In this document: piece by piece, positions 1 through 64,000 of the stretch
Layout of the letters: each line of letters starts with the position of its first letter
How positions within the stretch are numbered: the stretch's first letter is position 1
Source of the DNA: a virus
Taxonomy: Duplodnaviria > Caudoviricetes
Reading direction: 5' to 3' (one strand)
IMG/VR virus record: IMGVR_UViG_2888055400_000002
Span: 18,064-82,063 of that record
Length of the DNA: 64,000 nt
Notes under the pieces: model-generated
Seen by the model: only the letters and a program-made list of their open reading frames with translations
Database searches by the model: none
Told to the model about the DNA's origin: nothing
Translations under genes and position numbers: made by a program

Positions 1-115
1 CATCAAAATCTCTTAAAGCTTTAATGCGATAAAGGGTACGATTACCAAAGACACGCGTTTCATTTGTGAGTTCATATTTTTTGGATACAATTTTAGATGC
101 AGTTATAGTGGTCAT
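1..115 (-). CDS. Beta-helix (hexapeptide-repeat) phage-type protein, 5' part only (runs off window)
   Basis: Manual translation MTTITASKIVSKKYELTNETRVFGNRTLYRIKALRDFD, the same N-terminus as the paralogs. Confidence 0.85.
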   Translation of the reverse strand, partial: MTTITASKIVSKKYELTNETRVFGNRTLYRIKALRDFD

Positions 116-168
116 AGGTTTTATCCCTAATTTAAATAATGATTAAATTTTAATGAAAGTTAGAGGGG

Positions 169-185
169 GGCGCCCCCGCCGCGCC
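169..185 (-). repeat. GC-rich intergenic hairpin of the beta-helix array
   Basis: Minus strand GGCGC-GGCGGGG-GCGCC after the 205..714 gene. Confidence 0.8.
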
Positions 186-204
186 TTTCATTTACGTTGC
201 TTTT

Positions 205-714
205 TTACAGATGGCACATCACAAATGAAATTTCACCATAAGGAGAGAGACGCTCTGTATAAACATTTTCTCTTGTATTGCCATAAGCATTTTTAGTAAC
301 AACAGCCATGCCATAGGCACTTGCATTTTCATAAATATGAACATTACTTATGATTTTTGCACTATCAAAAACCCGCGCGTTATCATAAACATGCGCATTG
401 GCAAAAACCTTGGCAAAATCATAAACCTTGGCATTTCCATAAACAAAGCCACCCACAGAGGCATTGCCATAAACCCTAGCGTTTTCAAAAACACGACCAG
501 GTTTTAAAACAGTAGCATCATCACCAACCCAGCAATCACCATCATGAGAGAGGTTGCTTTCATCTTCAATAAAGCCACCAAGGTCACCAGCTTTAATATC
601 ACCAAAGTCTTTTAATGCTTTAATACGATAAAGTGTGTGATCACCCAATACACGGGTTTCATTTGTGATTTCATATTTTTTGGATACAATTTTGGATGCA
701 GTTATAGCGGTCAT
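205..714 (-). CDS. Left-handed beta-helix/hexapeptide-repeat phage-type protein
   Basis: KKYE..LYRIKALKDFGDIKAGDLGGFIE..NLSHDGDCWV head followed by V-Y-[GD]-N-A-x hexapeptides. Confidence 0.85.
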   Translation of the reverse strand: MTAITASKIVSKKYEITNETRVLGDHTLYRIKALKDFGDIKAGDLGGFIEDESNLSHDGDCWVGDDATVLKPGRVFENARVYGNASVGGFVYGNAKVYDFAKVFANAHVYDNARVFDSAKIISNVHIYENASAYGMAVVTKNAYGNTRENVYTERLSPYGEISFVMCHL

Positions 715-770
715 AGGTTTACTCCTATTCTAAATAATTAATAAATTTTGAATGAAAGGGTTTGGAAAGC

Positions 771-789
771 AGGCGCCCCCGCCGCGCCC
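771..789 (-). repeat. GC-rich intergenic hairpin of the beta-helix array
   Basis: Minus strand GGGCGC-GGCGGGG-GCGCCT just after the stop of 800..1591. Confidence 0.8.
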
Positions 790-799
790 GCGCGTTTAT

Positions 800-1591
800 T
801 TACGCAGCGTCTTTTATGGATTGATCATCACCACAAATATCATCACGAATTTTTATATGGCTATTAACCACGGCGTTGCCATAAATTTTTACATGATGAT
901 CGATATTTGATTTTCCATAAACCTTTGCATTATCATAAATTCTTGAGAAGCAACCAACGCGCGCCGAGCCAGAGACCTTTGCATTTCCATAGACGCTTGC
1001 ATAATCCTTAATCCATGCATTGCAAAAAACATGCGCATTGTCATAAACAGAAGCATAGACATGAATACGTGATTTACCATAGATTTGTGCATTGCCATAA
1101 ACATAGCCACAAACATGGGCATTATCATAGACCCTAGCATTGTCATAAATTTTTGCACCATCAGTAATAATAGCTTTATTGCAAACCACGGCATTACCAA
1201 AAACTTGCCCAGCGATTTTCGTATCATCATAGATTTTAGCATTCTCATAAATGCAAGCATCATTACCAAAAACCCATGCCTTTCCATTTATAGTAGCATT
1301 TCCATAAACCTTGGCTTGTCTAAAAACTTTAGATTCTTGATAAATTTTAGCATTCTCATAAAGCTTGGCATTCAAAAAAACCGCAGCATTGTCATAAACC
1401 CAGCAATTGCCATCATGAGAAAGGTTCTCTTCATTTTCAATAAAGCCCCCAAGGTCACCCGCCTTTACATCATCGAAATCCCTTAAAGCCCGAATGCGGT
1501 GCAAAGTAATTCCTTCAAAAGTGAAGTTTTCAGTTGTTAATTCATATTTTTTTGCAGAGATAACGGGGGTATTTTTTACTGTAGATTTCAT
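800..1591 (-). CDS. Left-handed beta-helix/hexapeptide-repeat phage-type protein (first gene of array A)
   Basis: Same conserved head and YDNA/YGNA repeats; SD AAAGGA at 1598-1603. Confidence 0.88.
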   Translation of the reverse strand: MKSTVKNTPVISAKKYELTTENFTFEGITLHRIRALRDFDDVKAGDLGGFIENEENLSHDGNCWVYDNAAVFLNAKLYENAKIYQESKVFRQAKVYGNATINGKAWVFGNDACIYENAKIYDDTKIAGQVFGNAVVCNKAIITDGAKIYDNARVYDNAHVCGYVYGNAQIYGKSRIHVYASVYDNAHVFCNAWIKDYASVYGNAKVSGSARVGCFSRIYDNAKVYGKSNIDHHVKIYGNAVVNSHIKIRDDICGDDQSIKDAA

Positions 1592-1638
1592 TTGAAATCC
1601 TTTCTAATCAAAAAGTTTTGAATTGACACCTATAAAGG

Positions 1639-1721
1639 CGCCGGGTGTTCAAAACACGGTGATTAGTCCGTTGCTTACACTTTTCCCATAAGGGTATTGT
1701 ATGGTGTAAGCACACCCGACA
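1639..1721 (-). ncRNA. C4-like antisense RNA, island A allele
   Basis: Folds by eye into a cloverleaf: closing stem TGTCGGGTGT/ACACCCGGCG, GCTTACAC/GTGTAAGC, CCC-TTAT-GGG, ACGG-ACTAATCA-CCGT. Segments CTAATCA and GTGTTTTGA are complementary to boxes at 1801-1819 and 1604-1622. Confidence 0.75.
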
Positions 1722-1832
1722 AAATCTTCATATACTAACAAGAGTATAAAAGATAGCCAGTTTTAAAAGGTTTTGGAAAGGTTGTTACGTAACCTATCCG
1801 CTAATCATAAGTGTTTTGATCACTTGATTATT

Positions 1833-1861
1833 TATATACAAAAATACGTATTTATTGTCAA
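1833..1861 (-). promoter_or_regulatory. sigma70-type promoter of the leader/ncRNA/beta-helix operon
   Basis: TTGAC-N17-GTATAT on the minus strand, conserved at 55984-56011. Confidence 0.65.
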
Positions 1862-2474
1862 TTATATTTTGCTATTTTTTGTATTTTTTTATGATTATTT
1901 TTTATCATATTGTGTATAAATATGCGTCATATGCCTATGAATATTTTCTATTTTATTGCGTTTATTTGACTCTATATTACGCAATGGCGTTATTTTTCTC
2001 TTTTAAACTTCATAACAACTAAAAACGCTTCTTATGATGATTATTTTTATCTTTATAAAGCATGGTTATTTTATTGAATGCCTTGTGAATATTTTTGTGA
2101 ATTTTGTTATCATTTATAAGAGCTTTGTAACTTAAGAAGCTTTAATAGAGATCGCATTTTTATAACCAACCCTTTTGATTCATTCTCTATAGCCACCGCA
2201 TCATTTTTATATCAAAGGATAATAAGATAATGCGGTTTTTATCTGTTATAAGAAGATATATAGATACCTATTGAATTCTTATATCCTTATCAAAATACCT
2301 TTTAAGGGGCTTTTGTCTCTTTTGTTAGTTTTGTCTGTAAATCTTAACAAACAATTCTTATGATTTTAGTGAGTGTTTAAACCCATATCTTATGAGAAGG
2401 CATATGGCTCTTTAAAGCCTTTCAAAAGAGAGTGTGTAATTATGAAAGGTGCTATCAAGATTATTATCGTTATT

Positions 2475-2672
2475 AGTTTTAAGGATTTTGGAGGTTTTGG
2501 GGGTTTTGGGGGTGCCTGTCTCATTTTTCTTTTAATTTTTTTCAATAAAAAATAAAAATCATTATATTTCAATATGTTATTTTTTACCAATTTTCAAAAA
2601 CAACCTATTTCCATAATACAACCTATAAATACAATCAATAATATATGTTTTGTAGGGGTTTTGGGGGTATAG
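2475..2672 (-). repeat. Iteron-like module (CAAAACC repeats around an AT-rich IHF-like site)
   Basis: Near-identical to 55025-55220; TAACATATTGAAA at 2567-2579 on the minus strand. Confidence 0.55.
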
Positions 2673-3038
2673 GGGGTGTTTTTTTGCTTTTTTAAAAATG
2701 AAGGAATTAAAAGCGTAAAGTGATATCAACATTCACTGTTTTCTTTAAAGAGAGCGTTTGAAAGATATGATGGCATCATCTTAAATTGCGCGTTAATCTT
2801 TTAAAGGCAATGTAAACAAATCTCATTCTGTTTAAGATGGGATTTCTTAAAAGCCTTAAAGCAATCCAAATGAGAGTGTTTAAAAGTGCAAGGCTTCTCT
2901 TTTTAGAAGATCGCATGATAAATCGTTCCTTTAAGATTGTACATAATCATCTTTAACAAGAGAGTATAGATATAAACTCTATACCCCTTGTAAGATGTGC
3001 ATACCCATCATGTAAAATGTGAGCATGCTTTCTTAAGT

Positions 3039-6000
3039 CTATTCAGTTTCTCTTAATTCCAATTTGGGGAGGTTCTTAACAATCTTCATTGTTTCTAAAC
3101 TTACCGTAATAACCCTTTGAAACAATTCCAATGGATAAGCAGGGTTGCCAATGGTTTCAACCGCATAGCAATTGGCATCATTAACAATGCCACTCTTTTT
3201 ATCAGTCTTTACGCATTGCCGACCCATAACCCATTCAAGAGCGGGCTTGCCATTTACGATATACTCATAAGCTTCAAGAGGGATATCTGTTATTGTGATA
3301 TTATTGTTATAAAAAACAGTAGTTTTATCTTTTTCCTTACTATTGCCAGCAAATTTCATTTCTGTAACATAATAGAATTTCTCAGGGTTCTTGATATCTG
3401 TAAGTTTTGGATTGCCTTTTTTAAAGGTCACAGGATAAGGTTCTACAGTTTCATAATTGACGTGCAAATTGCCTAATTCACGCCCTGCTGTAACAAACAT
3501 CCAAAAATCTTTAGCACTCTTTACGCAAGGGATGCGAGGGAGCTCTTTAGAGAGGTTATCAGCATAGCGAGCACGGTAATCTTCCGAGTGTAAAATCCCG
3601 TAAACATAATAGAAGATATCATCCTTAGTTATGGTTTCATTAGGATAAGCAGCTTTAAAATGTGCTAATCCTTCATCAGTGATGGCATCACGGCGTTGTA
3701 AACCAGAGGTTTTGATTTCTTCTGTAGAATTTGTAAATAAATGAGATTGGCTATTACTTCTATTTTTTGAAAGTATAGTATCTTCGTAAAGGTACAATGA
3801 AAAACATTGGCTACCACATCTATCATATTCAAATCAGGTAAATTTTTACTCATCAAAGCAGAAAAACCACTTCGTGCTCCTGTTCCTGTAATTTGTATTA
3901 CTCTATTATCAACCACTTTTCCCATAGGGAATATACGAGGCATTTGATAAACCATTTCATTGAAAGTACGATTGTAATAGAGCCATTGTCGTGTAAAAGG
4001 ACGGTAAAGCTTTGAACTAAGCAATTGTTTTCAAAATTCAAAAACTTTTCCTTTAACTAATTGCTGTTTAAGTGCACGACTCCAACTAATTTTTTGTGCA
4101 TCTGAATTGACAAAAATTATTTACAGCATTTGCACGTGTTTTATGTTCAGAATGTAAATAGGTATTATTAAAGCGTTCTACTTCGTTATTATAGAAGGCA
4201 ATCATGTTAGTCATGTTTTTCACTAAAGATTCACGGCTTGAGTTATATACCCAAACATCACGATTTGTTACCAGCCCAAGAGAGAAAGTTCAAAGAGCTT
4301 TTATCATGACCTTTCTTAATACCCATAGCTAGGAATGTTTCAAAACTGTCATCACGTTGATTTACCAATCACCATGTTTGTCTGGTGTAATAGTTCCAAC
4401 TTGATTTAGCCGCATACCATCAACACTACTAAGGTAATCAGAACGGTGAGTTTTTCTTTTGTTGTAAGATTATTGCCGATATCATGGTAGTAAATTTTAC
4501 AAGGTTTAGAAACATTAGGATTTTTGATAAATAATGTTACAGCAATACCGGTCATACTACCATTACCAAAAATATTTTCACCTTCTTGAGCCTTCCCATT
4601 GCTTAACATATTTTTGCGAATATCCCCCCGCAAATTAAGCACATAAATGCTCGTAAATTCTTTGGCTAAAGATTTTCGCAAGCCATCCATTGCTGGTTTT
4701 TCTATATAACCAGAACCAGAAACAAAGCCGATAATCCCAGCATTACTAATACGATCACTTGCCCAACGAATAGCACGAATGTAACTATCATACAAAGCTT
4801 GCATATTGGTTGCTTTCGATTGAGCAGCATAAGTCTCACGAATACGGTCATCTAAAAGTGGATAAGGAGTGTTTTTTGCGTTGTCATTTTCACTTTTTTG
4901 TCTCAAAGAATAAGGAGGATTACCAAAGATAACTTCTATATTCAGCTTTTTTTGAAGTTCCAAATAGGCGCTGTTTTCTTCTAGTAACCCTTTCATCAGA
5001 TCTTGCTTTTCAACCCTCTGAAACGTATCGGTTAATCCAATATGCTTAAAGGGAATATAATCTCCTTTCATAAGACCATGATAGGTTGCTTCAATATTTA
5101 TGGCTGCTATGTAATAGGCAAGGCAAAACAATCTCATTGGCATGGATGTCATGACGGAATTTATACTCCATATCTTCCGGTTTTATCAGATCTGATTGTA
5201 AAAGCCGTGTGATAAAGGTACCTGTTCCCGTAAAGGGATCAAGAATAGAAACACCACGGGAGCCCAAACTCTTGCAAATTCTTTGCGTAAAACATCATCA
5301 ACGGAATGAATGATAAAATCCACAACCTCAACAGGGGTATAAACAATCCCAAGTCTATCTGTTGTCGTTTTAAATGCCTTGGCAAAAAAGCTTTCATAAA
5401 GCGTAATAATGAGATTTTGTCTTGCTTGCGGGGTCGTAATACCAGAGGCACGTAATTTTACACTGTCATAAAACTCTCTAAGATCCTTTGACTCTTCTTC
5501 AATATTTGTCTTGTCTAATTCCTTTAAAATCTTATCCATTGCTTGCGAGATGGTATTGTTTTGAACAAATTCATTGCCATCAAACAAACTTCAAACACAG
5601 GGCGCGTTACAAGATGCTGTGCTAACATCTCAACTGCTTCTTCTTGGTTTAATATCACTGTTTAAATTGTTCTTTAATTCAAGATGAAAGCTCTCAAAGG
5701 CATGAGAGGCTTCACTCTTTTCATCAGAGAGCATGTTTTGAAGACGGTTGATATGGTTTTGAGCAATCTCAGCAACATTGCCAGCCCAGTTTTCCCAATA
5801 ATCCGCAATAGCAAATTTCTTCGTTAGAAGGGTTATGAGAGCATTACGGAACTCCTTAAAAAAGGGTAATCTTCCTTGTACTCCAATACTCTTAGAAGGT
5901 TCATAGGCTGGTTTTCCAATTTTTAATCCCACACTTTCTGATTTCTCATGGATTGAGATTTTATCTTCAACAGCCGTCATACTGTCTAAGGCAAGAATCT

Positions 6001-8011
6001 CTAGGGTATGACTTACATCTTGCCCTAAAATCATCTGGTTAAGGATAACTTCAAAATTCTCATCATGAGCAAGCAAAGCATTGATCACTTGCCAAACAAC
6101 CTTGTATCTCTTGTTGTGTCTTAAAGCTTGCTCAGCAGAAATCCCCGCAGGAACTCCAACGGGTAGAATGATATAACCTCTCTTTTTTCCTTTGGCACGA
6201 CGCATGATACGTCCCACCGCCTGTATGACATCAACATGACTTTTGCGGGGATGGAGAAACATGACCGCATCAAGAGCAGGGACATCCACACCTTCAGAGA
6301 GACAACGAACATTGGTTAAGACACGGCAGGTATTTTCCCCCGCATCTTCTTTAAGCCAGTCAAGAGCTTGATTACGTTTTTTTGCACTTTGTTTTCCGTC
6401 AATATGTTCAAATCTACAATGAAGAGGGGAGGTCTTTTTATAGCTTTCATAAAGAGTCCGTAATTCATCCTGAATTTCATCAGAATTAAAGGTATCACGA
6501 ATGCGTTCAGAGGTTTTAATATCTTTACAAAAAGCCAAAGCACGGCGCATGGGATTAGGGTCATCACTGAGATCAACCTTCAGATCGATTTTACTCAGAG
6601 CTTGATAACAGCCCACAATCTTTGTCTTATCATCAAGAATAAGTTCATAATTATCATCGGTCATAAGATGTTGAATGGATTGGGCTACTGCTTCTTCATT
6701 CACACCCAAAACAATAATCTTATAAGGTGCTAAAAGGTTATTCTGAACGGCTTTTGAAAAGGTATAAGTATAAAGGTTTTTGCCATAGAGCTCTTCATCA
6801 TCCATAGAAGCCAGAACAGCATTAATCTCATTGGCTTGTTTCTTGGCATTATCGGTAAAGATCTTTGGAGTTGCCGTCATATAGAGACGTTTTTTGCCTT
6901 GTATAATGCTGTTGTCATGAACCTTGACAAATTCAGATTCACTGTTGTCTGTACCCAACACAGCACCCGTGGTTCTATGGGCTTCATCACAAATGATCAG
7001 ATCAAATTCAGGTAAATGATATTTCTTTTGAGCATCCGATATCACTTGGATTGAATGATAAGTTGAAAAGATAACAGTCATGACATCAGCAGAAGTCTTA
7101 TTGGCTTTGCTAGCAAGCTGTTTTGCATCTGTTGTAGCAGGCAGGGCAAGATCAGAAGTATCAAGACCAGCATCATCATCTTGGTTTTTACGCCGCTTGC
7201 CAACTTGTGTATCAGAACATACAGCAAAGGAACGCAAGGGTACCTCTGTATCACTTGTCCATTCTCTTATCGTTTGAGACATGAGAGCAAGAGAAGGCAC
7301 TAAAAACAAAACACGCTTACCTTTTCCGGCTATTTGTTCTGCTATCTTGAGACTGGTGAAGGTTTTTCCCGTTCCACACGCCATAATCAGCTTGCCACGG
7401 TCTGCTTCTTGTAAACCCTCACAAACAGCTTCAAGGGCTTCTTTCTGATGATCTAAAAGCTTTTTCTTCGTTTGCTCTTTAAGGACAACCGTTTCTTTTC
7501 CTTCAAAACGACTCCAATCGATTTGACTGTTTTCTAAATCAAACAAATTAATCTGTTGAATGCGAACTTCTTGACCTTCACAGGTGTGAGAAGCATTATC
7601 ACTCCAATCACTTTCCGTGCTATCGATAAGAAGTCGACGGGTGAAGATCTTTTTGCCAGAGGCAGCAATAAAACTATCAATATCTTCTTTTTTAATGCAA
7701 TGGGAAGCATTATAGCATTTACATTGAATAGCAACATAGCCTCCTTCATCACGAATTTTAGCGACTAGATCAATGCCAATATCCCGTCCATCTTCTCCAC
7801 GCTCTTTAGCCCATTCACAATAAGTTTGAACCTGTTCATATTCTTGGCATTGCAGAGGATCTTGCGTCAAATAAGCCATGACAAGGTTTTCAAAGAGAGT
7901 TCCCAATTCACGGGGTGATTTTGCTTTTTGACGGTAGGATTGTAAGAGAGAGCGTAAAGAAGATTGTTTGTAATCAGACTTGAGGGTTTGAAGCATTATG
8001 AGAAACTCCAT
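3039..8011 (-). pseudogene. Type ISP restriction-modification enzyme (nuclease-SF2 helicase-N6 MTase-TRD), multiply frameshifted
   Basis: Fragments 5630-8011, 5186-5587, 4406-5152, 3665-4024 and 3039-3797 are collinear with the intact 49791-54755. Motifs IQCKC, GTGKT, DEAH and NPPY are present. Confidence 0.88.
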
Positions 8012-8297
8012 AGTCTTATGACATTAATTTATTACCTTCGAAAGAATCGAAATGGAGTTTATTAAATACATTTAGAACAAATATCGAGTCTGAAATGGGC
8101 GAAAACCGCCAAAAAAGCTATAAAATGCGTCAAAAAAATTTAACAAGATGCAATCAAGATGCATTTATAAACAGCCTATAAAAAGTAAACTACTGAAATT
8201 TGCTATTCATTTTACGTCAATCAAGACGACTCCAATATGTGCCTTTAAAAGTTCAAATATGCAATTTTGAAGAGTTTTATGATCACTCTAACCATAA

Positions 8298-8515
8298 AGA
8301 ATTGTCAGTTAAGATTTACCGACAAAAATTGACAAAAGCAGACAAAACTCAAGTCACTGATTGTCTATTTTACTCACATGGCTTTTATGCATGAGATTGC
8401 AAAAAATTGTATAATGCTAACCTATTGAAATAAAATGTTTTTATTTTTTCTCATTAAAAAAATAAAAGTACGACCAGAAGGGACCGACAAAACTGTCAAA
8501 AGATACAAAACTTTT
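8298..8515 (+). repeat. Iteron-like module (GACAAAA repeats around an IHF-like site)
   Basis: Homologous to 55340-55545; several GACAAAA units; TAACCTATTGAAA at 8418-8430. Confidence 0.5.
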
Positions 8516-8825
8516 TTTACAAAAGAACTCTGATTATTTTCTTTGGAGAAAGGCTAGTTGATGAGCATGCCATTGAATAAAGAGTTTTGCAGGATTAGGA
8601 TTATTGTTTAAGGGTGGAAAGGGTTTTAATTTTTGCTTTATGGGGGTGGGATAAGCGTTTAGTGGCATAGAATAAATATGGGGAAAAGATTTTTTACACT
8701 TGAGTGAGAACAAGATATTGTGCTATTCGCAGCTGTCTTTGAATAGTCATTGCGTTTTGATCAAGTATTTTAGTTGCTTTTAAAGCAATGCTTACAGAAA
8801 AAGCAAAAGTGGGGGGCAATCTGTA

Positions 8826-10592
8826 TTGTTTTTGGGATTTTTACGCCAAAGTTCTCTTTTGAGAATTTTTCGTGCCATTTTTGTTTTATTGGGCATGTTT
8901 ACAGGTGTAAGTGTTTATGCGCGCTCCTTAGCTTTTTTACACTCCCCTACAGATAATTTTTCTCGCCAACAATCTGAGAAGCAACGATTAGAAAGAATTG
9001 AGAATTTACGCGCTTTAACGCCTAAAAGGATCAAGACGCCTTCAGAGCAAAATCCAGAAACGCTTTTGGGTGGGAAACAATGTTTTCCAATTCATGCTAT
9101 TGTTGTTGAGGGAGTGCATCATGTCAAAAAGCGCTCTATATCAGCCGTAACAGAGCCTTATGTTGGAAGATGTATCGGTCTTGTCGATATTCAGCTCTTA
9201 ATCAAGCAGTTAACCAAAGTTTATTTGGATCAAGGCTATGTGACGGCGCGTTTTTATATTCCTGATCAAGATATCAAAAATAGCAAGACACTCAAATTTG
9301 TTGTTGTTGAGGGAAAGCTTTCAGATATTTATTATAATGGTTTACCGGCATCTCGTTATAACACTGTTGTGTGGAGCGCTTTTCCTGGGCTTAAAGGTCA
9401 TGTTCTGAACATGCGCGATATTGAACAGGGGCTTGATCAGATCAACAGACTTCAGTCAGCGCATGCCAAAAGTGAACTTCTACCGGGGCGTGAAGATGGT
9501 GGTACCATTGTTAATATTAGCAATCACCCTGAGAAAGCTTTTAAGGTTACTGTTTCTCATGACAATATGGGGCAATCCTCCACCGGTTATGCGCGTTATA
9601 GTGCAGGCTTAAAGGGTGAAAATATTTTAGGGATGAATGATGCGTGGGATTTTGGTTATCAACGCAGTGAGACAGATTATTGGGGTGGGAGCAAGCAAGA
9701 AGGACATAGCAATAATTTTTCAGCGAGTGTGAGTATTCCTTACGGTTATTGGACTTTTGGATTGAATGGCACTGTTTATAATTACCAAAGCATTATCCCT
9801 GGCAATTTTACCGATATTGAGACGACGGGGGATTCCAGTGAGTTACACGCCAGTACAAGCAGGGTTCTTCACCGCGATAGTGTTTCGCTTACAACCTTGA
9901 ATTTAGGTCTTTCTTATAAAAGAACCAACAATTACCTTCTTGGCAATAAGATAGAGGTTGGTAGCCGTCAATATAGCGTCGCTAATTTTGGGATTTCGCA
10001 TTCGCGCCAGATGTTGGGTGGGACATGGACCTTTGATGTGAGTTATTTGCAAGGGCTCCCCTTGTTTCATTCAGTAAAGAAACATGCTCCAGGGGCAGGG
10101 GATGGCGAGCCACAATTTTCTAAATTTACCGGCACACTTAGTGTCATGACGCCTTTTAAGGTAGGGGGCTTGGATTTTATACTGAGCAATCTTTTGAGTG
10201 GTCAATATTCCCCGCATAATTTATTGGGTGCGGAACAGATTTCGTTGGGTGGCGCTTCCAATGTTCGTGGAACGCGTGAGAGTTTGCTTTTTGGCAATAA
10301 TGGTTTTTTTAGCCGTAATGATTTGTCTTTGCGCACCATTCCGTGGAGCAACAGCGCTTCTCTGAAAAAGGTTTTGGGGGAACTTCGTCCCTTTGTTGGT
10401 TTGGACTATGGGCGTGTGTTTTCGCAAGCCTTGTATGGAATGACCGGTGAACAGCTTGCCGGTTGGACAGCAGGTGTCAAGCTTGCGGGGGGCATGGTCT
10501 CTCTTGATGCCAGTTATTCCAGTATTTTTTGGAGCACAGTTAAGCACAAAAAATCAGGAACATTTTTTATGACATTAACAATGGAACTTTAA
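8826..10592 (+). CDS. fhaC: TpsB/ShlB/FhaC/CdiB outer-membrane transporter
   Basis: POTRA-like region (CFPIHAIVVEG...YLDQGYVTAR), EQGLDQINRL motif, loop motif LGGASNVRG, beta-barrel C-terminus; directly upstream of a TpsA. Confidence 0.92.
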   Translation: MFLGFLRQSSLLRIFRAIFVLLGMFTGVSVYARSLAFLHSPTDNFSRQQSEKQRLERIENLRALTPKRIKTPSEQNPETLLGGKQCFPIHAIVVEGVHHVKKRSISAVTEPYVGRCIGLVDIQLLIKQLTKVYLDQGYVTARFYIPDQDIKNSKTLKFVVVEGKLSDIYYNGLPASRYNTVVWSAFPGLKGHVLNMRDIEQGLDQINRLQSAHAKSELLPGREDGGTIVNISNHPEKAFKVTVSHDNMGQSSTGYARYSAGLKGENILGMNDAWDFGYQRSETDYWGGSKQEGHSNNFSASVSIPYGYWTFGLNGTVYNYQSIIPGNFTDIETTGDSSELHASTSRVLHRDSVSLTTLNLGLSYKRTNNYLLGNKIEVGSRQYSVANFGISHSRQMLGGTWTFDVSYLQGLPLFHSVKKHAPGAGDGEPQFSKFTGTLSVMTPFKVGGLDFILSNLLSGQYSPHNLLGAEQISLGGASNVRGTRESLLFGNNGFFSRNDLSLRTIPWSNSASLKKVLGELRPFVGLDYGRVFSQALYGMTGEQLAGWTAGVKLAGGMVSLDASYSSIFWSTVKHKKSGTFFMTLTMEL

Positions 10593-10617
10593 GCGTTTTT
10601 TATTGGGGAGTTAACGT

Positions 10618-13600
10618 ATGAGATATGAGAAGAGAGCAAACAGAGCAGCTTTATTAGGTGTTTTAGTCTCCAGTACGATGCTCAAAAAGGTTTTTCTAGG
10701 TGGGATAGGTTTTTCTTGTTTGTTAGCACCTTCAGTGGTTCAGGCGCAAATTACTTCTGATCCTAACGCAGGTAGCGCATATCGTCCGGATATAGTGGCA
10801 GCGCCCAATGGGGTTCCCTCGATTGATATTGTCACACCCAACGGCAAGGGCTTATCGCACAATAAATATTACGATTTTAATATTGGCAATCTAGGTGTTA
10901 TTTTCAACAATCATGCGCAAGAAGTAGGGCAATCGCAGTTGGGGGGCATTATGCCGGGCAATCCGCATTTGCGTTTCACGGGTTCAGCGAAAGTGATTTT
11001 AAATGAAGTGACCAGCGGTAAACGCAGCGCGCTTAATGGTCCAGCGGAAGTTTTTGGGCGCCAAGCTGATGTGATTATAGCCAATCCCAATGGCATAAGT
11101 TGTGATGGTTGTGGTTTTATCAATACGCCCCATGCGACCTTAACCACGGGTGTCCCCGAAATTGATGCGAGTGGTTTTTTGAAAGGCTTTGAGGTGCGAG
11201 GTGGGGACATCACCTTTGGAGCAAAGGGAGCCAATTTTTTCTCTGGCAAGGGGGCTGTTGATATTGTTGATATTGTTTCACGCACGGTGCATTTTGAAGG
11301 AGCTGTTGCGGGCAAGGATATTGGGGTGAGTGCTGGGACGGGGCATTTTGATTATGCTTCTCGTCAAATGAAGGAGCTCACCGATATTACCGGCAAACCG
11401 GAATATGCGATAGATGGGTCAGCTTTAGGGGCTCTACAGGCGGATCAGATTAAACTTGTAGCGACAGAACAAGGCGTTGGCGTTCGGATGCGTCATGATA
11501 TGGCGGCGAATGCGGGGCAGTTGCAGCTTTCTGCTGATGGAAAAATTTCCTTAAAAAATGTTTTTGGTCATGGGGGTGTTGTTCTTCAATCAAAGAGCAA
11601 GAGCGTGTTGGCAAAAAGCGTCACATCGAAAAAACATATTGAGATTGCAGCCAAAAAAGATGTCACATTAGAGATGGTTGGCGCCGATGGTGATTTGAAA
11701 GTAGAGGCGCAGGGGGGGCTTTTATCGATTGCAGGCAAGGCAACATCTGGAGGCAATATGGAGTTGTTTTCGCTTGATGCTATGAAAGTTTCTGGTCTTG
11801 GTTCTGGTGCTGATATAGCTCTTGAAGCGGGTGGAGATTTGAAGCTTGAGGGGGTCGTGTTAGCTGAAGGAAACCTTAAGGCACATGCTGGTGGTGATAT
11901 CCAAGCTGGTCTTTTAGCTGGTGGGGTTGATATGGCAGCAACGGGTGCTGCTGGTGTTGTTGTTCTTGGTGCCCAAGGAGATGTTGATCTTCAAAGTGTG
12001 GGAGGGAGAATTAACGCCGCAAACATTTATGGGGCAGGAGATGTGACCCTAGTTTCGTATGATGGGCTTTTTGTTTCCCAATCGATATTGTCTCACCAAA
12101 ATGTAGCAATCCATGCACAACTAAACACAAATGCCCCTGTTCATTTTGGACAAGTTTTAGCCTATGGCAAGGCCAATATTGAGGGTGGGGCGGTTGATTT
12201 TGCTTCGCTGATGACGGGCGGTGATGCCGTTTTAACGGTAGGCAGCCTTGATGCAGGCACACTGATGACAGGTTTAGATTTTGTTAGCTCTCAAGTGAGC
12301 CCTTCGAATCCTTCCGGTGCTCTTGTTTTTTATGACAAAGGTTCCCTTTCTATCACGGCACAAAGGGGCATAAAGGTTGAACATATTATCAGTGGTGGCA
12401 ATATTGATCTTTTTGCTGGCGACGACATTTATTACGATCAGGTCATTGGCTATGGCACAGCAACATTGACATCGGTATCAGGAGGGATCAGTGTTGAGAA
12501 TGTGCTGTCTGCTAAGGGGGATGTGAGATTGACAGCAAATACTCTCGATTTAAGCAATGATCGTTCTCATATTTACACGCCGCAAACGTTATTTTTAAAT
12601 GCGGATCATATTTATGTTTCGGGCAGCACGCTGATTTATGGCGGTTTAGATTTTAACAGCACCAATGTTCTTGATATTCACCATGCACGGCTACAAGCCA
12701 TTACCACTGAGGGGGGAACAGGAGATATTCTCTTTGTTGCTCCAGGCGTTATGGTGGATGAGACTACATCGGTTTTAGCGGCACGAGATTTTGTGATCAA
12801 AACGGGCCGTTTAGAGAATAGCGGTCAATTAGCAGCAGGGCAGGATTTAGCCTTTAGCGTGACGGGGGATGTGACCAACAGCAAAACGGGCTTAATTTAT
12901 GTGAAGGGCAATGGTGCTCTCAAAGTTGATGGCACTGTGTTGAATGATTTTGGCGCCATAATAGCAGAGGGTGATTTGTTTTTTACCAATGCAGATGGCA
13001 CAGGAAAGAGCCTTTCCCTTGTCAATAAAGCAGGCTTTATTCAAGCCGGTGGCAACTTAAATATCCAAACCAACACCCTCAAAAACGAAGCCGATAGCAC
13101 GCCTGTTATCACGGAAAAAACGGAATATAGCGATATTTCATTCGAAAGATCAAAGGGTTCTGATCAGCTCAGTGATGGGATGTTATATCATGATACGAGA
13201 TTGAATAGCTGGGGCAAAGGAAAGCTTTCTAAGTGGCCGGTATTGAGTGACACGAAGAACTTTATATTTAAACAGCAGATTTGGGCGAGCAAAGAAGAAA
13301 CCTATGGCAAAACAACATTGAAAGACGGAACAGTTTATAAGGCATTTACTTGGGAATATAATGATAACAGAAAAGGCATAGAACAGTATTCCTGGAATGG
13401 TGATAGATGGAGAGAAGGATTCTTGGGGCTCTCGTTCCTAAACGAAAACTGGTCACACATGACAGAAGAAACTGTCACGCAAGAGTTTTCGCATAAACCC
13501 ACTGTTTCGGGGATGATAGAGTCTCACGGCAATCTGATCATTAACGCTGATAGCATTGACAACCATTATAGCATTATAAGAGCGGAAGGAAATGCCGATA

Positions 13601-16600
13601 TTCACGCCAATGTGCTCACCAATTTAGGGGCAACAGCTTATAAAAACACCTATATGCATTGTAATGCAAACACAGATGCTTATTGTTATGGCTATCAAGC
13701 TGATGGAAGCCGCGATGTTTCTTTAGATATAGCCAATGGCAAGTATCGCCAAACTGGCTCAGAAGCTTTGGAGAGCGTTCCTGGTCTTGTCCAAGCGGGT
13801 GGCACGTTGAATTTGGTGGTCGATCAACTCCACAACACGGCAGCGGAAGGTTCGATTACAGGGGATGCGCATTTTGAGGCAAAAGCCGTTGGGGGTGATC
13901 CACTAGGGGCGCTGAGCGGTTTGACTGGGGCTGGTGCTTTGTTTACGCCAAATATCGCCTTAGATGGTACAGCTGGTGTTTCGGATGGGAGTTCATTGCC
14001 TTTACCAAAACCCCAATCGGGTGGAATTGGGGGCACGCTACCCAACCAGAATTTCCTTTATGAAACGCGGGCAGAATTCCTTGATGTTGGCAAGTTTTAT
14101 GGCTCAGCCTATTATTTGAACAGAATTGGCTACAAACCTGATCGGGAGATTTTTTTCTTAGGCGATGCTTATTTTGAAAAGCAATTGATTGAGAAACAAA
14201 TGCGTGATCTGGTTGGTCAGGGTTTGGGAAAAGGTTCCTTTATTCCTGGAAGTGATGCTATTGAACAAGTCAAAACCTTGCTTGATGTCGGGGCGGAATA
14301 TGCAAAAGCACACAATCTCCCTTTTGGTGAGGCTTTGAGTAAAGAACAATTGGCGTCCCTAGAAGCCCCGATGGTGATTTATGTGCGCCAACAGATCAAG
14401 GGCATGGATGTTTATGCACCGGTGCTTTACATCCCTGAAAAAGACAGAGCCTCCTTTGTTTCTGCTGGTGCTTTGATTATGGGGGATGATGTCAATATCA
14501 CCAGCCAGAATACAAGCAATTCAATGATAACCAATTCTGGGCGGATAAATGCAAACCACCAATTGCATGTGCATGGTGGGGATCTCCTCAGTCAAGGGGG
14601 GCATTTTGCTGCTGGTGGTGATGCTGTTTTACTTGCGGAGAAGAATATTCGTTTTGAAGCAGGGCGAACAACGGTTGACGGCGTGGAGACCGTTTTAAAC
14701 ACCGAGGCGCTTTCTACAGGGGGCAATGCGAGCGTGATCGCCAAACAAGATCTCACAGCCTCAGGGGTTAAGATCAGCACAGGGGGCGATCTTGCCATGG
14801 CCACAGAACAAGGCAACTTGACGATAGGTTCAGCAGAAACCCACTACCATGATGAACAGGGTGATGCCACCATGCATCATAAATCTGCGTTAAACTCTGG
14901 AGGATCGACGACACTTGTCTCTGGAAAAGATTTGAATATCTTAGGCTCTGATGTTCAAGCAACGGATAATCTTTCCTTACAAGCAAAAGGCAACGTTTCG
15001 ATTGATGCCACGCGCAACAGTGCCAATAGCCATCACGGGGATCAAACCTCTCATGTTGCCTTACACAATGGCTCTCATTTAAGTTCTGGAAAAGAGACCA
15101 CGGTTCTCTCTGGAAAAGATATTCATATGGCTGCTTCCGATATAGATGCCAAGGGCAATGTTGTTCTTGGTGCACAAGGGGAAATAGCGATAGGGGTGAG
15201 AGAAGATGAAATGGAGTATCATCTTCGCGCCAACAACACCAAAGTCGATATGCAAGCCTTGATTTCCCAGGGATCAACAATAAAATCTGGAGGCGATACC
15301 ACTGTCGTTGCAGGGCAGGATGGAAAGAAGCATGATCTCACCATCACAGGCAGTTCTGTTGCGGCTGATGGCAAGGTGGGGCTAAAAGCCAGCAATGATA
15401 TTGTGATCACCAATGCAGAGGATAGCTTACATTATGAGATGTCGTACCATAAAGACGGGGGAACATTCAGCAGCAGCAAATCCGTGCATAACAAGGTGGA
15501 TGCTGTCCAAGTTTCCGGTTCACTCATATCTGGGGGCAAAGGCGTTGCCATTGACTCAGGAAACAACACGGAAGTTGTAGCCTCGACGCTCATAGCCGGT
15601 AAGGCAGGGGAAACGTCAGGAGAGAAAACACCAGAAGATCAGGCAAAAGCGGATATTACCATTCACTCTGGTGGAAATATTGTTATCAAAGGTGCCCAAG
15701 AACATTTTGATCAGCAACAGCAATCCTCGTCAAGTAGCCTTTTGCACGAGGAATCTTCAGATAAATCTGAATCGCACACCACAACGGTTTCCTCTGTTCT
15801 AGGTGCGACGGGCAACATTGATATGGAAGCGCAAGGGGATGCCAAGATTACTGCTTCTCATCTGCTTTCTGGTCAAGACATCAATGTGAGTGCAGAAGAT
15901 GTGATGATTGATGGCATGACAGACCACCATAGCAGCCATTCAGAGGAGCATGAAACGGGTTTTGGCGTGGGATCAGGCAAGGGCTTTGTATCGATATATG
16001 GAAGTGAAGGCAAAACGCAAAATGAAGAGAGTTTTGAACATCAAGGCTCTTCTTTGAATGCGGATGGCACTCTCAACATCACCGCCAAGAAAAAAGATGT
16101 GACAATTGTGGGCTCTGATGTTGAAGGGGAAAATGTTCATCTTACCGCAGCGCATGATGTTAATGTGCTTGTTGGCCATAATAGCCATAAGTCAAGCTCA
16201 AAAGAAGAGCGGGAAGGTTTTGGCATTCAGTTTGAAAAGAGCAGCAGCAGTGCCTCTGTCGGTGTTGGGGTTGCCAGTGCGAAGGATACGGGTGATGAGT
16301 GGGAAACGACCTCTGTTCAATCGCACATCACGGCGAAGAAAGATGTACAGATCACTGCCGGCAATGATGTGACCATGCAAGCGGCAGATGTTTTGGCGGA
16401 TCGTGATCTAAATATCGATGCCGGCAATAATGTCACACTATCAGAAAGCCATGATATCTCCAATACACAGGAAACCCATGAAAAATCCTTTGCCGGTGTT
16501 ACAACCACTGTCAATGTGGGTGTTCTTGATACTGTACAAGGCTTAAAAGATTCAGCGGACCACATGAATAATAAGGATGGAAATAACACAGTTATTAATG

Positions 16601-18750
16601 GCGTACTGACTGGCATGAAAATCAATAACCTCTTTAACAAAGGTAGGAATTTTGTGAGTTGGCTGAGTGGCAATACAGGGGAAAGGGGCAATATCAGCAA
16701 AGGACTGAGTAGCCCATTAGGAGGGGTGGGGGGCTCCACCAAGGATGCTCTTGCCAATATGGCTGATGTTTCTGCTAGCGTAACCGTGGGCTTTAAGACA
16801 GAGAAAGCAGAAGCCTCTTTTCAAACCTCCACGGCGGTGACAGGAACAATGGAAGCAGGGCGTTCTGTTAACATGCAAGCCCACAAAGGCAGCATCCATG
16901 ATATTGGAGGTGACATTATCGCCGGTACCAATCCTGTTTATGCAAATGATGAGCAGAGTGGAAATATCAACTTAGAAGCAGGGAAAGATATCACCTTTGA
17001 AAGTGCACAAACCACGCAAAGCACACAAAACCACAATGAAAGCGCCTCGGTAAATGTTGGGTATAGCTATGGTACCGGTGGTGCTGGGGGAACAGGCAAT
17101 GCTTCCTTTAGTCAAGGGGAAGGCTCCAGTGAGGAAGTTCAACACAAAAACAGCCATCTTAGTGGCACCGGTACTGTTCACACCAACAGTGGAGGAAACA
17201 CCACATTTGCGGGGGCCGTGGTTTTGGGAGACCATGTAGAGATGAATGTTGGTGGTGATTTGACCATTACCAGCCGCAGTGATACGGGTCAAACCTCTAA
17301 CAAGCAGAAATCTGCTTCTGTTGGGTTTGGTGGCAGCAAAAGTTTTGATGCAGGCTCAACAAGCTTCTCCTTACAAAAGGATCAATCCTCCAGCGATTAT
17401 CACAGTGTTGTGGAGCAATCAGGCATCAAAGCGGGTGATGGCGGTTTTAAGATCAACGTTAAAGATAAAACAACCCTGACTGGGGGGCTGATTGCCAGCA
17501 CCGCGTCGCCAGACAAAAACAGCCTGACCACAGGAAGCATCAGTACCAGTGACATCACCAACAGTGCGAGTGCACAAGCCAGCAGCCATGGTTTTAGCCT
17601 TTCTGGGAACGACACGATAAAAAACATTGCCAAAAATGCTTTAAGTCATGGGAAAGCCAAGGATGCGGCGGACGGGGAAACCAAATCCGCCATCAGTGAT
17701 GGCACCATCATCTTAACCGATGCAACCAACCAGAGGGCGATGGGGCAAGATGCTGGACAAATCATTGATGCCCTCAACCGCAACACCGCAGCAGCCCACC
17801 AAGCGGTAGTGCCGCTGGATACCACATCGCTTGAGGGAGCAGTGCATAATCGCCTCGATATGATCAATGATTTATCAGATGAAGGATTTGGATACCTTGG
17901 TAAAATTTATAAAATCTCATATGTCAAAGAGCATTTTGAGGGTGAGGTTTTGCATGATGAAAATGGCAATGTCATCTATGCAACAGATAAAAATGGGATC
18001 CCTATAAGAGATAGCTATGGAAGAAAAATACCTCTGTATCATTATTTAACGCCAGAGGAAGAGAAGCATTTACAAAAAGGCTCTGATGGCAACCGGCATA
18101 TGTTCTACAATGGAATTCGCACCTCACCAGATGACGCTGCGCGCTATGCTGTCCAGTTTGCTGATAATGATCATGATCCCCTTTATTTTACAGTTTTTCC
18201 ACAAGCTGAAGACAAGCTCGTAGAGTTAGGGGTAGCGGTTTTTCAGAAGTTCCTAGAAGGTAGAGTTTTTTTTGGATTAACCAATTCAACAAAGAAGTTC
18301 CAGAATTTTCTATCTCTCTATGGCAATGATGGAGCGATTGTTGATGCGCATAGCCGTGGTAGCTTGACAGTAGGCAATGGAATGCGTGACTTTAAAAAAC
18401 GTGGCGTCCACGATATAGCAGAAAACACAAGTGTTAATCTTTTTGGTCCAGCTTTTAACGCTCAAGACATGGCAAATACGTTATATATCTTAAGTAATGG
18501 CAAGCAAACCTATGTGAACTTGGAAAACCATAAATATGACTTTGTTGGCGGATGGTTAGCTGGTCACAATCCTTATACCTTTGACAAAGTACCCGCTGGT
18601 AATGGTCCTTGGAAAGAGGGGGGGAAAATAATATTTAGTTATCCCAGTCCCCATGCTTGTTATGGGCATGCGGATAAATCATGTACATCGCGCTATGGTT
18701 CACCTCATCGTATAAAAGTTCATTCAACTTCTACAGGGAGGAAAAAATGA
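10618..18750 (+). CDS. fhaB: Filamentous haemagglutinin-family TpsA / CdiA-like exoprotein with a lipase-like C-terminal domain
   Basis: TPS domain (GLSHNKY, ILNEV, NPNGISCDGCGFIN), long Gly/Ser/Thr haemagglutinin repeats, C-terminus with AHSRG motif, stop overlaps a lipoprotein start (ATGA). Confidence 0.92.
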   Translation: MRYEKRANRAALLGVLVSSTMLKKVFLGGIGFSCLLAPSVVQAQITSDPNAGSAYRPDIVAAPNGVPSIDIVTPNGKGLSHNKYYDFNIGNLGVIFNNHAQEVGQSQLGGIMPGNPHLRFTGSAKVILNEVTSGKRSALNGPAEVFGRQADVIIANPNGISCDGCGFINTPHATLTTGVPEIDASGFLKGFEVRGGDITFGAKGANFFSGKGAVDIVDIVSRTVHFEGAVAGKDIGVSAGTGHFDYASRQMKELTDITGKPEYAIDGSALGALQADQIKLVATEQGVGVRMRHDMAANAGQLQLSADGKISLKNVFGHGGVVLQSKSKSVLAKSVTSKKHIEIAAKKDVTLEMVGADGDLKVEAQGGLLSIAGKATSGGNMELFSLDAMKVSGLGSGADIALEAGGDLKLEGVVLAEGNLKAHAGGDIQAGLLAGGVDMAATGAAGVVVLGAQGDVDLQSVGGRINAANIYGAGDVTLVSYDGLFVSQSILSHQNVAIHAQLNTNAPVHFGQVLAYGKANIEGGAVDFASLMTGGDAVLTVGSLDAGTLMTGLDFVSSQVSPSNPSGALVFYDKGSLSITAQRGIKVEHIISGGNIDLFAGDDIYYDQVIGYGTATLTSVSGGISVENVLSAKGDVRLTANTLDLSNDRSHIYTPQTLFLNADHIYVSGSTLIYGGLDFNSTNVLDIHHARLQAITTEGGTGDILFVAPGVMVDETTSVLAARDFVIKTGRLENSGQLAAGQDLAFSVTGDVTNSKTGLIYVKGNGALKVDGTVLNDFGAIIAEGDLFFTNADGTGKSLSLVNKAGFIQAGGNLNIQTNTLKNEADSTPVITEKTEYSDISFERSKGSDQLSDGMLYHDTRLNSWGKGKLSKWPVLSDTKNFIFKQQIWASKEETYGKTTLKDGTVYKAFTWEYNDNRKGIEQYSWNGDRWREGFLGLSFLNENWSHMTEETVTQEFSHKPTVSGMIESHGNLIINADSIDNHYSIIRAEGNADIHANVLTNLGATAYKNTYMHCNANTDAYCYGYQADGSRDVSLDIANGKYRQTGSEALESVPGLVQAGGTLNLVVDQLHNTAAEGSITGDAHFEAKAVGGDPLGALSGLTGAGALFTPNIALDGTAGVSDGSSLPLPKPQSGGIGGTLPNQNFLYETRAEFLDVGKFYGSAYYLNRIGYKPDREIFFLGDAYFEKQLIEKQMRDLVGQGLGKGSFIPGSDAIEQVKTLLDVGAEYAKAHNLPFGEALSKEQLASLEAPMVIYVRQQIKGMDVYAPVLYIPEKDRASFVSAGALIMGDDVNITSQNTSNSMITNSGRINANHQLHVHGGDLLSQGGHFAAGGDAVLLAEKNIRFEAGRTTVDGVETVLNTEALSTGGNASVIAKQDLTASGVKISTGGDLAMATEQGNLTIGSAETHYHDEQGDATMHHKSALNSGGSTTLVSGKDLNILGSDVQATDNLSLQAKGNVSIDATRNSANSHHGDQTSHVALHNGSHLSSGKETTVLSGKDIHMAASDIDAKGNVVLGAQGEIAIGVREDEMEYHLRANNTKVDMQALISQGSTIKSGGDTTVVAGQDGKKHDLTITGSSVAADGKVGLKASNDIVITNAEDSLHYEMSYHKDGGTFSSSKSVHNKVDAVQVSGSLISGGKGVAIDSGNNTEVVASTLIAGKAGETSGEKTPEDQAKADITIHSGGNIVIKGAQEHFDQQQQSSSSSLLHEESSDKSESHTTTVSSVLGATGNIDMEAQGDAKITASHLLSGQDINVSAEDVMIDGMTDHHSSHSEEHETGFGVGSGKGFVSIYGSEGKTQNEESFEHQGSSLNADGTLNITAKKKDVTIVGSDVEGENVHLTAAHDVNVLVGHNSHKSSSKEEREGFGIQFEKSSSSASVGVGVASAKDTGDEWETTSVQSHITAKKDVQITAGNDVTMQAADVLADRDLNIDAGNNVTLSESHDISNTQETHEKSFAGVTTTVNVGVLDTVQGLKDSADHMNNKDGNNTVINGVLTGMKINNLFNKGRNFVSWLSGNTGERGNISKGLSSPLGGVGGSTKDALANMADVSASVTVGFKTEKAEASFQTSTAVTGTMEAGRSVNMQAHKGSIHDIGGDIIAGTNPVYANDEQSGNINLEAGKDITFESAQTTQSTQNHNESASVNVGYSYGTGGAGGTGNASFSQGEGSSEEVQHKNSHLSGTGTVHTNSGGNTTFAGAVVLGDHVEMNVGGDLTITSRSDTGQTSNKQKSASVGFGGSKSFDAGSTSFSLQKDQSSSDYHSVVEQSGIKAGDGGFKINVKDKTTLTGGLIASTASPDKNSLTTGSISTSDITNSASAQASSHGFSLSGNDTIKNIAKNALSHGKAKDAADGETKSAISDGTIILTDATNQRAMGQDAGQIIDALNRNTAAAHQAVVPLDTTSLEGAVHNRLDMINDLSDEGFGYLGKIYKISYVKEHFEGEVLHDENGNVIYATDKNGIPIRDSYGRKIPLYHYLTPEEEKHLQKGSDGNRHMFYNGIRTSPDDAARYAVQFADNDHDPLYFTVFPQAEDKLVELGVAVFQKFLEGRVFFGLTNSTKKFQNFLSLYGNDGAIVDAHSRGSLTVGNGMRDFKKRGVHDIAENTSVNLFGPAFNAQDMANTLYILSNGKQTYVNLENHKYDFVGGWLAGHNPYTFDKVPAGNGPWKEGGKIIFSYPSPHACYGHADKSCTSRYGSPHRIKVHSTSTGRKK

Positions 18751-19160
18751 AAAAAGCCTTTAAATTATCCAGTGCGATAGTTCTGTTTATTATAGCTGGG
18801 TGTAATTTTTTTAAGCCTTCTCCAGGTTACTTATATATGTGGGAGAAACCGGGGGCAGATTTTACTGAAGTAGGAAAAGCTTTGTTGGAATGCGGAATGC
18901 CAACACCTTATGATGTCGATCCAGAAAATAGAAAGCTTAGTGTTAATGAGGATGCAACAATTTATGCTTGCATGATCCAAGCAGGATTCCGCTATAAAGA
19001 TGAAGAGGTGTCGAGGGCTGGAGGATGGTGTTATACATTTAAAGAGGAAAACCTACCCATTTGTCGTCCAGGGGCTATCATTCCGCAACGAAGTGTCAAG
19101 AAGCGCTTAAATAGCCCTTTTTGTAAAAAATATAAAAATGCACCTGAATGCCAACCTTAA
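18747..19160 (+). CDS. Lipoprotein, putative cognate immunity protein
   Basis: MKKAFKLSSAIVLFIIAG-C lipobox; translationally coupled to the TpsA; Cys pattern LLECG..ACMIQAG..WC..PICRPG..SPFC..PEC. Confidence 0.8.
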   Translation: MKKAFKLSSAIVLFIIAGCNFFKPSPGYLYMWEKPGADFTEVGKALLECGMPTPYDVDPENRKLSVNEDATIYACMIQAGFRYKDEEVSRAGGWCYTFKEENLPICRPGAIIPQRSVKKRLNSPFCKKYKNAPECQP

Positions 19161-19180
19161 GTCTTGCTTGTGATGATCAA

Positions 19181-19227
19181 CAATCCGCCATCCTTGCCTT
19201 CGCTTGGACTGGCGGGATTGTTTTCTT
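19181..19227 (+). terminator. Stem-loop after the immunity gene (copies at 21849-21888 and 27070-27109)
   Basis: CAATCCGCCA...TGGCGGGATTG followed by a T-rich tract; three copies. Confidence 0.55.
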
Positions 19228-19338
19228 AATCCACCATCTCAATTTAGTCCTACCTGTCTTAAACACAGTATAGATAGAAAATATCAACAGGCTTTTGAGC
19301 TTTTTTATCGTAAATAAATCCATTGAAAGAGGGGAAAA

Positions 19339-19698
19339 ATGAAGAAAACTTTAAAACTATTGAGTTGCATGGCTCTGTTAAGTATCGCTGGATGTGTTAA
19401 CTCAATTCCCTCACTTTCTCCAGCAATATGGAGAAAGAAAATACTTTTAGAATGTGGAGTACCGGATTTTGATAAGGTTGTGGCGCTAGATTTGAATCAA
19501 TTTGCTAGTATTGAAATGTGTATGGCGCAATCAGGTTTTCGCCCTAGCTTTCCAATACAAGGTTGGTGTGAAAATCATAAATCCGAAAAGCTTCCCATTT
19601 GTCGTCCTGGTGCTGTCATGCCTCAACGAAGTGTTGAGAGACGTTTAAAGAGCCCTTATTGTAAAAAGCATCCAGAACAATATGAATGTAAACCTTAA
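19339..19698 (+). CDS. Lipoprotein, orphan immunity paralog
   Basis: Lipobox SIAG-C; same Cys framework as 18747..19160. Confidence 0.8.
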   Translation: MKKTLKLLSCMALLSIAGCVNSIPSLSPAIWRKKILLECGVPDFDKVVALDLNQFASIEMCMAQSGFRPSFPIQGWCENHKSEKLPICRPGAVMPQRSVERRLKSPYCKKHPEQYECKP

Positions 19699-21418
19699 CC
19701 ACAATGAAAGCGCCTCGGTAAATGTTGGGTATAGCTATGGTACCGGTGGTGCTGGGGGAACAGGCAATGCTTCCTTTAGTCAAGGGGAAGGCTCCAGTGA
19801 AGAAGTTCACCAGAAAAACGCCCATATTAGTGGCACGGGTACTGTTCACACCAACAGTGGAGGAAACACGACACTTGCAGGGGCCGTGGTTTCTGGAGAC
19901 CATGTAGAAATGGAGGTTGGGGGTGATTTGACCATTACCAGCCGCAGTGATACGGGTCAAACCTCTAACAAGCAGAAATCAGCTTCTGTTGGTTTTGGTG
20001 GCAGCAAAAGTTTTGATGCAGGCTCAACAAGCTTCTCCTTACAAAAGGATCAATCCTCTAGTGATTATCACAGTGTTGTGGAGCAATCAGGCATCAAAGC
20101 GGGTGATGGCGGTTTTAAGATCAACGTTAAAGATAAAACAACCCTGACCGGAGGACTGATTGCGAGCACCGCGTCGCCAGAAAAAAACAGCCTGACCACA
20201 GGAAGCATCAGTACCAGTGACATCACCAACAGTGCGAGTGCACAAGCCAGCAGCCATGGGGTTAGCGTTTCTGGGAACGACACGATAAAAAACATTGCCA
20301 AAAATGCTTTAAGTCATGGGAAAGCCAAGGATGCGGCGGACGGGGAAACCAAATCCGCCATCAGTGATGGCACCATCATCCTGACAGGTGCAACCAACCA
20401 GAGGGCGATGGGGCAAGATGCTGGACAAATCATTGATGCCCTCAACCGCAACACCGCAGCAGCCCATCAGGCAGTAGTGCCGCTGGATGCCACATCACTT
20501 GAGGGGGTGATACATAATCGCCTCAATATGATCAATGATTTATCAGATGAAGGATTTGGATACCTTGGTAAAATTTATAAAATCTCATATGTCAAAGAGC
20601 ATTTTGAGGGTGAGGTTTTGCATGATGAAAATGGCAATGTCATCTATGCAACAGATAAAAATGGGATCCCTATAAGAGATAGCTATGGAAGAAAAATACC
20701 TCTGTATCATTATTTAACGCCAGAGGAAGAGAAGCATTTACAAAAAGGCTCTGATGGCAACCGGCATATGTTCTACAATGGAATTCGCACCTCACCAGAT
20801 GACGCTGCGCGCTATGCTGTCCAGTTTGCTGATAATGATCATGATCCCCTTTATTTTACAGTTTTTCCACAAGCTGAAGACAAGCTCGTAGAGTTAGGGG
20901 TAGCGGTTTTTCAGAAGTTCCTAGAAGGTAGAGTTTTTTTTGGATTAACCAATTCAACAAAGAAGTTCCAGAATTTTCTATCTCTCTATGGCAATGATGG
21001 AGCGATTGTTGATGCGCATAGCCGTGGTAGCTTGACAGTAGGCAATGGAATGCGTGACTTTAAAAAACGTGGCGTCCACGATATAGCAGAAAACACAAGT
21101 GTTAATCTTTTTGGTCCAGCTTTTAACGCTCAAGACATGGCAAATACGTTATATATCTTAAGTAATGGCAAGCAAACCTATGTGAACTTGGAAAACCATA
21201 AATATGACTTTGTTGGCGGATGGTTAGCTGGTCACAATCCTTATACCTTTGACAAAGTACCCGCTGGTAATGGTCCTTGGAAAGAGGGGGGGAAAATAAT
21301 ATTTAGTTATCCCAGTCCCCATGCTTGTTATGGGCATGCAGATGAAAGGTGTCGACAAGCTTACGGAGCCTCTCATCGTATAAAAGTTCATTCAACTTAT
21401 ACAGGGAGGAAAAAATGA
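19697..21418 (+). pseudogene. Orphan cdiA 3' module 1 (5'-truncated)
   Basis: Near-identical to cdiA 17029-18750 except the last ~20 codons; no signal peptide or TPS domain. Confidence 0.85.
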
Positions 21419-21825
21419 AAAAAGCCTTTAAATTATTAACTGTAATAGTTTTGTTAATTATTGCTGGATGTGAGGATTTTTTCAAGCCTCCTCTAGGTAA
21501 CGTATATGGGTGGGAGAAGCCAGGTGCAGATTTTACTGAAGTAGGAAAGGCATTGTTAGAATGCGGAATGCCGAGTCCTGAATATCTTGATAGAGAAAAT
21601 AGGCGCTTGAGCTATAATGATAGTGCAACAATTTATGCTTGCATGATCCAAGCAGGATTCCGTGATAAACTTAAAAAAGAGGTGGGAACTTGGTGTGAGA
21701 ATTTTAAAGCCGAAAATCTCCCCATATGTCGACCAGGCGCTGTCATCCCAAAACGAAGTGTCAAAAAGCGCTTGAATAGCCCGTTTTGTAAAAGAAGTCC
21801 TGTGCAGCCTGAATGCCAACCTTAA
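21415..21825 (+). CDS. Lipoprotein, putative immunity protein of orphan module 1
   Basis: ATGA overlap; lipobox IIAG-C; family Cys pattern. Confidence 0.8.
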   Translation: MKKAFKLLTVIVLLIIAGCEDFFKPPLGNVYGWEKPGADFTEVGKALLECGMPSPEYLDRENRRLSYNDSATIYACMIQAGFRDKLKKEVGTWCENFKAENLPICRPGAVIPKRSVKKRLNSPFCKRSPVQPECQP

Positions 21826-22007
21826 GTCTTGCTGCTGATCACAATCAACAATCCGCCATCCTTGCCTTTGCTTGGACTGGCGGAATTGTTTCCTTAATTC
21901 ACCATCTCAATTTAGTCCTAACCTGTCTTAAACACAGTATAGACAGAAAATATCAACAGGCTTTTGAGCTTTTTTATCGTAAATAAATCCATTGAAAGAG
22001 GGGAAAA

Positions 22008-22487
22008 ATGAAGAAAACTTTAAAACTATTGAGTTGCATGGCTCTGTTAAGTACAGCTGGATGTCAGTTGGGAACTCCTCCCCCATCAACGTTGGCTTTA
22101 TGGGAAAAGTCTGGAACAGATCGGGCTGTAATCGAACAATCACTTTTAAAATGTGGCTGGAAACCAGTTTATGCTTCTTCTAGTGATATGAATGCCTATG
22201 CAAGTGAATTTGCCTCAGTTTATGAGTGCATGAAAAAAGCAGGTTATCGATATAAATTGCAGGATTCAAAGGGGATTTATTTTACACAACCTCCGAAAAG
22301 TGACTCGTTCCTAACCGATCTCATGATAGCTGGATATCAGAAATTTATGGACAATGATACTTTTGGTGTCAGCAATACGACCAGAAAAGAACGGGCTATG
22401 ATAGCGCATTTTGAAAATGAAAGAAAACGTCAACAAACGAAAAAATCTTTGCAAAAGCGATCATCAAAGCGTCCTACTCATTCTTAA
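22008..22487 (+). CDS. Lipoprotein, divergent immunity-family member
   Basis: Signal peptide nearly identical to 19339 (MKKTLKLLSCMALLS.AGC); WEK.G.D..LLKCG..ECMKKAGYRYK retained, C-terminal half unrelated. Confidence 0.7.
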   Translation: MKKTLKLLSCMALLSTAGCQLGTPPPSTLALWEKSGTDRAVIEQSLLKCGWKPVYASSSDMNAYASEFASVYECMKKAGYRYKLQDSKGIYFTQPPKSDSFLTDLMIAGYQKFMDNDTFGVSNTTRKERAMIAHFENERKRQQTKKSLQKRSSKRPTHS

Positions 22488-22541
22488 AGAGAGAGTTGGA
22501 CAAAAAGCACGAATGATGAAGGGAGTCAAAATAGTGCCCTT

Positions 22542-25500
22542 CTTATTCAAGCGGGTGGCACGTTGAATTTGGTGGTCGATCAACTCCGTAACACGGCAGC
22601 GGAAGGTTCGATTACAGGAGATGCGCATTTTGAGGCAAAAGCCGTTGGGGGGATCAGCACCGGGGGTGATCTTGCCATGGCCACAGAACAAGGTGATTTG
22701 ACGATAGGATCAGCAGAAACCCATTACCATGATGAACAGGGTGATGCCACCATGCATCATAAATCTGCGTTAAACTCTGGAGGATCGACGACACTTCTTT
22801 CTGGAAAAGATTTGAATATCTTAGGCTCTGATGTTCAATCCCATGATGATTTGAACTTAAAAGCTGAGAGGAATATTTCGATTGATGCCACGCGCAACAG
22901 TGCCAATAGCCATCACGGGGATCAAACCTCTCATGTTGCCTTACACAATGGCTCTCATTTAAGTTCTGGAAAAGAGACCACGGTTCTCTCTGGAAAAGAT
23001 ATTCATATGGCTGCTTCCGATATAGATGCCAAGGGCAATGTTGTTCTTGGTGCACAAGGGGAGATAGCGATAGGGGTGAGAGAAGATGAAATGGAGTATC
23101 ATCTTCGCGCCAACAACACCAAAGTCGATATGCAAGCCTCGATTTCCTAGGGATCAACAATAAAATCTGGAGGCGATACCACTGTCGTTGCAGGGCAGGA
23201 TGGAAAGAAGCATGATCTTACCATCACAGGTAGTTCTGTTGCGGCTGATGGCAAGGTGGGGCTGAAAGCCAGCAATGATATTGTGATCACCAATGCAGAG
23301 GATAGCTTACATTATGAGATGTCGTACCATAAAGACGGGGGAACATTTAGTAGCAGCAAATCTGAGCATAACAAGATTGATGCTACCCAAGTTTCCGGTT
23401 CACTCATATCTGGGGGCAAAGGCGTTGCCATTGACTCAGGAAACAACACGGAAGTTGTAGCCTCGACGCTCATAGCCGGTAAGGCAGAGGAAGCATCAGG
23501 AGAGAAAACACCAGAAGATCAGAAACAAGCGGATATTACCATTCACTCTGGTGGAAATATTGTTATCAAAGGCGCCCAAGAACATTTTGATCAGCAACAG
23601 CAATCCTCGTCAAGTAGCCTTTTGCACGAGGAATCTTCAGATAAATCTGAATCGCACACCACAACGGTTTCCTCTGTTCTGGGGGCAACGGGCAACATTA
23701 TCACACAATCAGACAAAGAGACCACAATCACTGCTTCTCATATGTTTGCAAATGAAGATATTCATGTGACGGGAGAAAATGTGACGATTGATGGCATGAC
23801 GGACCACCATAGCAGCCATTCACAGACCCATGAAACAGGTTTTGGTGTGGGATCAGGCAAGGACTTTGTATCGATCTACGGGAGTGAGGGAAAGACAGAA
23901 AATGAAGAAAGTTTTGAGCATCAAGGCTCTTCTCTCAATGGAAAAAATATCACCATCACGGCCACCAAAAAAGATGTGAATGTGGTGGGCTCTGATTTTA
24001 CTGCGCAAGAAAATATTCATGTTTCGGCAGCCCATGATATCAATGTTTCACCTGGTCACAATAGCCATAAGTCAAACAGCCAAGAAGAGCGGGAAGGTTT
24101 TGGCTTTCAGTTTGAAAAGAGCAAAAGTGGTGCCTCTGTCGGTGTCGGGATTGCCAGCGCGAAAGACACAGGGGACCAATGGGAAAATACCAATACACCA
24201 TCTAATTTTAAAGCGGGCAAAGATGTACAGTTTAGTGCCGATCATGATGTGAATTTACAAGCGACAAATGTTTTGGCAAATCGTGATGTCAACATTGATG
24301 CTGGCAATACTATCACACTATCAGAAAGCTATGATACCTCTAACGCAAAAGAAAAGCACGAAAAGTCTTTTGCTGGTGTGACAGGCTCTGTCAATGTTGG
24401 GGCTCTTGGTACCGTACAGGGCATTAAAGATGCAGTAAAGCAAGCTAAAAATAAGGATGACAAACACCATATTGCCAATGGTCTTATTGCTGGTCTAAAA
24501 GGCTATAATCTCTTTACCAAAGGCAAAAGTTTTTTCAATTTTCTGACTGGTAACACAGGAGAAAGGGGCAACACCGCAAGAGCTCAGGGCAATGTAGCAG
24601 GAAATTTGGCTGGCTCTACCAAGGATGCTCTTGCCAATATGGCTGATGCTTCTGCGAGTGTGACTGTGGGCTTTAAGACAGAGAAAGCGGAAGCCTCTTC
24701 TCAAACCTCCACGGCGGTAACAGGAACAATGGAAGCAGGGCGTTCTGTTAACATGCAAGCCCACAAAGGCAGTATTCATGGTGTTGGAGCTGACATTATC
24801 GCCGGTACCAATCCAGTCTACGCATTAAACAATGATGAGCAGAGTGGAAATATCACCTTGGAAGCAGGAAAAGATATTACCTTTGAAAGTGCACAAAACA
24901 CGCAAAGCACACAAAACCACAATGAAAGCGCCTCGGTAAATGTTGGGTATAGCTATGGTACCGGTGGTGCTGGGGGAACAGGCAATGCTTCCTTTAGTCA
25001 AGGGGAAGGCTCCAGTGAGGAAGTTCAACACAAAAACAGCCATCTTATTGGCACAGGCACTGTTCACACCAACAGTGGAGGAAACACCACACTTGCGGGG
25101 GCAGAGGTTTCTGGAGACCATGTAGAGATGAATGTTGGGGGAGATTTGACCATTACCAGCCGCAGTGATACGGGTCAAACCTCTAACAAGCAGAAATCTG
25201 CTTCTGTTGGGTTTGGTGAGAGCAAAAGTTTTGATGCAGGCTCAACAAGCTTCTCCTTACAAAAGGATCAATCCTCTAGTGATTATCACAGTGTTGTGGA
25301 GCAATCAGGCATCAAAGCGGGTGATGGCGGTTTTAAGATCAACGTTAAAGATAAAACAACACTGACTGGGGGGCTGATTGCGAGCACCGCGTCGCCAGAC
25401 AAAAACAGCCTGACCACAGGAAGCATCAGTACCAGTGACATCACCAACAGTGCCCATGCTAAAGCCAGTAGCCATGGGGTTAATGTTTCTGGTGGCGGTG

Positions 25501-26654
25501 TTTTGCAACAGGGGAAATATGGCGTCATAAAAAACGTGGCTAAAAATGCTTTAAGTCATGGAAAAGCCAAGGATGCAGCGGAAGGGGAAACCAAATCTGC
25601 TATCAGTGATGGGACTATCATCCTTACTGATACAACTGGACAGAGGGCGATGGGGCAAGATGCTGGACAAATCATTGATGCCCTCAACCGCAACACCGCA
25701 GCAGCCCACCAGGCTGTAGCACCGCTGGATGTAGCACTGCTTGAGGGAGCCGTGCATAATCGCTTAGACATGATCAATGATTTATCGGATGAAGGATTTG
25801 AAATCGCTGGTCAGGGCTTTGTAAACATGTTTATCAAAGAGCATTATCTGGCTACCGTTGAGCACGATGAAAATGGCAATGTGATCTATGCAAAAGATGA
25901 AAATGGGAAATATATAAAAGACAGCCATGGAAACCCACAGCCACAATATCATTATTTAACGCCTGAGGAACAGCAGAATTTACAAAAAGGTTCTGATGGC
26001 AAGGTTCATGTTTTCCTCAATGGTATTCTTACAACACCCGATGAAGCAGCCCATAATGCGGTTCAGTTGGTTGATAACAAGAATGATCCACACTATTTTC
26101 TGATGTTTCCCCATAGCGATTCGCTCTTGGTAGAAGGGGTTATTGCAGGGTATCAGTATTTTTTAGAAGGTAATTTGGGTGGTCTGACCAATTCGGCAAA
26201 GAAGTACCAGAATCTGTTGTATAGCTTTGGCAATAAAGGATTGCATGTTGATGCCCATAGCCGCGGCAGTATGACAGCGGGTAATGGATCGTATAATTTA
26301 GCAAAGCAGGGTGTTCACGGTATAGCAAAGGAAACAACGATTAATTTTTTTGGACCAGCTTTTAATACTCAAGACATGGCAGATACGTTATATATCTTAA
26401 GTGATGGCAAGCAGGATTATGTTAATTTGGAAAATCATAAATATGACTTTGTTGGTGTAAAGATTGGCAAAAATCCTTATACCTTTGAACAAATACCCCC
26501 TGGAAGTGGTCCCTGGAAAGAAGCAGGGCAAATATTTAAGGGCTACCCCAGTGTCCATGCTTGTTATGGTCATCCGAGTGATGCTTGTACAAAGTTCTAT
26601 GGTTTGCCTAATCGTACGCCAATTTATTCAAAATATTCAGGGAGGAAAAAATGA
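22542..26654 (+). pseudogene. Orphan cdiA 3' module 2 with an internal deletion, a nonsense codon and a divergent lipase-like C-terminus
   Basis: Starts with homology to cdiA ~13786, jumps to ~14772 at 22652, CAG>TAG at 23148-23150, then open to 26654; AHSRG motif retained. Confidence 0.85.
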
Positions 26655-27049
26655 AGAAAATTTTGAAATTATTAAGTGGTCTCATTCTGTTAACTATCGC
26701 TGGATGTAATATCGATAAGCCTTCTCCAGGGGCTCTGAGTATGTGGGAGAAGCCTGGTGCAGACTTTACTGAGATAGGAAAAGCATTGCTAGAATGTGGC
26801 ATGCCAACGCCTTACGATATTTTTCCAGAAAACCAACAACAGAGCATTAATGCAAAAGCAACAATTGATGCATGCATGGTTCAAGCAGGATTTCGCTATA
26901 AAGGAAGAGGTGACTGGTGTTATACTTTTAAAGAGAAAAATCTTCCCATTTGTCGTCCAGGGGCTATCATTCCGCAACGAAGTGTCAAGAAGCGCTTAAA
27001 TAGCCCTTTTTGTAAAAAATATAAAAATGCACCTGAATGCAAGTCTTAA
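26651..27049 (+). CDS. Lipoprotein, putative immunity protein of orphan module 2
   Basis: ATGA overlap; lipobox TIAG-C; 3' end nearly identical to 18747..19160. Confidence 0.8.
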   Translation: MKKILKLLSGLILLTIAGCNIDKPSPGALSMWEKPGADFTEIGKALLECGMPTPYDIFPENQQQSINAKATIDACMVQAGFRYKGRGDWCYTFKEKNLPICRPGAIIPQRSVKKRLNSPFCKKYKNAPECKS

Positions 27050-27215
27050 GTCTTACTTGTGATGACCGACAATCCGCCATCCTTGCCTTTGTTTGGAATG
27101 GCGGAATTGTTTCCTTAATCCACCATCCATAACATTGCGTCACAGGATGGATTTTGCTATATTCTTATCGGTTTATAAGAGAAAGCCTTGTCCATCCTTA
27201 TGTGACAAGGTTTTT

Positions 27216-27422
27216 TTATGCCACATCACTGAGATGTTGACGTTGCGTTTTGGCTTTTTCAATCACATCCATCAGATCCGATTGTAACCAACGCGATAAA
27301 GAACCAAATTTTAAAGGCTTTGGTAAAGATCCATTGGTGACATGCCGACGGAATGTTGAAACGCTTATATGCAATAATTTTGCACTTTCGCGATCTGTAA
27401 GAAGAACATCATTTTCAGTCAT
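27216..27422 (-). CDS. alpA: AlpA-family HTH regulator/excisionase
   Basis: LLTDRESAKLLHISVSTFRRHVTNGSLPKPLKFGSLSRW pattern; next to an integrase. Confidence 0.85.
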   Translation of the reverse strand: MTENDVLLTDRESAKLLHISVSTFRRHVTNGSLPKPLKFGSLSRWLQSDLMDVIEKAKTQRQHLSDVA

Positions 27423-27595
27423 AACTTATCCTTTCAATCTAAAAAAATATTAACAAATCATAAGTATTTATTAACCATATTTTGTTGAACTTGGAAAGTA
27501 AGTTTATTCATAAAAAACAGTACTTTATGATGTATTTTCTCATTTGATAATTTATGAGTCTTATTGAAACGAAATGAGAGAACAAAGAGAGAAAG

Positions 27596-27604
27596 TTATC
27601 CACA
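27596..27604 (+). promoter_or_regulatory. Perfect DnaA box
   Basis: TTATCCACA; conserved in island B at 46167-46175. Confidence 0.4.
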
Positions 27605-27641
27605 GATAATGGAATAAAAATGGGGTACAAGACCCCATCTA

Positions 27642-28808
27642 TTAAGATTGCCCCGTGACATAAGCCGCCCATTTATCCATATAAACACGGCGCTGTTCTA
27701 AATAGTCAGTACGACGGTAGGCACGTTCTACTTGTCCACCGACCACATGACCTAGAATGGTTTCTGCTACCTCATAGGGAGCATCGGTTGTTTCTGCTAG
27801 CCAATCCCTTAAACTAGACCGAAATCCATGCGGGCAGGCATTAAGTCCAGTTTTTTGCATGTAGATTGACATGCTCCTCTCAGCAAAGGGACCATGACTT
27901 TTAAGAGAAAAAAAGAAATCATTACGAGAAAGCAGGCGCGCTTGTTTCAAAATTTCTAATGCCTCTGATGATAAAGGCACGCGAAACTCTGTTGTAGCAT
28001 CACGCCTTCCTTTCATATTCTCAGCAGGGATGGTCCATATATCACCATCAACTTGATCTTTATGGATATGACGCAAAGGATTTGTACGAACACCTGTCAG
28101 AATAAGCAGACGCAAAGCCAATTGTGTCATAGTTGGTGTTTTGCAGAGTGTTTGATAAAAAGCCGGTATCTCTTTCCAATCCATAGCAGGCATATTTTTA
28201 ACTTTATGGCGTTGTTTTCCCAAGAGTGCGCGTGCTTTTTCTGTTGCTTGTAAATCAACATCTAAACCCAAGGCAGCAGCATATTTGAGACATATATTAA
28301 GACGATTAAGAGCTCTATAAGCTGTTGCAGCTTTTGCATGCCAGATAGGAGCAAGTGTATTGCGTATATCGGTTTGTGTAATCTCTGAAACCGGCATACA
28401 ACCTAATTTAGGGAGAATATAAAGTTTTAAAGGTAAAAACCACTCACTATTTTTACCATCTCCTTTTAATTCTGCTTTACGACTTTCAAAAGCATCCACG
28501 GCAATATCTTTTAAATAATGAAGATTACGCATTGCCTCACGCTTTTGTTTGTCACGTTCTTTAATGGGGTCACGACCCTCATGCAAAACAGAACGCCATT
28601 GGGTTGCCAATTCACGGGCTTTTTTTAAAGAGACATTTCTTAAGGCACCCAAGCCCATTTCACGACGCCGCCCGTGGATGGTATAGCGATAAAGCCATTG
28701 AGCACCCCCATCTTTACGCTTATGAAGTAACAAGCCGGCACCATCATTATATTTGCCAGCCCCCAATGTTGCGACAGCCCTTGCATTAAGACGATTCATA
28801 AGAGGCAT
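27642..28808 (-). CDS. P4-family tyrosine integrase
   Basis: Arm-binding N-terminus (GKYNDGAGLLL...RRREMGLG...VSLKKARE); catalytic R (GVRT), K (MKG), HGFRS, LGH and AY. Confidence 0.95.
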   Translation of the reverse strand: MPLMNRLNARAVATLGAGKYNDGAGLLLHKRKDGGAQWLYRYTIHGRRREMGLGALRNVSLKKARELATQWRSVLHEGRDPIKERDKQKREAMRNLHYLKDIAVDAFESRKAELKGDGKNSEWFLPLKLYILPKLGCMPVSEITQTDIRNTLAPIWHAKAATAYRALNRLNICLKYAAALGLDVDLQATEKARALLGKQRHKVKNMPAMDWKEIPAFYQTLCKTPTMTQLALRLLILTGVRTNPLRHIHKDQVDGDIWTIPAENMKGRRDATTEFRVPLSSEALEILKQARLLSRNDFFFSLKSHGPFAERSMSIYMQKTGLNACPHGFRSSLRDWLAETTDAPYEVAETILGHVVGGQVERAYRRTDYLEQRRVYMDKWAAYVTGQS

Positions 28809-28969
28809 TTTTGCTCCTTTCTAAACGGTTTTTTACCCACACGATAACCCCGCTTGTGATGTGCAAGTAAGTGACTTTAATTGATTGAACATAAGATGAT
28901 TTGAGATGAGAGAATCTTACAATATTCGGGGGTCTAATTCAATATGCAAAACAGTAAATTATCATTACA

Positions 28970-28982
28970 AATCAATGCCTTG
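28970..28982 (+). promoter_or_regulatory. IHF consensus site at the end of island A
   Basis: AATCAA-TGCC-TTG matches WATCAANNNNTTR. Confidence 0.55.
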
Positions 28983-28984
28983 TC

Positions 28985-29071
28985 TTAGAGCGTCAACGCA
29001 TTCTGAATGAACAAATGCACAATCAGATTATGCGTTCACGAGCAGATACATATAGAGCACGAAGCATTTAG
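28985..29071 (+). pseudogene. 3' remnant of a phage gene interrupted by island A (portal by position, unproven)
   Basis: Open frame LERQRILNEQMHNQIMRSRADTYRARSI* from the island boundary to a TAG 12 nt before the next ATG. Confidence 0.5.
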
Positions 29072-29083
29072 AAAGGTGAAAGA

Positions 29084-29977
29084 ATGAATGCACAAATGAG
29101 TGAAGAAATGGAAGGTATGAATGAAGAGTACACAGCAGAACAGCAGGTATTTGATGATGATGGGTATTTTGATGGCGGCAGTGACAGTGAAACCGTTACC
29201 AGTGATGATATAAGTTCTCAAGAGCCGGTCTCACAGCCTGTTCATGAAGCTTCGGACATATCTACGGTAGAAGAGCAGCGTGCAAAAGAACGAGTCCATA
29301 AATCACGTGAAGCTCTTATGAAGTTTTATGATCCGAAATCTCAGGAAACTTCTGTTGACGGTGAAAATATGCCTCCTGATATGAGTCAAGACATCGTTGG
29401 CTATATGGCTTGGATGGGAAAGAAGCTTCAAGAGCAAGATGCATTTATTAAATCGCAACAGGAAGTGCAAAGGCAGGCTTTTGAACAGCAACAATATGAT
29501 ACGCATTTAAATGAGTTTTTAGAAAATTCTGTTACAGCGGTTAAAAAGAAGTACAGTGATTTTGATGCAGCGGCGGATTATCTTTATGAGGTTCGTGCTA
29601 AGGAGTTGAGTGCTTGGTCAAGTCTTTATCCAGAATATTCGCAAAAAGGCACGATAGATGCAGTTATCGGTCAACAATTACGGGCGGTTGTTGCTACCTG
29701 CGCGGAAAAAGGAATTAATCCGGCAGAAGCGATTTATACGATAGCACAAAACCTTGGCTATCAGAGCAAAGCAGTACAAGCGAATAATCAGGTTGCAGCG
29801 CTTCAAAGCCGGCAGAATTCAGCGAAAACTTTAACGGCATCAGGAGGAGGGGGCAGTGTTGGACCAATGACCAAACAAACTCTTTCCGATATGTCAGAGA
29901 AGGAATTTGATGCGTGGATATCCAATCCGAAAAATGAAGCCCGTTTTTATGAAATTATGGGTGCAGACCCCGATTAA
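29084..29977 (+). CDS. Putative phage scaffolding protein
   Basis: Acidic N-terminus, coiled-coil character, immediately before the major capsid gene. Confidence 0.65.
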   Translation: MNAQMSEEMEGMNEEYTAEQQVFDDDGYFDGGSDSETVTSDDISSQEPVSQPVHEASDISTVEEQRAKERVHKSREALMKFYDPKSQETSVDGENMPPDMSQDIVGYMAWMGKKLQEQDAFIKSQQEVQRQAFEQQQYDTHLNEFLENSVTAVKKKYSDFDAAADYLYEVRAKELSAWSSLYPEYSQKGTIDAVIGQQLRAVVATCAEKGINPAEAIYTIAQNLGYQSKAVQANNQVAALQSRQNSAKTLTASGGGGSVGPMTKQTLSDMSEKEFDAWISNPKNEARFYEIMGADPD

Positions 29978-30022
29978 GCAACAAGTTTTACAGCATAATC
30001 CGCCTTTGATGCGGGTTTTCCT

Positions 30023-30046
30023 CCGGCTTTTAAGCCGGTTTTTTTT
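30023..30046 (+). terminator. Intrinsic terminator upstream of the capsid gene
   Basis: CCGGCTT-TT-AAGCCGG followed by T8. Confidence 0.6.
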
Positions 30047-30068
30047 ACAGCAAAGAAAGGTGAAATAA

Positions 30069-31196
30069 ATGGCAACAACACATATAGGGACTCATGATCC
30101 GCAAGCGGTGAAACTTTGGTCACAAAAATTAAGCAATGAAGTTTTGAAAGCAACGAAAATTGCTCCACTCATTGGCAAAAGTTCGAACAGTATCATCCAG
30201 CTTTATAACGAAACCCATAAAAGTGCAGGGGATAGCGTTACGTTTAGTTTGTTGGTGAATCTGTTTGGGGATGGTGTCACTCAAGGTGAAACTTTAGAGG
30301 GCAATGAAGAAGCCCTTCAATTTATGAATGATAGGTTGGTTATTAACGAGCTTTTACATGCAGCGCGTGTAGCGAATGATGACTCGATTGATCAACAGAG
30401 AATTCTCCCCAATTTACGGAAAAAAGCCAAAGAAGGTTTAGTTCGTTGGTATGCAAATCGTTTAAGCATCATGTTTTTTCTTCAGGTATGTGGTTATACA
30501 GCCCGTACTATCAATGTTGATGGTCGAGAAGTGTATATTAAACCGGTTCATTACGGCTTTAATGAAATCATGGCACCAAGCAGTGAACGTATTATCCGTC
30601 CCGATGGTAAAACCAAGGATGAAGACCTCAATGATAAAGCCAAACATAGCTTTAGTCTTAAATTGATTGATGAAGCGGTTAAACAAGCAAAACTTGCCAA
30701 TCCGCAAATTTCTCCAGTCCATGTCAATGGTGATGATGTTTATGTTTTGTATTTGCATCCAACACAAGTCATGCAATTGCGAACCAATACAGCAGTTGGT
30801 GAGTGGTTAGATATTCAAAAATCCGTTTATGCAACCTCCCGTGCGAAGAACCCAATCTTTGATGGTTCTCTAGGCATGTATAATGGCGTTATTTTACGTG
30901 AAGCGATTCATGTCACCCATGGTGTTAATTCGACAAATAATACAGCGGTAAAGAGTGTTCGTCGTGCGGTTTTCTTAGGAGCTCAGAGTGCGATTATAGG
31001 TTTTGGCAAAAATCACAGTGCAACACATTACACACTTAAAGAAGAATATTTTGATTATGAACGTGAATTTGGTGTTGCAGCCAAGACCTTGATAGGCATG
31101 AAGAAAACACGTTTCCAAATGCCAAATAGTGCACAAACAGCACAAGATTTTGGAACGATTGTTATCCCCACTTACAGTGGTGAAGTAGCAGCGTAA
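30069..31196 (+). CDS. Major capsid protein (N4-gp56/DUF4043-like)
   Basis: AVKLWS, AGDSVTF, LEGNEEAL, YVLYLHPTQ, KNPIFDGSLGMYNGVILRE, RAVFLGAQ and EEYFDY motifs. Confidence 0.88.
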   Translation: MATTHIGTHDPQAVKLWSQKLSNEVLKATKIAPLIGKSSNSIIQLYNETHKSAGDSVTFSLLVNLFGDGVTQGETLEGNEEALQFMNDRLVINELLHAARVANDDSIDQQRILPNLRKKAKEGLVRWYANRLSIMFFLQVCGYTARTINVDGREVYIKPVHYGFNEIMAPSSERIIRPDGKTKDEDLNDKAKHSFSLKLIDEAVKQAKLANPQISPVHVNGDDVYVLYLHPTQVMQLRTNTAVGEWLDIQKSVYATSRAKNPIFDGSLGMYNGVILREAIHVTHGVNSTNNTAVKSVRRAVFLGAQSAIIGFGKNHSATHYTLKEEYFDYEREFGVAAKTLIGMKKTRFQMPNSAQTAQDFGTIVIPTYSGEVAA

Positions 31197-31216
31197 TTAT
31201 AGGAGGGAAAAAAGAC

Positions 31217-31597
31217 ATGGCAGATCAATTACCACCTCCATTACAAGGCAGAAATCTTCACACCCAACAGGTAAGTTTTTTACGGTTGAATATTTTGCAT
31301 AAAGATAATCATCTCACGGAGAAAATTGGGATATTACCACGTGGTGCTTTGATCACTTCGATTAAAGCGTTTGTTAAGACAGCGTTTTCTGAGGCAAAGT
31401 TGAAGATAGGGAGTACCTATGGAGGCAATGAGTTCGGGGAAAAGGACATCAAAACCCAAGGCACGCAAGATTTTACGCCAACAGATCAAAAGTCTTTTGT
31501 TGCAGATGATAAGGAGATGACCCTTTATGCAACGCGAGACAAAACAACAGCTGCTGGTGAATGTGTTGTGGTCGTACAATTCGTGACAAATCATTGA
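31217..31597 (+). CDS. Phage virion protein (putative capsid decoration), paralog 1
   Basis: IGILPRGALITSIKAFVKTAF motif; follows the capsid gene. Confidence 0.65.
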   Translation: MADQLPPPLQGRNLHTQQVSFLRLNILHKDNHLTEKIGILPRGALITSIKAFVKTAFSEAKLKIGSTYGGNEFGEKDIKTQGTQDFTPTDQKSFVADDKEMTLYATRDKTTAAGECVVVVQFVTNH

Positions 31598-31608
31598 GGG
31601 GATAGGAC

Positions 31609-31989
31609 ATGGCAGATTATTTACCAGAACCCTTGCAAGGGAGAAATCTTCATACCCAGCAGGTAAGCTTTTTACGTCTTAATTTTAGCTATGAAGATAA
31701 AGAAAACGCTTTGAAAATAGGTACGCTACCTCGAGGTGCTTTGATCACTTCGATTAAAGTGTATGTCAAGACAGCGTTTTCGGACACAAAGGTCAAAATA
31801 GGCAGCACTGCTGGTGGCAATGAGTTTGGTGAAGCGGAAATCAAACAACAGGCAGTCAAAGAAGTTAAGCCTACCAATCAGAAGGAATTTGTTCCTTATG
31901 ATAAAGAACTTACTCTCTATGCCAAAGCCAACAAGACAGTACAAGCTGGTCAAGCAAGTATAGTCGTTGAATTCGTGACTAATCACTGA
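31609..31989 (+). CDS. Phage virion protein (putative capsid decoration), paralog 2
   Basis: Tandem paralog of 31217..31597, same length (126 aa). Confidence 0.65.
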   Translation: MADYLPEPLQGRNLHTQQVSFLRLNFSYEDKENALKIGTLPRGALITSIKVYVKTAFSDTKVKIGSTAGGNEFGEAEIKQQAVKEVKPTNQKEFVPYDKELTLYAKANKTVQAGQASIVVEFVTNH

Positions 31990-32026
31990 GGTTGAGGGGA
32001 GAGATGTATGAACTCTCCTCACGGAT

Positions 32027-32311
32027 TCATGAAGTAGATTCTACGCTTAATTGCAAATTAAGGGCAGAGAGCACAGCAACTAAAGTAGAAAGTTTAGGGT
32101 CACCTGTTTTACTTAAGGAGCGATATAAACCACTACGTTCGCGATTGGTTTCTTTTGCTAAAGTACTCATATTTTGGGCTCTAGCAACGATACCAAGGGC
32201 ATCCGCTATATGTGCAGCATCACCAGTTTTGAAGGCTTCATTGAGAAATATTTGTTGTTCCTCAGTGGTTTCAAGATATTCCTCTGGTTTAAATGGTGTA
32301 GTTTTCATCAC
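32027..32311 (-). CDS. Addiction-module antidote protein (HTH antitoxin, HigA-like)
   Basis: PFKPEEYL...ADALGIVARAQNMSTLAKETNRERSGLYRSLSKTGDPKLSTL. Confidence 0.88.
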   Translation of the reverse strand: MMKTTPFKPEEYLETTEEQQIFLNEAFKTGDAAHIADALGIVARAQNMSTLAKETNRERSGLYRSLSKTGDPKLSTLVAVLSALNLQLSVESTS

Positions 32312-32597
32312 TGTACTCCTCTTTTAACTTTAACGCTTGTTCAATATCTTTTTTCTGCGTTGATTTATCTCCACCGCATAACAAAAGGATAAACTCAGAG
32401 CCTTTTTGGGTAAAATAAACTCTGTAACCAGCACCATAGTGAATACGTAATTCACCTATGCCATGAAAAAATTTAACATCACCTAAAAGACCTTGTTTCA
32501 ATCGTACAACACGTTGAAGAATAATAGCTTTAGCGCTTTTATCTTTGAGTTTCTTAAGCCAAGTATCAAATTCTATAGTTTTATGAATAACTACCAT
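32289..32597 (-). CDS. RelE/ParE-superfamily addiction-module killer toxin (HigB-like)
   Basis: EFDTWLKKLKD...GLLGDVK...GIGELRIHYGAGYRVYF...LLLCGGDKSTQKKDI; toxin-first gene order. Confidence 0.88.
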   Translation of the reverse strand: MVVIHKTIEFDTWLKKLKDKSAKAIILQRVVRLKQGLLGDVKFFHGIGELRIHYGAGYRVYFTQKGSEFILLLCGGDKSTQKKDIEQALKLKEEYSDENYTI

Positions 32598-32657
32598 CTG
32601 AGTACTATAGTGCACAGATGATGGTACGTCAAGAGTAAATTTCTACGGAAAGGTTTC

Positions 32658-33365
32658 ATGATGTCGCGCCATTATATCACGATAAGAACTGGTGGACCGA
32701 TACAGGATCGGCAAGATGTCTTTCGTCACAGAGGAACATTTGCAAGATTGATATCGGTCCTTCAGGATGAGATTGATGATATCGCGGATGAGTATGTTCC
32801 TCAAATACAAGAAAGTATTTTTGCAGCCATTCGGTTTTGTGAACGAGAAACATTTTACTTTAATGAGAGCCGTGATGTCATCTTCACCACACAGGCGGGC
32901 AAGGGGGGCTATGATGCATCTGATACCCGCCATATTGAAACGGCTGTCAAAATTCAGAATGTTTTCCTTAACTCAGGGTATAATAAGTCTGAATTGGAGC
33001 GGAGAAACCATCTTTCCTTAGAGCCTTCGTTGCTCTCAGGACAGCAAGGAACGCCGGTTTGTTACAGTTATTTTGATAGGAAACTGTATCTCTATCCAAT
33101 ACCAGATAGAGCCTATCAGGTACAACTCATCCTTTCACCCATGCGTTTGGAAGAGCTTACGGATGTTCATCAGGAACACCCATGGTTTGTACATGGTTTT
33201 GATCTCATCAAAGCACGGGCAAAATATGAATTGTACAAGAATATCTTGAAAGAACCCGATTGTGCAGCCGCTGCTTACAGTGACTTTGAGGAACATTTGC
33301 GGGAATTGCGTGCAGAGACATCCAAACGTCATAACGTAACAAGAATTGTTCCAACGGATTTCTAA
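32658..33365 (+). CDS. Phage head-tail adaptor-like protein
   Basis: GTPVCYS...LYLYPIPDRAY motif and operon position. Confidence 0.6.
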   Translation: MMSRHYITIRTGGPIQDRQDVFRHRGTFARLISVLQDEIDDIADEYVPQIQESIFAAIRFCERETFYFNESRDVIFTTQAGKGGYDASDTRHIETAVKIQNVFLNSGYNKSELERRNHLSLEPSLLSGQQGTPVCYSYFDRKLYLYPIPDRAYQVQLILSPMRLEELTDVHQEHPWFVHGFDLIKARAKYELYKNILKEPDCAAAAYSDFEEHLRELRAETSKRHNVTRIVPTDF

Positions 33366-33366
33366 C

Positions 33367-34824
33367 ATGGTTTATTTCCCCATAGCCGATTACAGACCGG
33401 ATGTTGCGGTTGTTAACAGCAGTTTTACCGATACGCTTGTGAATGTTTTACCGGCAGACGGTTCTTACATACCCATGCCAAGTGCAACGGTTATTTCTGC
33501 TCCTTTGGAAGAGAAGCCATTAGGTTCGATAGCTTTTAGATCAGGTGACGTGGTTAAGATCATCGTAGGAGGAGCTAAAAAGCTCTATGCTTACGATAAT
33601 CAAACGCGCGGTTGGAAAGACATCAGTCAAACTGGTGTCACGTATAATGCACATGAAGAAAACAAATGGTCCTTTGCTATTTTTGGTGAGAGAATTATTG
33701 CTGTAAATAAAAATGATAAACCACAAGTTTTTAATACCCATAGTTCTGAACGATTTGAAGATTTAGGAGGCAATCCGCCGAAAGCAGGCTTGGTGAAGGT
33801 TTGGGGACCTTTTGTTTGTTTGATGCAATTGACCGATCATCCTAATCGCATCCATTGGTCTGGTTTGGATGATGCAACTCATTGGACAGTTAAGCAGAAG
33901 GATTGCGATTTTCAGGATTTTCCGGATGGAGAATATGTTCAAGGGTCTACGGAATCCGCCAATCCCTTTGTTTTCTTACGTTCTGCTGTTTATGCTGGAG
34001 CCTTTGTTCCGGGTTCTAAGATTGTATTTACGTTTCAAAAGATACAAGACAAGCGTGGAGCAAGGAGTGCACAAGCTATTGCTTGTTGTGGCAATAATGC
34101 TTTTTTTGCTGGAGATGGTGGCTTTTATCAGGTTGTTCCTGATGGACAGCTTTTACCAATAGGTTTTGAAAAGGTCGATCGAACTGTGTTCACGACTTTT
34201 GATAAGCTTGCTCTTGATGGGATGCAGGGAGTTGTAGACCCTGTTCATAATCGTGTTTACTGGTCTTTGAAGAGTGGAAATAACCAGCAAACCACCTTTG
34301 TTTATGATTGGGGCTTGCAGAAATGGTCAACAATCCAAGGAGAGCTTTTAAGTTTGTTTCCTGTTTTTACGACAGGCTACACTTTAGAGCAATTGGATGA
34401 GGTTTCAACAAGCCTTGAAAGCTTACCCGCTTCTCTTGACAGTTCAATATGGCAAAGTGGAGCACCGGTTCTTGGTGGTTTTGATGGTCAAAACAGGCTT
34501 GTTGTGTTTACAGGCGCTCCAATGGAGGCGGTTGTTATATCGCAAGAGATGGGATCACCAGATGGGAGCTTTAGTTTTTTCACCAAAATGTTTGCAGAGG
34601 TTGATACTCTAGAAGGGCTCTTGAGTATAGGGGAGCGTGGAGTTCGCAATAATCAGACGCCTATTACATGGCACAAGGAGAGGATCTGTTCTTTTGTCAC
34701 GGGCGCTTATCATGGGCGTTCACGCAATCGTTATCACCGTTTTAAATTACGTATTCCAAAGGGTGTGCACTGGAACCATATCACGGGCTTTAACGTGGAT
34801 TTACGACCTTTAGGCAGACGTTAA
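33367..34824 (+). CDS. Phage tail nozzle/DNA-stabilisation protein
   Basis: Beta-rich ~485 aa with RIHWSGLDDATHW..DFQDFPDG; position after the adaptor. Confidence 0.6.
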   Translation: MVYFPIADYRPDVAVVNSSFTDTLVNVLPADGSYIPMPSATVISAPLEEKPLGSIAFRSGDVVKIIVGGAKKLYAYDNQTRGWKDISQTGVTYNAHEENKWSFAIFGERIIAVNKNDKPQVFNTHSSERFEDLGGNPPKAGLVKVWGPFVCLMQLTDHPNRIHWSGLDDATHWTVKQKDCDFQDFPDGEYVQGSTESANPFVFLRSAVYAGAFVPGSKIVFTFQKIQDKRGARSAQAIACCGNNAFFAGDGGFYQVVPDGQLLPIGFEKVDRTVFTTFDKLALDGMQGVVDPVHNRVYWSLKSGNNQQTTFVYDWGLQKWSTIQGELLSLFPVFTTGYTLEQLDEVSTSLESLPASLDSSIWQSGAPVLGGFDGQNRLVVFTGAPMEAVVISQEMGSPDGSFSFFTKMFAEVDTLEGLLSIGERGVRNNQTPITWHKERICSFVTGAYHGRSRNRYHRFKLRIPKGVHWNHITGFNVDLRPLGRR

Positions 34825-35249
34825 TGGCAAAAGTGTTTCTTACGACTAGTTGGGATAAGGAGCGCATAGCCCCTTATTTTGAGGAGATTTTTGCGGCTTT
34901 TCGTGCGTATGTGGAGCGTTTCAAGCACGAGCTTACTTTGCAACAGCTTATCGAAGAGATTTGCACTGGCAAGAAGCAGTTATGGCTGGTGCTTGATGAT
35001 GATGATCGTTTTTTATTGGCAGTCACGACGCAAATCCAAACAACGGTTTTAGGGAAGAAGCGTGCTCTCATTTGTGATTGTTGCGGTCATGGCGGGTTAG
35101 AGCTTATCGACAATCTGAAGTTTGCAGAGGATTGGGCGCGTGAGAATGGTGCTTGTGAAATGGAGATCTTGGGTCGTTTAGGATGGCGACGGGCATTAAA
35201 CAAGCAAGGTTACGGGATAGACATGCTTTATTACAGAAAGGAATTGTGA
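34824..35249 (+). CDS. Phage GNAT-fold-like protein
   Basis: QLWLV...AEDWARENGACEMEILGRLGWRRAL pattern, typical of podoviral tail operons. Confidence 0.55.
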   Translation: MAKVFLTTSWDKERIAPYFEEIFAAFRAYVERFKHELTLQQLIEEICTGKKQLWLVLDDDDRFLLAVTTQIQTTVLGKKRALICDCCGHGGLELIDNLKFAEDWARENGACEMEILGRLGWRRALNKQGYGIDMLYYRKEL

Positions 35250-35250
35250 A

Positions 35251-36090
35251 ATGGGGAGCAAGACACCAGCAACAACAGAACAAAAGCAGGTACAGACAAG
35301 CGCCCCTCCTGCTTGGATGGAGAATGTTTTTAAACGGGGCGGTGCAGATGCGTACAATCTTTATAATTCAGGTGCTGGTGGTAATGTTTATATGGGACCA
35401 CGCGTTGCACCTTTGAGTGCTCAAACGCGCTATGGAATTAGTGGTCTTGGCAGTATCCCTCATCATTATCAAAATCGCTCTTTGATGAATACAATCTACA
35501 ATCCAACGTCGTCAGCCATGAATCTTAGACATATGGCTTCAGGTGGTATGATTGGACAGAATCCCTCTTTTAATGCCGCCCTTCAAAATAGCTTAGACCG
35601 TGTAAGAGATACGATTAATAGCTCTTTTGCAGGCGCAGGTCGTTATGGGTCCGGTGCACATCAAGATGTATTGGCAAATGAACTTGGTGCTTTGTCCACA
35701 AGAGCTACAGCAGATCAGTATAATCGTGATGCGGACCGCATGATGCAGGCGAATTCACTGATAGACCAAGCCAATCAAAATCAGTTGGGAGCATCAAATA
35801 ACTTCTTACAGGGTTATGGCAATGCCTATTTCAATGCCATACAGGGGGGAGGGGTGCTTGATGCGTATAATCAAAGACTTGTTGATGCTAATCGCGAGCG
35901 GTGGATGGAGCAAGACAATAGCGGTTGGAATAGGTTGAACATGTTGATGAATGCAGGGCATGGCTTTGCAAGAAACTACGGCACGACAACAAACAGCAAT
36001 ACAGCTTCTATGATGCAAGGTAACGACCCTCGGAAAAACATTATAGGACTTTTAGCTGGTGCTGCTCGATTTGCTACACCTTATTTGTGA
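35251..36090 (+). CDS. Putative internal virion/ejection protein
   Basis: MGSK start, Gly/Asn/Gln-rich, FAGAGRYGSGAH motif. Confidence 0.55.
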   Translation: MGSKTPATTEQKQVQTSAPPAWMENVFKRGGADAYNLYNSGAGGNVYMGPRVAPLSAQTRYGISGLGSIPHHYQNRSLMNTIYNPTSSAMNLRHMASGGMIGQNPSFNAALQNSLDRVRDTINSSFAGAGRYGSGAHQDVLANELGALSTRATADQYNRDADRMMQANSLIDQANQNQLGASNNFLQGYGNAYFNAIQGGGVLDAYNQRLVDANRERWMEQDNSGWNRLNMLMNAGHGFARNYGTTTNSNTASMMQGNDPRKNIIGLLAGAARFATPYL

Positions 36091-37445
36091 ATGAAAAAGT
36101 AAGAGAGGCAGTGATGATAAATAATAGCGATAACATTTTATCAAGGCTTATTAATTCTATGTATGCAATGAGCCCTTATGCGTCTCGTGTAATGCAGATG
36201 CACAATCAAAGTATGGCGCAAAAGAAAGCACAACAGCAGGCGAATATGTTGCCTTATCTAGTACCTTCAGTACCGGTTGGCACAGTTGGTTCACAACCTC
36301 ATCCCTTAGGTTTGGCTAAGGATATAGAACCTTTACCTAATGCACTTTCGGATTTGACGTCATTGCAACCACAACAGAACCCGCTAGCAGAATCCCCTAT
36401 TCCAATAGCACAATCAGAGCCAACCCAATCTGTACCGCAAGTACAACCACGACAAGATACTACTTCTTCAAAGAGTTTTTGGGATCAATTGCGTAGTCCT
36501 GAATTGTTAGAAAGATTATCAGACTATGCCCTTGGTTATGCCATGTCTGATGGAACAATGGCACAAGATTTGGCTAATGCAGCTATGAATCTTCGTCGTG
36601 GTGATATGGCAAGAGAACAGAGAAACCAAGTTAACCAAACAGTCGAGTATCTGAAATCCAAAGGTTACAGTGATGAAGAAGCTACTATCATGGCGCGTAA
36701 TCCTCAAATGCTTAGTGCATTGTTCACAGGCGGTACAGATAGCATAAAACATTACAATGATGGGAGTTCGTTAGTACCGGATTCAACTTCTCCAACGGGA
36801 TGGAGAGTGGTTAATCACCCTGGTGGGAAAGCATATATGGACAAAGAACGAGAAGCTGCTTTACGTCAACATAAAAACGTATATGCAAAGGTTTTGCTAG
36901 ACGATATTGATTATTTGCAGGGATACCTTGAGCAATTTAAGGATAAGGCAACAGGTAATATAGCTTTAGCTGCTAGCTATGCGTTCTCAACGTCCGAACA
37001 ATCGGATGCACGACAGGTTTTGGAATCAATACAATCTCGTATAGGGCTTGATCGTATAGATCAAATGAAAATGCTATCGCAAAGAGGGGCGCTAGGACTT
37101 GGAAATGTTAGCGATAAAGACATTGAAATGTTAAAAGAGTCTCTCGGGAAATTAAATTTACGTATGTCTACACGAGAGCTTAAACGGCGGTTGTCAACAA
37201 TAAAAGATGTTTTATCAAGACTGAACCCTGAAGTACAAGGTATTGTATTAGGTAAGATTGAGGATACAGAAGATAATATGAGAAATGCCGTTATGGCAGG
37301 AAATAGCGAAAATTCTACCAGTCAGGCGGTGTCACAAGTGAATGTTGCAAACCTACCGACTGTAAATAGCAGAGAGGAAGCTAATAGAATGCCTATTGGG
37401 AGTACGGTTATTTACAATGGTCAAGTTTACAAGAGGGATCGATGA
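36087..37445 (+). CDS. Putative ejection/DNA-transfer protein
   Basis: Gln/Pro-rich N-half, GLGNVSDKDIEML motif, position. Confidence 0.5.
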   Translation: MNEKVREAVMINNSDNILSRLINSMYAMSPYASRVMQMHNQSMAQKKAQQQANMLPYLVPSVPVGTVGSQPHPLGLAKDIEPLPNALSDLTSLQPQQNPLAESPIPIAQSEPTQSVPQVQPRQDTTSSKSFWDQLRSPELLERLSDYALGYAMSDGTMAQDLANAAMNLRRGDMAREQRNQVNQTVEYLKSKGYSDEEATIMARNPQMLSALFTGGTDSIKHYNDGSSLVPDSTSPTGWRVVNHPGGKAYMDKEREAALRQHKNVYAKVLLDDIDYLQGYLEQFKDKATGNIALAASYAFSTSEQSDARQVLESIQSRIGLDRIDQMKMLSQRGALGLGNVSDKDIEMLKESLGKLNLRMSTRELKRRLSTIKDVLSRLNPEVQGIVLGKIEDTEDNMRNAVMAGNSENSTSQAVSQVNVANLPTVNSREEANRMPIGSTVIYNGQVYKRDR

Positions 37446-39715
37446 TTAACAATAATAATTCTCTTGTAGTTGGTCGTGCATTAGGTGCTACGAGCAATCA
37501 AGTTAAAAAAATATCAGAACTTGGTCCAAACTTTACCCATCTTGGCTCTGTTTCAGAATATGCGGCTAATCGAGAGCGCCTATCAGAACTTGGTCCAAAT
37601 TTTACCTACCTTGGTTCTGTTTCAGAATACGCCAATCCTTCTTATGAAGATACACCACAGCCTCCAGAAATCACGCAAAGTGAAGCTTTTTGGAATTCTT
37701 TAAAGCATGGTCTCAGTTTTAATTTAGATGACGAAGTTGAAGCAATTACAGCGTTAGGACGCGATCCTGATGATGGGTTGACACCGTTTGCTTTTCTCAA
37801 TGAGTTGGCACCGATTGCTTTTGTCAATGGGATGAAAAAATATTGGTTATCTGGTGATAAGAAATATGAAGATAAGTATGACAAAGAAGTCAAGAAACGG
37901 CGTGATTATCAACGTAGGATGAGCGATACGCATTATTGGACGTCTTTGGGTGGAAATATATTAGGGTCTGCTTTGCCTTCACTTGCAACTTTAGGAGCAG
38001 GGGCGGGAGCATCACTAGCGGGGCGAGTAGCGCCTCATGCTACTTCAAAATTAGGTCAACTATTCTCGAGAGCCGTTCCAACATCGGTGGGCAGAGTAGG
38101 GAAATATGTAGGTGAGAAAGCAAGCCCATTTTTAGGTATTACGAACAAAACAACATTTCCGCATTTGCTTAAAGTAGGAGCGTTATCTGGTGCGTTACAT
38201 GGGGCAGGTGAAGGTGAAGGGGCAGGAAATACGCTTATAAATACAGCACTTGGTGCAGGTTTTGGAGTGGGAGGGGCAGCGGTTGGAAGTGTTGTTGGTT
38301 CTGGGCTTGGTTCAATTGGGGGATTGGCAGCAAGAGCTGTTTCACCCTCTCATGTAAATGGTGTTCCAAAAGAAACATTAAGAGAAATTACTAAGCATTT
38401 AAGCAATGATACTGCTGAAGCACTTGGGAAGTCTTTTCATAAGGCAGCAAGCCCTGATGATTATGTTGTAGATCACAGCCCTATCTTACAGGATCTTGTT
38501 TTTGAAATTTCAAGAAAAAATCCGGATGCTTCTCTTGATTTAATCCAAAGAGCTGGCGCGAGAGCGAAGGGAGGAGGAGAACGTATTCATCAGGCTGCTG
38601 ATGAACATTTTGTTCCTCGTCAAGATGTTGTAAGTTTAAAAGATGATCTTATTGCAAGCAAGAAAGCAGCATCAGAATCCCTTTATGAAATAGCAAAAAA
38701 GACACCGATAGGGGAAAAATATTATGGTGCTCTTAATGAATTGATGGAGCGCCCCTATTTCAAAAGAGCTTATTATCAAGCGTTAACGAAATTCAAAAAT
38801 GATGGGAACAAAATTGTTCCGTTTTCTTCTCAAAAGTTTAGTCTTCTCAAAGATAAACCGAACATGGCGGTTCTCCATAATACTAAGGAGAAAATCGATG
38901 ACATGATACAGTTAGAACGAAACCAAGGGAAAAAAAGCAACATTCGTACCTTATACGGTATCCAGAAAAAATTATTAGAGATTATGGATGATGTATCGTC
39001 TGAATATACGAAGGGACGGGCGATCTATCATCGATACAGTTCACATGTAGATGCTATGTCTGAGGGGGAAAAAATTGTTAGCAAGAAGATTAATAAAGAT
39101 AAATTCAGTAAAATTTTGGGTGGATTATCAGAAGGCGAACAAGAATACTTAAAAAAAGGAGCAAGAGCAGAACTTCTCGAAAGTATGACGCAAACAACAG
39201 ATCACGTTTCGAATGCGAAGCAAATTTTTGATACAGATGATCTTTATGAGAGATTTGCAAAGACTTTTGGGTCCGATAAAGCTGCTGCTGTTAAGAAAGC
39301 TGTCGATAGAGAAGCGAATTATGCTGATCTTTATAACAGAATACCAAATCGTGTAGCGGATAAAGAGATAGGTTTTTCGCATAATGTAACCCCGCCTACA
39401 AGTGTAGCAGATGCAGCTATGCAAGCAGGAAAAGCTACTCTGAAAGCGTCGTACATTCCCTTTAAAACAGCAGCTTTGAAAGAGCGTCAACGCATAGAAA
39501 AGGACGTCGTCAAGTTGTTAACAGGGGGAACAAATTTTTCCAATGATGAAATCGTCAATATCCTTCAAAGAATGGTGCAGGCACAACATAAAGGATATGT
39601 GACTAAAGAGTGGGTGAAACAAGTTTCTGCTGCTTTATTTGGAGGGGGAGGAAAAGCATTTGCGGGACAATTTAATATGCTGAGTACACCAAGTCAGAAG
39701 AGGGTATATAACTAA
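37442..39715 (+). CDS. Putative large ejection/DNA-transfer protein
   Basis: Gly/Ala-rich hydrophobic segments, coupled to both neighbours; 23-aa tandem repeat near the N-terminus. Confidence 0.55.
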   Translation: MINNNNSLVVGRALGATSNQVKKISELGPNFTHLGSVSEYAANRERLSELGPNFTYLGSVSEYANPSYEDTPQPPEITQSEAFWNSLKHGLSFNLDDEVEAITALGRDPDDGLTPFAFLNELAPIAFVNGMKKYWLSGDKKYEDKYDKEVKKRRDYQRRMSDTHYWTSLGGNILGSALPSLATLGAGAGASLAGRVAPHATSKLGQLFSRAVPTSVGRVGKYVGEKASPFLGITNKTTFPHLLKVGALSGALHGAGEGEGAGNTLINTALGAGFGVGGAAVGSVVGSGLGSIGGLAARAVSPSHVNGVPKETLREITKHLSNDTAEALGKSFHKAASPDDYVVDHSPILQDLVFEISRKNPDASLDLIQRAGARAKGGGERIHQAADEHFVPRQDVVSLKDDLIASKKAASESLYEIAKKTPIGEKYYGALNELMERPYFKRAYYQALTKFKNDGNKIVPFSSQKFSLLKDKPNMAVLHNTKEKIDDMIQLERNQGKKSNIRTLYGIQKKLLEIMDDVSSEYTKGRAIYHRYSSHVDAMSEGEKIVSKKINKDKFSKILGGLSEGEQEYLKKGARAELLESMTQTTDHVSNAKQIFDTDDLYERFAKTFGSDKAAAVKKAVDREANYADLYNRIPNRVADKEIGFSHNVTPPTSVADAAMQAGKATLKASYIPFKTAALKERQRIEKDVVKLLTGGTNFSNDEIVNILQRMVQAQHKGYVTKEWVKQVSAALFGGGGKAFAGQFNMLSTPSQKRVYN

Positions 39716-40377
39716 TGACCCGTTATAGTCTTTCGATAGAACAAGCGATACGTGAAGCGGCATCACGCTATGGCTTGCCTGAAAGTTATTTGTACCGTGT
39801 TGCACAGATTGAAAGTGGTGGTAATCCGAATGCAAGAAACCCGCGTTCCTCTGCTGGTGGACTGTATCAGTTTATAGACAGCACAGCCAAGCAATATGGC
39901 TTGCAGGATAGGTTTGATCCTATACAAGCAGCGGATGCGATGGGGCGGCTCACACGGGATAATCGCAATCATTTAAGCCGTGTTTTGGGAAGAGCACCTA
40001 GCGAAGCAGAATTATATTTAGCCCATCAGCAAGGAGCAGGGGGAGCAGCGCGTCTTCTTCAAAACCCGCAAGCCCATGCAGCACAAATTGTTGGCAGCAA
40101 TGCCGTAGGTTTGAATGGGGGCAATGCTGGTATGCGGGCTGGTGATTTTGTTAATCATGTCTTGCAAATGTACGGAGGAAAGCAGCCTTATCGTGCAAAC
40201 CCTGTTGGTAGAGGGAGTGTACCTCCACAGGGTAACAGGGATAACGTGCTTGCCTTTTTAAGAGCTTTGCTTTCTTCACAACAGCAAGAAGCCTCAGAAG
40301 AAGACCAGAGTGAAGAAGACAATCCTCTTCTGTCACAATTTATGAGAGCCTTTTACGGACCCTTTTATAGGATTTAG
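39715..40377 (+). CDS. Lytic transglycosylase (SLT domain)
   Basis: VAQIESGGNPNA...SAGGLYQFIDST...LYLAHQQGAG. Confidence 0.88.
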   Translation: MTRYSLSIEQAIREAASRYGLPESYLYRVAQIESGGNPNARNPRSSAGGLYQFIDSTAKQYGLQDRFDPIQAADAMGRLTRDNRNHLSRVLGRAPSEAELYLAHQQGAGGAARLLQNPQAHAAQIVGSNAVGLNGGNAGMRAGDFVNHVLQMYGGKQPYRANPVGRGSVPPQGNRDNVLAFLRALLSSQQQEASEEDQSEEDNPLLSQFMRAFYGPFYRI

Positions 40378-40388
40378 GATTCACGAAC

Positions 40389-41414
40389 ATGTCGACGATT
40401 TATGATTGGTCGCTTAGAGCGTCTGAAAACACGCATGCCGATAATTTGGTTAATTGGTCAGAGGGGCAATTGCCAAGTACGATCAATAACAGTGCGCGTG
40501 GAATGATGCAGCGCATACGGGAGTGTCTATCGGATAGGGGCGGTTCGATAGAAAGCACGTTTCATATTGATCACAACCAACAAACAACGGTTATTACGCT
40601 TCAAACCAAATCACAATTTACAGAATACAAGAATGATATAGTGGTGCGCTTTAAAGCGAAGGGTAAGAATGTTGGTGCAACCACGGTTGCTTTCAACAGC
40701 TTGCCTCAGAAGCAAGTTTACAAAGCAAAAGATGGTGGCGGCGCGGTTTTGTTAGAGGGGGGAGAGATACAAAATGGCTGTATTTATACGCTTGCTTATG
40801 ATGAGGTTCTTTCAGGATGGCAGCTTCTCAATCCAACACCTACACAGTCACAATTAGGTTTGGCAAATAATCCTTATCCCTCAGGCTTTATAGGGACGTT
40901 TGCGATGCAGGCATTGCCTTATGGTTGGTTGGTTTGCGATGGGAGTGCTTATTCCCGAAGCCTTTATAGTGATTTGTTTGCGGCGATAGGAACGGTTTGG
41001 GGGAGCGGTGATGGCTATCGAACATTTAATGTACCGGATTTGCGAGGGATGTTTTTACGGGGGCTTGATGATGGTCGCAATATTGATACTGGGCGTCACT
41101 TTGCAAGTGTGCAAGAGGATTTTATACAGTCGCATAAGCACGGAGGACATATGATTTCCGTTTCTCATATGGATGAAACCCAAGAGAATTTTTGGCATGG
41201 TAATGCAACGATCTTATGGGGGCATTCGCTTAATGACGCGCAAAAAACGAACGTTAGTGGCAGTTCAGGGATAAGAGAAGAGGACATTCGGAGCTATGAT
41301 ATCTTGGCATTGCCTTCTGAGCAATCTCAAGGACATCGTTTGACGGAATTAAGAGATGGTGAAAATGAAACGCGCCCGATCAATGTCTCTGTTGTTTTTG
41401 CGATAAAGACCTGA
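40389..41414 (+). CDS. Phage tail-collar domain protein 1
   Basis: PYGWLVCDGSAYSRSLYSDLFAAIGT..GDG..TFNVPDLRGMFLRG; C-terminal ETRPINV. Confidence 0.88.
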   Translation: MSTIYDWSLRASENTHADNLVNWSEGQLPSTINNSARGMMQRIRECLSDRGGSIESTFHIDHNQQTTVITLQTKSQFTEYKNDIVVRFKAKGKNVGATTVAFNSLPQKQVYKAKDGGGAVLLEGGEIQNGCIYTLAYDEVLSGWQLLNPTPTQSQLGLANNPYPSGFIGTFAMQALPYGWLVCDGSAYSRSLYSDLFAAIGTVWGSGDGYRTFNVPDLRGMFLRGLDDGRNIDTGRHFASVQEDFIQSHKHGGHMISVSHMDETQENFWHGNATILWGHSLNDAQKTNVSGSSGIREEDIRSYDILALPSEQSQGHRLTELRDGENETRPINVSVVFAIKT

Positions 41415-41421
41415 GGGGAAC

Positions 41422-42732
41422 ATGTCGACGATTTATGATTGGTCTTTGACGGCGTCTGAGAATGCGGGCGCCGATAGCGTTATTAATTGGTCAGAGGGTC
41501 AAGCGCCCCATACAGTAAATAACAGTGCACGTGGCATGATGCAGCGTTATCGGGAGTATTTATCAGAGAGTGGAGGAGCGATTGAGAGTGTTGTTGTTCA
41601 TTTGGAGCATGAACAGACAACCATTCGCTTAACAAGCAAAACAGAATTTAGAGAGTACAAGAATGATAGAGTTGTACGCTTTAGATCAAATGGCTGGAAC
41701 ATTGGAGCAACCACGGTTTCGGTTAATTTATTAGAAGGTAAACCCGTTTACAAGGCGACGCAAACAGGTCTTGTCCCCCTTACAGGATCGGAAATCCAAC
41801 CCAACTGTATTTATACGCTCGTGTATGATGAAGCGGTTTCAGGTTGGCAGTTGCTCAATCCAACGATCAAAACCGTTCCCTTTAGGCGTTTGCCTACGGG
41901 TTTTATAGGCAGCTTTGCCATGGAGATATTACCGGATGGGTGGTTGTTGTGTGATGGGCGTGCGTATTCACGGGACAGTTACCGTGATCTGTTTGCAACG
42001 ATAGGAACTTTATGGGGGGAAGGAGATGGGGCAACAACGTTTCAGGTTCCTGATCTGAGAGGGATGTTTTTACGGGGCTATGATTATTTAGGGAATGTGG
42101 ATAGAGAGCGAAGTTTTGCAAGCACGCAACAATGTAGCTTGAGGGATCATGAACATAACCTTGGGATTACGGCTTCAACCGGAAATTCTTCGAGACGTAG
42201 GCGTGATCTTTCATCTGTTGAAATTTCACATAGACAACGTCGAAGTGTGGATCCAACGAGTGAGTGTTTACGGAAGCATTCCAAATGGGATGATGTTGAG
42301 GAGTGTATCCTCTCATTAGAGAGTGAGGAAGAGAAACAAGCGCGTAAGGCAGAAAATTTACGGCGTAGAAATAAAATGAAAGGCTGTTTTGCTCCCAATT
42401 TGTGGGGGTATGAGGATCCTGATTGTTGGGGAGGGTCTTCTTCTGTTTATGATGAGGAATGTGTTGGCTTAACAGGGGATGCCTTAGAGAGATGTAATAG
42501 GGGCTTTGACGAAGCAACACAAACACCTCCATCAACTCCTACTAGAAGAAAAACACCCCACACCTCTCATCCTTTTTTTATCGCACATGATCAAAGATTT
42601 GTTCCTTATCTTATTTCCCAAGGCTTTGGAGAAGATCTAGGGGAGCATGATCATATTCTCATGACGGATAGTTATGGTGGGGCAGAAACGCGTCCACGCA
42701 ATGTGTCAGTAGTGTTTGGAATTAAGACGTGA
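41422..42732 (+). CDS. Phage tail-collar domain protein 2 with an Arg/Cys-rich insertion
   Basis: Paralog of 40389..41414 (MSTIYDWSL start, collar motif, ETRPRNV) with extra basic and Cys-rich sequence. Confidence 0.88.
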   Translation: MSTIYDWSLTASENAGADSVINWSEGQAPHTVNNSARGMMQRYREYLSESGGAIESVVVHLEHEQTTIRLTSKTEFREYKNDRVVRFRSNGWNIGATTVSVNLLEGKPVYKATQTGLVPLTGSEIQPNCIYTLVYDEAVSGWQLLNPTIKTVPFRRLPTGFIGSFAMEILPDGWLLCDGRAYSRDSYRDLFATIGTLWGEGDGATTFQVPDLRGMFLRGYDYLGNVDRERSFASTQQCSLRDHEHNLGITASTGNSSRRRRDLSSVEISHRQRRSVDPTSECLRKHSKWDDVEECILSLESEEEKQARKAENLRRRNKMKGCFAPNLWGYEDPDCWGGSSSVYDEECVGLTGDALERCNRGFDEATQTPPSTPTRRKTPHTSHPFFIAHDQRFVPYLISQGFGEDLGEHDHILMTDSYGGAETRPRNVSVVFGIKT

Positions 42733-42741
42733 GGTTATGAA

Positions 42742-42963
42742 ATGTTATCGAAGCCCTTTGCGATATCAGAAATAAGCGACCCGTCTCAAGTACGGGTTGT
42801 TTTGTATTCTGGCGAGCGTTTTGTGCATGCCCCGCTTAATGGAATTTTAGAATTACTCAAGGCGGATTTGAAGAGAGAATTTGAAAATAGGATCCGCTCT
42901 CTAGAGGAGCGCATACAAGTTTTAAGCACAGAGTTAGAAGAACTGAAAGAGTGTGGATTTTAA
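42742..42963 (+). CDS. Small coiled-coil phage protein
   Basis: SD GAGG, in operon, heptad-like C-terminus. Confidence 0.55.
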   Translation: MLSKPFAISEISDPSQVRVVLYSGERFVHAPLNGILELLKADLKREFENRIRSLEERIQVLSTELEELKECGF

Positions 42964-42992
42964 AGATCAGTTGAAATTGAGGGAGCAAGACC

Positions 42993-44786
42993 ATGGCGAT
43001 ACCCTATCATACGCATGAGTATCAAGTACCAGCAGCAACGAAAGAAGAGATCATAGAGGGGACCTCTATGGATACGGTTGTTGTTCCTAAGTTGTTAGGG
43101 ACGGCATCTCTTTATGCCTATGAAGCCTTTGCAACGGCAGAGCAGGGTGTCCATGCACAGCAAGCCTCGGAACGTGCAACGGCATTAGCTACGACAGCCA
43201 AGCAAACAGCAGATACAGCGAAAAGAGTTGCGGATGAGGCGAAGGAGTTGGTTGATGCATCTGCGGTCACGGCAGGGCAAGCCGTTCAAACAGTGAATGC
43301 GGTTGTTACAACAGCTAACGAGGCAAAGGCAACAGCAGAGCAGGCATTGGCAGCAGGACGTGATGCAAAAAGCAGTGCAGAGACAGCGGTTAACAACTCT
43401 CAGAGTGCGAATGAAGCAGCTTCCAGAGCAGAGACAGAGGCAACAGCAGCGAAGACCACAGCAGAAGAAGCAAAGCAGTTATCAGGAGAAGCGAAGAGCC
43501 AATCAGAGAATGCAGAGGCGTTAGCACAAGCAGCTAAAAGCGCATCAGACGAAGCGAAGCAAGGAATAGAAACAGCCAAGGCAGAAGTTTCAGGAGCAGT
43601 CTCTATTGCAAGGGAAGCCAAACAAGCGTCTGAAGGAGCAGAGAGAGGTGCCAATGAAGCAAAGCAGATGGCGACAGATGCTAAGGGGACAGCGGATGAG
43701 GTAAAATCAACGGCAGAAGCAGTTAAGAGCTTAGTAGATAAAGCAGTCTCTGATGTGCAAGATGTGAAGAATTCTGTTGCAACAGCGGTAGAAAGTTCCA
43801 ATGAAGCGAAGGCAACGGCAGAAGAGGCAAAGGATGTAGCAGAGAAGGGTAAAGGAACTTCAGAAACAGCGATTTCTACAGCTAATGCAGCAAAGGTTAC
43901 ATCTGAAGATGCCAAACAAAAGGCAGAAGCAGCAGTTTCTAAAGCGGATCAGGCGCAACAGGTTGCGGATGAAGCGAGGCGAGTAGCCAATGAAATGAAA
44001 GCAGTAGCAGAGCAGGCGGTGAGTGTTGAGAGACAAGCAGTGCATGCACTTGATGAGTCTGTTAAGGGATTGGTCGAAGATGCCAAACAGAAGGCAGAAA
44101 CAGCACAGACGTTAGCGCAAGAAGCGAAAGCAACAGCCGGTGAGGCAAAAGAAGTTGCAGATCAGGCTAAGAGTTCATCCGAAACAGCAACAGCGAGCAG
44201 TACGGAAGCTCTCACAACAGCGAATGGTGCAAAAAGCATAGCAGAGACAGCGTCTAGAACAGCTGGTGAGGCAAAGGAAACAGCGTCTAGTGCGCTCTCT
44301 GTAGCCAATGATCTTAAGCAATCGGTTGATCATGTCAAGAATACAGCGGAAGCAGCAAAAAGGACGGCAGAAGGGGCAGAACAGAAGGCATTAACAGTAG
44401 AAACGCTAGCTTCTGAAGCGAAGATGAAATCTGTCGAAGCCAAACAATCTGTAGAAGAAGTGAAGAGCACGGCAGATTTGGCAAAGAATATAGCTGATGA
44501 AGCGAAGCAATCCGGTGATGCAGCGCTCAGTGCAGCAAATGATGCGAAGAGTGCGTCAACGGCAGCTTCAAGCTTGATTGATACTGTAAAGCAAACAGCA
44601 GATGAAGCAAAGGCAGTAGCAGAGCAGGCAAAGGGTGCATCAGAAACGGCGACAGTTACAGCAAATGCATCACAAGAGACGGCATCAACGGCAAAAGCCT
44701 TGGCAACTGAAGCGAAACAAACCGCCGATGATGCCAAGCAAGCCGTTGGCGATGTGAAAGTTATAGCAGAAACAGCGGTAACCACG
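42993..44786 (+). pseudogene. Tail-fibre gene, 5' part (Ala-rich coiled-coil stalk), interrupted by island B
   Basis: Ala/Glu/Lys/Thr repeats stop abruptly at ...ETAVTT; the last 16 residues of the called ORF are read from island sequence. Confidence 0.88.
44776..44786 (+). repeat. attL core / target duplication
   Basis: CGGTAACCACG, identical to 60676-60686. Confidence 0.9.
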
Positions 44787-44788
44787 TA

Positions 44789-44801
44789 CAACACATTGAT
44801 T
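44789..44801 (-). promoter_or_regulatory. IHF consensus site at attL
   Basis: CAA-CACA-TTGATT, the reverse complement of WATCAANNNNTTR. Confidence 0.55.
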
Positions 44802-44962
44802 TATAATGATAATTTGCTGTTTTGCATGTTGAATTAAACCCCCGAATATTGTAAGATTTTCTCATCTCAAATCATCTTATGTTCAATCAATTAAAGTCAC
44901 TTACTTGCACGTCATAAGTGGGGTTATCGTGTGGGTAAAAAACCGTTTAGAAAGGAGTAAAA

Positions 44963-46129
44963 ATGCCTCTTATGAATCGTCTTAATGCAAGGGCTGTCGC
45001 AACATTGGGGGCTGGCAAATATAATGATGGTGCCGGCTTGTTACTTCATAAGCGTAAAGATGGGGGTGCTCAATGGCTTTATCGTTACACCATTCATGGG
45101 CGGCGTCGTGAAATGGGCTTGGGTGCCTTAAGAAATGTCTCTTTAAAAAAAGCCCGTGAATTGGCAACCCAATGGCGTTCTGTTTTACACGAGGGTCGTG
45201 ACCCCATTAAAGAACGTGAGAAGCAAAAACGTGAGGCAATGCGTAATCTGCATTATTTAAAAGATATTGCTTTAGATGCTTTTGAAACGCGTAAAGCTGA
45301 ATTAAAAAATGATGGTAAAGATGGAGATTGGTTTTTACCTTTAAAACTTCATATTCTCCCCCAATTAGGCTGTCTCCCTATTTCAGAGATTACACAAACA
45401 GATATACGCAATACACTTGCTCCCATCTGGCATACAAAAGCTAAAACAGCAGAGAGAGCACTAATTCGCCTTAATATTTGTTTCAAACATGCTGCTGCAA
45501 TGGGTTTGGATGTTGATTTACAGGCAACAGAAAAAGCAAAAGCCTTGTTAGGAAAACAACGCCATAAAGTTAAAAACATGCCTGCTATGGATTGGAAAGA
45601 GATACCGGCTTTTTATCAAACACTTTGCCAAACAACAACCATGACACAATTGGCTTTGCGTCTGCTTATTCTTACGGGGGTTCGTACGAGCCCTTTGCGT
45701 CATATCCATAAAGATCAAATTGAAGGTGATATATGGACCATCCCTGCTGAGAATATGAAAGGAAAACGTGATGCTACAACAGAATTTCGCGTGCCTTTAT
45801 CAACCGAAGCATTAGAAATTTTAAAACAAGCGCGCTTGTTGTCGCGTAATGATTTCTTTTTCTCTGCAACCGGTCGGGGTCCCCTTGGTGAAACTTGTAT
45901 GTCACAATACATGAAAAAAACAGGTCTTGAAGCCTGCCCGCATGGTTTTCGTTCTAGTTTACGCGATTGGCTAGCAGAAACAACCGATGCTCCCTATGAG
46001 GTAGCCGAAACCATTCTAAGTCATGTGGTCGGTGGACAAGTAGAACGTGCCTACCGTCGTACTGATTATCTAGAACAGCGTCGTGTTTATATGGATAAAT
46101 GGGCGGCTTATGTCACGGGGCAATCTTAA
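44963..46129 (+). CDS. P4-family tyrosine integrase
   Basis: Close paralog of 27642..28808 with intact R-K-H-R-H-Y residues; SD AAAGGAG. Confidence 0.95.
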   Translation: MPLMNRLNARAVATLGAGKYNDGAGLLLHKRKDGGAQWLYRYTIHGRRREMGLGALRNVSLKKARELATQWRSVLHEGRDPIKEREKQKREAMRNLHYLKDIALDAFETRKAELKNDGKDGDWFLPLKLHILPQLGCLPISEITQTDIRNTLAPIWHTKAKTAERALIRLNICFKHAAAMGLDVDLQATEKAKALLGKQRHKVKNMPAMDWKEIPAFYQTLCQTTTMTQLALRLLILTGVRTSPLRHIHKDQIEGDIWTIPAENMKGKRDATTEFRVPLSTEALEILKQARLLSRNDFFFSATGRGPLGETCMSQYMKKTGLEACPHGFRSSLRDWLAETTDAPYEVAETILSHVVGGQVERAYRRTDYLEQRRVYMDKWAAYVTGQS

Positions 46130-46132
46130 TAG

Positions 46133-46155
46133 ATGGGGTCTTGTACCCCATTTTT
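46133..46155 (+). terminator. Intrinsic terminator after the integrase gene
   Basis: ATGGGGT-CTTGT-ACCCCAT-TTTT; conserved in island A near 27616-27638. Confidence 0.6.
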
Positions 46156-46349
46156 ATTCCATTATCTGTGGATAACTTTCTCTCTTTGTTCTCTCATTTC
46201 GTTTCAATAAGACTCATAAATTATCAAATGAGAAAATACATCATAAAGTACTGTTTTTTATGAATAAACTTACTTTCCAATTTCAACAAAATATGGTTAA
46301 TAAATGGTTATTGATTTGTTTCCATTTTTTTAGATTGAAAGGATAAGTT

Positions 46350-46550
46350 ATGACTGAAAATGATGTTCTTCTTACAGATCGCGAAAGTGCAAAATTATTG
46401 CATATCAGCGTTTCAACATTCCGCCGTCATGTCACCAATGGATCTTTACCAAAGCCTTTAAAATTTGGTTCTTTATCGCGTTGGTTACAATCGGATTTGA
46501 TGGATGTGATTGAAAAAGCAAAAACGCAACGTCAAAGTGACGCTGCATAA
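46350..46550 (+). CDS. alpA: AlpA-family HTH regulator/excisionase
   Basis: Nearly identical to 27216..27422. Confidence 0.85.
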   Translation: MTENDVLLTDRESAKLLHISVSTFRRHVTNGSLPKPLKFGSLSRWLQSDLMDVIEKAKTQRQSDAA

Positions 46551-46641
46551 AAAAAACCTTGTCACATAAGGATGGACAAGGCTTTCTCTTATAAACCAAT
46601 AAGAATATAGCAAAATCCATCCTGTGACGCAACGTTATAGG

Positions 46642-47545
46642 ATGAAAAAAATGTATAATTCTATAAATGCTCGGGGCATTACAAATGCCTTGCGTGGTGT
46701 CTGGTATGGGGCTTATGGACTAGCCCATTGCCCTGCTCATGATGATAGGTCGCCTAGTTTAGCCATTTCTAATGGAAATGATGGGCGTCTCTTACTTCAT
46801 TGTTATGCTGGCTGCTCTTTTAAAGAGATCATACAAGCTCTCAAAAATATCGGGTTGATTAAAAAACAGGCATGTTTTGATCACAAAACTTCTTGTTACA
46901 ATCTCTCTTTCTCAAAACAGTTTTGTTGTGAAGATAACAAGGCAAAACAGAAAGTAGAGAGAGCACAAAAGATTTGGAAGCAAAGTCAACCGATTAAAGA
47001 GACCTTAGCAGAGCTTTATTTACGCAAGCGGGGCATCACTTGTAACTTGCCTCCCTAGTTTACGCTTTCATAGCAAATGTCCCCATCCCTCTGGAAAAAC
47101 CATCCCCGCGTTGGTTGCTCTTGTTGAGGGTGGTGGCTCCTTTGCAATCCATAGAACCTTTTTACAAGACAATGGCTGCAAAACAGAGCAGTTACCAGCA
47201 AAAGCCATGCTGGGCTCTGTTAAGGGCGGTGCTGTGCCTTTAAGCCAAGCCAATCACCAGCATCTGGTCATTTGTGAGGGAATTGAAACAGGTCTTTCTC
47301 TGCTGTCTGGTCTGTTATCAGAGCCTGTGACTTTATGGGCGTCCCTTTCAACCAGTGGCATGATGCATGTGAATTTATCCCAATGCCAAGCCCATCTCAC
47401 TGTAGCGATGGATGGCGATGATGCGGGTCGTAAAGCAGGTTTTGCCCTTGCTGCCCGTTCTTATAGCCAAGGCTTTAAAGTCTTTATCATGCAAGCTCCC
47501 GAAGGAGCGGATTACAATAATTTCTTATTAAATTATGAAAGGTAA
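46642..47545 (+). pseudogene. Zn-finger + Toprim primase split by a +1 frameshift
   Basis: AHCPAHDDRSPSL...HCYAGC in the first frame; ICEGIETGLS...AMDGDDAG Toprim in the second; the frames join at CCC-TAG 47053-47058. Confidence 0.8.
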
Positions 47546-47550
47546 AAAAG

Positions 47551-49161
47551 ATGAAACAAGATGTGCAAAATAACAATGAAAATATTCCATTAAATGATAA
47601 TGATCACAATAACGACAATGTCTCTTTAAAGAACCATGCTTGTTTACAAGCCATTCCTTATGAAGTGGCATTGCAACAAATTGGTTGGGGCGAATTAAAA
47701 CCAATTAGCAGCGCTCTTTTACCGGTTGTGCCTTTTCAGGCTACACAAGTTCCAACAGCATTGGGAAATTATATTTATGATATTGCTGACCGTCAACAAT
47801 CCCCTGTCGATTTCGTTGCCGTTTCTGCCTTGTGTGGGTTAGCAGCTCTTATTGGTAATGGAATTCGCATAGCTCCAAAACAGCATAGTAATGATTGGAA
47901 GATTGTCCCTAATCTGTGGGGTGCCATTATTGGTAATCCTTCTGCCCTGAAAACACCTGCCATGCAAGCGGCTTTAACACCTATCGCTCACCTGCAAAAG
48001 GAATGGTATCAAGAATGGAAAAAACAAAAAAAACGAGCAAAAATTGAAGAAATTCTTGAGGAGCTCAATCAGAAAGAAAAGAAAAAACAAGCTTCTAAAG
48101 CTCTTAAAAAAGGAGATTCTGAAGCTGCCCGTGCTCTTTTGTCGGAAACCCTTTCTAAAGACAATCAACAAGATGATTGCATCTCTCGTTTTATTGTCAA
48201 TGATACGACGGTAGAAAAGCTTGGGGAATTACTCAATGAAAATCCCCGTGGATTATTGATGATACGCGATGAACTCTCTGGCTTTTTAACAAATATGGAA
48301 CGTAAGGAATATCAAACAGACCGTGCTTTTTATTTAGAAGCTTTTAATGGGGATGGTTATTTTTTCTATGACCGTATTGGGCGTGGAACAATCTACATTT
48401 CCAATGCAACGCTCTCTATAATCGGAACAATCCAACCTACGCGTATTCTCCATTTTATCCGTCATGCTTTATATGGAAAAGGAGATGATGGTTTCTTGCA
48501 ACGGTTTCAAATGATTGTGTGGCCCGATGAAAACCAAGAGTGGAAATGGAAAGATAGACCTCCCTTAAAAGATGCCTATAAAGACTATGAAGAGGTTTTT
48601 CGCTCTTTTCGGGATAAACCTTTGGGATCATCGGAACACCCGATTGTGATGCGTTTTTCTCCCGATGCACAAGAACTCTTTCGTGAATGGTGGGAAAAGC
48701 TTCATAGAGAAATCAGAAGGAATGATCTCTCTGAACCCTTACAAGCATATCTTTTAAAAATGCCCAAAACCATACCAACCCTTGCTTTGATTTTTGAACT
48801 TGTCGAAGGAGGACGTTTTGAAATCACTCTCCCTTCTCTCAAAACAGCATTGCGTTGGGAAAACTATTTGTTGAGTCATGTAAAAAGACTTTATGCTGCC
48901 GGCAATGCATCTGTGCAAGGGTGTGCAAAATTGATTGTAAAGCGTTGTGACTGCTTACCTGATATTTTTACCTTACGTGATATTCACCAACGTCATTGGA
49001 CAGATTTAACAGAGCATAGCATTATTCAAAAAGCTTTGGAGTTGTTATGCCGTTCAAACCACATTCGTGAAATCTCTGGAACGAAAAACCCAACAGGTGG
49101 GCGTCCTACCATACGCTATGAATGGCATCCTTTGATAAAAAACAAGAATACAAGACAATGA
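47551..49161 (+). CDS. DUF3987/YfjI-family replication-associated P-loop protein
   Basis: PNLWGAIIGNPSALKTP, DTTVEKLGELL.ENPRGLL..RDELSG, DRIGRG, GTIQP, DDGFLQRF, C-terminal GGRP. Confidence 0.85.
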   Translation: MKQDVQNNNENIPLNDNDHNNDNVSLKNHACLQAIPYEVALQQIGWGELKPISSALLPVVPFQATQVPTALGNYIYDIADRQQSPVDFVAVSALCGLAALIGNGIRIAPKQHSNDWKIVPNLWGAIIGNPSALKTPAMQAALTPIAHLQKEWYQEWKKQKKRAKIEEILEELNQKEKKKQASKALKKGDSEAARALLSETLSKDNQQDDCISRFIVNDTTVEKLGELLNENPRGLLMIRDELSGFLTNMERKEYQTDRAFYLEAFNGDGYFFYDRIGRGTIYISNATLSIIGTIQPTRILHFIRHALYGKGDDGFLQRFQMIVWPDENQEWKWKDRPPLKDAYKDYEEVFRSFRDKPLGSSEHPIVMRFSPDAQELFREWWEKLHREIRRNDLSEPLQAYLLKMPKTIPTLALIFELVEGGRFEITLPSLKTALRWENYLLSHVKRLYAAGNASVQGCAKLIVKRCDCLPDIFTLRDIHQRHWTDLTEHSIIQKALELLCRSNHIREISGTKNPTGGRPTIRYEWHPLIKNKNTRQ

Positions 49162-49299
49162 AACGATAAGAATTTTCTTTCTTTGATCTTTCAAACCCTC
49201 AAAATCTTAGAGTACCAAGAACAATGGTTCATAAGTTATCTTTGAGGGTTTTGTTTTCTGAACACTCTCACTTTTAAAAACAGAAATACAGTTATTGCC

Positions 49300-49470
49300 A
49301 TAGGTTTTGAGTTTTGAAACTTTGTGTTTAAAGAAAAAAACATTAAAAAATAAAAATATTACTTTTCAATATGTTAAGATTTTTAAAACCCTTAAAAAAC
49401 AACCTATTTCCATAATACAACCTGTAAATACAATTAATGATATATGTTTTGAGGAGGTTTTGAAGTTTTA
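49300..49470 (-). repeat. Iteron-like module (CAAAACC type), inverted relative to 55025-55220
   Basis: Minus strand shares TTGTATTTA.AGGTTGTATTATGGAAATAGGTTGTTTTTT and TAACATATTGAAA (49364-49376) with 55025-55220. Confidence 0.55.
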
Positions 49471-49790
49471 TACCCCCCTTCATACCGTCAAGTGAAATGT
49501 ATCATAAAACTCTTCAAAATTGCATATTTGATCTCTTAAAAGCACATATTGGAGTTATTTCAATTTCCCATAAAATGAATAGCAAATTTCAGTAGTTTAC
49601 TTTTTATAGGCTGTTTATAAACTGCATCTTGATTGCATCTTGTTAAATTTTTTTGACGCATTTTGTAGCTTTTTGGGCGGTTTTCGCCCATTTCAGACTC
49701 GATATTTGTTCTAAATGTATTTAATAAACTCCATTTCGATTCTTTCGAAGTCAATTGATTAATGTCATAAGACTATGGAGTTTCTCTATA

Positions 49791-52700
49791 ATGCTTCAAT
49801 CCCTCAAGTCTGATAACAAACAATCTTCTTTACGCGCTCTTTTACAGTCTTATCGTCAACAGGCAAAATCAAATGCACTAAAAGGAAAAATCTTTGAAAG
49901 TTTTGTGACGAAATATCTTATGTATGACCCTCTTCATTATGGACGATATGAAAAGGTTCAAACCTATTATGAATGGGCTAAAGAGCGTGAGGGTTGGAAT
50001 AAAAATGATATCGGCATTGATTTGGTTGCGAAACTTCGTAATCAAGATGGGTATGTTGCCATTCAATGTAAGTTTTATGAAGCAGACCATCAGATCAGTA
50101 AAAAGGATATTGATAGCTTTATCGCCGCATCTGGAAAAGACATCTTTAAATATCGTCTTCTGGTTGATAGCACGGAAGTAGACTTAAGTGACAATGTGAA
50201 TGCCATGATTAAAGGACAAGCGATACCCGTTTATCGCATTGACCTTCGTCATATGGAAAACAGTCGTATAGACTGGCAAATCTTTGCAACAAAAAAAGAA
50301 GTCGTTCTTAAATCGACAAAAGAACCACGCCCCCATCAAGAAGAAGCAATCAAGAAAGTCTGTGAGGGTTTACAAGAAGCAGACCGTGGCAAGCTGATCA
50401 TGGCGTGTGGAACGGGCAAAACCTTTACCAGTCTTAAGATAGCAGAACAACTAGCCGGAAAAGGCAAGCGTGTTTTGTTTTTGGTGCCTTCTCTTGCCTT
50501 GGTATCACAAACAATACGTGAATGGACAGCGGATGCACAAATCCCATTACGCTCCTTTGCTGTTTGTTCGGATACGAAAGTAGGCAAGCGTCGTAAAAGC
50601 CAAGATGATATTGTTGGTATGGAAACATCAGATCTTGTGCTACCAGCAACAACGGATGCACAAGCACTTGCCAAAGAAGCTTGTGAGAACCTAGCAGATG
50701 CAATGACTGTGGTGTTTTCGACTTATCATTCCATCCAAGTGATTTCGGATGCACAAAAAGATCATGATTTACCAGAGTTTGATCTGATCATCTGTGATGA
50801 AGCTCATAGAACCACTGGGACATCATTAGGAAGTGACGACAATGAATCCGAATTTATCAAGGTTCACGATAACAGCATTATTCGGGGCAAAAAACGTCTG
50901 TACATGACGGCAACGCCGCGCATTTTTAGTGACACTGCCAAAAGGCGTGCGGATGAGATTAATGCCGTTCTAGCTTCTATGGATGATGAAACGCTTTATG
51001 GCAAACAACTGCATCATTATACCTTTTCGGAAGCTGTCGATAATGAACTTTTAACCCCTTACAAAATTGTGGTCTTAGGCATTGATGAAACCTATATTAC
51101 ACCAGCCATACAGGATATTATTGCCAATGAAAACCGTGAAATTGATTTAGATGATGCTGCAAAAATTATTGGCTGTTATAGAGCCCTGACCAAAATAGAT
51201 AAGGAAGCTACTGTTGATGAGAATGATACAGAACCCATGCATAGTGCTTTGGCTTTTTGCAAAGATATCAATACCTCTCAATATATTACAAAGCTCTTCA
51301 ATAAAATTATCAAATCTCATATCAATGATTTCCTTCAAACAGTTCCCTTTCTGAACTGTGAAGTAAGACATATTGACGGAAAGCAAAGTGTCAAAAAACG
51401 CAATGAAGAACTGGATTGGCTTAAAGAAGACACTGGTAAAAATGTTTGTCGGATTTTAAGCAATGTTCGGTGTCTTTCAGAAGGAATTGATGTTCCTGCT
51501 CTTGATGCGATCATGTTTTTACACCCGCGCAATAGCCAAGTGGATGTGATACAGGCGGTGGGGCGTGTGATGCGTCGTGCTCCAAATAAGAAAACAGGCT
51601 ATATCATTTTACCGATTATCATTCCCTCACACTTAGAAGCTAAAAAAGCTTTACGAAACAATAAGAGATATCGTGTTGTTTGGCAAGTTTTGCATGCTTT
51701 ACATTCCCATGATGAAAGGTTTGCTAGGACGATTAATCAAATGTCTTTAGGACAAGATAGCAGTCATACGATTGAGATTATAGAGATTAAGCGTGCCAAT
51801 GAATTACAAGAGCTCACCACAACTGTTGATGAGATCTCGATACAGGCAAAAGCAGAAAGTTCTGGACGTACCATAGGAACAGCAGAAAGCAAATCTCAAA
51901 CGTGGTATAAAGAGCAACAAGACTTATTCCGCCATTCTAATTTTTTTGATTTTGTCAAAGCCATTTTTCTGGATAGTTTTAAAATCACGGATTATTGGGG
52001 CATTTGGGCGAACAATGTTGCTGAGATTGCTCAAAACCATATCGTTCGTCTTCAAAACATGCTCTCTGATGAAACAAGTGAAGCCTATCATGCCTTTAAG
52101 AGCTTTTATCTCGAATTAAAGAGCAACATAAACAGTGATATCAAACAAGATGAAGCTGTTGAGATGCTTGCTCAACATCTTGTGACGCGCCCTGTGTTTG
52201 AAGCTTTGTTTGATGGCAATGAATTTGTCCAAAACAATACCATTTCACAAGCAATGGACAAAATACTCATTGAACTCGATAAAACGAATATCGAAGAAGA
52301 GTTGAAAGATCTTGATAAATTTTACAAAAGTATCACGTTCTGTACAGCAGGGATTACCGAACCCCATGCAAAACAGAACCTTATTATCAAGCTTTATGAA
52401 AGTTTTTTTACCAAGGCATTTAAAAAGACAACAGATAGGCTTGGCATTGTTTATACCCCTGTTGAGGTTGTGGATTTTATTATTCATTCCGTTGATGATA
52501 TTTTACGCAAAGAATTTGGCAAGAGTTTAGGATCACGTGGTGTTTCTATTCTTGACCCCTTTACGGGAACAGGTACCTTTATCACACGGCTTTTACACTC
52601 TAATCTCATAAAACCGGAAGATATGGAGTATAAGTTCCGTTATGACATCCATGCCAATGAGATTGTCTTGCTCGCTTATTACATAGCAGCGATTAACATT

Positions 52701-54755
52701 GAATCAACCTATCATGGTCTTATGAAAGGAGATTATATCCCCTTCAAACATATTGGATTAACGGATACGTTTCAGATGCTTGAAGAGAAAAACCTTCTGC
52801 AAGAATTATTTAAAGAAAACAGTGAGTATTTAGAACATCAGAAAAAGCTGAATATCGAAGTTATCTTTGGTAACCCTCCTTATTCGGTAGGACAAAAAAG
52901 TGAAAACGACAATGCAAAAAATATTTCTTATCCGCTCTTAGATAAACGTATCAGTGAGACTTATACTGCCCAATCAAAAGCAATCAACATGCGCAATCTT
53001 TATGATAGCTATATTCGTGCCATCCGTTGGGCAAGTGACCGTATAAAAGACCGTGGTATTATTGGTTTTGTCACAAATGCGGGTTTTGTAGATACTAAAT
53101 CTATGGATGGCTTACGCAAGTGTTTAGTTGAAGAATTTAGCAGCCTTTATATTTTCCATTTACGGGGTAATCAACGAACCTCTGGAGAGCTTTCTCGAAA
53201 AGAAGGTGGAAAGATTTTTGGTTCCGGATCACGAGCCCCTATTGCTATCTCTATTCTTGTAAAAAATCCAGAATCCAAACAGCGTGGTAAAATATATTTT
53301 CATGATTTTGAAGATTATCTCACAAGAGAAGAAAAGCTTAAGTCAATTAAGGACTTTGGTAGTATTGATGGCATTACACGGAGTAATCGCGGTTGGAAAA
53401 TCATTACACCAGACAAACATGGTGATTGGATTAATCAACGTGATGAAAGTTTTAAAACATTCCTAGCCATAGGTAATAAAAAAGGACACGATAAAAAGCT
53501 CTTTGAGACTTTTTCATGTGGTATTTCAACCAATCGCGATGCTTGGGCATATAACTCAAGCCGTGAATCTTTAGCAAAAAACATGAAGAATATGATTGCT
53601 TTCTATAATAGTGAAGTAGAACGTTTTAATGATGCCTATCTACACTCTGACCGTAGAACATGCGTAAATGCTGTAAACAACTTCATAAATTCGGATGAGA
53701 AGAAGATAAGTTGGAGTCGTGCACTTAAACAAGAATTGGTAAAAGGAAAAGTTTTTGAATTTGAAGATACATGCCTTATTCAAAGCTTGTATCGTCCTTT
53801 TACACAACAGTGGCTCTATTATAATCGTACCTTTAATGAAATGGTTTACCAAATGCCTCGTATCTTCCCGATAGAACAAACAATTGAGAATAGAGTAATA
53901 CAAGTTACAGGGACAGGAGCAATGGCTGGCTTTTCTGTCTTGATGAGTAATGCTTTGCCTAATCTTGATTCAATAGAGAAAAGCCAATGTTTTCCAAGGT
54001 ATTTCTATGAAGATGTTGCGCCTTCAAAAAGTAAAAATGAAAAACAATCCCATTTATTTACAAATTCTACAGAAGAAACCAAAGCTGCTGGTTTACAACG
54101 CCGTGATGCCATCACTGATGAAGGATTAGCACATTTTAAAGCTGCTTATCCGAATGAAACCATAACTAAAGATGATATTTTCTATTATGTTTACGGGATC
54201 TTGCATTCAAAAGATTATCGTGCTCGTTATGCTGATAATCTCTCTAAAGAACTCCCTCGCATCCCTTGCGTAAAGAGTGCTGAAGATTTTTGGATGTTTG
54301 TTACAGCAGGGCGTGAATTAGGCAATTTGCACATCAATTATGAAAGCGTAGAATCTTATCCTGTGACCTTCAAAAAAGGTGACCCTAAACTTACAGATAT
54401 ATCTAATCCTGAGAAATTCTATTATGTTACAGAAATGAAATTTGCTGGGAATAGTAAGGAAAAAGATAAAACCACTGTTTTTTATAACAATAATATCACA
54501 ATAACAGATATCCCTCTTGAAGCTTATGAGTATATCGTAAATGGCAAGCCCGCTCTTGAATGGGTTATGGGGCGTCAATGTGTAAAGACCGATAAAAAGA
54601 GTGGCATTGTTAATGATGCCAATTGCTATGCGGTTGAAACCATTGGCAACCCTGCTTATCCATTGGAATTGTTTCAAAGGGTTATTACGGTAAGTTTAGA
54701 AACAATGAAGATTGTTAAGAACCTACCAAATTTGGAATTAAGAGAAACTGAATAG
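49791..54755 (+). CDS. Type ISP single-polypeptide restriction-modification enzyme (LlaGI/LlaBIII-like)
   Basis: Mrr-like DIGIDLV..AIQCKFY, SF2 helicase (GTGKT, DEAH, MTATP, QAVGRVMR), MTase (LDPFTGTG, GNPPY), C-terminal TRD (LYRPF, YVYGILHS..YR..YA..L.KELPRIP). Confidence 0.92.
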   Translation: MLQSLKSDNKQSSLRALLQSYRQQAKSNALKGKIFESFVTKYLMYDPLHYGRYEKVQTYYEWAKEREGWNKNDIGIDLVAKLRNQDGYVAIQCKFYEADHQISKKDIDSFIAASGKDIFKYRLLVDSTEVDLSDNVNAMIKGQAIPVYRIDLRHMENSRIDWQIFATKKEVVLKSTKEPRPHQEEAIKKVCEGLQEADRGKLIMACGTGKTFTSLKIAEQLAGKGKRVLFLVPSLALVSQTIREWTADAQIPLRSFAVCSDTKVGKRRKSQDDIVGMETSDLVLPATTDAQALAKEACENLADAMTVVFSTYHSIQVISDAQKDHDLPEFDLIICDEAHRTTGTSLGSDDNESEFIKVHDNSIIRGKKRLYMTATPRIFSDTAKRRADEINAVLASMDDETLYGKQLHHYTFSEAVDNELLTPYKIVVLGIDETYITPAIQDIIANENREIDLDDAAKIIGCYRALTKIDKEATVDENDTEPMHSALAFCKDINTSQYITKLFNKIIKSHINDFLQTVPFLNCEVRHIDGKQSVKKRNEELDWLKEDTGKNVCRILSNVRCLSEGIDVPALDAIMFLHPRNSQVDVIQAVGRVMRRAPNKKTGYIILPIIIPSHLEAKKALRNNKRYRVVWQVLHALHSHDERFARTINQMSLGQDSSHTIEIIEIKRANELQELTTTVDEISIQAKAESSGRTIGTAESKSQTWYKEQQDLFRHSNFFDFVKAIFLDSFKITDYWGIWANNVAEIAQNHIVRLQNMLSDETSEAYHAFKSFYLELKSNINSDIKQDEAVEMLAQHLVTRPVFEALFDGNEFVQNNTISQAMDKILIELDKTNIEEELKDLDKFYKSITFCTAGITEPHAKQNLIIKLYESFFTKAFKKTTDRLGIVYTPVEVVDFIIHSVDDILRKEFGKSLGSRGVSILDPFTGTGTFITRLLHSNLIKPEDMEYKFRYDIHANEIVLLAYYIAAINIESTYHGLMKGDYIPFKHIGLTDTFQMLEEKNLLQELFKENSEYLEHQKKLNIEVIFGNPPYSVGQKSENDNAKNISYPLLDKRISETYTAQSKAINMRNLYDSYIRAIRWASDRIKDRGIIGFVTNAGFVDTKSMDGLRKCLVEEFSSLYIFHLRGNQRTSGELSRKEGGKIFGSGSRAPIAISILVKNPESKQRGKIYFHDFEDYLTREEKLKSIKDFGSIDGITRSNRGWKIITPDKHGDWINQRDESFKTFLAIGNKKGHDKKLFETFSCGISTNRDAWAYNSSRESLAKNMKNMIAFYNSEVERFNDAYLHSDRRTCVNAVNNFINSDEKKISWSRALKQELVKGKVFEFEDTCLIQSLYRPFTQQWLYYNRTFNEMVYQMPRIFPIEQTIENRVIQVTGTGAMAGFSVLMSNALPNLDSIEKSQCFPRYFYEDVAPSKSKNEKQSHLFTNSTEETKAAGLQRRDAITDEGLAHFKAAYPNETITKDDIFYYVYGILHSKDYRARYADNLSKELPRIPCVKSAEDFWMFVTAGRELGNLHINYESVESYPVTFKKGDPKLTDISNPEKFYYVTEMKFAGNSKEKDKTTVFYNNNITITDIPLEAYEYIVNGKPALEWVMGRQCVKTDKKSGIVNDANCYAVETIGNPAYPLELFQRVITVSLETMKIVKNLPNLELRETE

Positions 54756-55024
54756 ACTTAAGAAAGCATGCTCACATTTCACATGATGGGTATGCACATC
54801 TTACAAGGGGTATAGAGTTTATATCTATACTCTCTTGTTAAAGATGATTATGTACACTCTTAAAAGGAATGATTTACCATGTAATGCCTTTAAAAGATTA
54901 ACTCGCAATTTAAGATGATGCCATCATATCTTTCAAACGCTCTCTTTAAAGAAAACAGTGAATGTTGATATCACTTTACGCTTTTAATTCCTTCATTTTA
55001 AAAAAAGCAAAAAAACACCCCCTA

Positions 55025-55220
55025 TACCCCCAAAACCCCTACAAAACATATGTTATTGGTTGTATTTATAGGTTGTATTATGGAAATAGGTTGTTTTTTG
55101 AAAAATTGGTAAAAATTAACATATTGAAATATAATGATTTTTATTTTTTATTGAAAAAAATTAAAAGAAAAATGAGACAGGCACCTCCAAAACCCCCAAA
55201 ACCTCCAAAATCCTTAAAAC
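55025..55220 (+). repeat. Iteron-like module (CAAAACC type)
   Basis: CCAAAACCC/CCAAAACCT repeats on both sides of TAACATATTGAAA (55117-55129). Confidence 0.55.
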
Positions 55221-55339
55221 TAATAACGATAATAATCTTGATAGCACCTTTCATAATTACACACTCTCTTTTGAAAGGCTTTAAAGAGCCATATGCCCTC
55301 TCATAAAACATGGGTTTAAACACTCAGTAAAATCATAAG

Positions 55340-55545
55340 AATTGTCTGTTAAATTTACTGACAAAAACAGACAAAATGCGTGTCATTAATTGTCTATATT
55401 ACTCACATGACTTTTATACCTGATGTTTTAAAATTTTAAAAAACACTAACATATTGAAATATAATGTTTTTATTTTTATCTCAATTTTTTTAAATGGAAG
55501 GGGGGGTAAATCAACAGACAAAACTAACAAAAGAGACAAAAGCCC
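55340..55545 (+). repeat. Iteron-like module (GACAAAA type)
   Basis: GACAAAA repeats on both sides of TAACATATTGAAA (55447-55459). Confidence 0.5.
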
Positions 55546-55983
55546 ATAAAAAGGTATTTTGATAAGGATATAAGAATTCAATAGGTATATTTAGATCTAG
55601 CTTATAAAAGATAAAAACCGTATTATCTTTTTTATAAAAATGATGCGGTGGCTCTAAAGAATGAATCAAAAGCGTTGGTTATGAAGATGCGATCTCTATT
55701 AAAGCTGTTTAAATTACAAACCGTCTCATAAATGATAACAAAATTCACAAAAAATATTCACAAGGCATTCAATAAAAATAATCATGCTTTATAAAGTTTA
55801 AAATAGGCATTATGAGAGCGTTTTTAGTTATTATGAAGTTTAAAAGAGAAAATAACGCCATTGCGTAATATAGAGTCAAATAGACGCAATAAAACAGAAA
55901 ATATTGATAGGCATATGATGCATATTTATACACAATATGATAAAAAATAATCATAAAAAAATACAAAAAACAATAAAATATAA

Positions 55984-56011
55984 TTGACAATAAATACGTA
56001 TTTTGGTATAT
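55984..56011 (+). promoter_or_regulatory. sigma70-type promoter
   Basis: TTGAC-N17-GTATAT, matching the alphaproteobacterial CTTGAC-N17-CTATAT pattern; conserved in island A. Confidence 0.65.
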
Positions 56012-56025
56012 AAATAATCAAGTGA

Positions 56026-56046
56026 TTGAAAACACTAAACATCAAG
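56026..56046 (+). promoter_or_regulatory. Upstream antisense target (a1/b1-like)
   Basis: TTGAAAACAC and CATCAAG are complementary to 56188-56197 and 56179-56185. Confidence 0.75.
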
Positions 56047-56123
56047 CGGATAGATTACGAAACGATCTTTCCCATTTATAAAAACTGACTGTCTTTTATG
56101 CTGTTGTTAGTATATTAAGATTC

Positions 56124-56207
56124 TGTCGGGTGTGCTACACCATACAATACCCTTCTAGGGAAAAGTGTAAGCAACGGACTTGATGCCGTGTTTTCAAACA
56201 CCCGGCG
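56124..56207 (+). ncRNA. C4-like antisense RNA, island B allele
   Basis: Cloverleaf: TGTCGGGTGT/ACACCCGGCG, GCTACAC/GTGTAAGC, CCCT-TCT-AGGG, ACGG-ACTTGATG-CCGT, unpaired GTTTTCAA. Confidence 0.75.
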
Positions 56208-56231
56208 CTCTTATTTTTATAAGGGTATCAA

Positions 56232-56255
56232 TTGAAAACATTAAACATCAAGGAG
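56232..56255 (+). promoter_or_regulatory. Downstream antisense target (a2/b2-like) overlapping the RBS
   Basis: TTGAAAACA..CATCAAG with SD AGGAG at 56251-56255 and ATG at 56264. Confidence 0.75.
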
Positions 56256-56263
56256 ACACTAGC

Positions 56264-56992
56264 ATGGTTGCTACTGTTAATAAGAAAACATCATCCAAAA
56301 AATATGAGTTCACATATGATATGCAATGCGTCAATGGTCATTTATTGTACCGTATACGTGCTTTAAAAGACTTTGGTGATGTAAAAAAAGGTGATCTCGG
56401 TGGCTATATCGAAAAGCAAAGCAACCTATCTCATAAAGGGGATTGCTGGGTTTATGATCATGCTCGTGTTTTCCAAAATGCTCGTGTCTTTGGGAATGCA
56501 AAAGTAAAGGGTTATTTTGTTGATGTATATGGCAATGCAAAAATTTATGGAAATGCGATTTTCGAAGGTCGTACAATAAATGATTATTGTGAGGTTTATG
56601 GCAATGCGCATGTTAGCAACGCCGTGGTTATTGAAGGCAATGCAAAAATTTATGATAACGCCTCTGTAACGAATTATGCTCATATTTCTGATGATGCTGT
56701 GATTTGTGATGATGCCCATGTCGGGGGCAATGCAAAAATAAGCGGCGCTGCTCATATTTGTGATCATTCTCAAGTTTGTGATGATGCCGTGGTTTGTGGG
56801 GCTCTTATCTCAGGCAATTCTTATGTACATAGTGCCGCCTCTTTAACTTCTGATGATCATATTTGGGACGAGGCATATCCCGAATTTGGTAGTGAAGATG
56901 ATTACTATCGTCACGAATATTATGATGATTATGGTTATGATGATGATTACGAATATGATTGCAATTCTGAAGATGCCAATCAAGCTGCGTAA
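56264..56992 (+). CDS. Beta-helix/hexapeptide-repeat protein with an acidic Tyr-rich tail
   Basis: Conserved head plus hexapeptides; tail EDDYYRHEYYDDYGYDDDYEYD. Confidence 0.88.
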   Translation: MVATVNKKTSSKKYEFTYDMQCVNGHLLYRIRALKDFGDVKKGDLGGYIEKQSNLSHKGDCWVYDHARVFQNARVFGNAKVKGYFVDVYGNAKIYGNAIFEGRTINDYCEVYGNAHVSNAVVIEGNAKIYDNASVTNYAHISDDAVICDDAHVGGNAKISGAAHICDHSQVCDDAVVCGALISGNSYVHSAASLTSDDHIWDEAYPEFGSEDDYYRHEYYDDYGYDDDYEYDCNSEDANQAA

Positions 56993-57002
56993 ATAACACT
57001 GT

Positions 57003-57021
57003 GGGCGCGGCGGGGGCGCCC
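57003..57021 (+). repeat. GC-rich intergenic hairpin
   Basis: GGGCGC-GGCGGGG-GCGCCC. Confidence 0.8.
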
Positions 57022-57073
57022 CTCTCTAACTTTCATTTAAATTTAATCATTATTTAGATTGGGAATAAAACCT

Positions 57074-57745
57074 ATGTCCACTACAACTGTATCTAAAAAA
57101 TATGAAATCACAAATGAAACGCATGTCGTTGGTAATCGTACCCTTTATCGCATTAAAGCATTAAGAGACTTTTCTGATGTAAAAGCTGGTCAATTGGGTG
57201 GCTTTATTGAGAATGAAAATAATCTCTCTCATGATGGTAACTGCTGGGTTTATGATGATGCGTGGGTTGCTGACAAGGGCTTCGTGTCTGATAATGCGCA
57301 AATTTTCAATTATGCTAGCGTTTTCGATAATGCAACGGTTTGTGGTAATGCAAAGGTTTTTGATTGTGCAAAAATTTATGACAATGCAAAAATTGCTGAT
57401 AACGCTAGGGTTTTTGGAAAAACTTTTGTTTACAATCATGCCTGTGTTTTGAATAATTCTGAAGTCTCTGACAGGGCTGTTATAAAAGGCAATGCAAAAA
57501 TTTATGACAATGCTTTGCTAACTGGCTATGCACAAGCTTATGGGAATGCAAAGATTTTTGGCAATGCACAAATTTGGTTTTTTGCTGTGGTTTGTGGTGA
57601 TGTTTGTATTTATGACAATGCAAAAATTACAGGTGGTACATACATTTGCGATAAAGTGAGTGTTTTTGGTAATTCATATATAGATACAAAAAAATTGAAT
57701 GGTCATATCAAAATTTGTGATCAAACCATAAAAGACGTTGCGTAA
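57074..57745 (+). CDS. Beta-helix/hexapeptide-repeat protein
   Basis: Conserved head plus hexapeptides. Confidence 0.88.
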   Translation: MSTTTVSKKYEITNETHVVGNRTLYRIKALRDFSDVKAGQLGGFIENENNLSHDGNCWVYDDAWVADKGFVSDNAQIFNYASVFDNATVCGNAKVFDCAKIYDNAKIADNARVFGKTFVYNHACVLNNSEVSDRAVIKGNAKIYDNALLTGYAQAYGNAKIFGNAQIWFFAVVCGDVCIYDNAKITGGTYICDKVSVFGNSYIDTKKLNGHIKICDQTIKDVA

Positions 57746-57755
57746 ATAACACCGC

Positions 57756-57772
57756 GGGCGTGGGGGGCGCCC
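57756..57772 (+). repeat. GC-rich intergenic hairpin
   Basis: GGGCGT-GGGGG-GCGCCC. Confidence 0.8.
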
Positions 57773-57828
57773 TCTTTTAAAAGAACATTTCACTAAAATT
57801 TTCTAGATATTTAGATTAGGAGCTCCCT

Positions 57829-58545
57829 ATGACCACTATAACTGCATCTAAAATTGTATCCAAAAAATATGAACTTACAAATGAAACCCGTGTATTGGGT
57901 GATTACACACTTTATCGTATTAAAGCATTAAGAGACTTTGGTGATATCAAGGCGGGGCAATTAGGTGGCTTTATTGAAAAGGAAAGCAATCTCTCTCATG
58001 ATGGCAATTGCTGGGTTTATGATGATGCATGGGTTTATGGACAAGCCCGTGTTTATGAGAATGCAAAAATACGTCATAATGCTCAGGTGTGTGGTCATGT
58101 TTATGGTAATGCGCATGTCTGTGACAAAACCCGCGTTTATCCTCATGCCCATGTTTATGACAATGCTCATATTTCCAATAAAGCATGGGTTTATCATCAG
58201 GCGCGGGTTTATGGTAATGCAAAAATCTCAGGTTCTGCTCGTATTAAAGTAAAGGCAAAAGTTTATGATAATGCCGTTGTTAATGGAGCAGCAAAAATTT
58301 ATGGCTCTGTTTATGGAAATGCTAGCGTGGGAGGGCATACTGAGGTTTATGGTTCTGTTTATGGCAATGCAAAAGTGATTGGTTATCACATTATTAGAGG
58401 TTTGGTGCATGGCAATGCAAGATTAAAAAGAGATGGTTATTTATATACCAAACAAAACCCTTCCTATGCATATGGAATTCCTAGGGATTGTGAAATTTAT
58501 GAAGGCGATAACGTTGTAAAGATTAGTGAAAATAAAGCAACGTAA
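57829..58545 (+). CDS. Beta-helix/hexapeptide-repeat protein
   Basis: Conserved head plus hexapeptides; SD AGGAG. Confidence 0.88.
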   Translation: MTTITASKIVSKKYELTNETRVLGDYTLYRIKALRDFGDIKAGQLGGFIEKESNLSHDGNCWVYDDAWVYGQARVYENAKIRHNAQVCGHVYGNAHVCDKTRVYPHAHVYDNAHISNKAWVYHQARVYGNAKISGSARIKVKAKVYDNAVVNGAAKIYGSVYGNASVGGHTEVYGSVYGNAKVIGYHIIRGLVHGNARLKRDGYLYTKQNPSYAYGIPRDCEIYEGDNVVKISENKAT

Positions 58546-58555
58546 ATAACGGCGC

Positions 58556-58574
58556 GGGCGTGGCGGGGGCGCCT
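58556..58574 (+). repeat. GC-rich intergenic hairpin
   Basis: GGGCGT-GGCGGGG-GCGCCT. Confidence 0.8.
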
Positions 58575-58628
58575 GCTTTCCAAACTCTTTCATTTTAAAC
58601 GTGAATCTTCTTATAAAGGAATGGTGCT

Positions 58629-59126
58629 ATGCAAAAAAAATTTGCACTCACTAATGAAATACGTCTCTTTGCTAATCGTACCCTTTATCGCATTAAAGCT
58701 TTAAGAAACTTTTCTGATGTCAAGGCGGGTCAATTGGGTGGTTTTATCGAAAATGAAAATAACCTCTCTCATGATGGCAACTGCTGGGTTTATGATAATG
58801 CTCTGGTTTTAAACCCTGCTCATATTTCTCAAGATGCCAAGGTTTTTAATAACTCTGTTATCGCTGGTTTTGTTTATGGAAAGGCATGCGTTTTTGGCAA
58901 GGCTATCATTTTTGATCATGCTCATGTCTATGGCAATGCAAGAATTTATGATCATGCCCGTGTGATAAATCATCTCCATGTTTGTGAATATGCCAATCTT
59001 CACGGCATGGTTATGATTTTAGAAAAGACACGTGATGATATTGAAACAAGAGCTTATATTGAAAAATTTTCCCATAATGAATTAAGAATTTTCTGGCTGC
59101 GTAATAAAGCCCTTTTAAACATCTAG
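58629..59126 (+). CDS. Beta-helix/hexapeptide-repeat protein (short)
   Basis: Conserved head plus fewer hexapeptides. Confidence 0.85.
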   Translation: MQKKFALTNEIRLFANRTLYRIKALRNFSDVKAGQLGGFIENENNLSHDGNCWVYDNALVLNPAHISQDAKVFNNSVIAGFVYGKACVFGKAIIFDHAHVYGNARIYDHARVINHLHVCEYANLHGMVMILEKTRDDIETRAYIEKFSHNELRIFWLRNKALLNI

Positions 59127-59144
59127 GGTGCTGCGGGGGCGCCC
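59126..59144 (+). repeat. GC-rich intergenic hairpin
   Basis: GGGTGC-TGCGGGG-GCGCCC. Confidence 0.75.
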
Positions 59145-59202
59145 CTCTCTCTCAAATTTTCCGTTCAAATTTTAACACAATCGAAATTGTGAGGCGTTTG
59201 TT

Positions 59203-59991
59203 ATGTCTAAAAAATACCAATTAACAAATGAAATGAAACAATTGAAAGATAAAATGACACAAAAAATTACCAAGCTTTATCGCATTCGTGCTTTAAGAGA
59301 TTTTGATGATGTCAAGGCTGGTGACCTAGGGGGCTTTATTGAAAAGGAAATCAACCTCTCTCATGATGGCAATTGTTGGGTTTATGATGATGCATGGGTT
59401 TATGGACATGCTCGTGTTTTTGACAATGCAAAAATACGTCATCAGTCTCAAGTGTGTGGTCAAGTCTATGGTAATGCACAAATTTGTGATCAGGCGTTCA
59501 TTTCTCAATATGCACAAATATATGACAATGCATTTGTTTATAACAATGCCTCTGTATCTGGGTATGTTTATGGCAAGGCTCGTGTCTATGGCAATAGTCG
59601 CGTTTCAATTGAAGCCCATGTTTATGGCAATGCGCATCTTTCTCATAATAGTTGTGTTTTTGATTATGCAAGGCTCTATGGCAATGCGAGGGTTTCAGGT
59701 TCTGCCCGTCTTTTTAATTATGCGCATGTTTATGGTCATGCTGTTATTAACAACCGTGCAAAAATCTATGGCAAGGTTTATGGCTATGCAAAAGTGAGTG
59801 GCTGTGCTGAAATTTATGGCTCTGTTTATGAAAAAGCTCAGGTTTCTTACACTGTTAAGGTCTGGGGTCGTGTCCATGGGAGGGCACTTCTCAATAGACA
59901 AAGTAAGGTAAAGGTGGTTCCCCAAAATAAGGAAGTTTACAAAAGTGATATTCTTATGGAGCTTATTGAGAAAATTGAGACAGAAGAATAA
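59203..59991 (+). CDS. Beta-helix/hexapeptide-repeat protein (last gene of array B)
   Basis: Conserved head plus hexapeptides. Confidence 0.88.
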   Translation: MSKKYQLTNEMKQLKDKMTQKITKLYRIRALRDFDDVKAGDLGGFIEKEINLSHDGNCWVYDDAWVYGHARVFDNAKIRHQSQVCGQVYGNAQICDQAFISQYAQIYDNAFVYNNASVSGYVYGKARVYGNSRVSIEAHVYGNAHLSHNSCVFDYARLYGNARVSGSARLFNYAHVYGHAVINNRAKIYGKVYGYAKVSGCAEIYGSVYEKAQVSYTVKVWGRVHGRALLNRQSKVKVVPQNKEVYKSDILMELIEKIETEE

Positions 59992-60054
59992 ACAACAAAC
60001 GCGGGGGTGCTCTTTATGTTTAATACCATCTCAAAAGAAAAAAGTACAAAAAAG

Positions 60055-60086
60055 AAAGCCGTGCCAATTTATATGACGCGGCTTTT
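60055..60086 (+). terminator. Putative terminator closing the beta-helix operon
   Basis: AAAGCCGTG...CGCGGCTTTT. Confidence 0.5.
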
Positions 60087-60636
60087 AAATGGAGATATTA
60101 ACATGATTTAGTAAAAAAGAAGCTAATAGCAAATGCATATATACAGAACGTATCATATTACAAGCTCTCTATTCTCTTTATAAAAACTTATCCAAAATAA
60201 TATAAATGAATGCTTCTGAAAGCGCTCTTTTAGATCATCACATTTGAATGAAAAAACATATTAGCTCTGTGATGATTTCAAACTATCAATAACAATGCCC
60301 TCATATTTGAGGTGACTAAAATTAGCCAATCCAAATTTGGATTAATCCCTTTCAAAAGAAAACATTTCAAATCTTTGCATTTAAACAAGCTCTCATATTC
60401 AATTGCGTTTTAACAATGCGATTTATTATGATAAAAACCTCTTATAAAATTTATGAGATGTTATGAATGATAACTGCTTAGCATTTCATTTGAATGCTCC
60501 CATGCGTTATAATATTGGCATCATGATTTGCTTTTTATGCTCTGTTTATAGATGGCTATTGTTTATAAAAAATGTTCAATTGAATCGTGCATAAAAGTGT
60601 GGATTCTTAAGTGGATTCATATAAAATAAATACATT

Positions 60637-60649
60637 CAACATATTGATT
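60637..60649 (-). promoter_or_regulatory. IHF consensus site near attR
   Basis: CAA-CATA-TTGATT; GTGGATTC direct repeats (arm-type candidates) at about 60598-60618. Confidence 0.55.
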
Positions 60650-60675
60650 TTATTGTGTTTTTCTTCGCAATGCGC

Positions 60676-60686
60676 CGGTAACCACG
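60676..60686 (+). repeat. attR core / target duplication
   Basis: CGGTAACCACG, identical to 44776-44786. Confidence 0.9.
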
Positions 60687-62342
60687 GCCAATGCAGCAAA
60701 GAGTATAGCAGATGAAGCAAAAAGCGCGGCGGAAACAGCAACAGCGAAAGCAGAGCAGGCGCAACAAGATGTGAGTGAGGCGACGAGAGTAGCCAATGAA
60801 GCGAAAGCGGCAGCAGAACAAGCTGTACAAGCGGATAGGCAGGTGATAGCTTCTCAAGATGTATCGGTAAAGCAATTAGCACAAGAAGCCAAGAGCACAG
60901 CGGAAGAGGCAAAGAAGGTTGCAGAGGGGGTACAGAAGAAGGCAGAATCGTTAGCAACGGTAGTGGATGAAAGCCAAAAAACAGCAAAAGAAGCAAAAGA
61001 TACAGCTGGTTATGCGAAACATGATGCAGAGCAAGCGCGGTCTATGGCAGAAGCAGCTAAGAATGAAGCGTCTGGAGCAACGAGTAGAGTTATAGATATC
61101 AATCAAGTGGTTGATAATTTTAAAGCTCCCGTAAGTTTAGCACGGACATACTCAGAAGAAGCCAAGGAAAAAGCTGAGTCGGCAGCTTCACAAGCCTATC
61201 AAGCCAAGAGCGAAGCCGAAAAAGCCAAGGAAGTTGCCAATAGTGCGAAAAGGACAGCAGAAGAAGCCAAAAAAACAGCCGATACGACGAAGCAAGAGCT
61301 TGGAGGTATCAAGAGTTCCCTAGAAACGGCAACAACAGCCCATACAGTAGCCTCACAGGCAAAAGTGCTAGGGGAAGAGGTAAACAATTTACTGAAACAG
61401 TCCAATTTAACGGTTCTTTCAATTTCTACGCCGTTTCTTGTTGCGACGGGAAAAAGTGAATTAACGTTGAAAAAAGGAACACATATTACTTTGGCATTAG
61501 ACAATAATACTTTGGTTGCAAGTTATACGGCAGATACAAGAATAAGCGTTCCTTATCTTTCGGCAGGCAAGAATTATTATGTTTATTTGGTGTTTGAAGG
61601 AGAACAGTCTTCTCAAGTTGTAGTGTCAGAAAACTCTACGTATCCAAGTGATTACACAGTGAGCAATTCTCGTAAGATAGGAGGGTTTCATACACTTTGT
61701 GCGGATGTTGGGACGATTGATGGACATCCGTTATCAGGCTATAGTGCAGGGGATATTTTACCCAATTCAGTTTGGTGTTTGAATCACTGTCCCCATAGTT
61801 CTCCAGAAGGAATGGTCTATGATCTCTCACAAGATCTTTGGGTAGATATTTATCTTCAATCAGGGACAGGTGCAAATACGCGTTCGGCGCATGGTGTTGC
61901 TATCACGATCAATCGTAGTTATACGGATTTTGCAGATGACTTGAGGTGCGTGAAGAAGTTCTTATTGAATGATGAACAATTTGCTTCTGCGATGTATGGG
62001 AGCAATGACAGAACCAGCATTCAGGGGAAAAAGTCCCCTAGCCCCAAACATTCTGGAGGACATGTTGATACAGCGGATAGACGCATGATTTCGCACATCG
62101 GATGTGAGGATGGTTGCGGTTATATTTGGCAGTTTTTAGCCGGAACGTTTCCGATGCAGATAGCTTCTGTCGTAGCAGGAAGAAACGCTTTTAGGGTAAG
62201 TATGAATGTTTTGGTAGGCGGTGGGAGCTGGAGTCATGATCCCAATTGTGGAGCCTATATTAGAAGCGCCAACCATGGACGTACTTTAAAGAGTGATCAG
62301 GTAGGAGCCCGTGGTTGTAGCCGTCCACGCCGTTATGTTTAA
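60687..62342 (+). pseudogene. Tail-fibre gene, 3' part: Ala-rich stalk plus Mtd-like C-type-lectin receptor-binding domain
   Basis: Open from 60687 (ANAAKSIADEAK...) in frame with 60771..62342; GFH..NSVW..PEGMV..WVDIYL and GGSW...VGARG motifs recalled from Bordetella phage BPP-1 Mtd. Confidence 0.85.
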
Positions 62343-62355
62343 GGAGACGATAGGA

Positions 62356-62703
62356 ATGAGAGAATATCCAGAGCATTTAAATAGCAAAGAAGATTATTTG
62401 AACATGCTTGAATATGACAAGCTTGAAACGTTGAAAAGATTAGAACAGCTTTTAGAAATGCGTTTTGATTGGGTTTGTATAAAAGAACTTGGAGAAGGTG
62501 AAGAGGGATTAGAAGACGAGAAGCATAAGGTTTGTGTTGAGAAGGAAATGCCTTTAGATTTTGAGACCAGTTTTGTGGAAAAACGGTATCAATATGAATT
62601 ACAAGAGAGCGAATATTCCCCTCTTAATTCCCTTGGCTTTAGTGTTGAAGAAGTAGAGCAATTAATCAAAGAGAATAAAGACAATAGAGATGAAACCGTC
62701 TAG
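62356..62703 (+). CDS. Acidic phage protein downstream of the tail fibre
   Basis: SD AAGGAG; YPEHLNSKEDYLN start; function not identified. Confidence 0.6.
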   Translation: MREYPEHLNSKEDYLNMLEYDKLETLKRLEQLLEMRFDWVCIKELGEGEEGLEDEKHKVCVEKEMPLDFETSFVEKRYQYELQESEYSPLNSLGFSVEEVEQLIKENKDNRDETV

Positions 62704-62730
62704 TTCTCACTGAGATATCCCTTTTATGCC

Positions 62731-62754
62731 GCCCCCTTTTGTGGGGCTTTTTTT
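62731..62754 (+). terminator. Intrinsic terminator before the lysis genes
   Basis: GCCCC...GGGGC followed by T7. Confidence 0.5.
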
Positions 62755-62766
62755 ATGGAGCAAGCG

Positions 62767-63429
62767 ATGAGAAGAATATCGAAAGAAGGTTTAGCGCTAA
62801 TCAAGCAATGGGAGGGGTTACGCTTGAATGCATACCAAGATACGGCATGTGTTTGGACGATAGGTTATGGTCACACCAGCAATGCGGGCAAACCGATTGT
62901 TAAGAAGGGCATGTATATTACACAAGAGCAAGCAGAAGAAATTCTTTGTGAGGATTTAAAGCAATTTGAGAAAGCGGTTGAAGAAGCCGTTACGGTGAGG
63001 TTAACGGATGAACAGTTCGCGGCATTAGTATCCTTTTGCTACAATGTAGGAAGCAAAGCATTTTGCAAGTCTACCTTGTTAAAAAAGCTTAATCAGGGTG
63101 ATTATGAATCGGTTCCAGCAGAATTACAGAGATGGAATAAGATAGGGGGCAAGCCTCTGAAAGGATTAGCAAACCGTAGAGCGGCAGAAGCGGGGTTATG
63201 GGCGAAGGGATCTTATGTTTCTTCTAACTATCAACATGTAGAAACGAAACAGGCAACAGGACTTCTCAAAGCAGAAGCGCTAGCCCCGATTATAGGCTCG
63301 TGTTCAGGTCTTGGAGGGTTGTTAGCAGGCAATGGACCAATCCAATGGGCATTAGCAGGCATAATGGTTTTAGCGGCTGTAACAGGTATAGTGTTTGTGG
63401 CCAAGCGGTTTCGGGAGCAACGATTGTGA
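62767..63429 (+). CDS. Phage lysozyme (GH24) with a hydrophobic C-terminal tail
   Basis: IKQWEGLRLNAYQD...WTIGYGHT, ALVSFCYNVG, STLLKKLN, GLANRRAAE. Confidence 0.92.
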   Translation: MRRISKEGLALIKQWEGLRLNAYQDTACVWTIGYGHTSNAGKPIVKKGMYITQEQAEEILCEDLKQFEKAVEEAVTVRLTDEQFAALVSFCYNVGSKAFCKSTLLKKLNQGDYESVPAELQRWNKIGGKPLKGLANRRAAEAGLWAKGSYVSSNYQHVETKQATGLLKAEALAPIIGSCSGLGGLLAGNGPIQWALAGIMVLAAVTGIVFVAKRFREQRL

Positions 63430-63653
63430 TTTTCTGGCTCAAGAAATATTCCCTGATGATTACAGCGGCTTTAGCCGTTTTTTTTATGGCATTAGCGAAA
63501 GCCTTTCATTTGGGTAAAAGAAGTGAACAGCACAAGCAAACCAAGCATGCTTTGAAGACAGCAATGAGACGGTTTGAGGTTGAAAATGAAGTTAATCAGA
63601 AAAGTGATGGTGATGTTCGCACTGAACTTTCTCGTTGGGTGCGCGGGAAATAG
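63426..63653 (+). CDS. Putative inner-membrane spanin (Rz-like)
   Basis: GTGA overlap with the lysozyme stop; N-terminal TM segment followed by a helical domain. Confidence 0.55.
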   Translation: MIFWLKKYSLMITAALAVFFMALAKAFHLGKRSEQHKQTKHALKTAMRRFEVENEVNQKSDGDVRTELSRWVRGK

Positions 63654-63810
63654 GGTTGTTTCTTGTGTTGGCTGGTTGCCTATTTATTTGGATAAGCGGG
63701 ATGTTTCGGTCATCAGTCCCAACTTAGCAAGAGATATTTTAAAGCATAACAAGCAGGGAGCGCATTTATGCGGTTGGAAAGATGGTCGAGAAAGCAAGCA
63801 ACAAAGATAA
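63574..63810 (+). CDS. Putative outer-membrane spanin lipoprotein (Rz1-like)
   Basis: Lipobox LVG-C, extra Cys residues, overlaps the Rz-like gene in another frame. Confidence 0.6.
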   Translation: MRLKMKLIRKVMVMFALNFLVGCAGNRVVSCVGWLPIYLDKRDVSVISPNLARDILKHNKQGAHLCGWKDGRESKQQR

Positions 63811-64000
63811 AGAACTTACAGAAACCGAACGACAGCTGCTTTATGAGATGATCAATACCTATCAGGGATTAAAGATGATGTCTCGTTGCGTGAAGTGGGT
63901 GGCGTTCATTGTCTTTATGTTCATTATCGATTTTGCCCGCATTATGGATGCACTTGATAACATCCTCACACATTTCAAAAGATGGTTAACAAAGAGTTAA
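63782..64000 (+). CDS. Small membrane protein of the lysis region
   Basis: One hydrophobic segment (WVAFIVFMFII); coupled to the previous gene. Confidence 0.5.
   Translation: MVEKASNKDKELTETERQLLYEMINTYQGLKMMSRCVKWVAFIVFMFIIDFARIMDALDNILTHFKRWLTKS

What the first reader, a model, noticed from the sequence alone, without database searches (positions are those of the whole stretch)
1592..1861. Island A allele of the cloverleaf antisense RNA has a different specificity code
Seen on the minus strand: leader boxes TCAAAACAC and TGATTAG (1811-1819, 1801-1807), RNA segments GTGTTTTGA and CTAATCA (1649-1657, 1660-1666), and downstream boxes TTCAAAAC and TGATTAG (1615-1622, 1604-1610) abutting the SD. 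Island B uses TTGAAAACAC and CATCAAG at the same positions while the RNA stems stay conserved. Compensatory change at three separate sites is strong evidence of real pairing. Established: P1 and P7 are heteroimmune through such changes in C4. Inference: two co-resident islands belong to different immunity groups.
Basis: partly seen in the sequence, partly recalled or inferred. Interest (0 to 1): 0.8.

Follow-up and report, generated by a model that had tools for sequence, protein, structure and literature searches.

The report
Allele-specific C4-like antisense RNA switch
Two related mobile islands in a Bartonella prophage region each carry a small antisense RNA whose two recognition boxes match only that island's own target sites, the same lock-and-key design that phages P1 and P7 use, here placed in front of genes of unknown function.

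Summary
On the minus strand at 1861-1589 lie a promoter, boxes a1/b1, an 81-nt RNA (Rfam RF02221 sRNA-Xcc1, 54.6 bits against a cut-off of 53), boxes a2/b2, the SD and the ATG. Island B (55984-56266, + strand) has the same layout. Its stems are almost unchanged (3 of 66 non-box RNA columns differ), but its boxes differ at all three sites.

Comparative data show the pairing is real. In 63 distinct related loci, 52 have the 7-nt loop perfectly complementary both upstream and downstream, against 0 of 3760 non-cognate pairs. In an 85-sequence alignment, 5 of the 7 b1:b' pairs change on both sides.

The layout matches the annotated P1 c4 locus, but the Rfam C4 and c4-a1b1 models do not hit. The gene controlled here is a YdcK-like beta-solenoid array, not an antirepressor. 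Sister loci in Bartonella do control AntA/Rha antirepressors.

The family is greatly expanded: 591 hits in 58 of 81 genomes of the genus, up to 46 in one genome. Specificity is a two-box code.

"Different immunity groups" is only partly supported. The A and B codes differ, but trans action, repression and any immunity phenotype are untested, and recent duplications leave identical codes within one genome.

Earlier scan notes on this RNA concern this genome only.

The parts
1833..1861 (-). Island A leader promoter: TTGACA (1861-1856), 17-nt spacer, TATATA (1838-1833)
   Evidence: Read. An upstream TTGACA-type promoter is found in nearly all 85 aligned relatives. The simple scanner did not list it, because it requires T at the last -10 position.
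1811..1819 (-). a1 box TCAAAACAC, complementary to a'
   Evidence: The longest cognate a':a1 match averages 8.6 nt against 6.1 for non-cognate pairs in 63 loci.
1801..1807 (-). b1 box TGATTAG, complementary to the b' loop
   Evidence: The b1:b' helix has 5 of 7 pairs with changes on both sides and 90.6% of cells paired in 85 sequences.
1775..1799 (-). Leader hairpin directly after b1 (GGAUAGGUU / AACCUUUCC)
   Evidence: 8 of 9 pairs change on both sides and 83% of cells are paired. It is present in the leader MFE.
1640..1720 (-). Antisense RNA body: three-way junction with a 9-bp closing stem. The Rfam hit spans 1632-1720.
   Evidence: RF02221 at 54.6 bits. MFE -32.3 kcal/mol, z -4.24, the same fold as the Rfam consensus. 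Stems are 99.0-99.5% paired in 85 sequences.
1660..1666 (-). b' CUAAUCA, in the 8-nt loop of the last hairpin
1649..1657 (-). a' GUGUUUUGA, in the single-stranded joiner between the last hairpin and the closing stem
1625..1642 (-). Hairpin after the RNA (GGCGCC..GGUGUC). It shares 3 bases with the closing stem and has no U tract.
   Evidence: Leader MFE. No terminator-like site was found.
1615..1622 (-). a2 box TTCAAAAC
1604..1610 (-). b2 box TGATTAG, abutting the SD AAAGGA (1603-1598); ATG at 1591-1589
   Evidence: b2 is perfect in 52 + 6 of 63 loci.
800..1591 (-). First controlled gene: a YdcK-like beta-solenoid protein of 263 aa. A second paralog lies at 205-714, and the array runs off the window.
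   Evidence: PF18836 at 4.4e-20; NF040481 at 123 bits, below its cut-off of 350. PDB 2F9C/2PIG YdcK at 6e-20. phrog_5070 at 2.9e-81, function unknown.
55984..56012 (+). Island B leader promoter: TTGACA, 17 nt, TATATA
56026..56046 (+). Island B a1 TTGAAAACAC (56026-56035) and b1 CATCAAG (56040-56046)
56125..56206 (+). Island B RNA: b' CUUGAUG at 56179-56185, a' GUGUUUUCAA at 56188-56197
   Evidence: RF02221 at 45.9 bits, below the cut-off. MFE -27.7 kcal/mol, z -2.33.
56232..56266 (+). Island B a2 TTGAAAACA, b2 CATCAAG overlapping the SD AAGGAG, and ATG 56264. It is followed by five YdcK-like paralogs up to 59991.

Best explanation
Each island carries a C4-type antisense RNA switch in the leader of its YdcK-like gene array.

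A promoter transcribes, in order: a1-b1, a hairpin, an ~81-nt three-way-junction RNA, a hairpin, a2-b2, the SD and the first gene. The RNA shows b' in a hairpin loop and a' in the adjacent single-stranded joiner.

Shown: b' pairs with b1 and with b2, and a' pairs with a1 and a2. Each locus has its own box sequences, so specificity is a two-box code. The codes of islands A and B differ.

Inferred from the P1/P7 precedent and from the position of b2 on or next to the SD: the free RNA binds a2-b2 of its own island's mRNA in trans and blocks ribosome entry at the first gene. Downstream paralogs, which have no boxes, would follow by polarity.

Also inferred: in the unprocessed leader, a1-b1 pairs in cis with a'-b', which masks the RNA and leaves the RBS open. 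A newly arrived or newly induced element would then give a burst of expression, and released RNA would shut it off as it accumulates. In islands A and B the RNA is probably cut out of the leader, with RNase P as the P1 precedent. In the antirepressor-type sister loci it has its own consensus promoter.

Because the boxes differ, the RNA of island A should not silence island B, and the reverse should also hold.
For: Layout and exact complementarity at three sites in both islands.

Same order of elements as the annotated P1 locus: promoters P2c4/P1c4, a1, b1, C4 RNA of 77 nt, a2, b2, and icd starting 10 nt after b2.

Comparative test. Of 63 distinct loci with full flanks, 52 have the whole b' loop complementary to both flanks, 8 to one flank and 3 to neither. 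There are 32 b' alleles. None of 3760 non-cognate ordered pairs match both flanks.

Covariation on 85 sequences. The b1:b' helix has 5 of 7 pairs changed on both sides. The whole-structure covariation score is 0.376, against 0.220 in shuffles (0 of 500 reach it) and 0.10 or less when slid.

Fold. b' lies in an 8-nt loop and a' is unpaired, z -4.24.

Duplex energies are -18.4 to -23.1 kcal/mol for cognate pairs and -8.4 to -11.8 for non-cognate pairs.

The leader MFE pairs a1b1 with a'b' in cis and leaves the SD free (z -6.5 and -3.6).

Hints of trans action:
- In many Ant/Rha-type loci, a TTGACT-N18-TATAAT promoter ends 6 nt before the RNA 5' end.
- Orphan RNA genes exist with a promoter but no flanking boxes (L004, L052, L104).
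- One locus has a leader whose a1b1 match the RNA of another locus in the same genome (L081/L115 against L109).

Sister loci control AntA/Rha/KilAC antirepressor-type genes, the canonical C4 cargo.

P1 biology comes from passages of PMC8198154 (the c4-icd-ant operon; C4 is needed for full ant repression) and PMC6906374 (small ImmI differences underlie P1/P7 heteroimmunity).
Against: No RNA data: no RNA run holding the stretch was listed, so size, ends and abundance of the RNA are unknown.

Covariation proves pairing but cannot tell cis pairing from trans pairing.

The Rfam C4 (RF01695) and c4-a1b1 (RF03163) models do not hit the region at E up to 10, although they hit P1 at 68.8 and 51 bits.

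Island B scores below the RF02221 cut-off.

In islands A and B the internal promoter is degenerate (best match: 7 of 12 in A, 8 of 12 in B), so release of the RNA depends on an unshown processing step.

The a boxes of A and B share 7 bases, and the predicted non-cognate duplexes are not zero.

The controlled proteins have no known function, so 'immunity' is not established.

A relative, IsrK, activates rather than represses (PMC4825925, abstract).
Confidence: 0.72

Rival explanations
1. A purely cis-acting leader switch. b'/a' toggle between a1b1 and a2b2 within one transcript, like an attenuator. No free RNA acts in trans, so there is no cross-element specificity to speak of.
For: The MFE of the whole leader pairs a1b1 with a'b' in cis. 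Covariation is equally explained by cis pairing. In islands A and B no good promoter lies directly before the RNA.
Against: Many Ant/Rha-type relatives have a consensus promoter placed to start exactly at the RNA. Orphan RNA genes lack flanking boxes. The leader of L081/L115 matches another locus's RNA. The very high conservation of the three-way junction (99% paired) suits a stable released RNA. The P1 relative acts in trans (PMC8198154, passages).
Confidence: 0.1
2. P4 CI-type control. Pairing of the RNA with the upstream and downstream boxes on the nascent transcript causes premature transcription termination. Translation block is not the main effect.
For: The islands are P4-like: P4-type integrase, Toprim/DUF7146 and DUF3987. 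The target-RNA-target layout equals seqA-CI-seqC as described in PMC4825925 (discussion passage). Conserved hairpins follow b1 and the RNA.
Against: No terminator-like site was found in either leader. b2 sits on or next to the SD in nearly all loci, as in P1. The RNA lies downstream of the replication genes, not in front of them.
Confidence: 0.1
3. IsrK-type activation. Binding of the short RNA opens an otherwise closed RBS and switches the array on.
For: IsrK of Gifsy-1 works this way (PMC4825925, abstract). The isrK model matches the a1b1 leader of P1, so the families are related.
Against: In the predicted leader folds the SD is already unpaired. The RNA's b' pairs with the first bases of the SD itself, which should block ribosomes, not help them. 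The isrK model does not hit the window.
Confidence: 0.05

Closest known systems
C4 antisense RNA and the immI operon (c4-icd-ant1/2) of phages P1 and P7
   Same: The order is promoter(s), a1, b1, RNA, a2, b2, RBS (P1 annotation). b' lies in a hairpin loop and a' in the 3' joiner of a closed junction. b2 lies at the SD. Alleles have compensating changes at all sites; P1/P7 heteroimmunity rests on small ImmI differences (PMC6906374, passage). Sister loci in Bartonella control AntA/Rha/KilAC genes.
   Different: The RNA is of another Rfam family: RF02221 hits, while RF01695 and RF03163 do not. The closing stem is 9 bp against about 17. The a2-b2 gap is 4 nt against 22. No C1-type operator is known. 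The cargo in islands A and B is a YdcK-like beta-solenoid array, not icd/ant. The host element is a P4-like integrative island.
CI RNA of satellite phage P4 (seqA - seqB - seqC)
   Same: It is a processed antisense RNA flanked by two complementary target sites on a P4-type element (PMC4825925, discussion passage; for the island's P4-like genes).
   Different: P4 CI causes transcription termination and controls the replication operon. Here the downstream target is the RBS of a gene array placed after the replication and restriction genes, and no terminator-like sites were found.
sRNA-Xcc1 (Rfam RF02221) of Xanthomonas campestris and its Xylella homologues
   Same: Same covariance-model family. 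It is multi-copy on islands in Xylella, with 7 copies, 5 of them clustered (PMC12189769, passages).
   Different: It is described there as an integron- or island-encoded trans-acting sRNA linked to virulence regulators. In the passages I read, no flanking a1b1/a2b2 targets are mentioned. The original 2011 paper is not held.
IsrK of Salmonella Gifsy-1
   Same: A prophage leader RNA of the C4/P4 circle. The isrK model matches the a1b1 leader part of P1.
   Different: It activates translation of a read-through mRNA (PMC4825925, abstract). It does not hit the window.

Membership tests
Rfam RF02221 (sRNA-Xcc1) | Covariance-model score at or above the gathering score of 53 bits | tested here: met
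   Island A scores 54.6 bits. Island B scores 45.9 bits, E 6e-5, below the cut-off, so that copy alone is a sub-threshold relative.
Rfam RF01695 (C4 antisense RNA, clan CL00128) | Covariance-model hit | tested here: not met
   No hit at E up to 1 in the window or at E up to 10 in 1560-1860. The P1 positive control scores 68.8 bits.
Rfam RF03163 (c4-a1b1) | Covariance-model hit on the leader holding a1 and b1 | tested here: not met
   No hit. The P1 control scores 51 bits.
C4-type antisense switch (functional class) | Target-RNA-target layout, with a1b1 upstream and a2b2 downstream of the RNA on one strand | tested here: met
   52 of 63 related loci.
C4-type antisense switch (functional class) | Recognition boxes exposed (hairpin loop and joiner) in a stably closed RNA | tested here: met
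   Fold. Stems are 99% paired with two-sided changes.
C4-type antisense switch (functional class) | The downstream target overlaps or abuts the RBS of the first gene | tested here: met
   P1's b2 ends 10 nt before icd; here b2 ends 12 nt (A) and 11 nt (B) before the ATG.
C4-type antisense switch (functional class) | The RNA is released from the leader by RNase P and acts in trans to repress translation | not testable with these tools
   No RNA run holds the stretch. Only indirect hints are available.
C4-type antisense switch (functional class) | The controlled gene is an antirepressor | tested here: not met
   Islands A and B control YdcK-like proteins. Of 60 related loci, 33 have YdcK-like first genes, 8 AntA, 4 Rha, 12 other, and 3 are too short to classify.
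P4 CI immunity | RNA-dependent terminators at the target sites | tested here: inconclusive
   0 terminator-like sites by a simple scan. Rho-dependent sites cannot be seen this way.

The most novel reading that the evidence does not exclude
Bartonella genomes hold natural libraries of tens of mutually orthogonal C4-type RNA locks, built on a combinatorial two-box code. One complete genome has 22 b' x 10 a' alleles giving 35 distinct codes. These locks would give each island, prophage or cassette a private on/off address. This would allow many near-identical P4-like islands and prophages to share a 2-Mb genome without silencing each other. The YdcK-like beta-solenoid arrays sit where P1 keeps its antirepressor, and could be a new class of burst-expressed effector in conflicts between mobile elements.
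Probability: 0.3. Interest if true: 0.75.

Novelty: new variant of a known kind. Interest (0 to 1): 0.55.

Why it matters
The mechanism is a textbook one (P1/P7 c4), so the pairing itself does not surprise. Three things are new in what I could see.

(1) The Rfam family sRNA-Xcc1 is described in the literature I could read as a trans-acting, virulence-linked sRNA. Here it behaves as a C4-type leader antisense RNA with flanking cognate targets, also in Desulfovibrionaceae and in other alphaproteobacteria.

(2) The family is expanded to as many as 46 copies per 2.7-Mb Bartonella genome, with dozens of naturally orthogonal codes. This is a ready-made set of orthogonal riboregulators, and a way to ask how many related mobile elements coexist in one genome.

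(3) It places YdcK-like phage proteins under the same control, and in the same position, as antirepressors. These proteins occur in 96 phage records and are all of unknown function. This gives a concrete first hypothesis and an assay for them.

Bartonella are animal and human pathogens whose islands carry adhesin, toxin-delivery and restriction genes, so the control logic of these islands is of practical interest.

Tried and rejected
RNA evidence. The look-up of sequencing runs listed no RNA holder. The only holder is a contig set with 0.21 of the words, and the added RNA runs are single-cell runs of another organism label. I did not lay reads. This says nothing about expression.

Promoter and terminator scanner. 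It missed the leader promoter, because it requires T as the last -10 base, and found no terminators. I used my own scan instead.

Within-genome exclusivity. On draft genomes, identical b' alleles looked under-represented (0 of 65 pairs, P 0.07; 2 of 252, P 0.008). I do not rely on this. Draft assemblies collapse identical repeats, and orthologous loci inflate sharing between genomes. In one complete genome, b' is reused with different a' (17 same-b' pairs among 35 lineages), 10 recent duplicate pairs carry identical codes, and uniqueness of the rest is not significant (P 0.15).

Generality of the RNA-YdcK link. In 4 of 96 phage records with YdcK-like genes (Mannheimia, Xanthomonas CP1, Liberibacter SC1, Curvibacter), the gene sits inside an operon and no Rfam RNA is found at E up to 0.1. 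In those four the link is not seen. The other 92 records were not examined.

Brt RNAs of B. henselae (PMC5387305, passages). This is a different multi-copy family, upstream of XRE genes. I rejected it as the same element on gene context only; the sequences were not compared.

Literature. No held paper contains both 'Bartonella' and 'Xcc1' (0 papers). 18 papers mention YdcK, and none of the 15 listed titles or abstract starts deals with its function (listing only). Supplements are closed. Additional File 1 of PMC2864571, which describes the c4 and c4-a1b1 motifs, may already note alphaproteobacterial examples and could not be seen. The original sRNA-Xcc1 paper is not held. Citron & Schuster 1990 and the RNase P work on C4 are recalled, and seen only as reference-list entries.

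Rows dropped:
- 20 of 95 pattern matches did not fit my regex for the RNA 3' half. Most are chance hits in unrelated taxa, and a few are real but divergent.
- 7 of 70 distinct loci were left out for short flanks.
- 2 of 38 and 1 of 46 copies could not be parsed.
- Alignment A2: 14 non-Bartonella rows of 99 were left out, because their flanks cannot be aligned, and two rows identical to the window were replaced by the window.
- G002: only 9 of its 29 hits (those on larger contigs) were fetched.

Full report
WHAT IS THERE.

Read on the minus strand, 1861-1589 holds the following:
- a TTGACA-17-TATATA promoter (1861-1833);
- box a1 TCAAAACAC (1819-1811) and box b1 TGATTAG (1807-1801);
- a hairpin (1799-1775);
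- an RNA gene (1720-1640) with b' CTAATCA (1666-1660) and a' GTGTTTTGA (1657-1649);
- a second hairpin (1642-1625);
- a2 TTCAAAAC (1622-1615) and b2 TGATTAG (1610-1604);
- the SD AAAGGA, and the ATG at 1591.

The RNA is the only match of the window above an Rfam gathering score: RF02221 sRNA-Xcc1, 54.6 bits against 53. A second copy, at 45.9 bits and below the cut-off, lies at 56125-56214 on the plus strand. It has the same layout but other boxes: a1 TTGAAAACAC, b1 CATCAAG, b' CTTGATG, a' GTGTTTTCAA, a2 TTGAAAACA, and b2 CATCAAG overlapping AAGGAG.

Inside the RNA, 3 of 66 non-box columns differ between the two copies, against 7 of 17 box columns (p 3.9e-4). The composite a..b target pattern of each island occurs nowhere else in the 64 kb.

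CONTEXT.

The window is part of an 82-kb IMG/VR provirus record, and these are the record's only two RF02221 hits.

Both RNAs stand in front of arrays of YdcK-like beta-solenoid genes. The evidence for that family is PF18836, NF040481 below its cut-off, PDB 2F9C/2PIG at 6e-20, and phrog_5070 of unknown function.

Island B reads: P4-type integrase, a Toprim/DUF7146 primase (split into two ORFs), DUF3987, an intact 1666-aa Type ISP restriction enzyme, a 114-aa ORF, the RNA, and five paralogs. Island A is collinear with it from the Type ISP gene to the array. Identity is 78% over the Type ISP gene (broken into pieces in A), 96% over a spacer, and 81% over the leader.

Earlier notes of this scan describe the islands as insertions in a Bartonella prophage. 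The genus is borne out by my own scan.

IS THE PAIRING REAL?

A pattern from the conserved core was scanned over IMG/VR (8 loci) and over one genome per species (83 stretches, mostly Bartonella).

Of 95 matches, 75 parse as this RNA, and 70 of these are distinct. Among the 63 with full flanks:
- 52 have the whole 7-8-nt loop perfectly complementary both upstream and downstream;
- 8 have this on one side;
- 3 have it on neither side.

There are 32 different loop alleles. None of 3760 non-cognate locus pairs match both flanks. The a' box matches a1 and a2 over 8.6 and 8.0 nt on average, against 6.1 and 5.7 for non-cognate pairs.

The same logic holds in Desulfovibrionaceae, Brevundimonas, Sphingomonas and Croceibacterium loci.

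On an 85-sequence alignment, the b1:b' helix has 5 of 7 pairs with changes on both sides. The other two pairs, AG:CU, are constant, and they are the first bases of the SD in b2. The four internal stems are 99.0-99.5% paired, and the hairpin after b1 has 8 of 9 pairs with two-sided changes. The overall covariation score is 0.376, against 0.220 in shuffles (0 of 500 reach it) and at most 0.10 for slid partners.

The RNA folds on its own into the Rfam consensus, with b' in an 8-nt loop and a' unpaired (-32.3 kcal/mol, z -4.24). The island B copy is weaker (z -2.33).

HOW IT PROBABLY WORKS.

The annotated P1 genome shows the same series: operator and promoters P2c4/P1c4, a1, b1, the 77-nt C4 RNA, a2, b2, and icd starting 10 nt after b2. 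In P1 the C4 RNA is needed for full repression of icd-ant (PMC8198154, passages). Small ImmI differences make P1 and P7 heteroimmune (PMC6906374, passage).

By analogy, and because b2 sits on or beside the SD, I take the free RNA to block ribosome entry at the first gene. The later paralogs have no boxes, only GC-rich hairpins between them, so they would depend on polarity.

Predicted duplexes are -21.5/-19.1 kcal/mol (RNA A with A targets) and -23.1/-18.4 (RNA B with B targets), against -8.4 to -11.8 for the four crossed pairs. In these predictions the upstream site binds better than the RBS site.

In the fold of the whole unprocessed leader, a1b1 pair in cis with a'b', open the RNA's closing stem and leave the SD free (z -6.5 and -3.6). 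This suggests a burst-then-shut-off circuit, with a1b1 as a mask or decoy. This step is inference.

Many Ant/Rha-type sister loci have a TTGACT-18-TATAAT promoter ending 6 nt before the RNA (11 of 12 matches). Islands A and B have only a degenerate version (7 and 8 of 12), so their RNA must be cut from the leader. RNase P is the P1 precedent, recalled and not tested.

Three hints point to trans action:
- orphan RNA genes with a promoter but no boxes (L004, L052, L104);
- L081/L115, whose leader boxes fit the RNA of L109 in the same genome;
- the promoter placed to start at the RNA's 5' end in the sister loci.

None of this replaces an experiment, and covariation alone cannot tell cis pairing from trans pairing.

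FAMILY QUESTIONS.

The RNA is a member of RF02221, with island B sub-threshold. The C4 (RF01695), c4-a1b1 (RF03163) and isrK models do not hit, even at E 10 on 301 bases. On P1 they score 68.8, 51 and 35.1 bits, and isrK falls on the a1b1 leader. The element therefore works like C4 but is not a member of the Rfam C4 clan as it is currently drawn.

The first gene behind the RNA in 60 related loci is YdcK-like in 33, AntA in 8, Rha in 4 (one with KilAC), a small unknown protein in 12, and cut off in 3. The canonical antirepressor cargo thus exists in the same genus, and the YdcK-like arrays occupy its place.

YdcK-like genes occur in 96 phage records. In the four I examined they lie inside operons without any such RNA.

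HOW FAR THE 'IMMUNITY GROUP' READING GOES.

RF02221 hits number 591 in 58 of 81 genomes of the genus, with 0 in 14 control genomes. Individual genomes have 11, 29, 19 and 46 hits.

In two draft genomes all (a',b') codes are distinct: 10 copies with 9 b' alleles, and 19 copies with 18. The pairs that share b' differ in a'.

Pooled draft data suggest that identical b' is avoided within a genome (P 0.008). But drafts collapse repeats. In a complete 2.7-Mb genome, 45 parsed copies give 22 b' and 10 a' alleles and 35 codes. Ten pairs, 98.6-100% identical over the leader, carry the same code, six of them in a ~52-kb duplicated segment. The remaining 35 are all distinct, but not beyond chance (expected 1.7 identical pairs, P 0.15).

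My conclusions are these. Specificity is a combinatorial two-box code. Islands A and B have different codes. Selection for exclusivity, and any immunity phenotype, remain unproven.

NOVELTY.

The c4 motif, its a1b1 partner and their spread in Proteobacteria and phages were published in 2010 (PMC2864571, table and one passage). a'/b' matching has been done for APSE phages (bioRxiv 10.1101/2020.03.17.996009, passage).

I found no held paper linking Bartonella to this RNA and none on YdcK function (listing only). Supplements could not be read.

I rate it a new variant of a known kind. The mechanism is ordinary. The RNA family and cargo are unusual, and the expansion is striking.

Noticed in passing
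Genus-wide; G048:C1: RF02221 RNAs are hugely expanded in this genus: 591 matches in 58 of 81 genomes, and up to 46 in one complete 2.7-Mb genome. 23 genomes have none, and 14 control genomes have none.
   Followed up: partly
L095 (G001:C4:150600-152500), L104, L113, L044, L060: Several RNA genes stand in tandem 300-900 bases apart, each with its own boxes and a short gene. This recalls the clustered sRNA-Xcc1 copies reported in Xylella.
   Followed up: no
L004:1512-1806, L052:7667-7961, L104:1228-1522: Orphan copies of the RNA (loop CTTGTGA) have a TATAAT promoter but no flanking a/b boxes. The same loop allele occurs with boxes at other loci (L144, L153).
   Followed up: partly
L081 / L115 against L109 (same genome, G003): One locus has leader boxes a1b1 that fit the RNA of another locus, while its own RNA fits only its a2b2. 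It is a recombinant leader that would wire two loci together.
   Followed up: partly
window 3039-8011 (-) against 49755-54755 (+): The Type ISP restriction-modification gene is intact in island B (1666 aa). In island A it is broken into at least three ORFs, at 78% DNA identity.
   Followed up: partly
window 46624-47545 (+): The island B primase (DUF7146 + Toprim_3) is split into two 144-aa ORFs, probably by a frameshift or a stop.
   Followed up: no
window 2320-2809 (-) and 54885-55376 (+): This stretch upstream of the RNA promoter is 96% identical between the islands, far more than its surroundings. In B it holds a 114-aa ORF with no Pfam or PHROG family. In A only shorter ORFs are listed there.
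   Followed up: no
window 715-800 (-); 56995-57060, 57750-57830, 58550-58630, 59130-59200 (+): Each YdcK-like paralog is followed by a GC-rich hairpin containing GCGGGGGCGC, in otherwise AT-rich DNA. None of the internal genes has a/b boxes.
   Followed up: no
L129 4231-4312 (phage P1): The Rfam isrK model matches the a1b1 leader of P1 (35.1 bits, below its cut-off), not the C4 RNA. IsrK therefore looks like a relative of the target leader.
   Followed up: no
G048:C1 about 34-72 kb and 86-124 kb: Six RNA copies recur at a constant offset of about 51.9 kb with identical leaders, which indicates a recent large tandem duplication in that genome.
   Followed up: partly
window 8826-27049 (+): There is a two-partner secretion transporter (ShlB/FhaC family), a 2710-aa protein, and three repeated ~2.6-kb modules between the island A integrase and its restriction gene.
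   Followed up: no

Follow-up and report, generated by a model that had tools for sequence, protein, structure and literature searches.

Two related tyrosine integrases stand at the ends of two islands that break a single prophage, and this arrangement raises the question of whether the residues that separate the two proteins decide where each island lands. Lambda-type integrases are hard to retarget. To our knowledge, a link between residues and core bases is known for very few natural pairs of lambda-type integrases. The original prediction read the pair as members of a family of retargeted integrases with a readable specificity code. The window analyzed here is a 64,000-nt stretch of an 82-kb IMG/VR provirus record, and a window coordinate equals the record coordinate minus 18063. 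Its source organism is Bartonella vinsonii, and a genome of B. vinsonii subsp. vinsonii contains an int1 copy with 100% identity (L003). Self-BLAST showed that islands 1 and 2 are homologous and lie in inverted orientation, with one prophage between and around them. The main features are as follows.

1..28984, minus strand: island 1, extending 2.7 kb beyond the window start to record position 15353 (self-BLAST, Pfam)
27216..27422, minus strand: alpA-like HTH gene of island 1, excisionase/regulator (Pfam HTH_17; PHROG excisionase and transcriptional regulator)
27642..28808, minus strand: int1, 388-aa P4-type, putatively heterobivalent tyrosine integrase of island 1 (ORF list, Pfam)
28985..29080, plus strand: 3' remnant of the portal gene, compared with an intact 675-aa portal ORF in genome G003
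42993..44786, plus strand: 5' part of the tail-fibre gene, compared with uninterrupted ORFs of 1374 aa and 1246 aa in genomes G003 and G005
44787..60679, plus strand: island 2 (self-BLAST, Pfam, junctions)
44963..46129, plus strand: int2, 388-aa paralog of int1 (90% identical), island 2 (ORF list, BLASTP, Pfam)
46350..46550, plus strand: alpA-like gene of island 2 (PHROG)
60680..62342, plus strand: 3' part of the tail-fibre gene with an Mtd-like receptor-binding end (Pfam, empty-site alignment)

On island 1, int1 and the alpA-like gene are joined by a two-partner-secretion (TPS)/CdiA-like locus at 8826-27127, YdcK-repeat genes and a Type ISP restriction enzyme that is degraded. YdcK-repeat genes are present on island 2 as well, together with int2, alpA, a DUF3987 helicase, a primase (DUF7146/Toprim) split in two ORFs and a Type ISP restriction enzyme that is intact, at 1666 aa. 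The int-alpA-primase/helicase module of P4-like and PICI-like satellites is thus present on island 2, while on island 1 the TPS locus occupies the place of the primase and helicase. The tRNA-Thr, early genes, terS and terL of the prophage lie upstream of the window, its head, ejection and tail genes occupy 29084-44837, and the end of the tail fibre and a lysozyme gene follow after 60680. The islands have broken this prophage, with the portal lost and the tail-fibre gene split. The flanking targets, one in the portal gene and the other in the tail-fibre gene, are as unrelated as had been predicted. The island ends had been described as shared, which holds for the arms, as the 175 nt 5' of int are 95% identical and about 105 nt at the far end are identical, but fails for the outermost 12-17 nt, which contain the core half-sites and differ. 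ARAGORN found no tRNA genes in the 64-kb window; the sole tRNA-Thr of the record is located at the prophage end, 14.6 kb away from island 1.

BLASTP aligned the two 388-aa ORFs with 350/388 identities and no gaps. Both proteins contain the Pfam domains Arm-DNA-bind_3, Phage_int_M and Phage_integrase, and their PF00589 matches (E 2e-11 and 2e-10) identify them as tyrosine recombinases. The Arm-DNA-bind_3 match had an E value of 1e-15, and conserved arms of 175 nt and ~100 nt are common to the islands. R241, H327, R330, H354 and Y364 are unchanged in 30 family members, and from the familiar motif spacing we take H327, R330, H354 and Y364 to be catalytic. The 38 amino acid differences are distributed very unevenly. 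None falls in residues 1-85, 37 fall in residues 86-323 and a single one (G353S) in residues 324-388, in line with the expectation that the first ~85 and last ~60 residues would be near-identical. Residues 302-323 alone hold 11 of the 38. Under a hypergeometric model, the probability of at most one difference in the terminal 150 residues is 7e-8, and that of at least 11 in these 22 residues is 6e-7; the clustering is far above chance. All four variable segments quoted in the prediction were recovered, at residues 115-123, 156-170, 239-243 and 300-316. At the DNA level, the genes differ at 114 positions, with a synonymous change in 51 codons and a non-synonymous change in 38. Synonymous and non-synonymous codons number 6 and 0 in codons 1-85, 38 and 37 in codons 86-323, and 7 and 1 in codons 324-388, respectively, and codons 301-330 contain 25 nucleotide differences. 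The segments concerned map as follows.

28230..28499, minus strand: core-binding domain of int1, codons 104-193, with 18 int1/int2 differences inside (Pfam)
27840..27908, minus strand: hypervariable patch of int1, codons 301-323, a loop plus helix 310-319 ahead of H327-x-x-R330
45863..45931, plus strand: hypervariable patch of int2, codons 301-323, counterpart of the int1 patch

A profile alignment with lambda Int (hhalign probability 18.7%, E.0013) pairs R241 with lambda R212, residues 310, 311 and 315 with lambda 282, 283 and 287, and residues 161-168 with lambda 138-145. A low-confidence AlphaFold model (pLDDT 58.9), which was used only for secondary structure and Foldseek ranking, has a helix at 310-319 that would put 311, 315 and 318 on one face. 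The nearest solved folds for this model were the lambda Int-DNA complexes 1z1b, 1z1g and 5j0n, and Tn1549 Int ranked lower. A phmmer search of the PDB returned only structures of isolated arm-binding or core-binding domains; lambda Int was not found by it. The alignment and the model helix place the differences in the core-binding domain and ahead of HxxR, where they had been predicted to lie. We take lambda S282, G283 and R287, together with N99 and E319, to be the determinants that separate lambda from HK022. In the available text of two papers, core-site specificity in lambda/HK022 depends on five key residues (PMC6007267) and N99 is named among the specificity residues (PMC10863862). Our literature search on these specificity residues returned no paper naming 282, 283 or 287.

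A larger sample was obtained from public genomes, in which tblastn located 417 stretches encoding relatives of the integrases. The best 120 protein relatives are all from Bartonella and are 81-94% identical, with source annotations such as 'Prophage CP4-57 integrase' and 'IntA'. A match at E<=1e-150 is present in 46/90 Bartonella genomes, and copy number reaches 21 in a single 2.7-Mb genome (G036, B. machadoae-like). The 175-nt arm 5' of int is common to every locus and homology ends at one shared point. Past this break, 76 usable flanks represent 63 non-homologous sites; in an enlarged set of 119 unique copies, 117 flanks gave 94 non-homologous ones. A filter for island-end-like motifs flagged 0/94 of these flanks, and a few may be old island remnants, as one flank (L078) has a degenerate end-like stretch further upstream. 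Mean entropy across the family is 1.24 bits at positions where int1 and int2 differ versus 0.28 bits where they agree. The family-wide hypervariable patches are residues 116-125, 158-168, 203-206, 222-229 and 301-323, with the highest entropy in the last, and they reassort among copies.

The insertion sites that could be defined interrupt portal, tail-fibre and scaffold genes of prophages and are not tRNA or tmRNA 3' ends of the P4/CP4-57 kind. Half of the non-homologous flanks of at least 600 nt (30/60) match the host prophage (tblastx, E<1e-6), and the matches spread over early, terminase, head, tail and lysis genes. B. grahamii prophages Ia and Ib together make up ~91 kb of 2.34 Mb, according to the available part of PMC2697382. 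With that fraction as a yardstick, the counts suggest a roughly ten-fold enrichment for landing in prophage DNA. Either tolerance of insertions in prophage DNA or a true phage link could produce such flanks; that 30/60 fall in homologs of one prophage agrees with a phage link without proving it.

We defined the attachment site as two 12-nt half-sites (C and C') around a 7-nt overlap (O), with B and B' as the half-sites of the target. At the int-proximal end, C' has the family consensus N N C/T A A N N N A T T G. At the opposite end, 17 nt follow a T-run, and the last 12 of these are C, an imperfect inverted copy of C'. At each end, O lies between the half-site and the flank. Paired ends from three complete genomes and island 2 gave 27 pairs. 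In 18/27, O was identical at 7/7 positions at the predicted place, corresponding to 17 distinct sites; among the other 9/27, three resemble a 1-nt indel form of TCATTAA. Five candidate end pairs from genomes G001 and G003 were unsupportive, four having no repeat and one no distal-end match, and these may be mispaired or rearranged. The overlap varies among islands (GTGAACG, TTGCATC, TTTTGCT/TTTTGCC, AGGCATA, GCTCCAA, AACCACG), and two island types have the same O at two unrelated loci each. C' and the reverse complement of C agree at positions 6, 7, 9 and 10 in 14-17 of 17 sites. The match at position 6 is 14/17 (shuffled 9.0, p.002) and that at position 7 is 16/17 (shuffled 7.8, p<.0002). Inverted half-sites around a 7-bp overlap give the core the lambda-type arrangement. 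For enzymes of this type, it is established that the overlaps must be identical while their composition is hardly constrained (bioRxiv 10.1101/2023.11.06.565760). In the window, the model assigns the following elements.

28973..28984, minus strand: C' half-site of island 1, GACAAGGCATTG, at the int-proximal end (family-wide homology break, site model)
28985..28991, minus strand: O at attL of island 1 (GCTCTAA), portal site A (site model)
44768..44779, plus strand: B half-site of the tail-fibre target at attL of island 2 (empty-site alignment, site model)
44780..44786, plus strand: O at attL of island 2 (AACCACG), within the 10-nt direct repeat GGTAACCACG at 44777-44786
44787..44798, plus strand: C' half-site of island 2, TACAACACATTG (homology break, site model)
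60668..60679, plus strand: C half-site of island 2, CAATGCGCCGGT, reverse complement ACCGGCGCATTG
60680..60686, plus strand: O at attR of island 2 (AACCACG) (empty-site alignment, site model)

Island 2 has a simple structure. Its perfect 10-nt flanking repeat recurs at 60677-60686, and in B. vinsonii subsp. arupensis both flanks abut within an uninterrupted 1374-aa tail-fibre ORF, which represents the empty site. The 10 nt at the junction differ between subspecies, and any share of the repeat may predate insertion. A search of sequencing runs for the island 2 junction returned only small shares (<=0.17). Two other candidates were discarded: the direct repeat ATTGATTT at both island ends was dropped as the crossover core when the empty site and the 7-nt O model fit, and a solo 36-nt end-like match in genome G001 (L109) was dropped as a tRNA-adjacent ancestral site after ARAGORN and Rfam found nothing there.

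Island 1 is a composite. Its attL corresponds to portal site A, with O GCTCTAA, and its attR to portal site B, with O ATAACAG. These sites are ~1.7 kb apart within the intact 675-aa portal gene of relatives, and about 1.7 kb of portal is missing at island 1. Both sites are genuine, and other B. vinsonii copies carry island ends there: an attL with the site B overlap occurs in another B. vinsonii prophage copy (L007), and an attR with the same GCTCTAA occurs in another B. vinsonii island (L096). In G036, an int1 ortholog (94% identical) occupies site A as a clean insertion, flanked on each side by GCTCCAA (L179/L264). The hybrid island 1 and the loss of the middle of the portal gene would both stem from recombination between islands at A and B. 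As its overlaps do not match, island 1 would not be expected to excise precisely.

These junctions and the family survey bear directly on the simplest form of the retargeting idea, in which the protein changes give each integrase its own chromosomal target, the portal for int1 and the tail fibre for int2. The two flanks are indeed unrelated and the differences do lie in DNA-contacting domains. However, with 94/117 flanks non-homologous, the survey already contradicts such a reading. Copies in which all variable patches are identical (L075/L067 and L063/L081) occupy different insertion sites, and a single island type with a single overlap is found at two loci. The tail-fibre B half-site matches the C' of island 2 at only 2/12 positions. 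The ends of island 1 come from two different sites, and it therefore has no single target. We regard strict retargeting as very unlikely. The protein alone does not set the target, as the 7-nt O is identical at both ends in most pairs and differs between islands.

The many insertion sites, along with the variable outermost nucleotides of the island ends, would also be expected of low-specificity transposition of the Tn916/CTnDOT type, in which the overlap may be heterologous and flanking coupling sequences travel with the element. Coupling-sequence heteroduplexes would not be expected to leave O identical 7/7 at both ends in 18/27 pairs, a pattern opposite to overlap heterology. The integrases also have a P4-type architecture with Arm-DNA-bind_3, and their best fold matches are lambda Int, ahead of Tn1549 Int. 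This explanation appears very improbable. Our preferred reading is instead that int1 and int2 are paralogous P4/CP4-57-type integrases whose target is probably set mainly by the 7-nt O, and secondarily by half-site bases that the hypervariable residues would read.

The secondary, protein-read component was sought in the 119 unique copies. N311 occurs with C at half-site position 6 in 34/37, K311 with G at position 6 in 25/28, R318 with G at position 6 in 31/37 and R311 with G at position 7 in 15/17. At position 1, I168 occurs with T in 32/57 and N168 with G or A in 33/38. Residues 311, 318, 320 and 321 thus track positions 6-7 and residue 168 tracks position 1, and residues 161, 165, 190 and 193 in the core-binding domain (int1) track position 2. 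These are trends with exceptions, as T311 occurs with C 12 times, G 5 times and A once, and R311 is mixed at position 6. In the window, N168, R311 and Q318 of int1 accompany G1, G6 and G7 in C', and I168, T311 and K318 of int2 accompany T1, C6 and A7. N168/G1 and R311/G7 in int1 and I168/T1 and K318/C6 in int2 fit the family trends, while Q318 with G6 in int1 goes against the majority and T311 in int2 is uninformative.

Within the nucleotide sequence of int, core position 6 associates most strongly with nucleotides 953, 933 and 961/962, in codons 318, 311 and 321. Mean z was 3.63 in nt 901-975 versus 0.45-0.63 in nt 256-900. Core positions 6, 7 and 8 each have their best partner in codons 310-318, ~1.1 kb away, and the same is true of 2/65 control arm positions. 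Shuffle-based z-scores are inflated by relatedness, and z alone proves little because control arm positions also score high (z 10-70, mostly with the nearest int codons). In phylogenetically independent pairs, drawn on a tree built without the hypervariable patch, 3.3-5.0 pairs changed in the same direction versus 0.1-0.2 in the opposite one, and the pairs were too few for the sign test (p.06-.5).

The target half-sites provide a further comparison. For B' and C' (n=17), position 6 matched in 10 (shuffled 5.7, p.008) and position 7 in 9 (shuffled 5.3, p.028); for the reverse complement of C and B' (n=17), the matches were 11/17 at position 6 (p.002) and 10/17 at position 7 (p.004). Among the 94 non-homologous flanks, B matched its own C' 44 times at position 1 (shuffled 31, p.003), 54 times at position 2 (shuffled 36, p<.0005), 49 times at position 6 (shuffled 32, p<.0005) and 41 times at position 7 (shuffled 31, p.013). 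The base at position 6 of the target B also follows the protein, with G:C of 15:4 for K311 versus 7:11 for N311 (Fisher p.02) and 19:3 for R318 versus 21:24 for Q/K318 (Fisher p.003). The agreement of C' with the reverse complement of C and the B and B' matches are evidence independent of island ancestry. Overall, the residue-base statistics are suggestive but short of decisive. The covariation proposed as a check was found among the copies and in the target half-sites, but the independent pairs did not reach significance.

Selection analysis was less favorable to the prediction, with dN/dS below 1. Between int1 and int2, dN/dS was 0 in codons 1-85, 0.25 in 86-200, 0.11 in 201-300, 0.53 in the patch at 301-323 and 0.08 in 324-388. 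Family-wide, the patch has a dN/dS of 0.45, with 34/394 pairs >1, and no region lies above 1. Between int1 and int2, dS ranges from 0.11 to 0.72 along the gene, with 0.11 at the N-terminus and 0.72 in the patch. This unevenness points to a mosaic ancestry of the two genes, and recombination therefore probably adds to the pattern of differences.

Mosaicism could in principle suffice. Relaxed positions would then be shuffled among paralogs, the association with core bases would be haplotype structure with no variant-specific preference, and targets would be chosen by O plus a generic weak half-site consensus. Neutral shuffling of this kind accords with dN/dS below 1 throughout, the gradient of dS from N-terminus to patch, the reassortment of patches among copies, the high z at control DNA positions and the non-significant independent-pairs test. 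It does not readily explain why the association skips ~650 nt of unassociated codons before it reappears in the patch. Bases 6-7 of the island recur above shuffled pairings in B and B', half-sites that are not passed on with it, and C and C' share the base at position 6 in 14/17 islands and that at position 7 in 16/17. We therefore consider neutral mosaicism rather unlikely as the whole explanation.

Under the preferred reading, int1 and int2 would be lambda-like heterobivalent integrases from a Bartonella island family (int, alpA, primase/helicase and cargo) that exists in many copies, two of them represented here, and that recombines through a core of C (12 nt), O (7 nt) and C' (12 nt). The landing site would be picked chiefly through identity of the 7-nt overlap, a DNA-DNA check, and further choice would come from weak recognition of the half-sites at the variable bases 1, 2, 6 and 7. 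Candidate base-reading residues are 168 and 161/165/190/193 in the core-binding domain and 311/318/320/321 in the helix before HxxR. The 38 differences between int1 and int2 would represent a sample of this family-wide co-variation, the identical N-terminus is consistent with the shared arm regions, and mosaic recombination between paralogs would account for part of the pattern. The evidence thus lends partial support to a specificity code, in the form of a minor component read by the protein next to an overlap encoded in the DNA, with loose specificity. Of the readable code originally proposed, the co-variation of variable residues with bases 1, 2, 6 and 7 in islands and targets stands, but as trends and not as rules.

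Several known systems resemble this family in part. Lambda and HK022 Int are tyrosine integrases of the heterobivalent kind, as int1 and int2 would be, and likewise use a C-O-C' core whose overlap is 7 bp long. Their core-site specificity is switched by a few residues of the core-binding and catalytic domains, and the Bartonella patch aligns to lambda 282, 283 and 287. In contrast to these two phages, the Bartonella family comprises dozens of paralogs, up to 21 per genome. Its integrases are ~16-25% identical to lambda Int, and their overlap also varies between copies. P4/CP4-57-type elements typically integrate at tRNA gene 3' ends. The Bartonella islands share with P4/CP4-57-type islands (Arm-DNA-bind_3, formerly DUF4102) and with P4-like and PICI-like satellites the domain architecture and the int-alpA-primase-helicase (DUF3987) module, but their sites lie in prophage portal, tail-fibre and scaffold genes, and the window has no tRNA gene. 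The mv4 Int, as described in the available text of bioRxiv 10.1101/2023.11.06.565760, requires an identical 7-bp overlap of almost any composition and has degenerate flanking half-sites. Unlike the diversified multi-copy Bartonella family, it belongs to the Tn916 family and serves a single phage with one natural tRNA-Ser site. Within the same organism group, prophage Ia/Ib and fha-repeat islands, with prophage genes, fha/hec operons and integrases, have been tabulated (PMC2697382), and a 15-kb identical sequence (fha, integrase, portal, terminase) has been described as a recombination site (PMC6257571). Att cores, overlaps and integrase specificity are not defined in the available text of these two papers, and our literature search found no paper on the att cores or specificity of these Bartonella integrases.

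A broader proposal can be advanced only tentatively, and we hold it to be possible rather than probable. Retargeting may have two layers and diversify by itself, with a mutable 7-nt O in each copy and helices (311, 315, 318 and 321; 161-168 and 190-193) that co-evolve with bases 1, 2, 6 and 7 under the rules K311/G6, N311/C6, R311/G7, I168/T1 and N168 with G or A at position 1. On this view, one Bartonella prophage lineage would be parasitized by satellite-like islands, which would land in its portal, scaffold, terminase, tail and lysis genes, disable it and seed it with defence and competition cargo.

More than 100 natural variants are available in the family, each with its own site and many also with the target that was chosen. 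If the trends hold, a residue-to-base code for a few half-site positions could be drawn from this natural data set, and an island would relocate by altering 7 bases of its own DNA. These islands would also account for a known feature of rodent-lineage Bartonella, the repeated fha-carrying islands that are tied to prophages and drive rearrangements.

Homologs of one prophage, that found between and around islands 1 and 2, are the site of 30 of the 60 long (at least 600 nt), non-homologous island flanks compared by tblastx (loci L003 to L247), and the islands lie at many different genes. One 2.7-Mb Bartonella genome (G036:C1) carries 21 integrase copies. It has no fewer than 17 complete islands, approximately 14-15 kb each, many of them within the chromosome stretches 744-860 kb and 2.03-2.10 Mb. 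At two loci, L034 and L039, an island interrupts the scaffold gene. The far-end motif of the islands also occurs once on its own, as a 36-nt match without an adjoining island (L109, G001:C1:333481-333515). Neither a tRNA nor an Rfam family was found near this solo motif.

The place occupied by the primase and helicase in island 2 is taken in island 1 by a two-partner secretion (TPS) locus, which comprises the following genes:

Within window 8826-27127: ShlB/FhaC-type transporter
Within window 8826-27127: TPS/haemagglutinin-repeat protein, 2710 aa

Downstream of the 2710-aa protein come repeated 3' fragments, which have small ORFs behind them. This layout is characteristic of CdiA-like toxins accompanied by orphan toxin-immunity cassettes. 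In island 2, the primase (DUF7146 and Toprim, window 46624-47545) is present as two 144-aa ORFs, a split that was probably caused by a frameshift. Both islands carry a Type ISP restriction-modification enzyme, intact in island 2 (1666 aa, window 49755-54755) and broken into four ORFs in island 1 (window 3039-8011), with 78% DNA identity between the copies. Arrays of paralogous YdcK beta-solenoid/hexapeptide-repeat genes occupy the far end of each island (window 205-1591 and 56180-59991).

Among the prophage genes, the tail fibre contains an Mtd second domain in its C-terminal part (window 60771-62342). This domain is also found in targets of diversity-generating retroelements; no reverse transcriptase was seen within the 64-kb window. 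Two adjoining phage genes of 126 aa each (window 31217-31989) form a paralogous pair with 74% DNA identity, and both were assigned to one PHROG of unknown function. The prophage portal gene has been lost except for its first ~200 nt (record 15157-15352) and its last ~100 nt (window 28985-29080). With the portal reduced to these ends, particle formation by the prophage on its own should be impossible.

Follow-up and report, generated by a model that had tools for sequence, protein, structure and literature searches.

An island between remnants of two portal gene lineages in a Bartonella prophage contig

Background

Islands with tyrosine integrases of the P4/lambda type carry a short core repeat at their ends, and in tyrosine recombinases the core-type binding sites flank the overlap. 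The fha-repeat islands of Bartonella grahamii are described as a 10-28-kb multi-copy segment with a two-partner secretion operon of the fhaC/fhaB type (Berglund et al., PMC2697382). Integrase/fha repeats with phage genes on either side have thus been published for this genus. In Bartonella sp. Tel Aviv, an 800-kb inversion between two prophages was seen experimentally, and this inversion is reported to have proceeded through an identical segment, 15 kb long, that carried fha, integrase, portal and terminase genes, giving rise to chimeric prophages (PMC6257571).

Here I analyse a stretch of 64,000 nt (the window), which comprises bases 18064-82063 of an 82,063-nt virus record (the contig; coordinates preceded by L001 or by "contig" refer to it, unmarked ones to the window). 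Two related islands, A and B, lie inverted relative to each other in the window, and their integrase ends face a phage late-gene block of 15.8 kb between them. The original prediction held that island A is inserted in a head gene of this phage, portal by the usual gene order, and that a single prophage has been hit twice in coding sequence.

Results

The homology between the two islands ends at 28983, exactly where it had been placed, as is observed from their inverted repeat (arms 27460-28983 and 44788-46311, 1,524 nt, 92% complementary); comparison with intact portal genes puts the true last island base one position further, at 28984, the C ahead of TTAGAGCG. The IHF consensus noted just before this end is also present: WATCAANNNNTTR is matched at 28970-28982 (AATCAATGCCTTG) and likewise at the equivalent spot of island B. 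The two strands of the window have 11 such matches in total, and these are candidate sites by consensus match. Past the junction follow 28 open codons (28985-29068), which read LERQRILNEQMHNQIMRSRADTYRARSI, then a TAG (29069-29071), a purine-rich stretch and, 12 nt after the TAG, the ATG (29084) of a scaffold-like gene, again as had been noticed. The flank does not resemble the repeat of island B, CGGTAACCACG. Neither is there a tRNA gene at the junction, as ARAGORN finds 0 tRNAs in the whole window. A tRNA target for island A was rejected, with the sole tRNA of the contig, a tRNA-Thr at contig 661-736, lying about 14.6 kb left of the left end of island A.

Nine Bartonella loci were obtained when species-representative genomes were searched with the scaffold-like protein. 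The 28-residue peptide is present in eight of these (tblastn, 57-100% identity), and in each of the eight the distance from the end of the peptide to the scaffold-like gene is 16 nt; the ninth, L007, begins within the scaffold gene. In seven loci an open frame of 672-685 codons has the 28 codons at its end. The full-length protein of one of them, L004, matches the P22_portal profile PF16510 from position 2 to 588 of 594 (E 1.7e-123), and also phrog_156, annotated as portal protein. In the eighth locus, L003 (B. vinsonii subsp. vinsonii CIP 103738), the island junction is the same as in the window, and the two sequences agree at 100% over 12,891 nt. The 28 codons correspond to portal residues 645-672, in a C-terminal extension past the PF16510 profile, and are assigned to the portal by collinearity with the seven full-length relatives, not by a profile match. 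The gene order expected of P22-like phages is observed in these relatives, where the large terminase precedes the portal gene and the scaffold-like gene follows it (in L004, terminase-homologous DNA to 3969, portal 3970-5988, scaffold-like gene from 6001). From these comparisons, the frame at 28985..29071 (+ strand, 28 codons and TAG, collinear in eight of nine loci) is the defunct 3' end of a P22-like portal gene from a Bartonella vinsonii prophage lineage, here called Y. The proposed identity of the peptide, the C-terminus of a phage protein and of the portal in particular, is thus borne out by tblastn, by the full-length frames and by their PF16510 match.

The scaffold-like gene (29084..29977, + strand), situated between portal and capsid, is the first intact late gene past the junction; it is without Pfam match and matches phrog_24697, a family annotated as of unknown function. 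It is followed by the capsid gene (30069-31196, PF13252), a SU10-type adaptor, tail genes and tail fibres. Directly past the capsid gene lie two tandem paralogues of 126 aa (31217-31597 and 31609-31989, + strand), 77% identical at the DNA level over 240 nt, neither with a Pfam match. A blastn search of 28984-31196 against a phage collection returned a single weak match, to a Rhizobium phage capsid over 5% of the query.

To the left of island A, the contig contains the tRNA-Thr, phage early genes, a large terminase gene (L001:13816-15156) and a short frame on the + strand. Among the early and replication genes, beside an SSB gene, lies a MazE/MazF (PemK) toxin-antitoxin pair (L001:11332-11912, + strand). 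The short frame (L001:15114-15365) matches positions 1-46 of 594 in PF16510 (E 6.7e-11) and consists of 70 portal codons (L001:15141-15351, + strand) up to ...KEQRRPVM, continued by the island-derived KAQY and a stop. Therefore, the left end of island A lies neither in a tRNA gene nor in an unrelated locus, as it abuts a portal remnant, and the order in the contig is terminase, N-terminal portal remnant, island A, C-terminal portal remnant and scaffold-like gene. A + strand gene had been anticipated at this end and is indeed there; it is interrupted at a different portal position, however, and does not fuse in frame with the 28 codons. In the coordinates of L004 the left junction of island A falls at 4201|4202 and the right one at 5901|5902, which leaves 1,700 nt between them in portal coordinates, a length not divisible by three. 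A duplicated CTTAGAGCG core was sought at the left end and has no copy there; the right flank shares no word of 11 nt or more with that end, the longest match being a 10-mer inside the island. With remnants that end 1,700 nt apart and no left copy of the right core, island A is not a simple insertion with flanks that fuse in frame, contrary to what had been proposed. No intact portal frame exists in the contig, only the 70 codons and the 28 codons, 31.7 kb apart.

Several portal lineages occur in Bartonella, and 85 of 90 genomes from this genus gave portal matches. The N-terminal remnant is identical at 60 and 61 of 71 residues to the intact portals of two other genomes, here called X-type, versus 42 of 71 for the Y-type portal of L004. 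The C-terminal remnant shows the opposite affiliation, with 27-28 of 28 residues identical to the C-termini of Y-type portals (L004, L005) versus 3 of 28 for an X-type portal on contig C13 of genome G001 (see below) and 3 and 7 of 28 for the two intact X-type portals. By sequence, the two remnants thus derive from two different portal genes, the N-terminal one X-type and the C-terminal one Y-type. The flanking DNA has the same tendency: for the left arm (contig 14300-15351), identity is 86-88% with X-type loci and 78-81% with Y-type ones, and for the right arm it is 77-94% with loci of the Y-type. As the prophages are mosaic, assignment of whole arms to a lineage, which on the left is based on approximately 1 kb, is only suggestive. 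A third portal lineage, about 67% identical to the Y-type, is represented by G001:C10:26632-28344 and by one copy in most of the 90 Bartonella genomes; with open frames of about 630-640 codons it is near-universal and mostly single-copy, and may be part of a conserved phage-derived cluster, e.g. a gene transfer agent region.

The genome of L003 is also available as a second assembly of B. vinsonii subsp. vinsonii, G001, and a protein search in this assembly yields exactly five portal pieces: residues 1-657 on contig C17, 70-661 on C13, 9-78 on C15, 643-672 on C12, and as the fifth a divergent copy without interruption on C10. The two junctions of the present contig are found on C15 and C12, which are identical to it across the junctions; C12 is 100% identical over 27,695 nt and C15 99.45%, with all 81 differences more than 4 kb from the junction. 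C13 contains the body of an X-type portal (585 of 615 residues identical to an X-type portal), which is cut at codon 70, hereafter site 1, by the integrase end of another island, and its portal coordinates overlap those of the N-terminal remnant by 9 nt, CTGTTATGA. C17 contains a Y-type portal (602 of 652 residues identical to L004), which is cut at the position of the window's right junction, hereafter site 2, by the distal end of another island. The C17 junction reads ...GCATGAA TTAGAGCG ACAACGTAT AATGTT... and overlaps the window junction by TTAGAGCG and nine similar bases. The true left partner of the 28984/28985 junction is therefore located on C17, another contig of the same species. As there are five portal pieces in all, without spare N- or C-terminal fragments among them, each of the four island junctions is present once, and since their halves are complementary the four junctions pair as two simple insertions, one in site 1 of an X-type portal and one in site 2 of a Y-type portal. 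In the present contig, one island is bounded by the X left junction and the Y right junction. Variant contigs in G001 are 93-99% identical to the interior of island A; this assembly, which here consists of many small contigs, does not link the two ends of the island.

Site 2 (28985..29001, + strand) consists of the 8-nt TTAGAGCG, the presumed crossover or overlap, and beside it TCAACGCAT, which nearly repeats the island end ATGCCTTGT in inverted orientation (7 of 9). The 8 nt and nine similar nt are repeated at the left junction on C17 and at both junctions of an insertion in another Bartonella genome, G036. On a 2.7-Mb contig of this genome, portal codons 1-650, a 15.55-kb island, the last 28 codons and the scaffold gene are found in one piece. 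This is a simple insertion exactly at the window's site 2, with an 8-nt repeat, TTGGAGCG, and a 9-nt near-repeat; its junctions read ...GCATGAA TTGGAGCG ACAACGTAT... and ...CAATGCCTTGT C TTGGAGCG GCAACGCAT..., and the island end ATGCCTTGT forms an inverted repeat with the sequence past the 8-nt repeat. Such an inverted repeat around the site 2 overlap would be the layout expected of core-type binding sites. In genome G088 a like insertion is located 12 nt upstream of site 2 (site 2'), with a 15-nt repeat, TTGATGCAACAACGC. Being occupied in two genomes, site 2 appears to be a real, reusable attachment site.

Other island ends also occur in phage genes. In G035 and G039 an island end is located at portal nucleotide 369, G039 has a further one in the scaffold gene and G036 a further one in the terminase gene. 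In Bartonella sp. MM73XJBT.G (L006 1-1620), the integrase end of an island abuts phage DNA within the 3' part of the terminase gene, some 200 nt ahead of where the portal starts, a further phage-gene insertion of this island family. All ten portal matches in four other genomes are uninterrupted at sites 1 and 2. Thirty integrase-proximal and 11 distal flanks gave no common target consensus for site 1, site 2 and the island B site, a loose A-rich tendency ahead of a conserved ACAA being the only trend. A CAACGCAT-like half-site is present at site 2 and site 2', not at site 1 or island B, and the inverted repeat of the site 2 islands is absent from the distal ends of islands A and B. Short direct repeats bound island B (11 nt), the G036 island (8 nt with the 9-nt near-repeat) and the G088 island (15 nt), and not island A.

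Island A extends over 1..28984 of the window (- strand) and as a whole over contig 15352-47047 (31,696 nt). By Pfam it carries YdcK-type beta-solenoid repeat genes, a broken Type ISP gene, TpsB (8826-10592), a TpsA/FhaB-like gene (10618-18750) and a tyrosine integrase of 388 aa with P4-type domain architecture (27642..28808, - strand), next to which lies the multi-copy integrase-proximal attachment arm (28809..28984, - strand) with the IHF-like match. Its two-partner secretion locus (8826-27049, + strand) begins with TpsB and a 2,710-aa TpsA/FhaB-like protein, and further partial hemagglutinin-repeat cassettes follow at 19682-21418 and 22563-26654, each with small downstream ORFs. Repeats among the cassettes (D3-D12) are 74-100% identical, their C-terminal domains are without Pfam match, and the layout resembles the orphan toxin/immunity cassettes of contact-dependent inhibition systems. 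The Type ISP copy of island A (3039-8011, - strand) is split into at least four ORFs (5630-8011, 5186-5587, 4406-5152 and 3039-3797) with 78-93% nucleotide identity to that of island B, and thus looks like a decayed defence gene.

Island B (44787..60675, + strand) contains an integrase (44963-46129), Toprim/DUF3987 primase-helicase genes, which by Pfam are absent from island A, an intact Type ISP restriction-modification enzyme of 1,666 aa (49755-54755, + strand) and YdcK-type repeat genes. Ahead of the DUF3987 gene the DUF7146/Toprim region is split into two 144-aa ORFs (46624-47058 and 47111-47545, + strand), which may represent a frameshifted primase. Both islands end in four to five paralogous YdcK-type beta-solenoid/hexapeptide-repeat genes with 18-nt periodic DNA repeats (205-1591, - strand; 56180-59991, + strand; L001:16037-18069, - strand), and a capsid- or packaging-related Pfam match was found in neither. 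P4-like or PICI-like phage satellites combine an integrase and a primase or replicase with genes that hijack the capsid or packaging of a helper; of these traits, island B shows the integrase and the primase genes, and island A the integrase. The 11-nt direct repeats of island B are located at 44776..44786 and 60676..60686, at a spacing of 15,900 nt that keeps both in one codon phase, and mark the break between the 5' part of a tail-fibre gene (42993..44786, + strand, with alanine-zipper repeats and tail-fibre PHROGs) and its 3' part (60687..62342, + strand, with the second domain of Mtd); the repeat family D7 of the 5' part resumes at 60699. By its sequence, island B is a clean, in-frame insertion in the tail-fibre gene, flanked by the 11-nt repeat.

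The integrases of the two islands, 388 aa each, are identical at 350 of 388 residues, and both match PF13356, PF22022 and PF00589, i.e. arm-binding, core-binding and catalytic domains. The stretches GVRT and HGFRSSLRDW and a C-terminal tyrosine, visible when the two are compared, are motif-like and may hold the catalytic R-H-R-Y residues; a sequence search of PDB matched the core-binding domain only (2khv, E 8e-4). The 175-nt integrase-proximal end is present in 18, 9, 40, 23 and 11 copies in five Bartonella genomes, and the distal end of the A/B type is rarer (4, 2, 0, 2 and 3 copies). The flanks of sampled island ends are diverse: 6 of 30 integrase-proximal ends abut genes of the P22-like Bartonella prophage family, and a tRNA lies at the junction in none of the 30, one locus having a tRNA away from the junction. 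What precedes a fourth distal end of the A/B type in the second assembly (G001:C4:155133, L061) is a GC-rich hairpin (AGGGGACGCC...GGCGTCCCCT) rather than phage sequence, and hence this island family is also found at non-phage sites.

Discussion

The identity of the two remnants, both junctions, their partners elsewhere and an exemplar of simple insertion are observed directly. They suggest, with good though not complete confidence, that island A is a hybrid of two sibling integrase/fha islands from the portal genes of two prophages. In the scenario that I propose, one island would have entered site 1 of prophage X and a sibling island site 2 of prophage Y, whereupon homologous recombination between the two nearly identical islands would have linked the left arm of X (early genes, terminase and portal codons 1-70) to the right arm of Y (the last 28 portal codons, scaffold, capsid and tail). 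At site 2, the integrase may have recombined the 8-nt overlap TTAGAGCG beside the portal's TCAACGCAT, a mimic of the terminal inverted repeat of the island; its catalysis at the portal sites is deduced from the anatomy of the junctions. The expectation that one prophage was hit twice in coding sequence holds as far as the late block is cut in both portal and tail fibre, and fails in that the flanks of island A come from two portal lineages.

The order of these events is inferred, and so is the biological nature of the join. Alternatively, two simple insertions, at site 1 in X and at site 2 in Y, may exist side by side, and the 82-kb contig may have jumped between near-identical siblings during assembly. 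The linkage of the ends of island A (contig 17126-39276) is found in this contig alone, as the second assembly confirms each junction and not their linkage and, of the words sampled from the junction stretch, no public run contains a fraction above 0.28; the 93-99% identical variants in G001 could have served as substrate for exchange or for an assembly join alike, and the four junctions pair perfectly as two simple insertions. However, the contig is without N throughout and passes through other long island repeats, no sign of a misjoin is seen in the data, and chimeric prophages of a like kind are reported as experimentally proven in a related Bartonella (PMC6257571). I therefore consider real homologous exchange the probable origin of the hybrid, and an assembly join rather unlikely.

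Could a single prophage with a single portal gene account for the same pattern, if one or two island insertions were followed by a 1.7 kb portal deletion next to or between the islands? Both remnants are portal, on the same strand and in the right order around one island, and ATGA is present at both portal positions. Such a history is nevertheless very improbable, as the lineages differ (60-61 of 71 residues X-type at the N-terminus versus 27 of 28 Y-type at the C-terminus), the junctions that the deletion would have destroyed are present and joined to complementary X and Y halves, and the five pieces in G001 leave no spare terminal fragment. An integrase-mediated deletion between sites 1 and 2 was dropped because the remnants are from different portals. 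It is also next to inconceivable that, instead of a gene remnant, these 28 codons represent a frame open by chance or a piece of the island. The frame is short and has no ATG, GTG or TTG start at its 5' end, but it is kept as the terminal codons of full-length portals in seven loci, and the conservation of the peptide together with its spacing to the next gene in eight of nine loci identifies it as a portal end, not a product of chance.

If island A is a hybrid of two insertions, as preferred here, the composite prophage would be unable to package DNA or to form infectious particles, since it lacks a portal and its tail-fibre gene is split. Island A would not be cleanly excisable by its integrase, as a precise excision is not expected from mismatched ends with different overlaps, and island B could excise and restore the tail-fibre frame. 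What was called a single 82-kb provirus would thus be two prophage halves stitched through an island, and without a portal gene it should not be counted as an inducible phage. The junctions also offer a base-level reason why the fha/integrase repeats of Bartonella are always seen adjoining phage genes, namely that they are located inside them, and they provide concrete attachment sites, such as the 8-nt overlap beside the CAACGCAT-like half-site in the portal.

Whether the island family preferentially lands in morphogenesis genes of one P22-like Bartonella prophage family, as a prophage-disabling or prophage-riding element, is a more speculative matter. Over at least five genomes, the mapped phage targets comprise the terminase, scaffold and tail-fibre genes and, in the portal gene, at least four positions; all the same, I regard a true preference as improbable. 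If it existed, it would mean more than survival in dispensable DNA, as the islands would lock the phage in the chromosome and use its neighbourhood for amplification and transfer.

In comparison with described systems, the remnant in the window keeps the last 28 codons of the P22-like portal, past the PF16510 profile that its full-length relatives cover as a whole. The islands resemble those of the P4/lambda type in their arm-binding, core-binding and catalytic domains, the direct repeats of 8-11 nt around island B and the G036 island, their IHF-like site and the inverted core-type repeat next to the overlap at site 2. They differ in that they are not located in tRNA genes at the sampled junctions, and in having many targets, whose overlap sequences differ, and as many as 40 copies in one genome. 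Island A shares cargo and a multi-copy integrase end with the fha-repeat islands as described for B. grahamii (PMC2697382), with TpsB (PF03865), TpsA (PF05860 and PF13332) and phage genes on both sides; by contrast, a primase and a Type ISP enzyme take the place of fha in island B and in the G036 island. Base-level junctions, or a location inside phage ORFs, are not described in the sections of that report consulted here (PMC2697382), whereas this study places the island ends at defined positions of portal, terminase, scaffold and tail-fibre genes.

The closest parallel is the Tel Aviv case, in which, according to the account drawn on here, two prophages were likewise fused via a long identical segment with fha, integrase, portal and terminase genes (PMC6257571). 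That event was seen directly, by an evolution experiment, hybrid assembly, PFGE and PCR (PMC6257571), whereas the present one is deduced from sequence. The probable hybrid island A is thus part of a dead patchwork prophage of a kind already described in Bartonella, and as an instance of a process already demonstrated in this genus it represents a gain in detail, not in principle: the sites of the islands can be mapped within phage reading frames, and one island would bridge two prophages.

Follow-up and report, generated by a model that had tools for sequence, protein, structure and literature searches.

The window, that is, the whole stretch of DNA that was analysed, comprises 64,000 nt of record IMGVR_UViG_2888055400_000002 (record positions 18,064 to 82,063), and all coordinates refer to it. 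It contains prophage DNA and two related islands, A and B, and the host of the prophage and of island B is Bartonella. Island B, counted with one copy of its border repeat, spans 44787–60686 (15,900 bp) and divides a tail-fibre gene in two. The 5′ part (42993–44786, + strand, 598 codons; Pfam Alanine_zipper, PHROG tail fibre families) encodes an N-terminal anchor and an Ala-rich coiled-coil shaft, while the 3′ part (60687–62342, + strand, 551 codons and a stop; Pfam mtd_2nd, 1.2e-21; phrog_11262 tail protein) encodes a coiled coil and then an Mtd-like receptor-binding domain. As it stands, the left reading frame runs 17 codons into island B and stops at 44835–44837. A scripted joining of 42993–44786 to 60687–62342 resulted in 1149 codons without internal stops, followed by a stop codon; over 3.4 kb, the reading frame of both halves remains fully open.

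The island is bordered by a perfect 11-bp direct repeat, CGGTAACCACG, read directly from the sequence as an exact match on the + strand at 44776–44786 (attL crossover region) and 60676–60686 (attR). These are its only two exact occurrences in the window, where shuffling predicted 0.02 chance matches and none of 100 shuffles held two or more copies. The ORF that begins at 42993 contains the left copy as GCG GTA ACC ACG, and that ending at 62342 contains the right copy as CCG GTA ACC ACG GCC AAT GCA; the codon phase is identical. An 11-mer common to both halves is not rare in itself, since the fibre has internal repeats, with 37 11-mers of its C-half recurring in its N-half; the weight of the repeat is its position at both island borders, which were fixed independently. 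On the left, homology to the inverted island A stops at 44788 and conservation over 98 family copies starts 2–3 nt past the repeat, and on the right, homology to island A stops near 60670. The original prediction of a repeat at these two positions, and of an open fibre gene (598+551 codons) upon removal of 15,900 bp, was accordingly reproduced.

Uninterrupted relatives of the fibre gene were found at six loci and range over 966–1814 aa (L010, 1246 aa; L011, 966 aa; L012, at least 1042 aa; and, as stop-to-stop frames, L120, 1495 aa, L121, 1374 aa, and L122, 1814 aa). The 5′ part is collinear with residues 1 to approximately 600 of these fibres, and the 3′ part is 51–66% identical to their C-terminal parts. 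The site is also free of the island in two related strains, in which a contig of 4797 nt (X1) and one of 605 nt (X4) bridge 44776 to 60687 and omit 15,910 bp. On the shorter side these contigs extend over 239 and 175 letters, respectively, and the flanking pieces are roughly 92–93% identical. In this empty site, 7 of exactly the 10 crossover positions differ from the island B repeat. Both junctions are in turn covered by draft contigs of 100% identity (L102, window 42381–45520; L101, window 59187–62900). No sequencing run was found to contain as much as half of the words sampled from the window. The repeat, the open joined frame and the bridging contigs bear out the proposal of an integrase-mediated insertion in a receptor-binding fibre gene. 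In tblastn the C-half aligned with the Mtd proteins of the Bordetella phages BPP-1, BIP-1 and BMP-1, at 25% identity across 52% of the query length, and its Mtd-like domain is the only one in genome G002. It shares Pfam mtd_2nd with Mtd of BPP-1 but is borne on a long Ala-rich coiled coil, and neither a reverse transcriptase nor a template repeat was found in a search of the record, unlike in the Mtd system of BPP-1.

Arms and gene content of island B

The integrase-proximal arm (attL arm, 44787–44962, +) carries the motif CAACACATTGATTT at 44789, is conserved in 98 family copies and is 92% identical, from 44788, to the inverted arm of island A. The integrase-distal arm (attR arm, 60380–60675, +) carries the motif CAACATATTGATTT at 60637, is near-identical to the left end of island A and has 8 matches in genome G001. 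The two arms thereby hold co-oriented CAACAyATTGATTT at 60637 and 44789.

The attL arm is followed by a 388-aa tyrosine integrase (44963–46129, +; Arm-DNA-bind_3, Phage_int_M and Phage_integrase; phrog_1), which has P4-type domain architecture and is 90% identical to the island A integrase, and by a 66-aa AlpA-type excisionase/regulator (46350–46550, +; HTH_17; phrog_9834 and phrog_66, excisionase and transcriptional regulator). Next to these lies a primase (46624–47545, +; CHC2 Zn ribbon, DUF7146 and Toprim in Pfam) that is frameshifted into two 144-aa ORFs, 46624–47058 and 47111–47545, with DUF7146 divided between them; in relatives it is a single open frame in 16 of 21 adjacent match pairs. 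A 536-aa DUF3987 helicase-like replication protein (47551–49161, +; Pfam DUF3987, 4.6e-81; phrog_2373 DNA helicase) precedes a full-length Type ISP restriction-modification (R-M) enzyme of 1666 aa (49755–54755, +; Pfam Mrr_cat_2, ResIII, ISP_coupler, N6_Mtase and Type_ISP_C), which covers positions 2–1642 of the 1646 in the PADLOC profile REase_MTase_IIG at 2094 bits. Five YdcK-like beta-solenoid paralogs (56180–59991, +; YdcK_fam below cut-off; phrog_5070 and phrog_7964, function unknown) complete the cargo and had no PADLOC match. The integrase, alpA and primase are on the + strand, co-oriented with the fibre gene.

Pfam and PHROG scans of the island ORFs returned no structural gene, no captured late gene and no packaging gene such as a small terminase, and with PADLOC included no Bro-N protein, capsid or other late gene was found. 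Of the hallmarks of satellites, a packaging site, a capsid-redirecting gene and a captured late gene were searched for in island B and none was found. The window has no tRNA genes. The predicted inventory of int, alpA, primase, DUF3987 and R-M genes without structural genes held, except that the primase is not intact.

Island A and the portal gene

The integrase of island A, which is inverted relative to island B, lies at 27642–28808 (−), and the island carries an fhaC/fhaB locus at 8826–27049. The integrase end of island A is abutted by the last 28 codons of a portal gene (28986–29070, +), to which island A is anti-oriented; the portal in the record covers only positions 7–61 of a 681-position profile. 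The partner junction of island A, next to a portal covering profile positions 13–625, was found on contig C17 of genome G002 (locus L029). A 100%-identical draft genome carries both junction partners of island A, on other contigs, so that each portal may likewise hold a simple, reversible insertion. The two flanks of island A in the record derive from two different prophages, and for this reason the long-range assembly of the record is open to question.

Two portal insertions have repeats of 9 bp and of 14 bp with one mismatch, both matching native portal sequence. Together with the perfect 11 bp of island B, this makes three mapped family insertions with repeats. The expectation that the related island A disrupts a phage morphogenesis gene was supported, as it lies in the portal gene. 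With the portal split by an island as well, formation of infectious particles would not depend on excision of island B alone, contrary to what had been suggested.

The island family in Bartonella

A search for relatives of the integrase gave 365 matches, and all 78 loci retained were from Bartonella, with integrases 84–90% identical to that of island B. One genome of 2.2 Mb holds at least 41 family copies, counted as 41 attL-arm matches, and 98 different flanks were observed among the copies. For the junction survey, 87 flanks were reduced to 79 distinct junctions. No tRNA lay at any of the 87 flanks, and 53 of the 79 junctions, in a classification that left out 23 of the 79 flanks, abut phage-like or island-like genes (early, late, lysis and other islands). 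Homologues of the phage ORFs of this provirus were abutted at 30 junctions and island ORFs at 6. A further 20 flank ORFs were scanned and 17 had PHROG matches, namely 6 portal fragments at different positions, 3 CI/Xre-type regulators, 1 Ant, 1 tail protein, 2 DNA methyltransferases, 1 phosphatase and 3 of function unknown, where matches to regulators or methyltransferases are no proof of phage context.

Insertions were found in portal, terminase, head, ejection, fibre and lysozyme genes, including two further fibre insertions at other positions (L068, L094), and the family also breaks its own R-M and integrase genes (L057, L092, L075, L067). Relative to the target gene, 30 of 40 classified junctions were anti-oriented and 10 co-oriented. 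The survey sustained a concentration in phage-like or island-like genes but not the suggested specificity for morphogenesis genes: genes for early functions, regulation, packaging and lysis are hit too, as are other islands of the family, and three quarters of the junctions classified by orientation are anti-oriented. Comparison of 83 integrase modules gave only 5 pairs of at least 95% identity besides the self-match (L019, which is island A of the window), all five between different assemblies. Sampled copies were otherwise at least 5% diverged, in a sample of 80 of the 365 integrase matches that took one genome per species and would therefore miss recent jumps between strains.

Relation to known elements

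P4-like satellites are characterized by a psu-delta-sid capsid-size module, an alpha primase-helicase, a cos site and integration at tRNA genes. Island B is like P4 in its integrase architecture (Arm-DNA-bind_3 and Phage_integrase), its primase/helicase replication module and its defence cargo. It differs in that its primase and helicase are separate genes and in that the Bartonella family is not at tRNA genes (0 of 87 flanks), and its ORFs gave no match to psu, delta, sid, cos or an alpha-type primase-helicase in Pfam, PHROG or NCBIfam. Mobile elements that split a gene in frame, to be rebuilt by precise excision, include SPbeta in spsM, the skin element and the Listeria comK prophage, which are examples of regulated gene integrity. 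Island B shares this arrangement; in those systems, however, the target is a host gene and excision is developmentally programmed, whereas the target of island B is a prophage gene.

The concept of regulated gene integrity is also cited in the description of the helper-embedded PICIs (HE-PICIs) of enterobacteria (Tommasini, Mageeney & Williams 2023; PMC10111431), the founder of which is 11capE in E. coli prophage 50icd. A satellite inside a prophage late gene is thus an already published idea. According to that paper, the attP of HE-PICIs lacks a replacement sequence and the late gene is broken until excision, a single helper may bear two islands, and helpers are often truncated. Their integrases form a single clade with repeated tropism for prophage genes and 14 sites, each monophyletic subclade keeping one site. 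Each element is organized in four zones, one of them a late zone of late genes captured from the helper, and a doubled motif, tgTGTATTGCantgTGTATTGCa, flanks the attP centre on either side at fixed distances (PMC10111431). Island B is alike in carrying integrase, AlpA and primase inside a prophage late gene, co-oriented with it, and in having an attL/attR identity block (11 bp) at both borders. It differs in host, Bartonella, and in target, a tail-fibre gene; a text search of the paper finds no mention of Alphaproteobacteria, Bartonella or tail fibre. In place of one site per subclade, 98 flanks occur among integrases 84–90% identical to that of island B, and whereas the HE-PICIs are all co-oriented, the Bartonella family is 30 anti to 10 co. 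Integration and replication zones in island B are followed by the Type ISP R-M enzyme and the beta-solenoid paralogs, with no late zone. The doubled TGTATTGC motif is not in the island B arms, where a single match to TGTATTGC with one mismatch was found across the two. Island B resembles HE-PICIs in layout, but the Bartonella family differs from them in behaviour.

The fha-repeat and genomic islands of Bartonella, which vary between strains, were described by Berglund et al. in 2009 (PMC2697382) and 2010 (PMC2847970). In these accounts, the fha-repeat is a multi-copy segment of rodent Bartonella genomes that is flanked by an integrase and phage genes. Island A, with its fhaC/fhaB locus and integrase, fits this description, and the present family is likewise multi-copy, confined to Bartonella among the 78 loci and flanked by phage genes. 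Island B differs in having R-M in place of the fha cargo. The available portions of both accounts describe no attachment sites, insertion into prophage genes, direct repeats or R-M-carrying relatives.

Interpretation

The best explanation, to which we assign a probability of roughly 0.7, is that of an old, locked family insertion in the fibre gene of a multiply disabled prophage, probably without a working excision switch. Island B is an integrative island that belongs to a large family specific to Bartonella and is equipped with a P4-type integrase, AlpA, a DUF3987 helicase and a now-frameshifted primase. It probably entered the Ala-rich coiled-coil shaft of an Mtd-like fibre gene in a podovirus-like prophage by site-specific recombination, leaving a 10–11 bp crossover sequence as the direct repeat and separating the receptor-binding domain from promoter, start codon and shaft. 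Precise excision by Int, with AlpA as the probable directionality factor, would restore the open 1149-codon gene. The family has no fixed attachment site and lands throughout prophage genomes and inside its own copies, mostly anti-oriented to the target, with defence or CDI/fha cargo as opposed to captured late genes. Its concentration in prophage DNA may reflect tropism or survival of insertions in dispensable DNA.

A working switch is unlikely because the portal is also interrupted, the primase is broken, copies are at least 5% diverged and 30 of 40 junctions are anti-oriented, and island B is probably inactive at present. On the other hand, the fibre halves are open, the repeat is perfect and integrase, AlpA, arms and R-M enzyme are intact, so that the island may still be competent for excision and its insertion recent or reversible.

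More tentatively, and with the odds against it, the family may constitute a P4-type clade without a fixed site that homes to prophage DNA in a transposon-like manner, ferrying R-M and CDI/fha cargo, nesting in itself and progressively dismantling prophages. The empty fibre site differs at the crossover positions, and the crossover sequence may therefore be island-borne, with an identity-free exchange as in Tn916 and CTnDOT. In such tyrosine-recombinase transposons crossover is independent of homology, and the ends are bordered by coupling sequences that are not identical. If true, this would explain approximately 100 sites among integrases 84–90% identical to that of island B. The portal repeats, in contrast, match native portal sequence and thus favour an identity-dependent exchange, unlike that of Tn916 or CTnDOT.

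It is improbable that island B is a live helper-embedded satellite that keeps the fibre off until excision at induction and thereafter relies on the prophage for replication and packaging, which would make infectious particles dependent on its excision. The co-oriented int-alpA-primase order follows the published HE-PICI layout (PMC10111431), and the 15.9 kb of the island is within the 7–20 kb given for phage satellites in the abstract of a 2026 account (PMC13376191). The perfect repeat, the restorable frame and the intact integrase, AlpA and arms also agree with such an element. These points are opposed by the frameshifted primase, the missing doubled HE-PICI motif in the arms and the failure to find a captured late gene or any packaging gene, a small terminase included, and the satellite reading of the original prediction is weakened to that extent. 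Near-identical copies at different sites were not seen among the 83 integrase modules, and family insertions are mostly anti-oriented, and many lie within other islands or in genes with early or regulatory roles. The portal of the same prophage is interrupted too and mostly missing from the record, an argument against a live switch that depends on the assembly of the record.

Equally improbable is disarmament of prophages to the benefit of the host, in which insertions are kept for knocking out lytic functions and delivering R-M or CDI cargo. This agrees with the 53 of 79 junctions at phage-like or island-like genes, the range of lytic genes struck, from portal and terminase through head, ejection and fibre to lysozyme, the cargo (the Type ISP R-M enzyme and the fhaC/fhaB locus) and the fact that this prophage was struck at least twice. 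The same pattern would be expected without such selection if insertions in core genes are purged, however, and the family destroys its own R-M and integrase genes as well.

Finally, that there was no insertion, but adjacent genes with a chance repeat or an assembly artefact, is extremely improbable in spite of the repetitive fibre and the questionable long-range assembly, as the repeat coincides exactly with both borders, which were defined independently, and the six uninterrupted relatives, the bridging contigs and the 100%-identical junction contigs contradict it.

Insertion of island B into the tail-fibre gene

Island B, a 15,900-bp P4-type integrase island at window positions 44787–60686, splits the tail-fibre gene of a podovirus-like Bartonella prophage. 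As stated in the original prediction, the 11-mer CGGTAACCACG was found twice in the window, at 44776–44786 and 60676–60686; shuffles gave an expectation of 0.02 and none of 100 shuffles reached two. Within the ORF 42993–44837 the codons at the left copy are GCG GTA ACC ACG, and within the ORF that ends at 62342 those at the right copy are CCG GTA ACC ACG GCC AAT GCA. Splicing of 42993–44786 to 60687–62342 by script resulted in 1149 codons without an internal stop, bearing out the claim of a restorable fibre frame. The fibre gene is repetitive inside, 37 11-mers of its 3′ part recurring in the 5′ part, and the repeat is therefore significant through its position at both borders and not through its mere existence. 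Homology to island A, a related inverted island in the same window, starts at 44788 and on the distal arm ends a few bases before 60676. In 98 non-identical copies of the large Bartonella group of P4-type integrase islands to which A and B belong (the family), conservation starts 2–3 nt past the repeat.

The 5′ part of the fibre gene matched Pfam Alanine_zipper and PHROG tail-fibre families. The 3′ part matched Pfam mtd_2nd and phrog_11262 and could be aligned to Mtd, the receptor-binding protein of Bordetella phage BPP-1, with the Mtd-like domain at window 61400–62342. Genes for a major head protein, virion proteins, ejection-type proteins, a transglycosylase and two tail-collar fibre proteins lie upstream, while downstream there is a 224-aa ORF that we take to be lysozyme-like from reading its sequence and not from a family scan. 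As read from the sequence, the truncated fibre product would consist of anchor, shaft and 16 island-encoded residues, with the receptor-binding domain lost. Diversification of the Mtd-like fibre by a retroelement was rejected, as the record contains no RVT_1 match and the fibre 3′ end is not duplicated in it. Past the window, the next 1.7 kb held no long ORF except one of chromosomal appearance, and neither this stretch nor the record gave a reverse transcriptase or a template repeat, which argues that there is no diversity-generating retroelement in cis.

Both fibre halves align in order to uninterrupted fibres of relatives. Single-ORF fibres of 1246 aa (L010), 966 aa (L011) and at least 1042 aa (L012) occur in related IMG/VR proviruses and other Bartonella species, and stop-to-stop fibre frames span 1495, 1374 and 1814 aa (loci L120, L121 and L122). 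Among the sequencing runs listed for the window, none contained half of its sampled words (the best share being 0.13) and none was an RNA run. In addition, Logan contigs from two of four contig-only runs compared with the window (X1 record 1, 4797 nt; X4 record 15, 605 nt) link window 44776 straight to 60687, skipping 15,910 bp, their flanking pieces being 92–93% identical to the window. Since these bridging contigs lack the island, island B is a derived insertion that is absent from relatives. The same site, empty or occupied, was not met in viral_contigs, where a 28-nt query spanning the repeat and the flank to its right had 0 matches; the end of the N-terminal half was matched in 13 of 90 Bartonella genomes, with an identical core in none.

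The empty site in X1, AAGCTCTACA, shows 7 differences from the window sequence, GGTAACCACG, within exactly the 10 crossover positions (window 44777–44786 / 60677–60686). The change is in frame, ASST in X1 versus AVTT in the window. Natural variation among shaft repeat types is a plausible source of this difference, since each version conforms to a motif of the fibre itself, xTTANxAK / xSTANAAK; xTTANxAK occurs at residues 106 and 408, and AISTANAAK is present at 43869. The alternative, a crossover sequence carried in by the island, was set aside as the main reading on the ground that the AVTT-ANAAK junction matches this repeat motif. A second ground against it is that both repeats at the portal insertions equal native portal sequence.

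Gene content and integration of island B

All genes of island B are on the + strand, in the order integrase (388 aa; Arm-DNA-bind_3, Phage_int_M and Phage_integrase), AlpA-type HTH protein, primase, DUF3987 helicase-like protein, Type ISP restriction-modification (R-M) enzyme (full-length, PADLOC profile positions 2–1642 of 1646) and five YdcK-like beta-solenoid paralogs without a defence-library match. No structural or packaging genes were found in the island. The integrase and AlpA-type genes are intact. The primase at 46624–47545 is frameshifted into two 144-aa ORFs in different frames, and since relatives have it as a single open frame in 16 of 21 adjacent hit pairs, the island B copy is judged from its sequence to be a pseudogene. 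At the Rfam gathering threshold no match was obtained in island B, including the region corresponding to that in which island A carries its only match, sRNA-Xcc1 (window 1632–1720, − strand; 54.6 bits at a gathering score of 53), upstream of its solenoid-gene array.

Junction repeats at the three mapped insertions of the family were 11, 9 and 14 bp. The arms contain co-oriented copies of CAACAyATTGATTT, located 39 nt before and 2–3 nt after the crossover segment. Integration would have proceeded via tyrosine-recombinase strand exchange over an overlap of about 10 bp, with AlpA as the probable directionality factor.

Island A and the portal gene

Island A has an integrase 90% identical to that of island B (27642–28808, − strand) and arms that are 92–97% identical. 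It is inverted, has fhaC/fhaB as well as a Type ISP gene in fragments among its cargo, and extends past the left end of the window. The fhaC/fhaB two-partner secretion locus (8826–27049) includes two more orphan 3′ fragments with small ORFs after each, and its repeats are spaced 2668 bp and about 5.2 kb apart. The Type ISP enzyme, intact in island B, is broken in island A (3039–8011, − strand) into a 793-aa N-terminal part at 5630–8011 and methylase fragments at 4406–5152 and below.

The window corresponds to bases 18064–82063 of an 82,063-bp provirus record, and the part upstream of it (L009) holds the other end of island A, which abuts the first 83 codons of a portal gene (L009:15114–15365, G000:C1). 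At the integrase end just the last 28 portal codons remain (window 28986–29070), and in the whole record only profile positions 7–61 of 681 are represented. The draft Bartonella genome G002 was compared with the window over 17,596 + 3,714 + 3,140 + 3,696 + 5,601 + 1,219 nt and, being 100% identical over every piece, is not independent evidence. It contains four portal matches. One of them (L021:7975–9822, from contig C13) starts at profile position 61, directly against the integrase arm of another island, and its junction has a 9-bp repeat, CTGTTATGA, in common with the left junction of island A. A second (L029:780–2700, from contig C17) covers positions 13–625 and ends against a distal island arm; this junction shares with the right junction of island A a 14-bp repeat with one mismatch that encodes LERQR. 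Both repeats are found as portal sequence in uninterrupted relatives. These pairings show that the portal genes of two related, diverged prophages were each entered by an island, the codon hit being a different one in each.

Island A of the record accordingly links the left arm of one prophage to the right arm of the other, and it shows no direct repeat as recorded because the partner of each of its junctions lies on another contig. The chimeric flanks stem either from recombination between islands or from the assembly path of the record; the G002 contigs break inside the islands at this point. Under either cause, an essential gene of the prophage with island B is interrupted by a second island. 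An inversion through islands A and B as inverted repeats was considered and rejected, as every phage gene, whether it flanks the two islands or lies between them, is on the + strand and the two fibre halves keep the same codon phase. Separately, at L009:6465–7675, where a prophage primosomal or replication gene is expected, there are three overlapping ORFs in different frames, of which phrog_3992 covers the first only; this may be another broken prophage gene.

It had been proposed that excision of island B acts as a switch for infectious particle formation. This was not supported, as island B has a broken primase and there are further lesions in the prophage. Complementation in trans by another Mtd-like fibre was likewise rejected, the sole Mtd-like domain in G002 being the one stranded behind island B. 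The split fibre is one among several lesions, and no switch is shown here.

Insertion sites of the family

A total of 365 integrase relatives were found in a species-representative genome collection. The 78 loci kept were all from Bartonella, at 83–90% identity by best segment. On the complete 2.2-Mb Bartonella chromosome G001 the integrase-proximal arm was matched at least 41 times and the island B-type distal arm only 8 times, and the family therefore has several distal-end kinds or many truncated copies. Three candidate pairs of island borders (attL/attR) in G001 gave a 7-bp repeat within an 11-of-13 match, a degenerate 6-bp repeat only in a pair nested in an integrase gene, and no repeat in a pair that may be false.

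The integrase-side survey of the 78 loci yielded 88 junctions, 87 with usable flanks and 79 distinct. Homologues of the provirus's phage ORFs lay within 100 nt of 30 of the 79. Among these neighbours were an Erf-region gene, an SSB-region gene, phrog_15385, the large terminase and the gene upstream of it, head-region and scaffold-like genes, the transglycosylase and ejection proteins, as well as the lysozyme-like gene and the fibre at two other positions. Six junctions adjoin island genes (Type ISP three times, integrase, fhaB and a solenoid gene), and the homologue was farther off in 11 and absent in 32. Of these last 43, the 20 whose flank ORF measured 76 aa or more were scanned against PHROG and the remaining 23 are unclassified. 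The scan returned six portal fragments, each ending at different profile positions, three CI/Xre-type regulators, one Ant, one tail protein, two DNA methyltransferases, one dNMP phosphatase, three families of unknown function and three ORFs without a match. Altogether 53 of the 79 junctions adjoined phage-like or island-like genes, with the 23 unclassified. This concentration in prophage DNA may reflect either tropism of the integrase or survival of insertions in dispensable DNA.

No tRNA was present at a junction in any of the 87 flanks, the sole tRNA being 1313 nt away. A target consensus was nearly absent (at most 0.4 bit at every flank position). Among the 40 junctions adjoining an identifiable gene, 30 islands were oriented against the target and 10 with it, which places island B in the minority. 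The original prediction of a family that targets morphogenesis genes was not supported, as insertions are found throughout prophage genomes and in the family's own relatives, mostly against transcription. In a comparison of 83 arm-int-alpA modules, only five pairs besides the self-match were at least 95% identical, all of them across different assemblies, and very recent movement inside one genome is thus not indicated by the sampled modules.

Relation to known satellites

The prediction of a satellite-like island in a prophage late gene was right in form, but the kind is already known. Passages of Tommasini, Mageeney and Williams (2023; PMC10111431) describe helper-embedded PICIs (HE-PICIs) in enterobacteria as co-oriented elements with int, AlpA and primase, belonging to one integrase clade that repeatedly evolved new late-gene sites. 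Excision is demonstrated there, and a "regulated gene integrity" serving the satellite is proposed. As far as these passages go, island B holds the HE-PICI layout while differing in host, target gene, cargo and arm motif and lacking captured late genes. Unlike HE-PICIs as so described, its family shows neither site fidelity nor co-orientation. The text of that paper makes no mention of tail fibres, Alphaproteobacteria, Bartonella or restriction. The passages of Berglund et al. (PMC2697382, PMC2847970) describe a Bartonella segment that varies between strains (2010; PMC2847970) and refer to neither attachment sites nor insertion into phage genes. A literature search returned nothing relevant on satellite, PICI, helper-embedded, P4 integrase, AlpA or DUF3987 elements in Bartonella.

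With these results, the helper-embedded layout known from lambdoid prophages of enterobacteria is seen also in a pathogen genus of the Alphaproteobacteria, in the gene for a receptor-binding fibre and in islands with defence and contact-dependent-inhibition cargo. They also offer a mechanism for a long-noted trait of rodent Bartonella, namely integrase-flanked fha-repeats and islands among phage genes. The proposed route is that P4-type integrase islands enter prophage genes directly, and enter one another. Should the lack of a fixed site and the concentration in prophage DNA be real properties of the integrase, the family would be a useful system for change or relaxation of target by a tyrosine integrase, and it would show as well how prophages become disabled and serve as cargo platforms.

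Nested copies of the family were observed with junctions inside the Type ISP R-M genes and the integrase gene of other copies (L057, L092, L075 and L067), and nesting was also seen at G001:C1:1499914–1528490.
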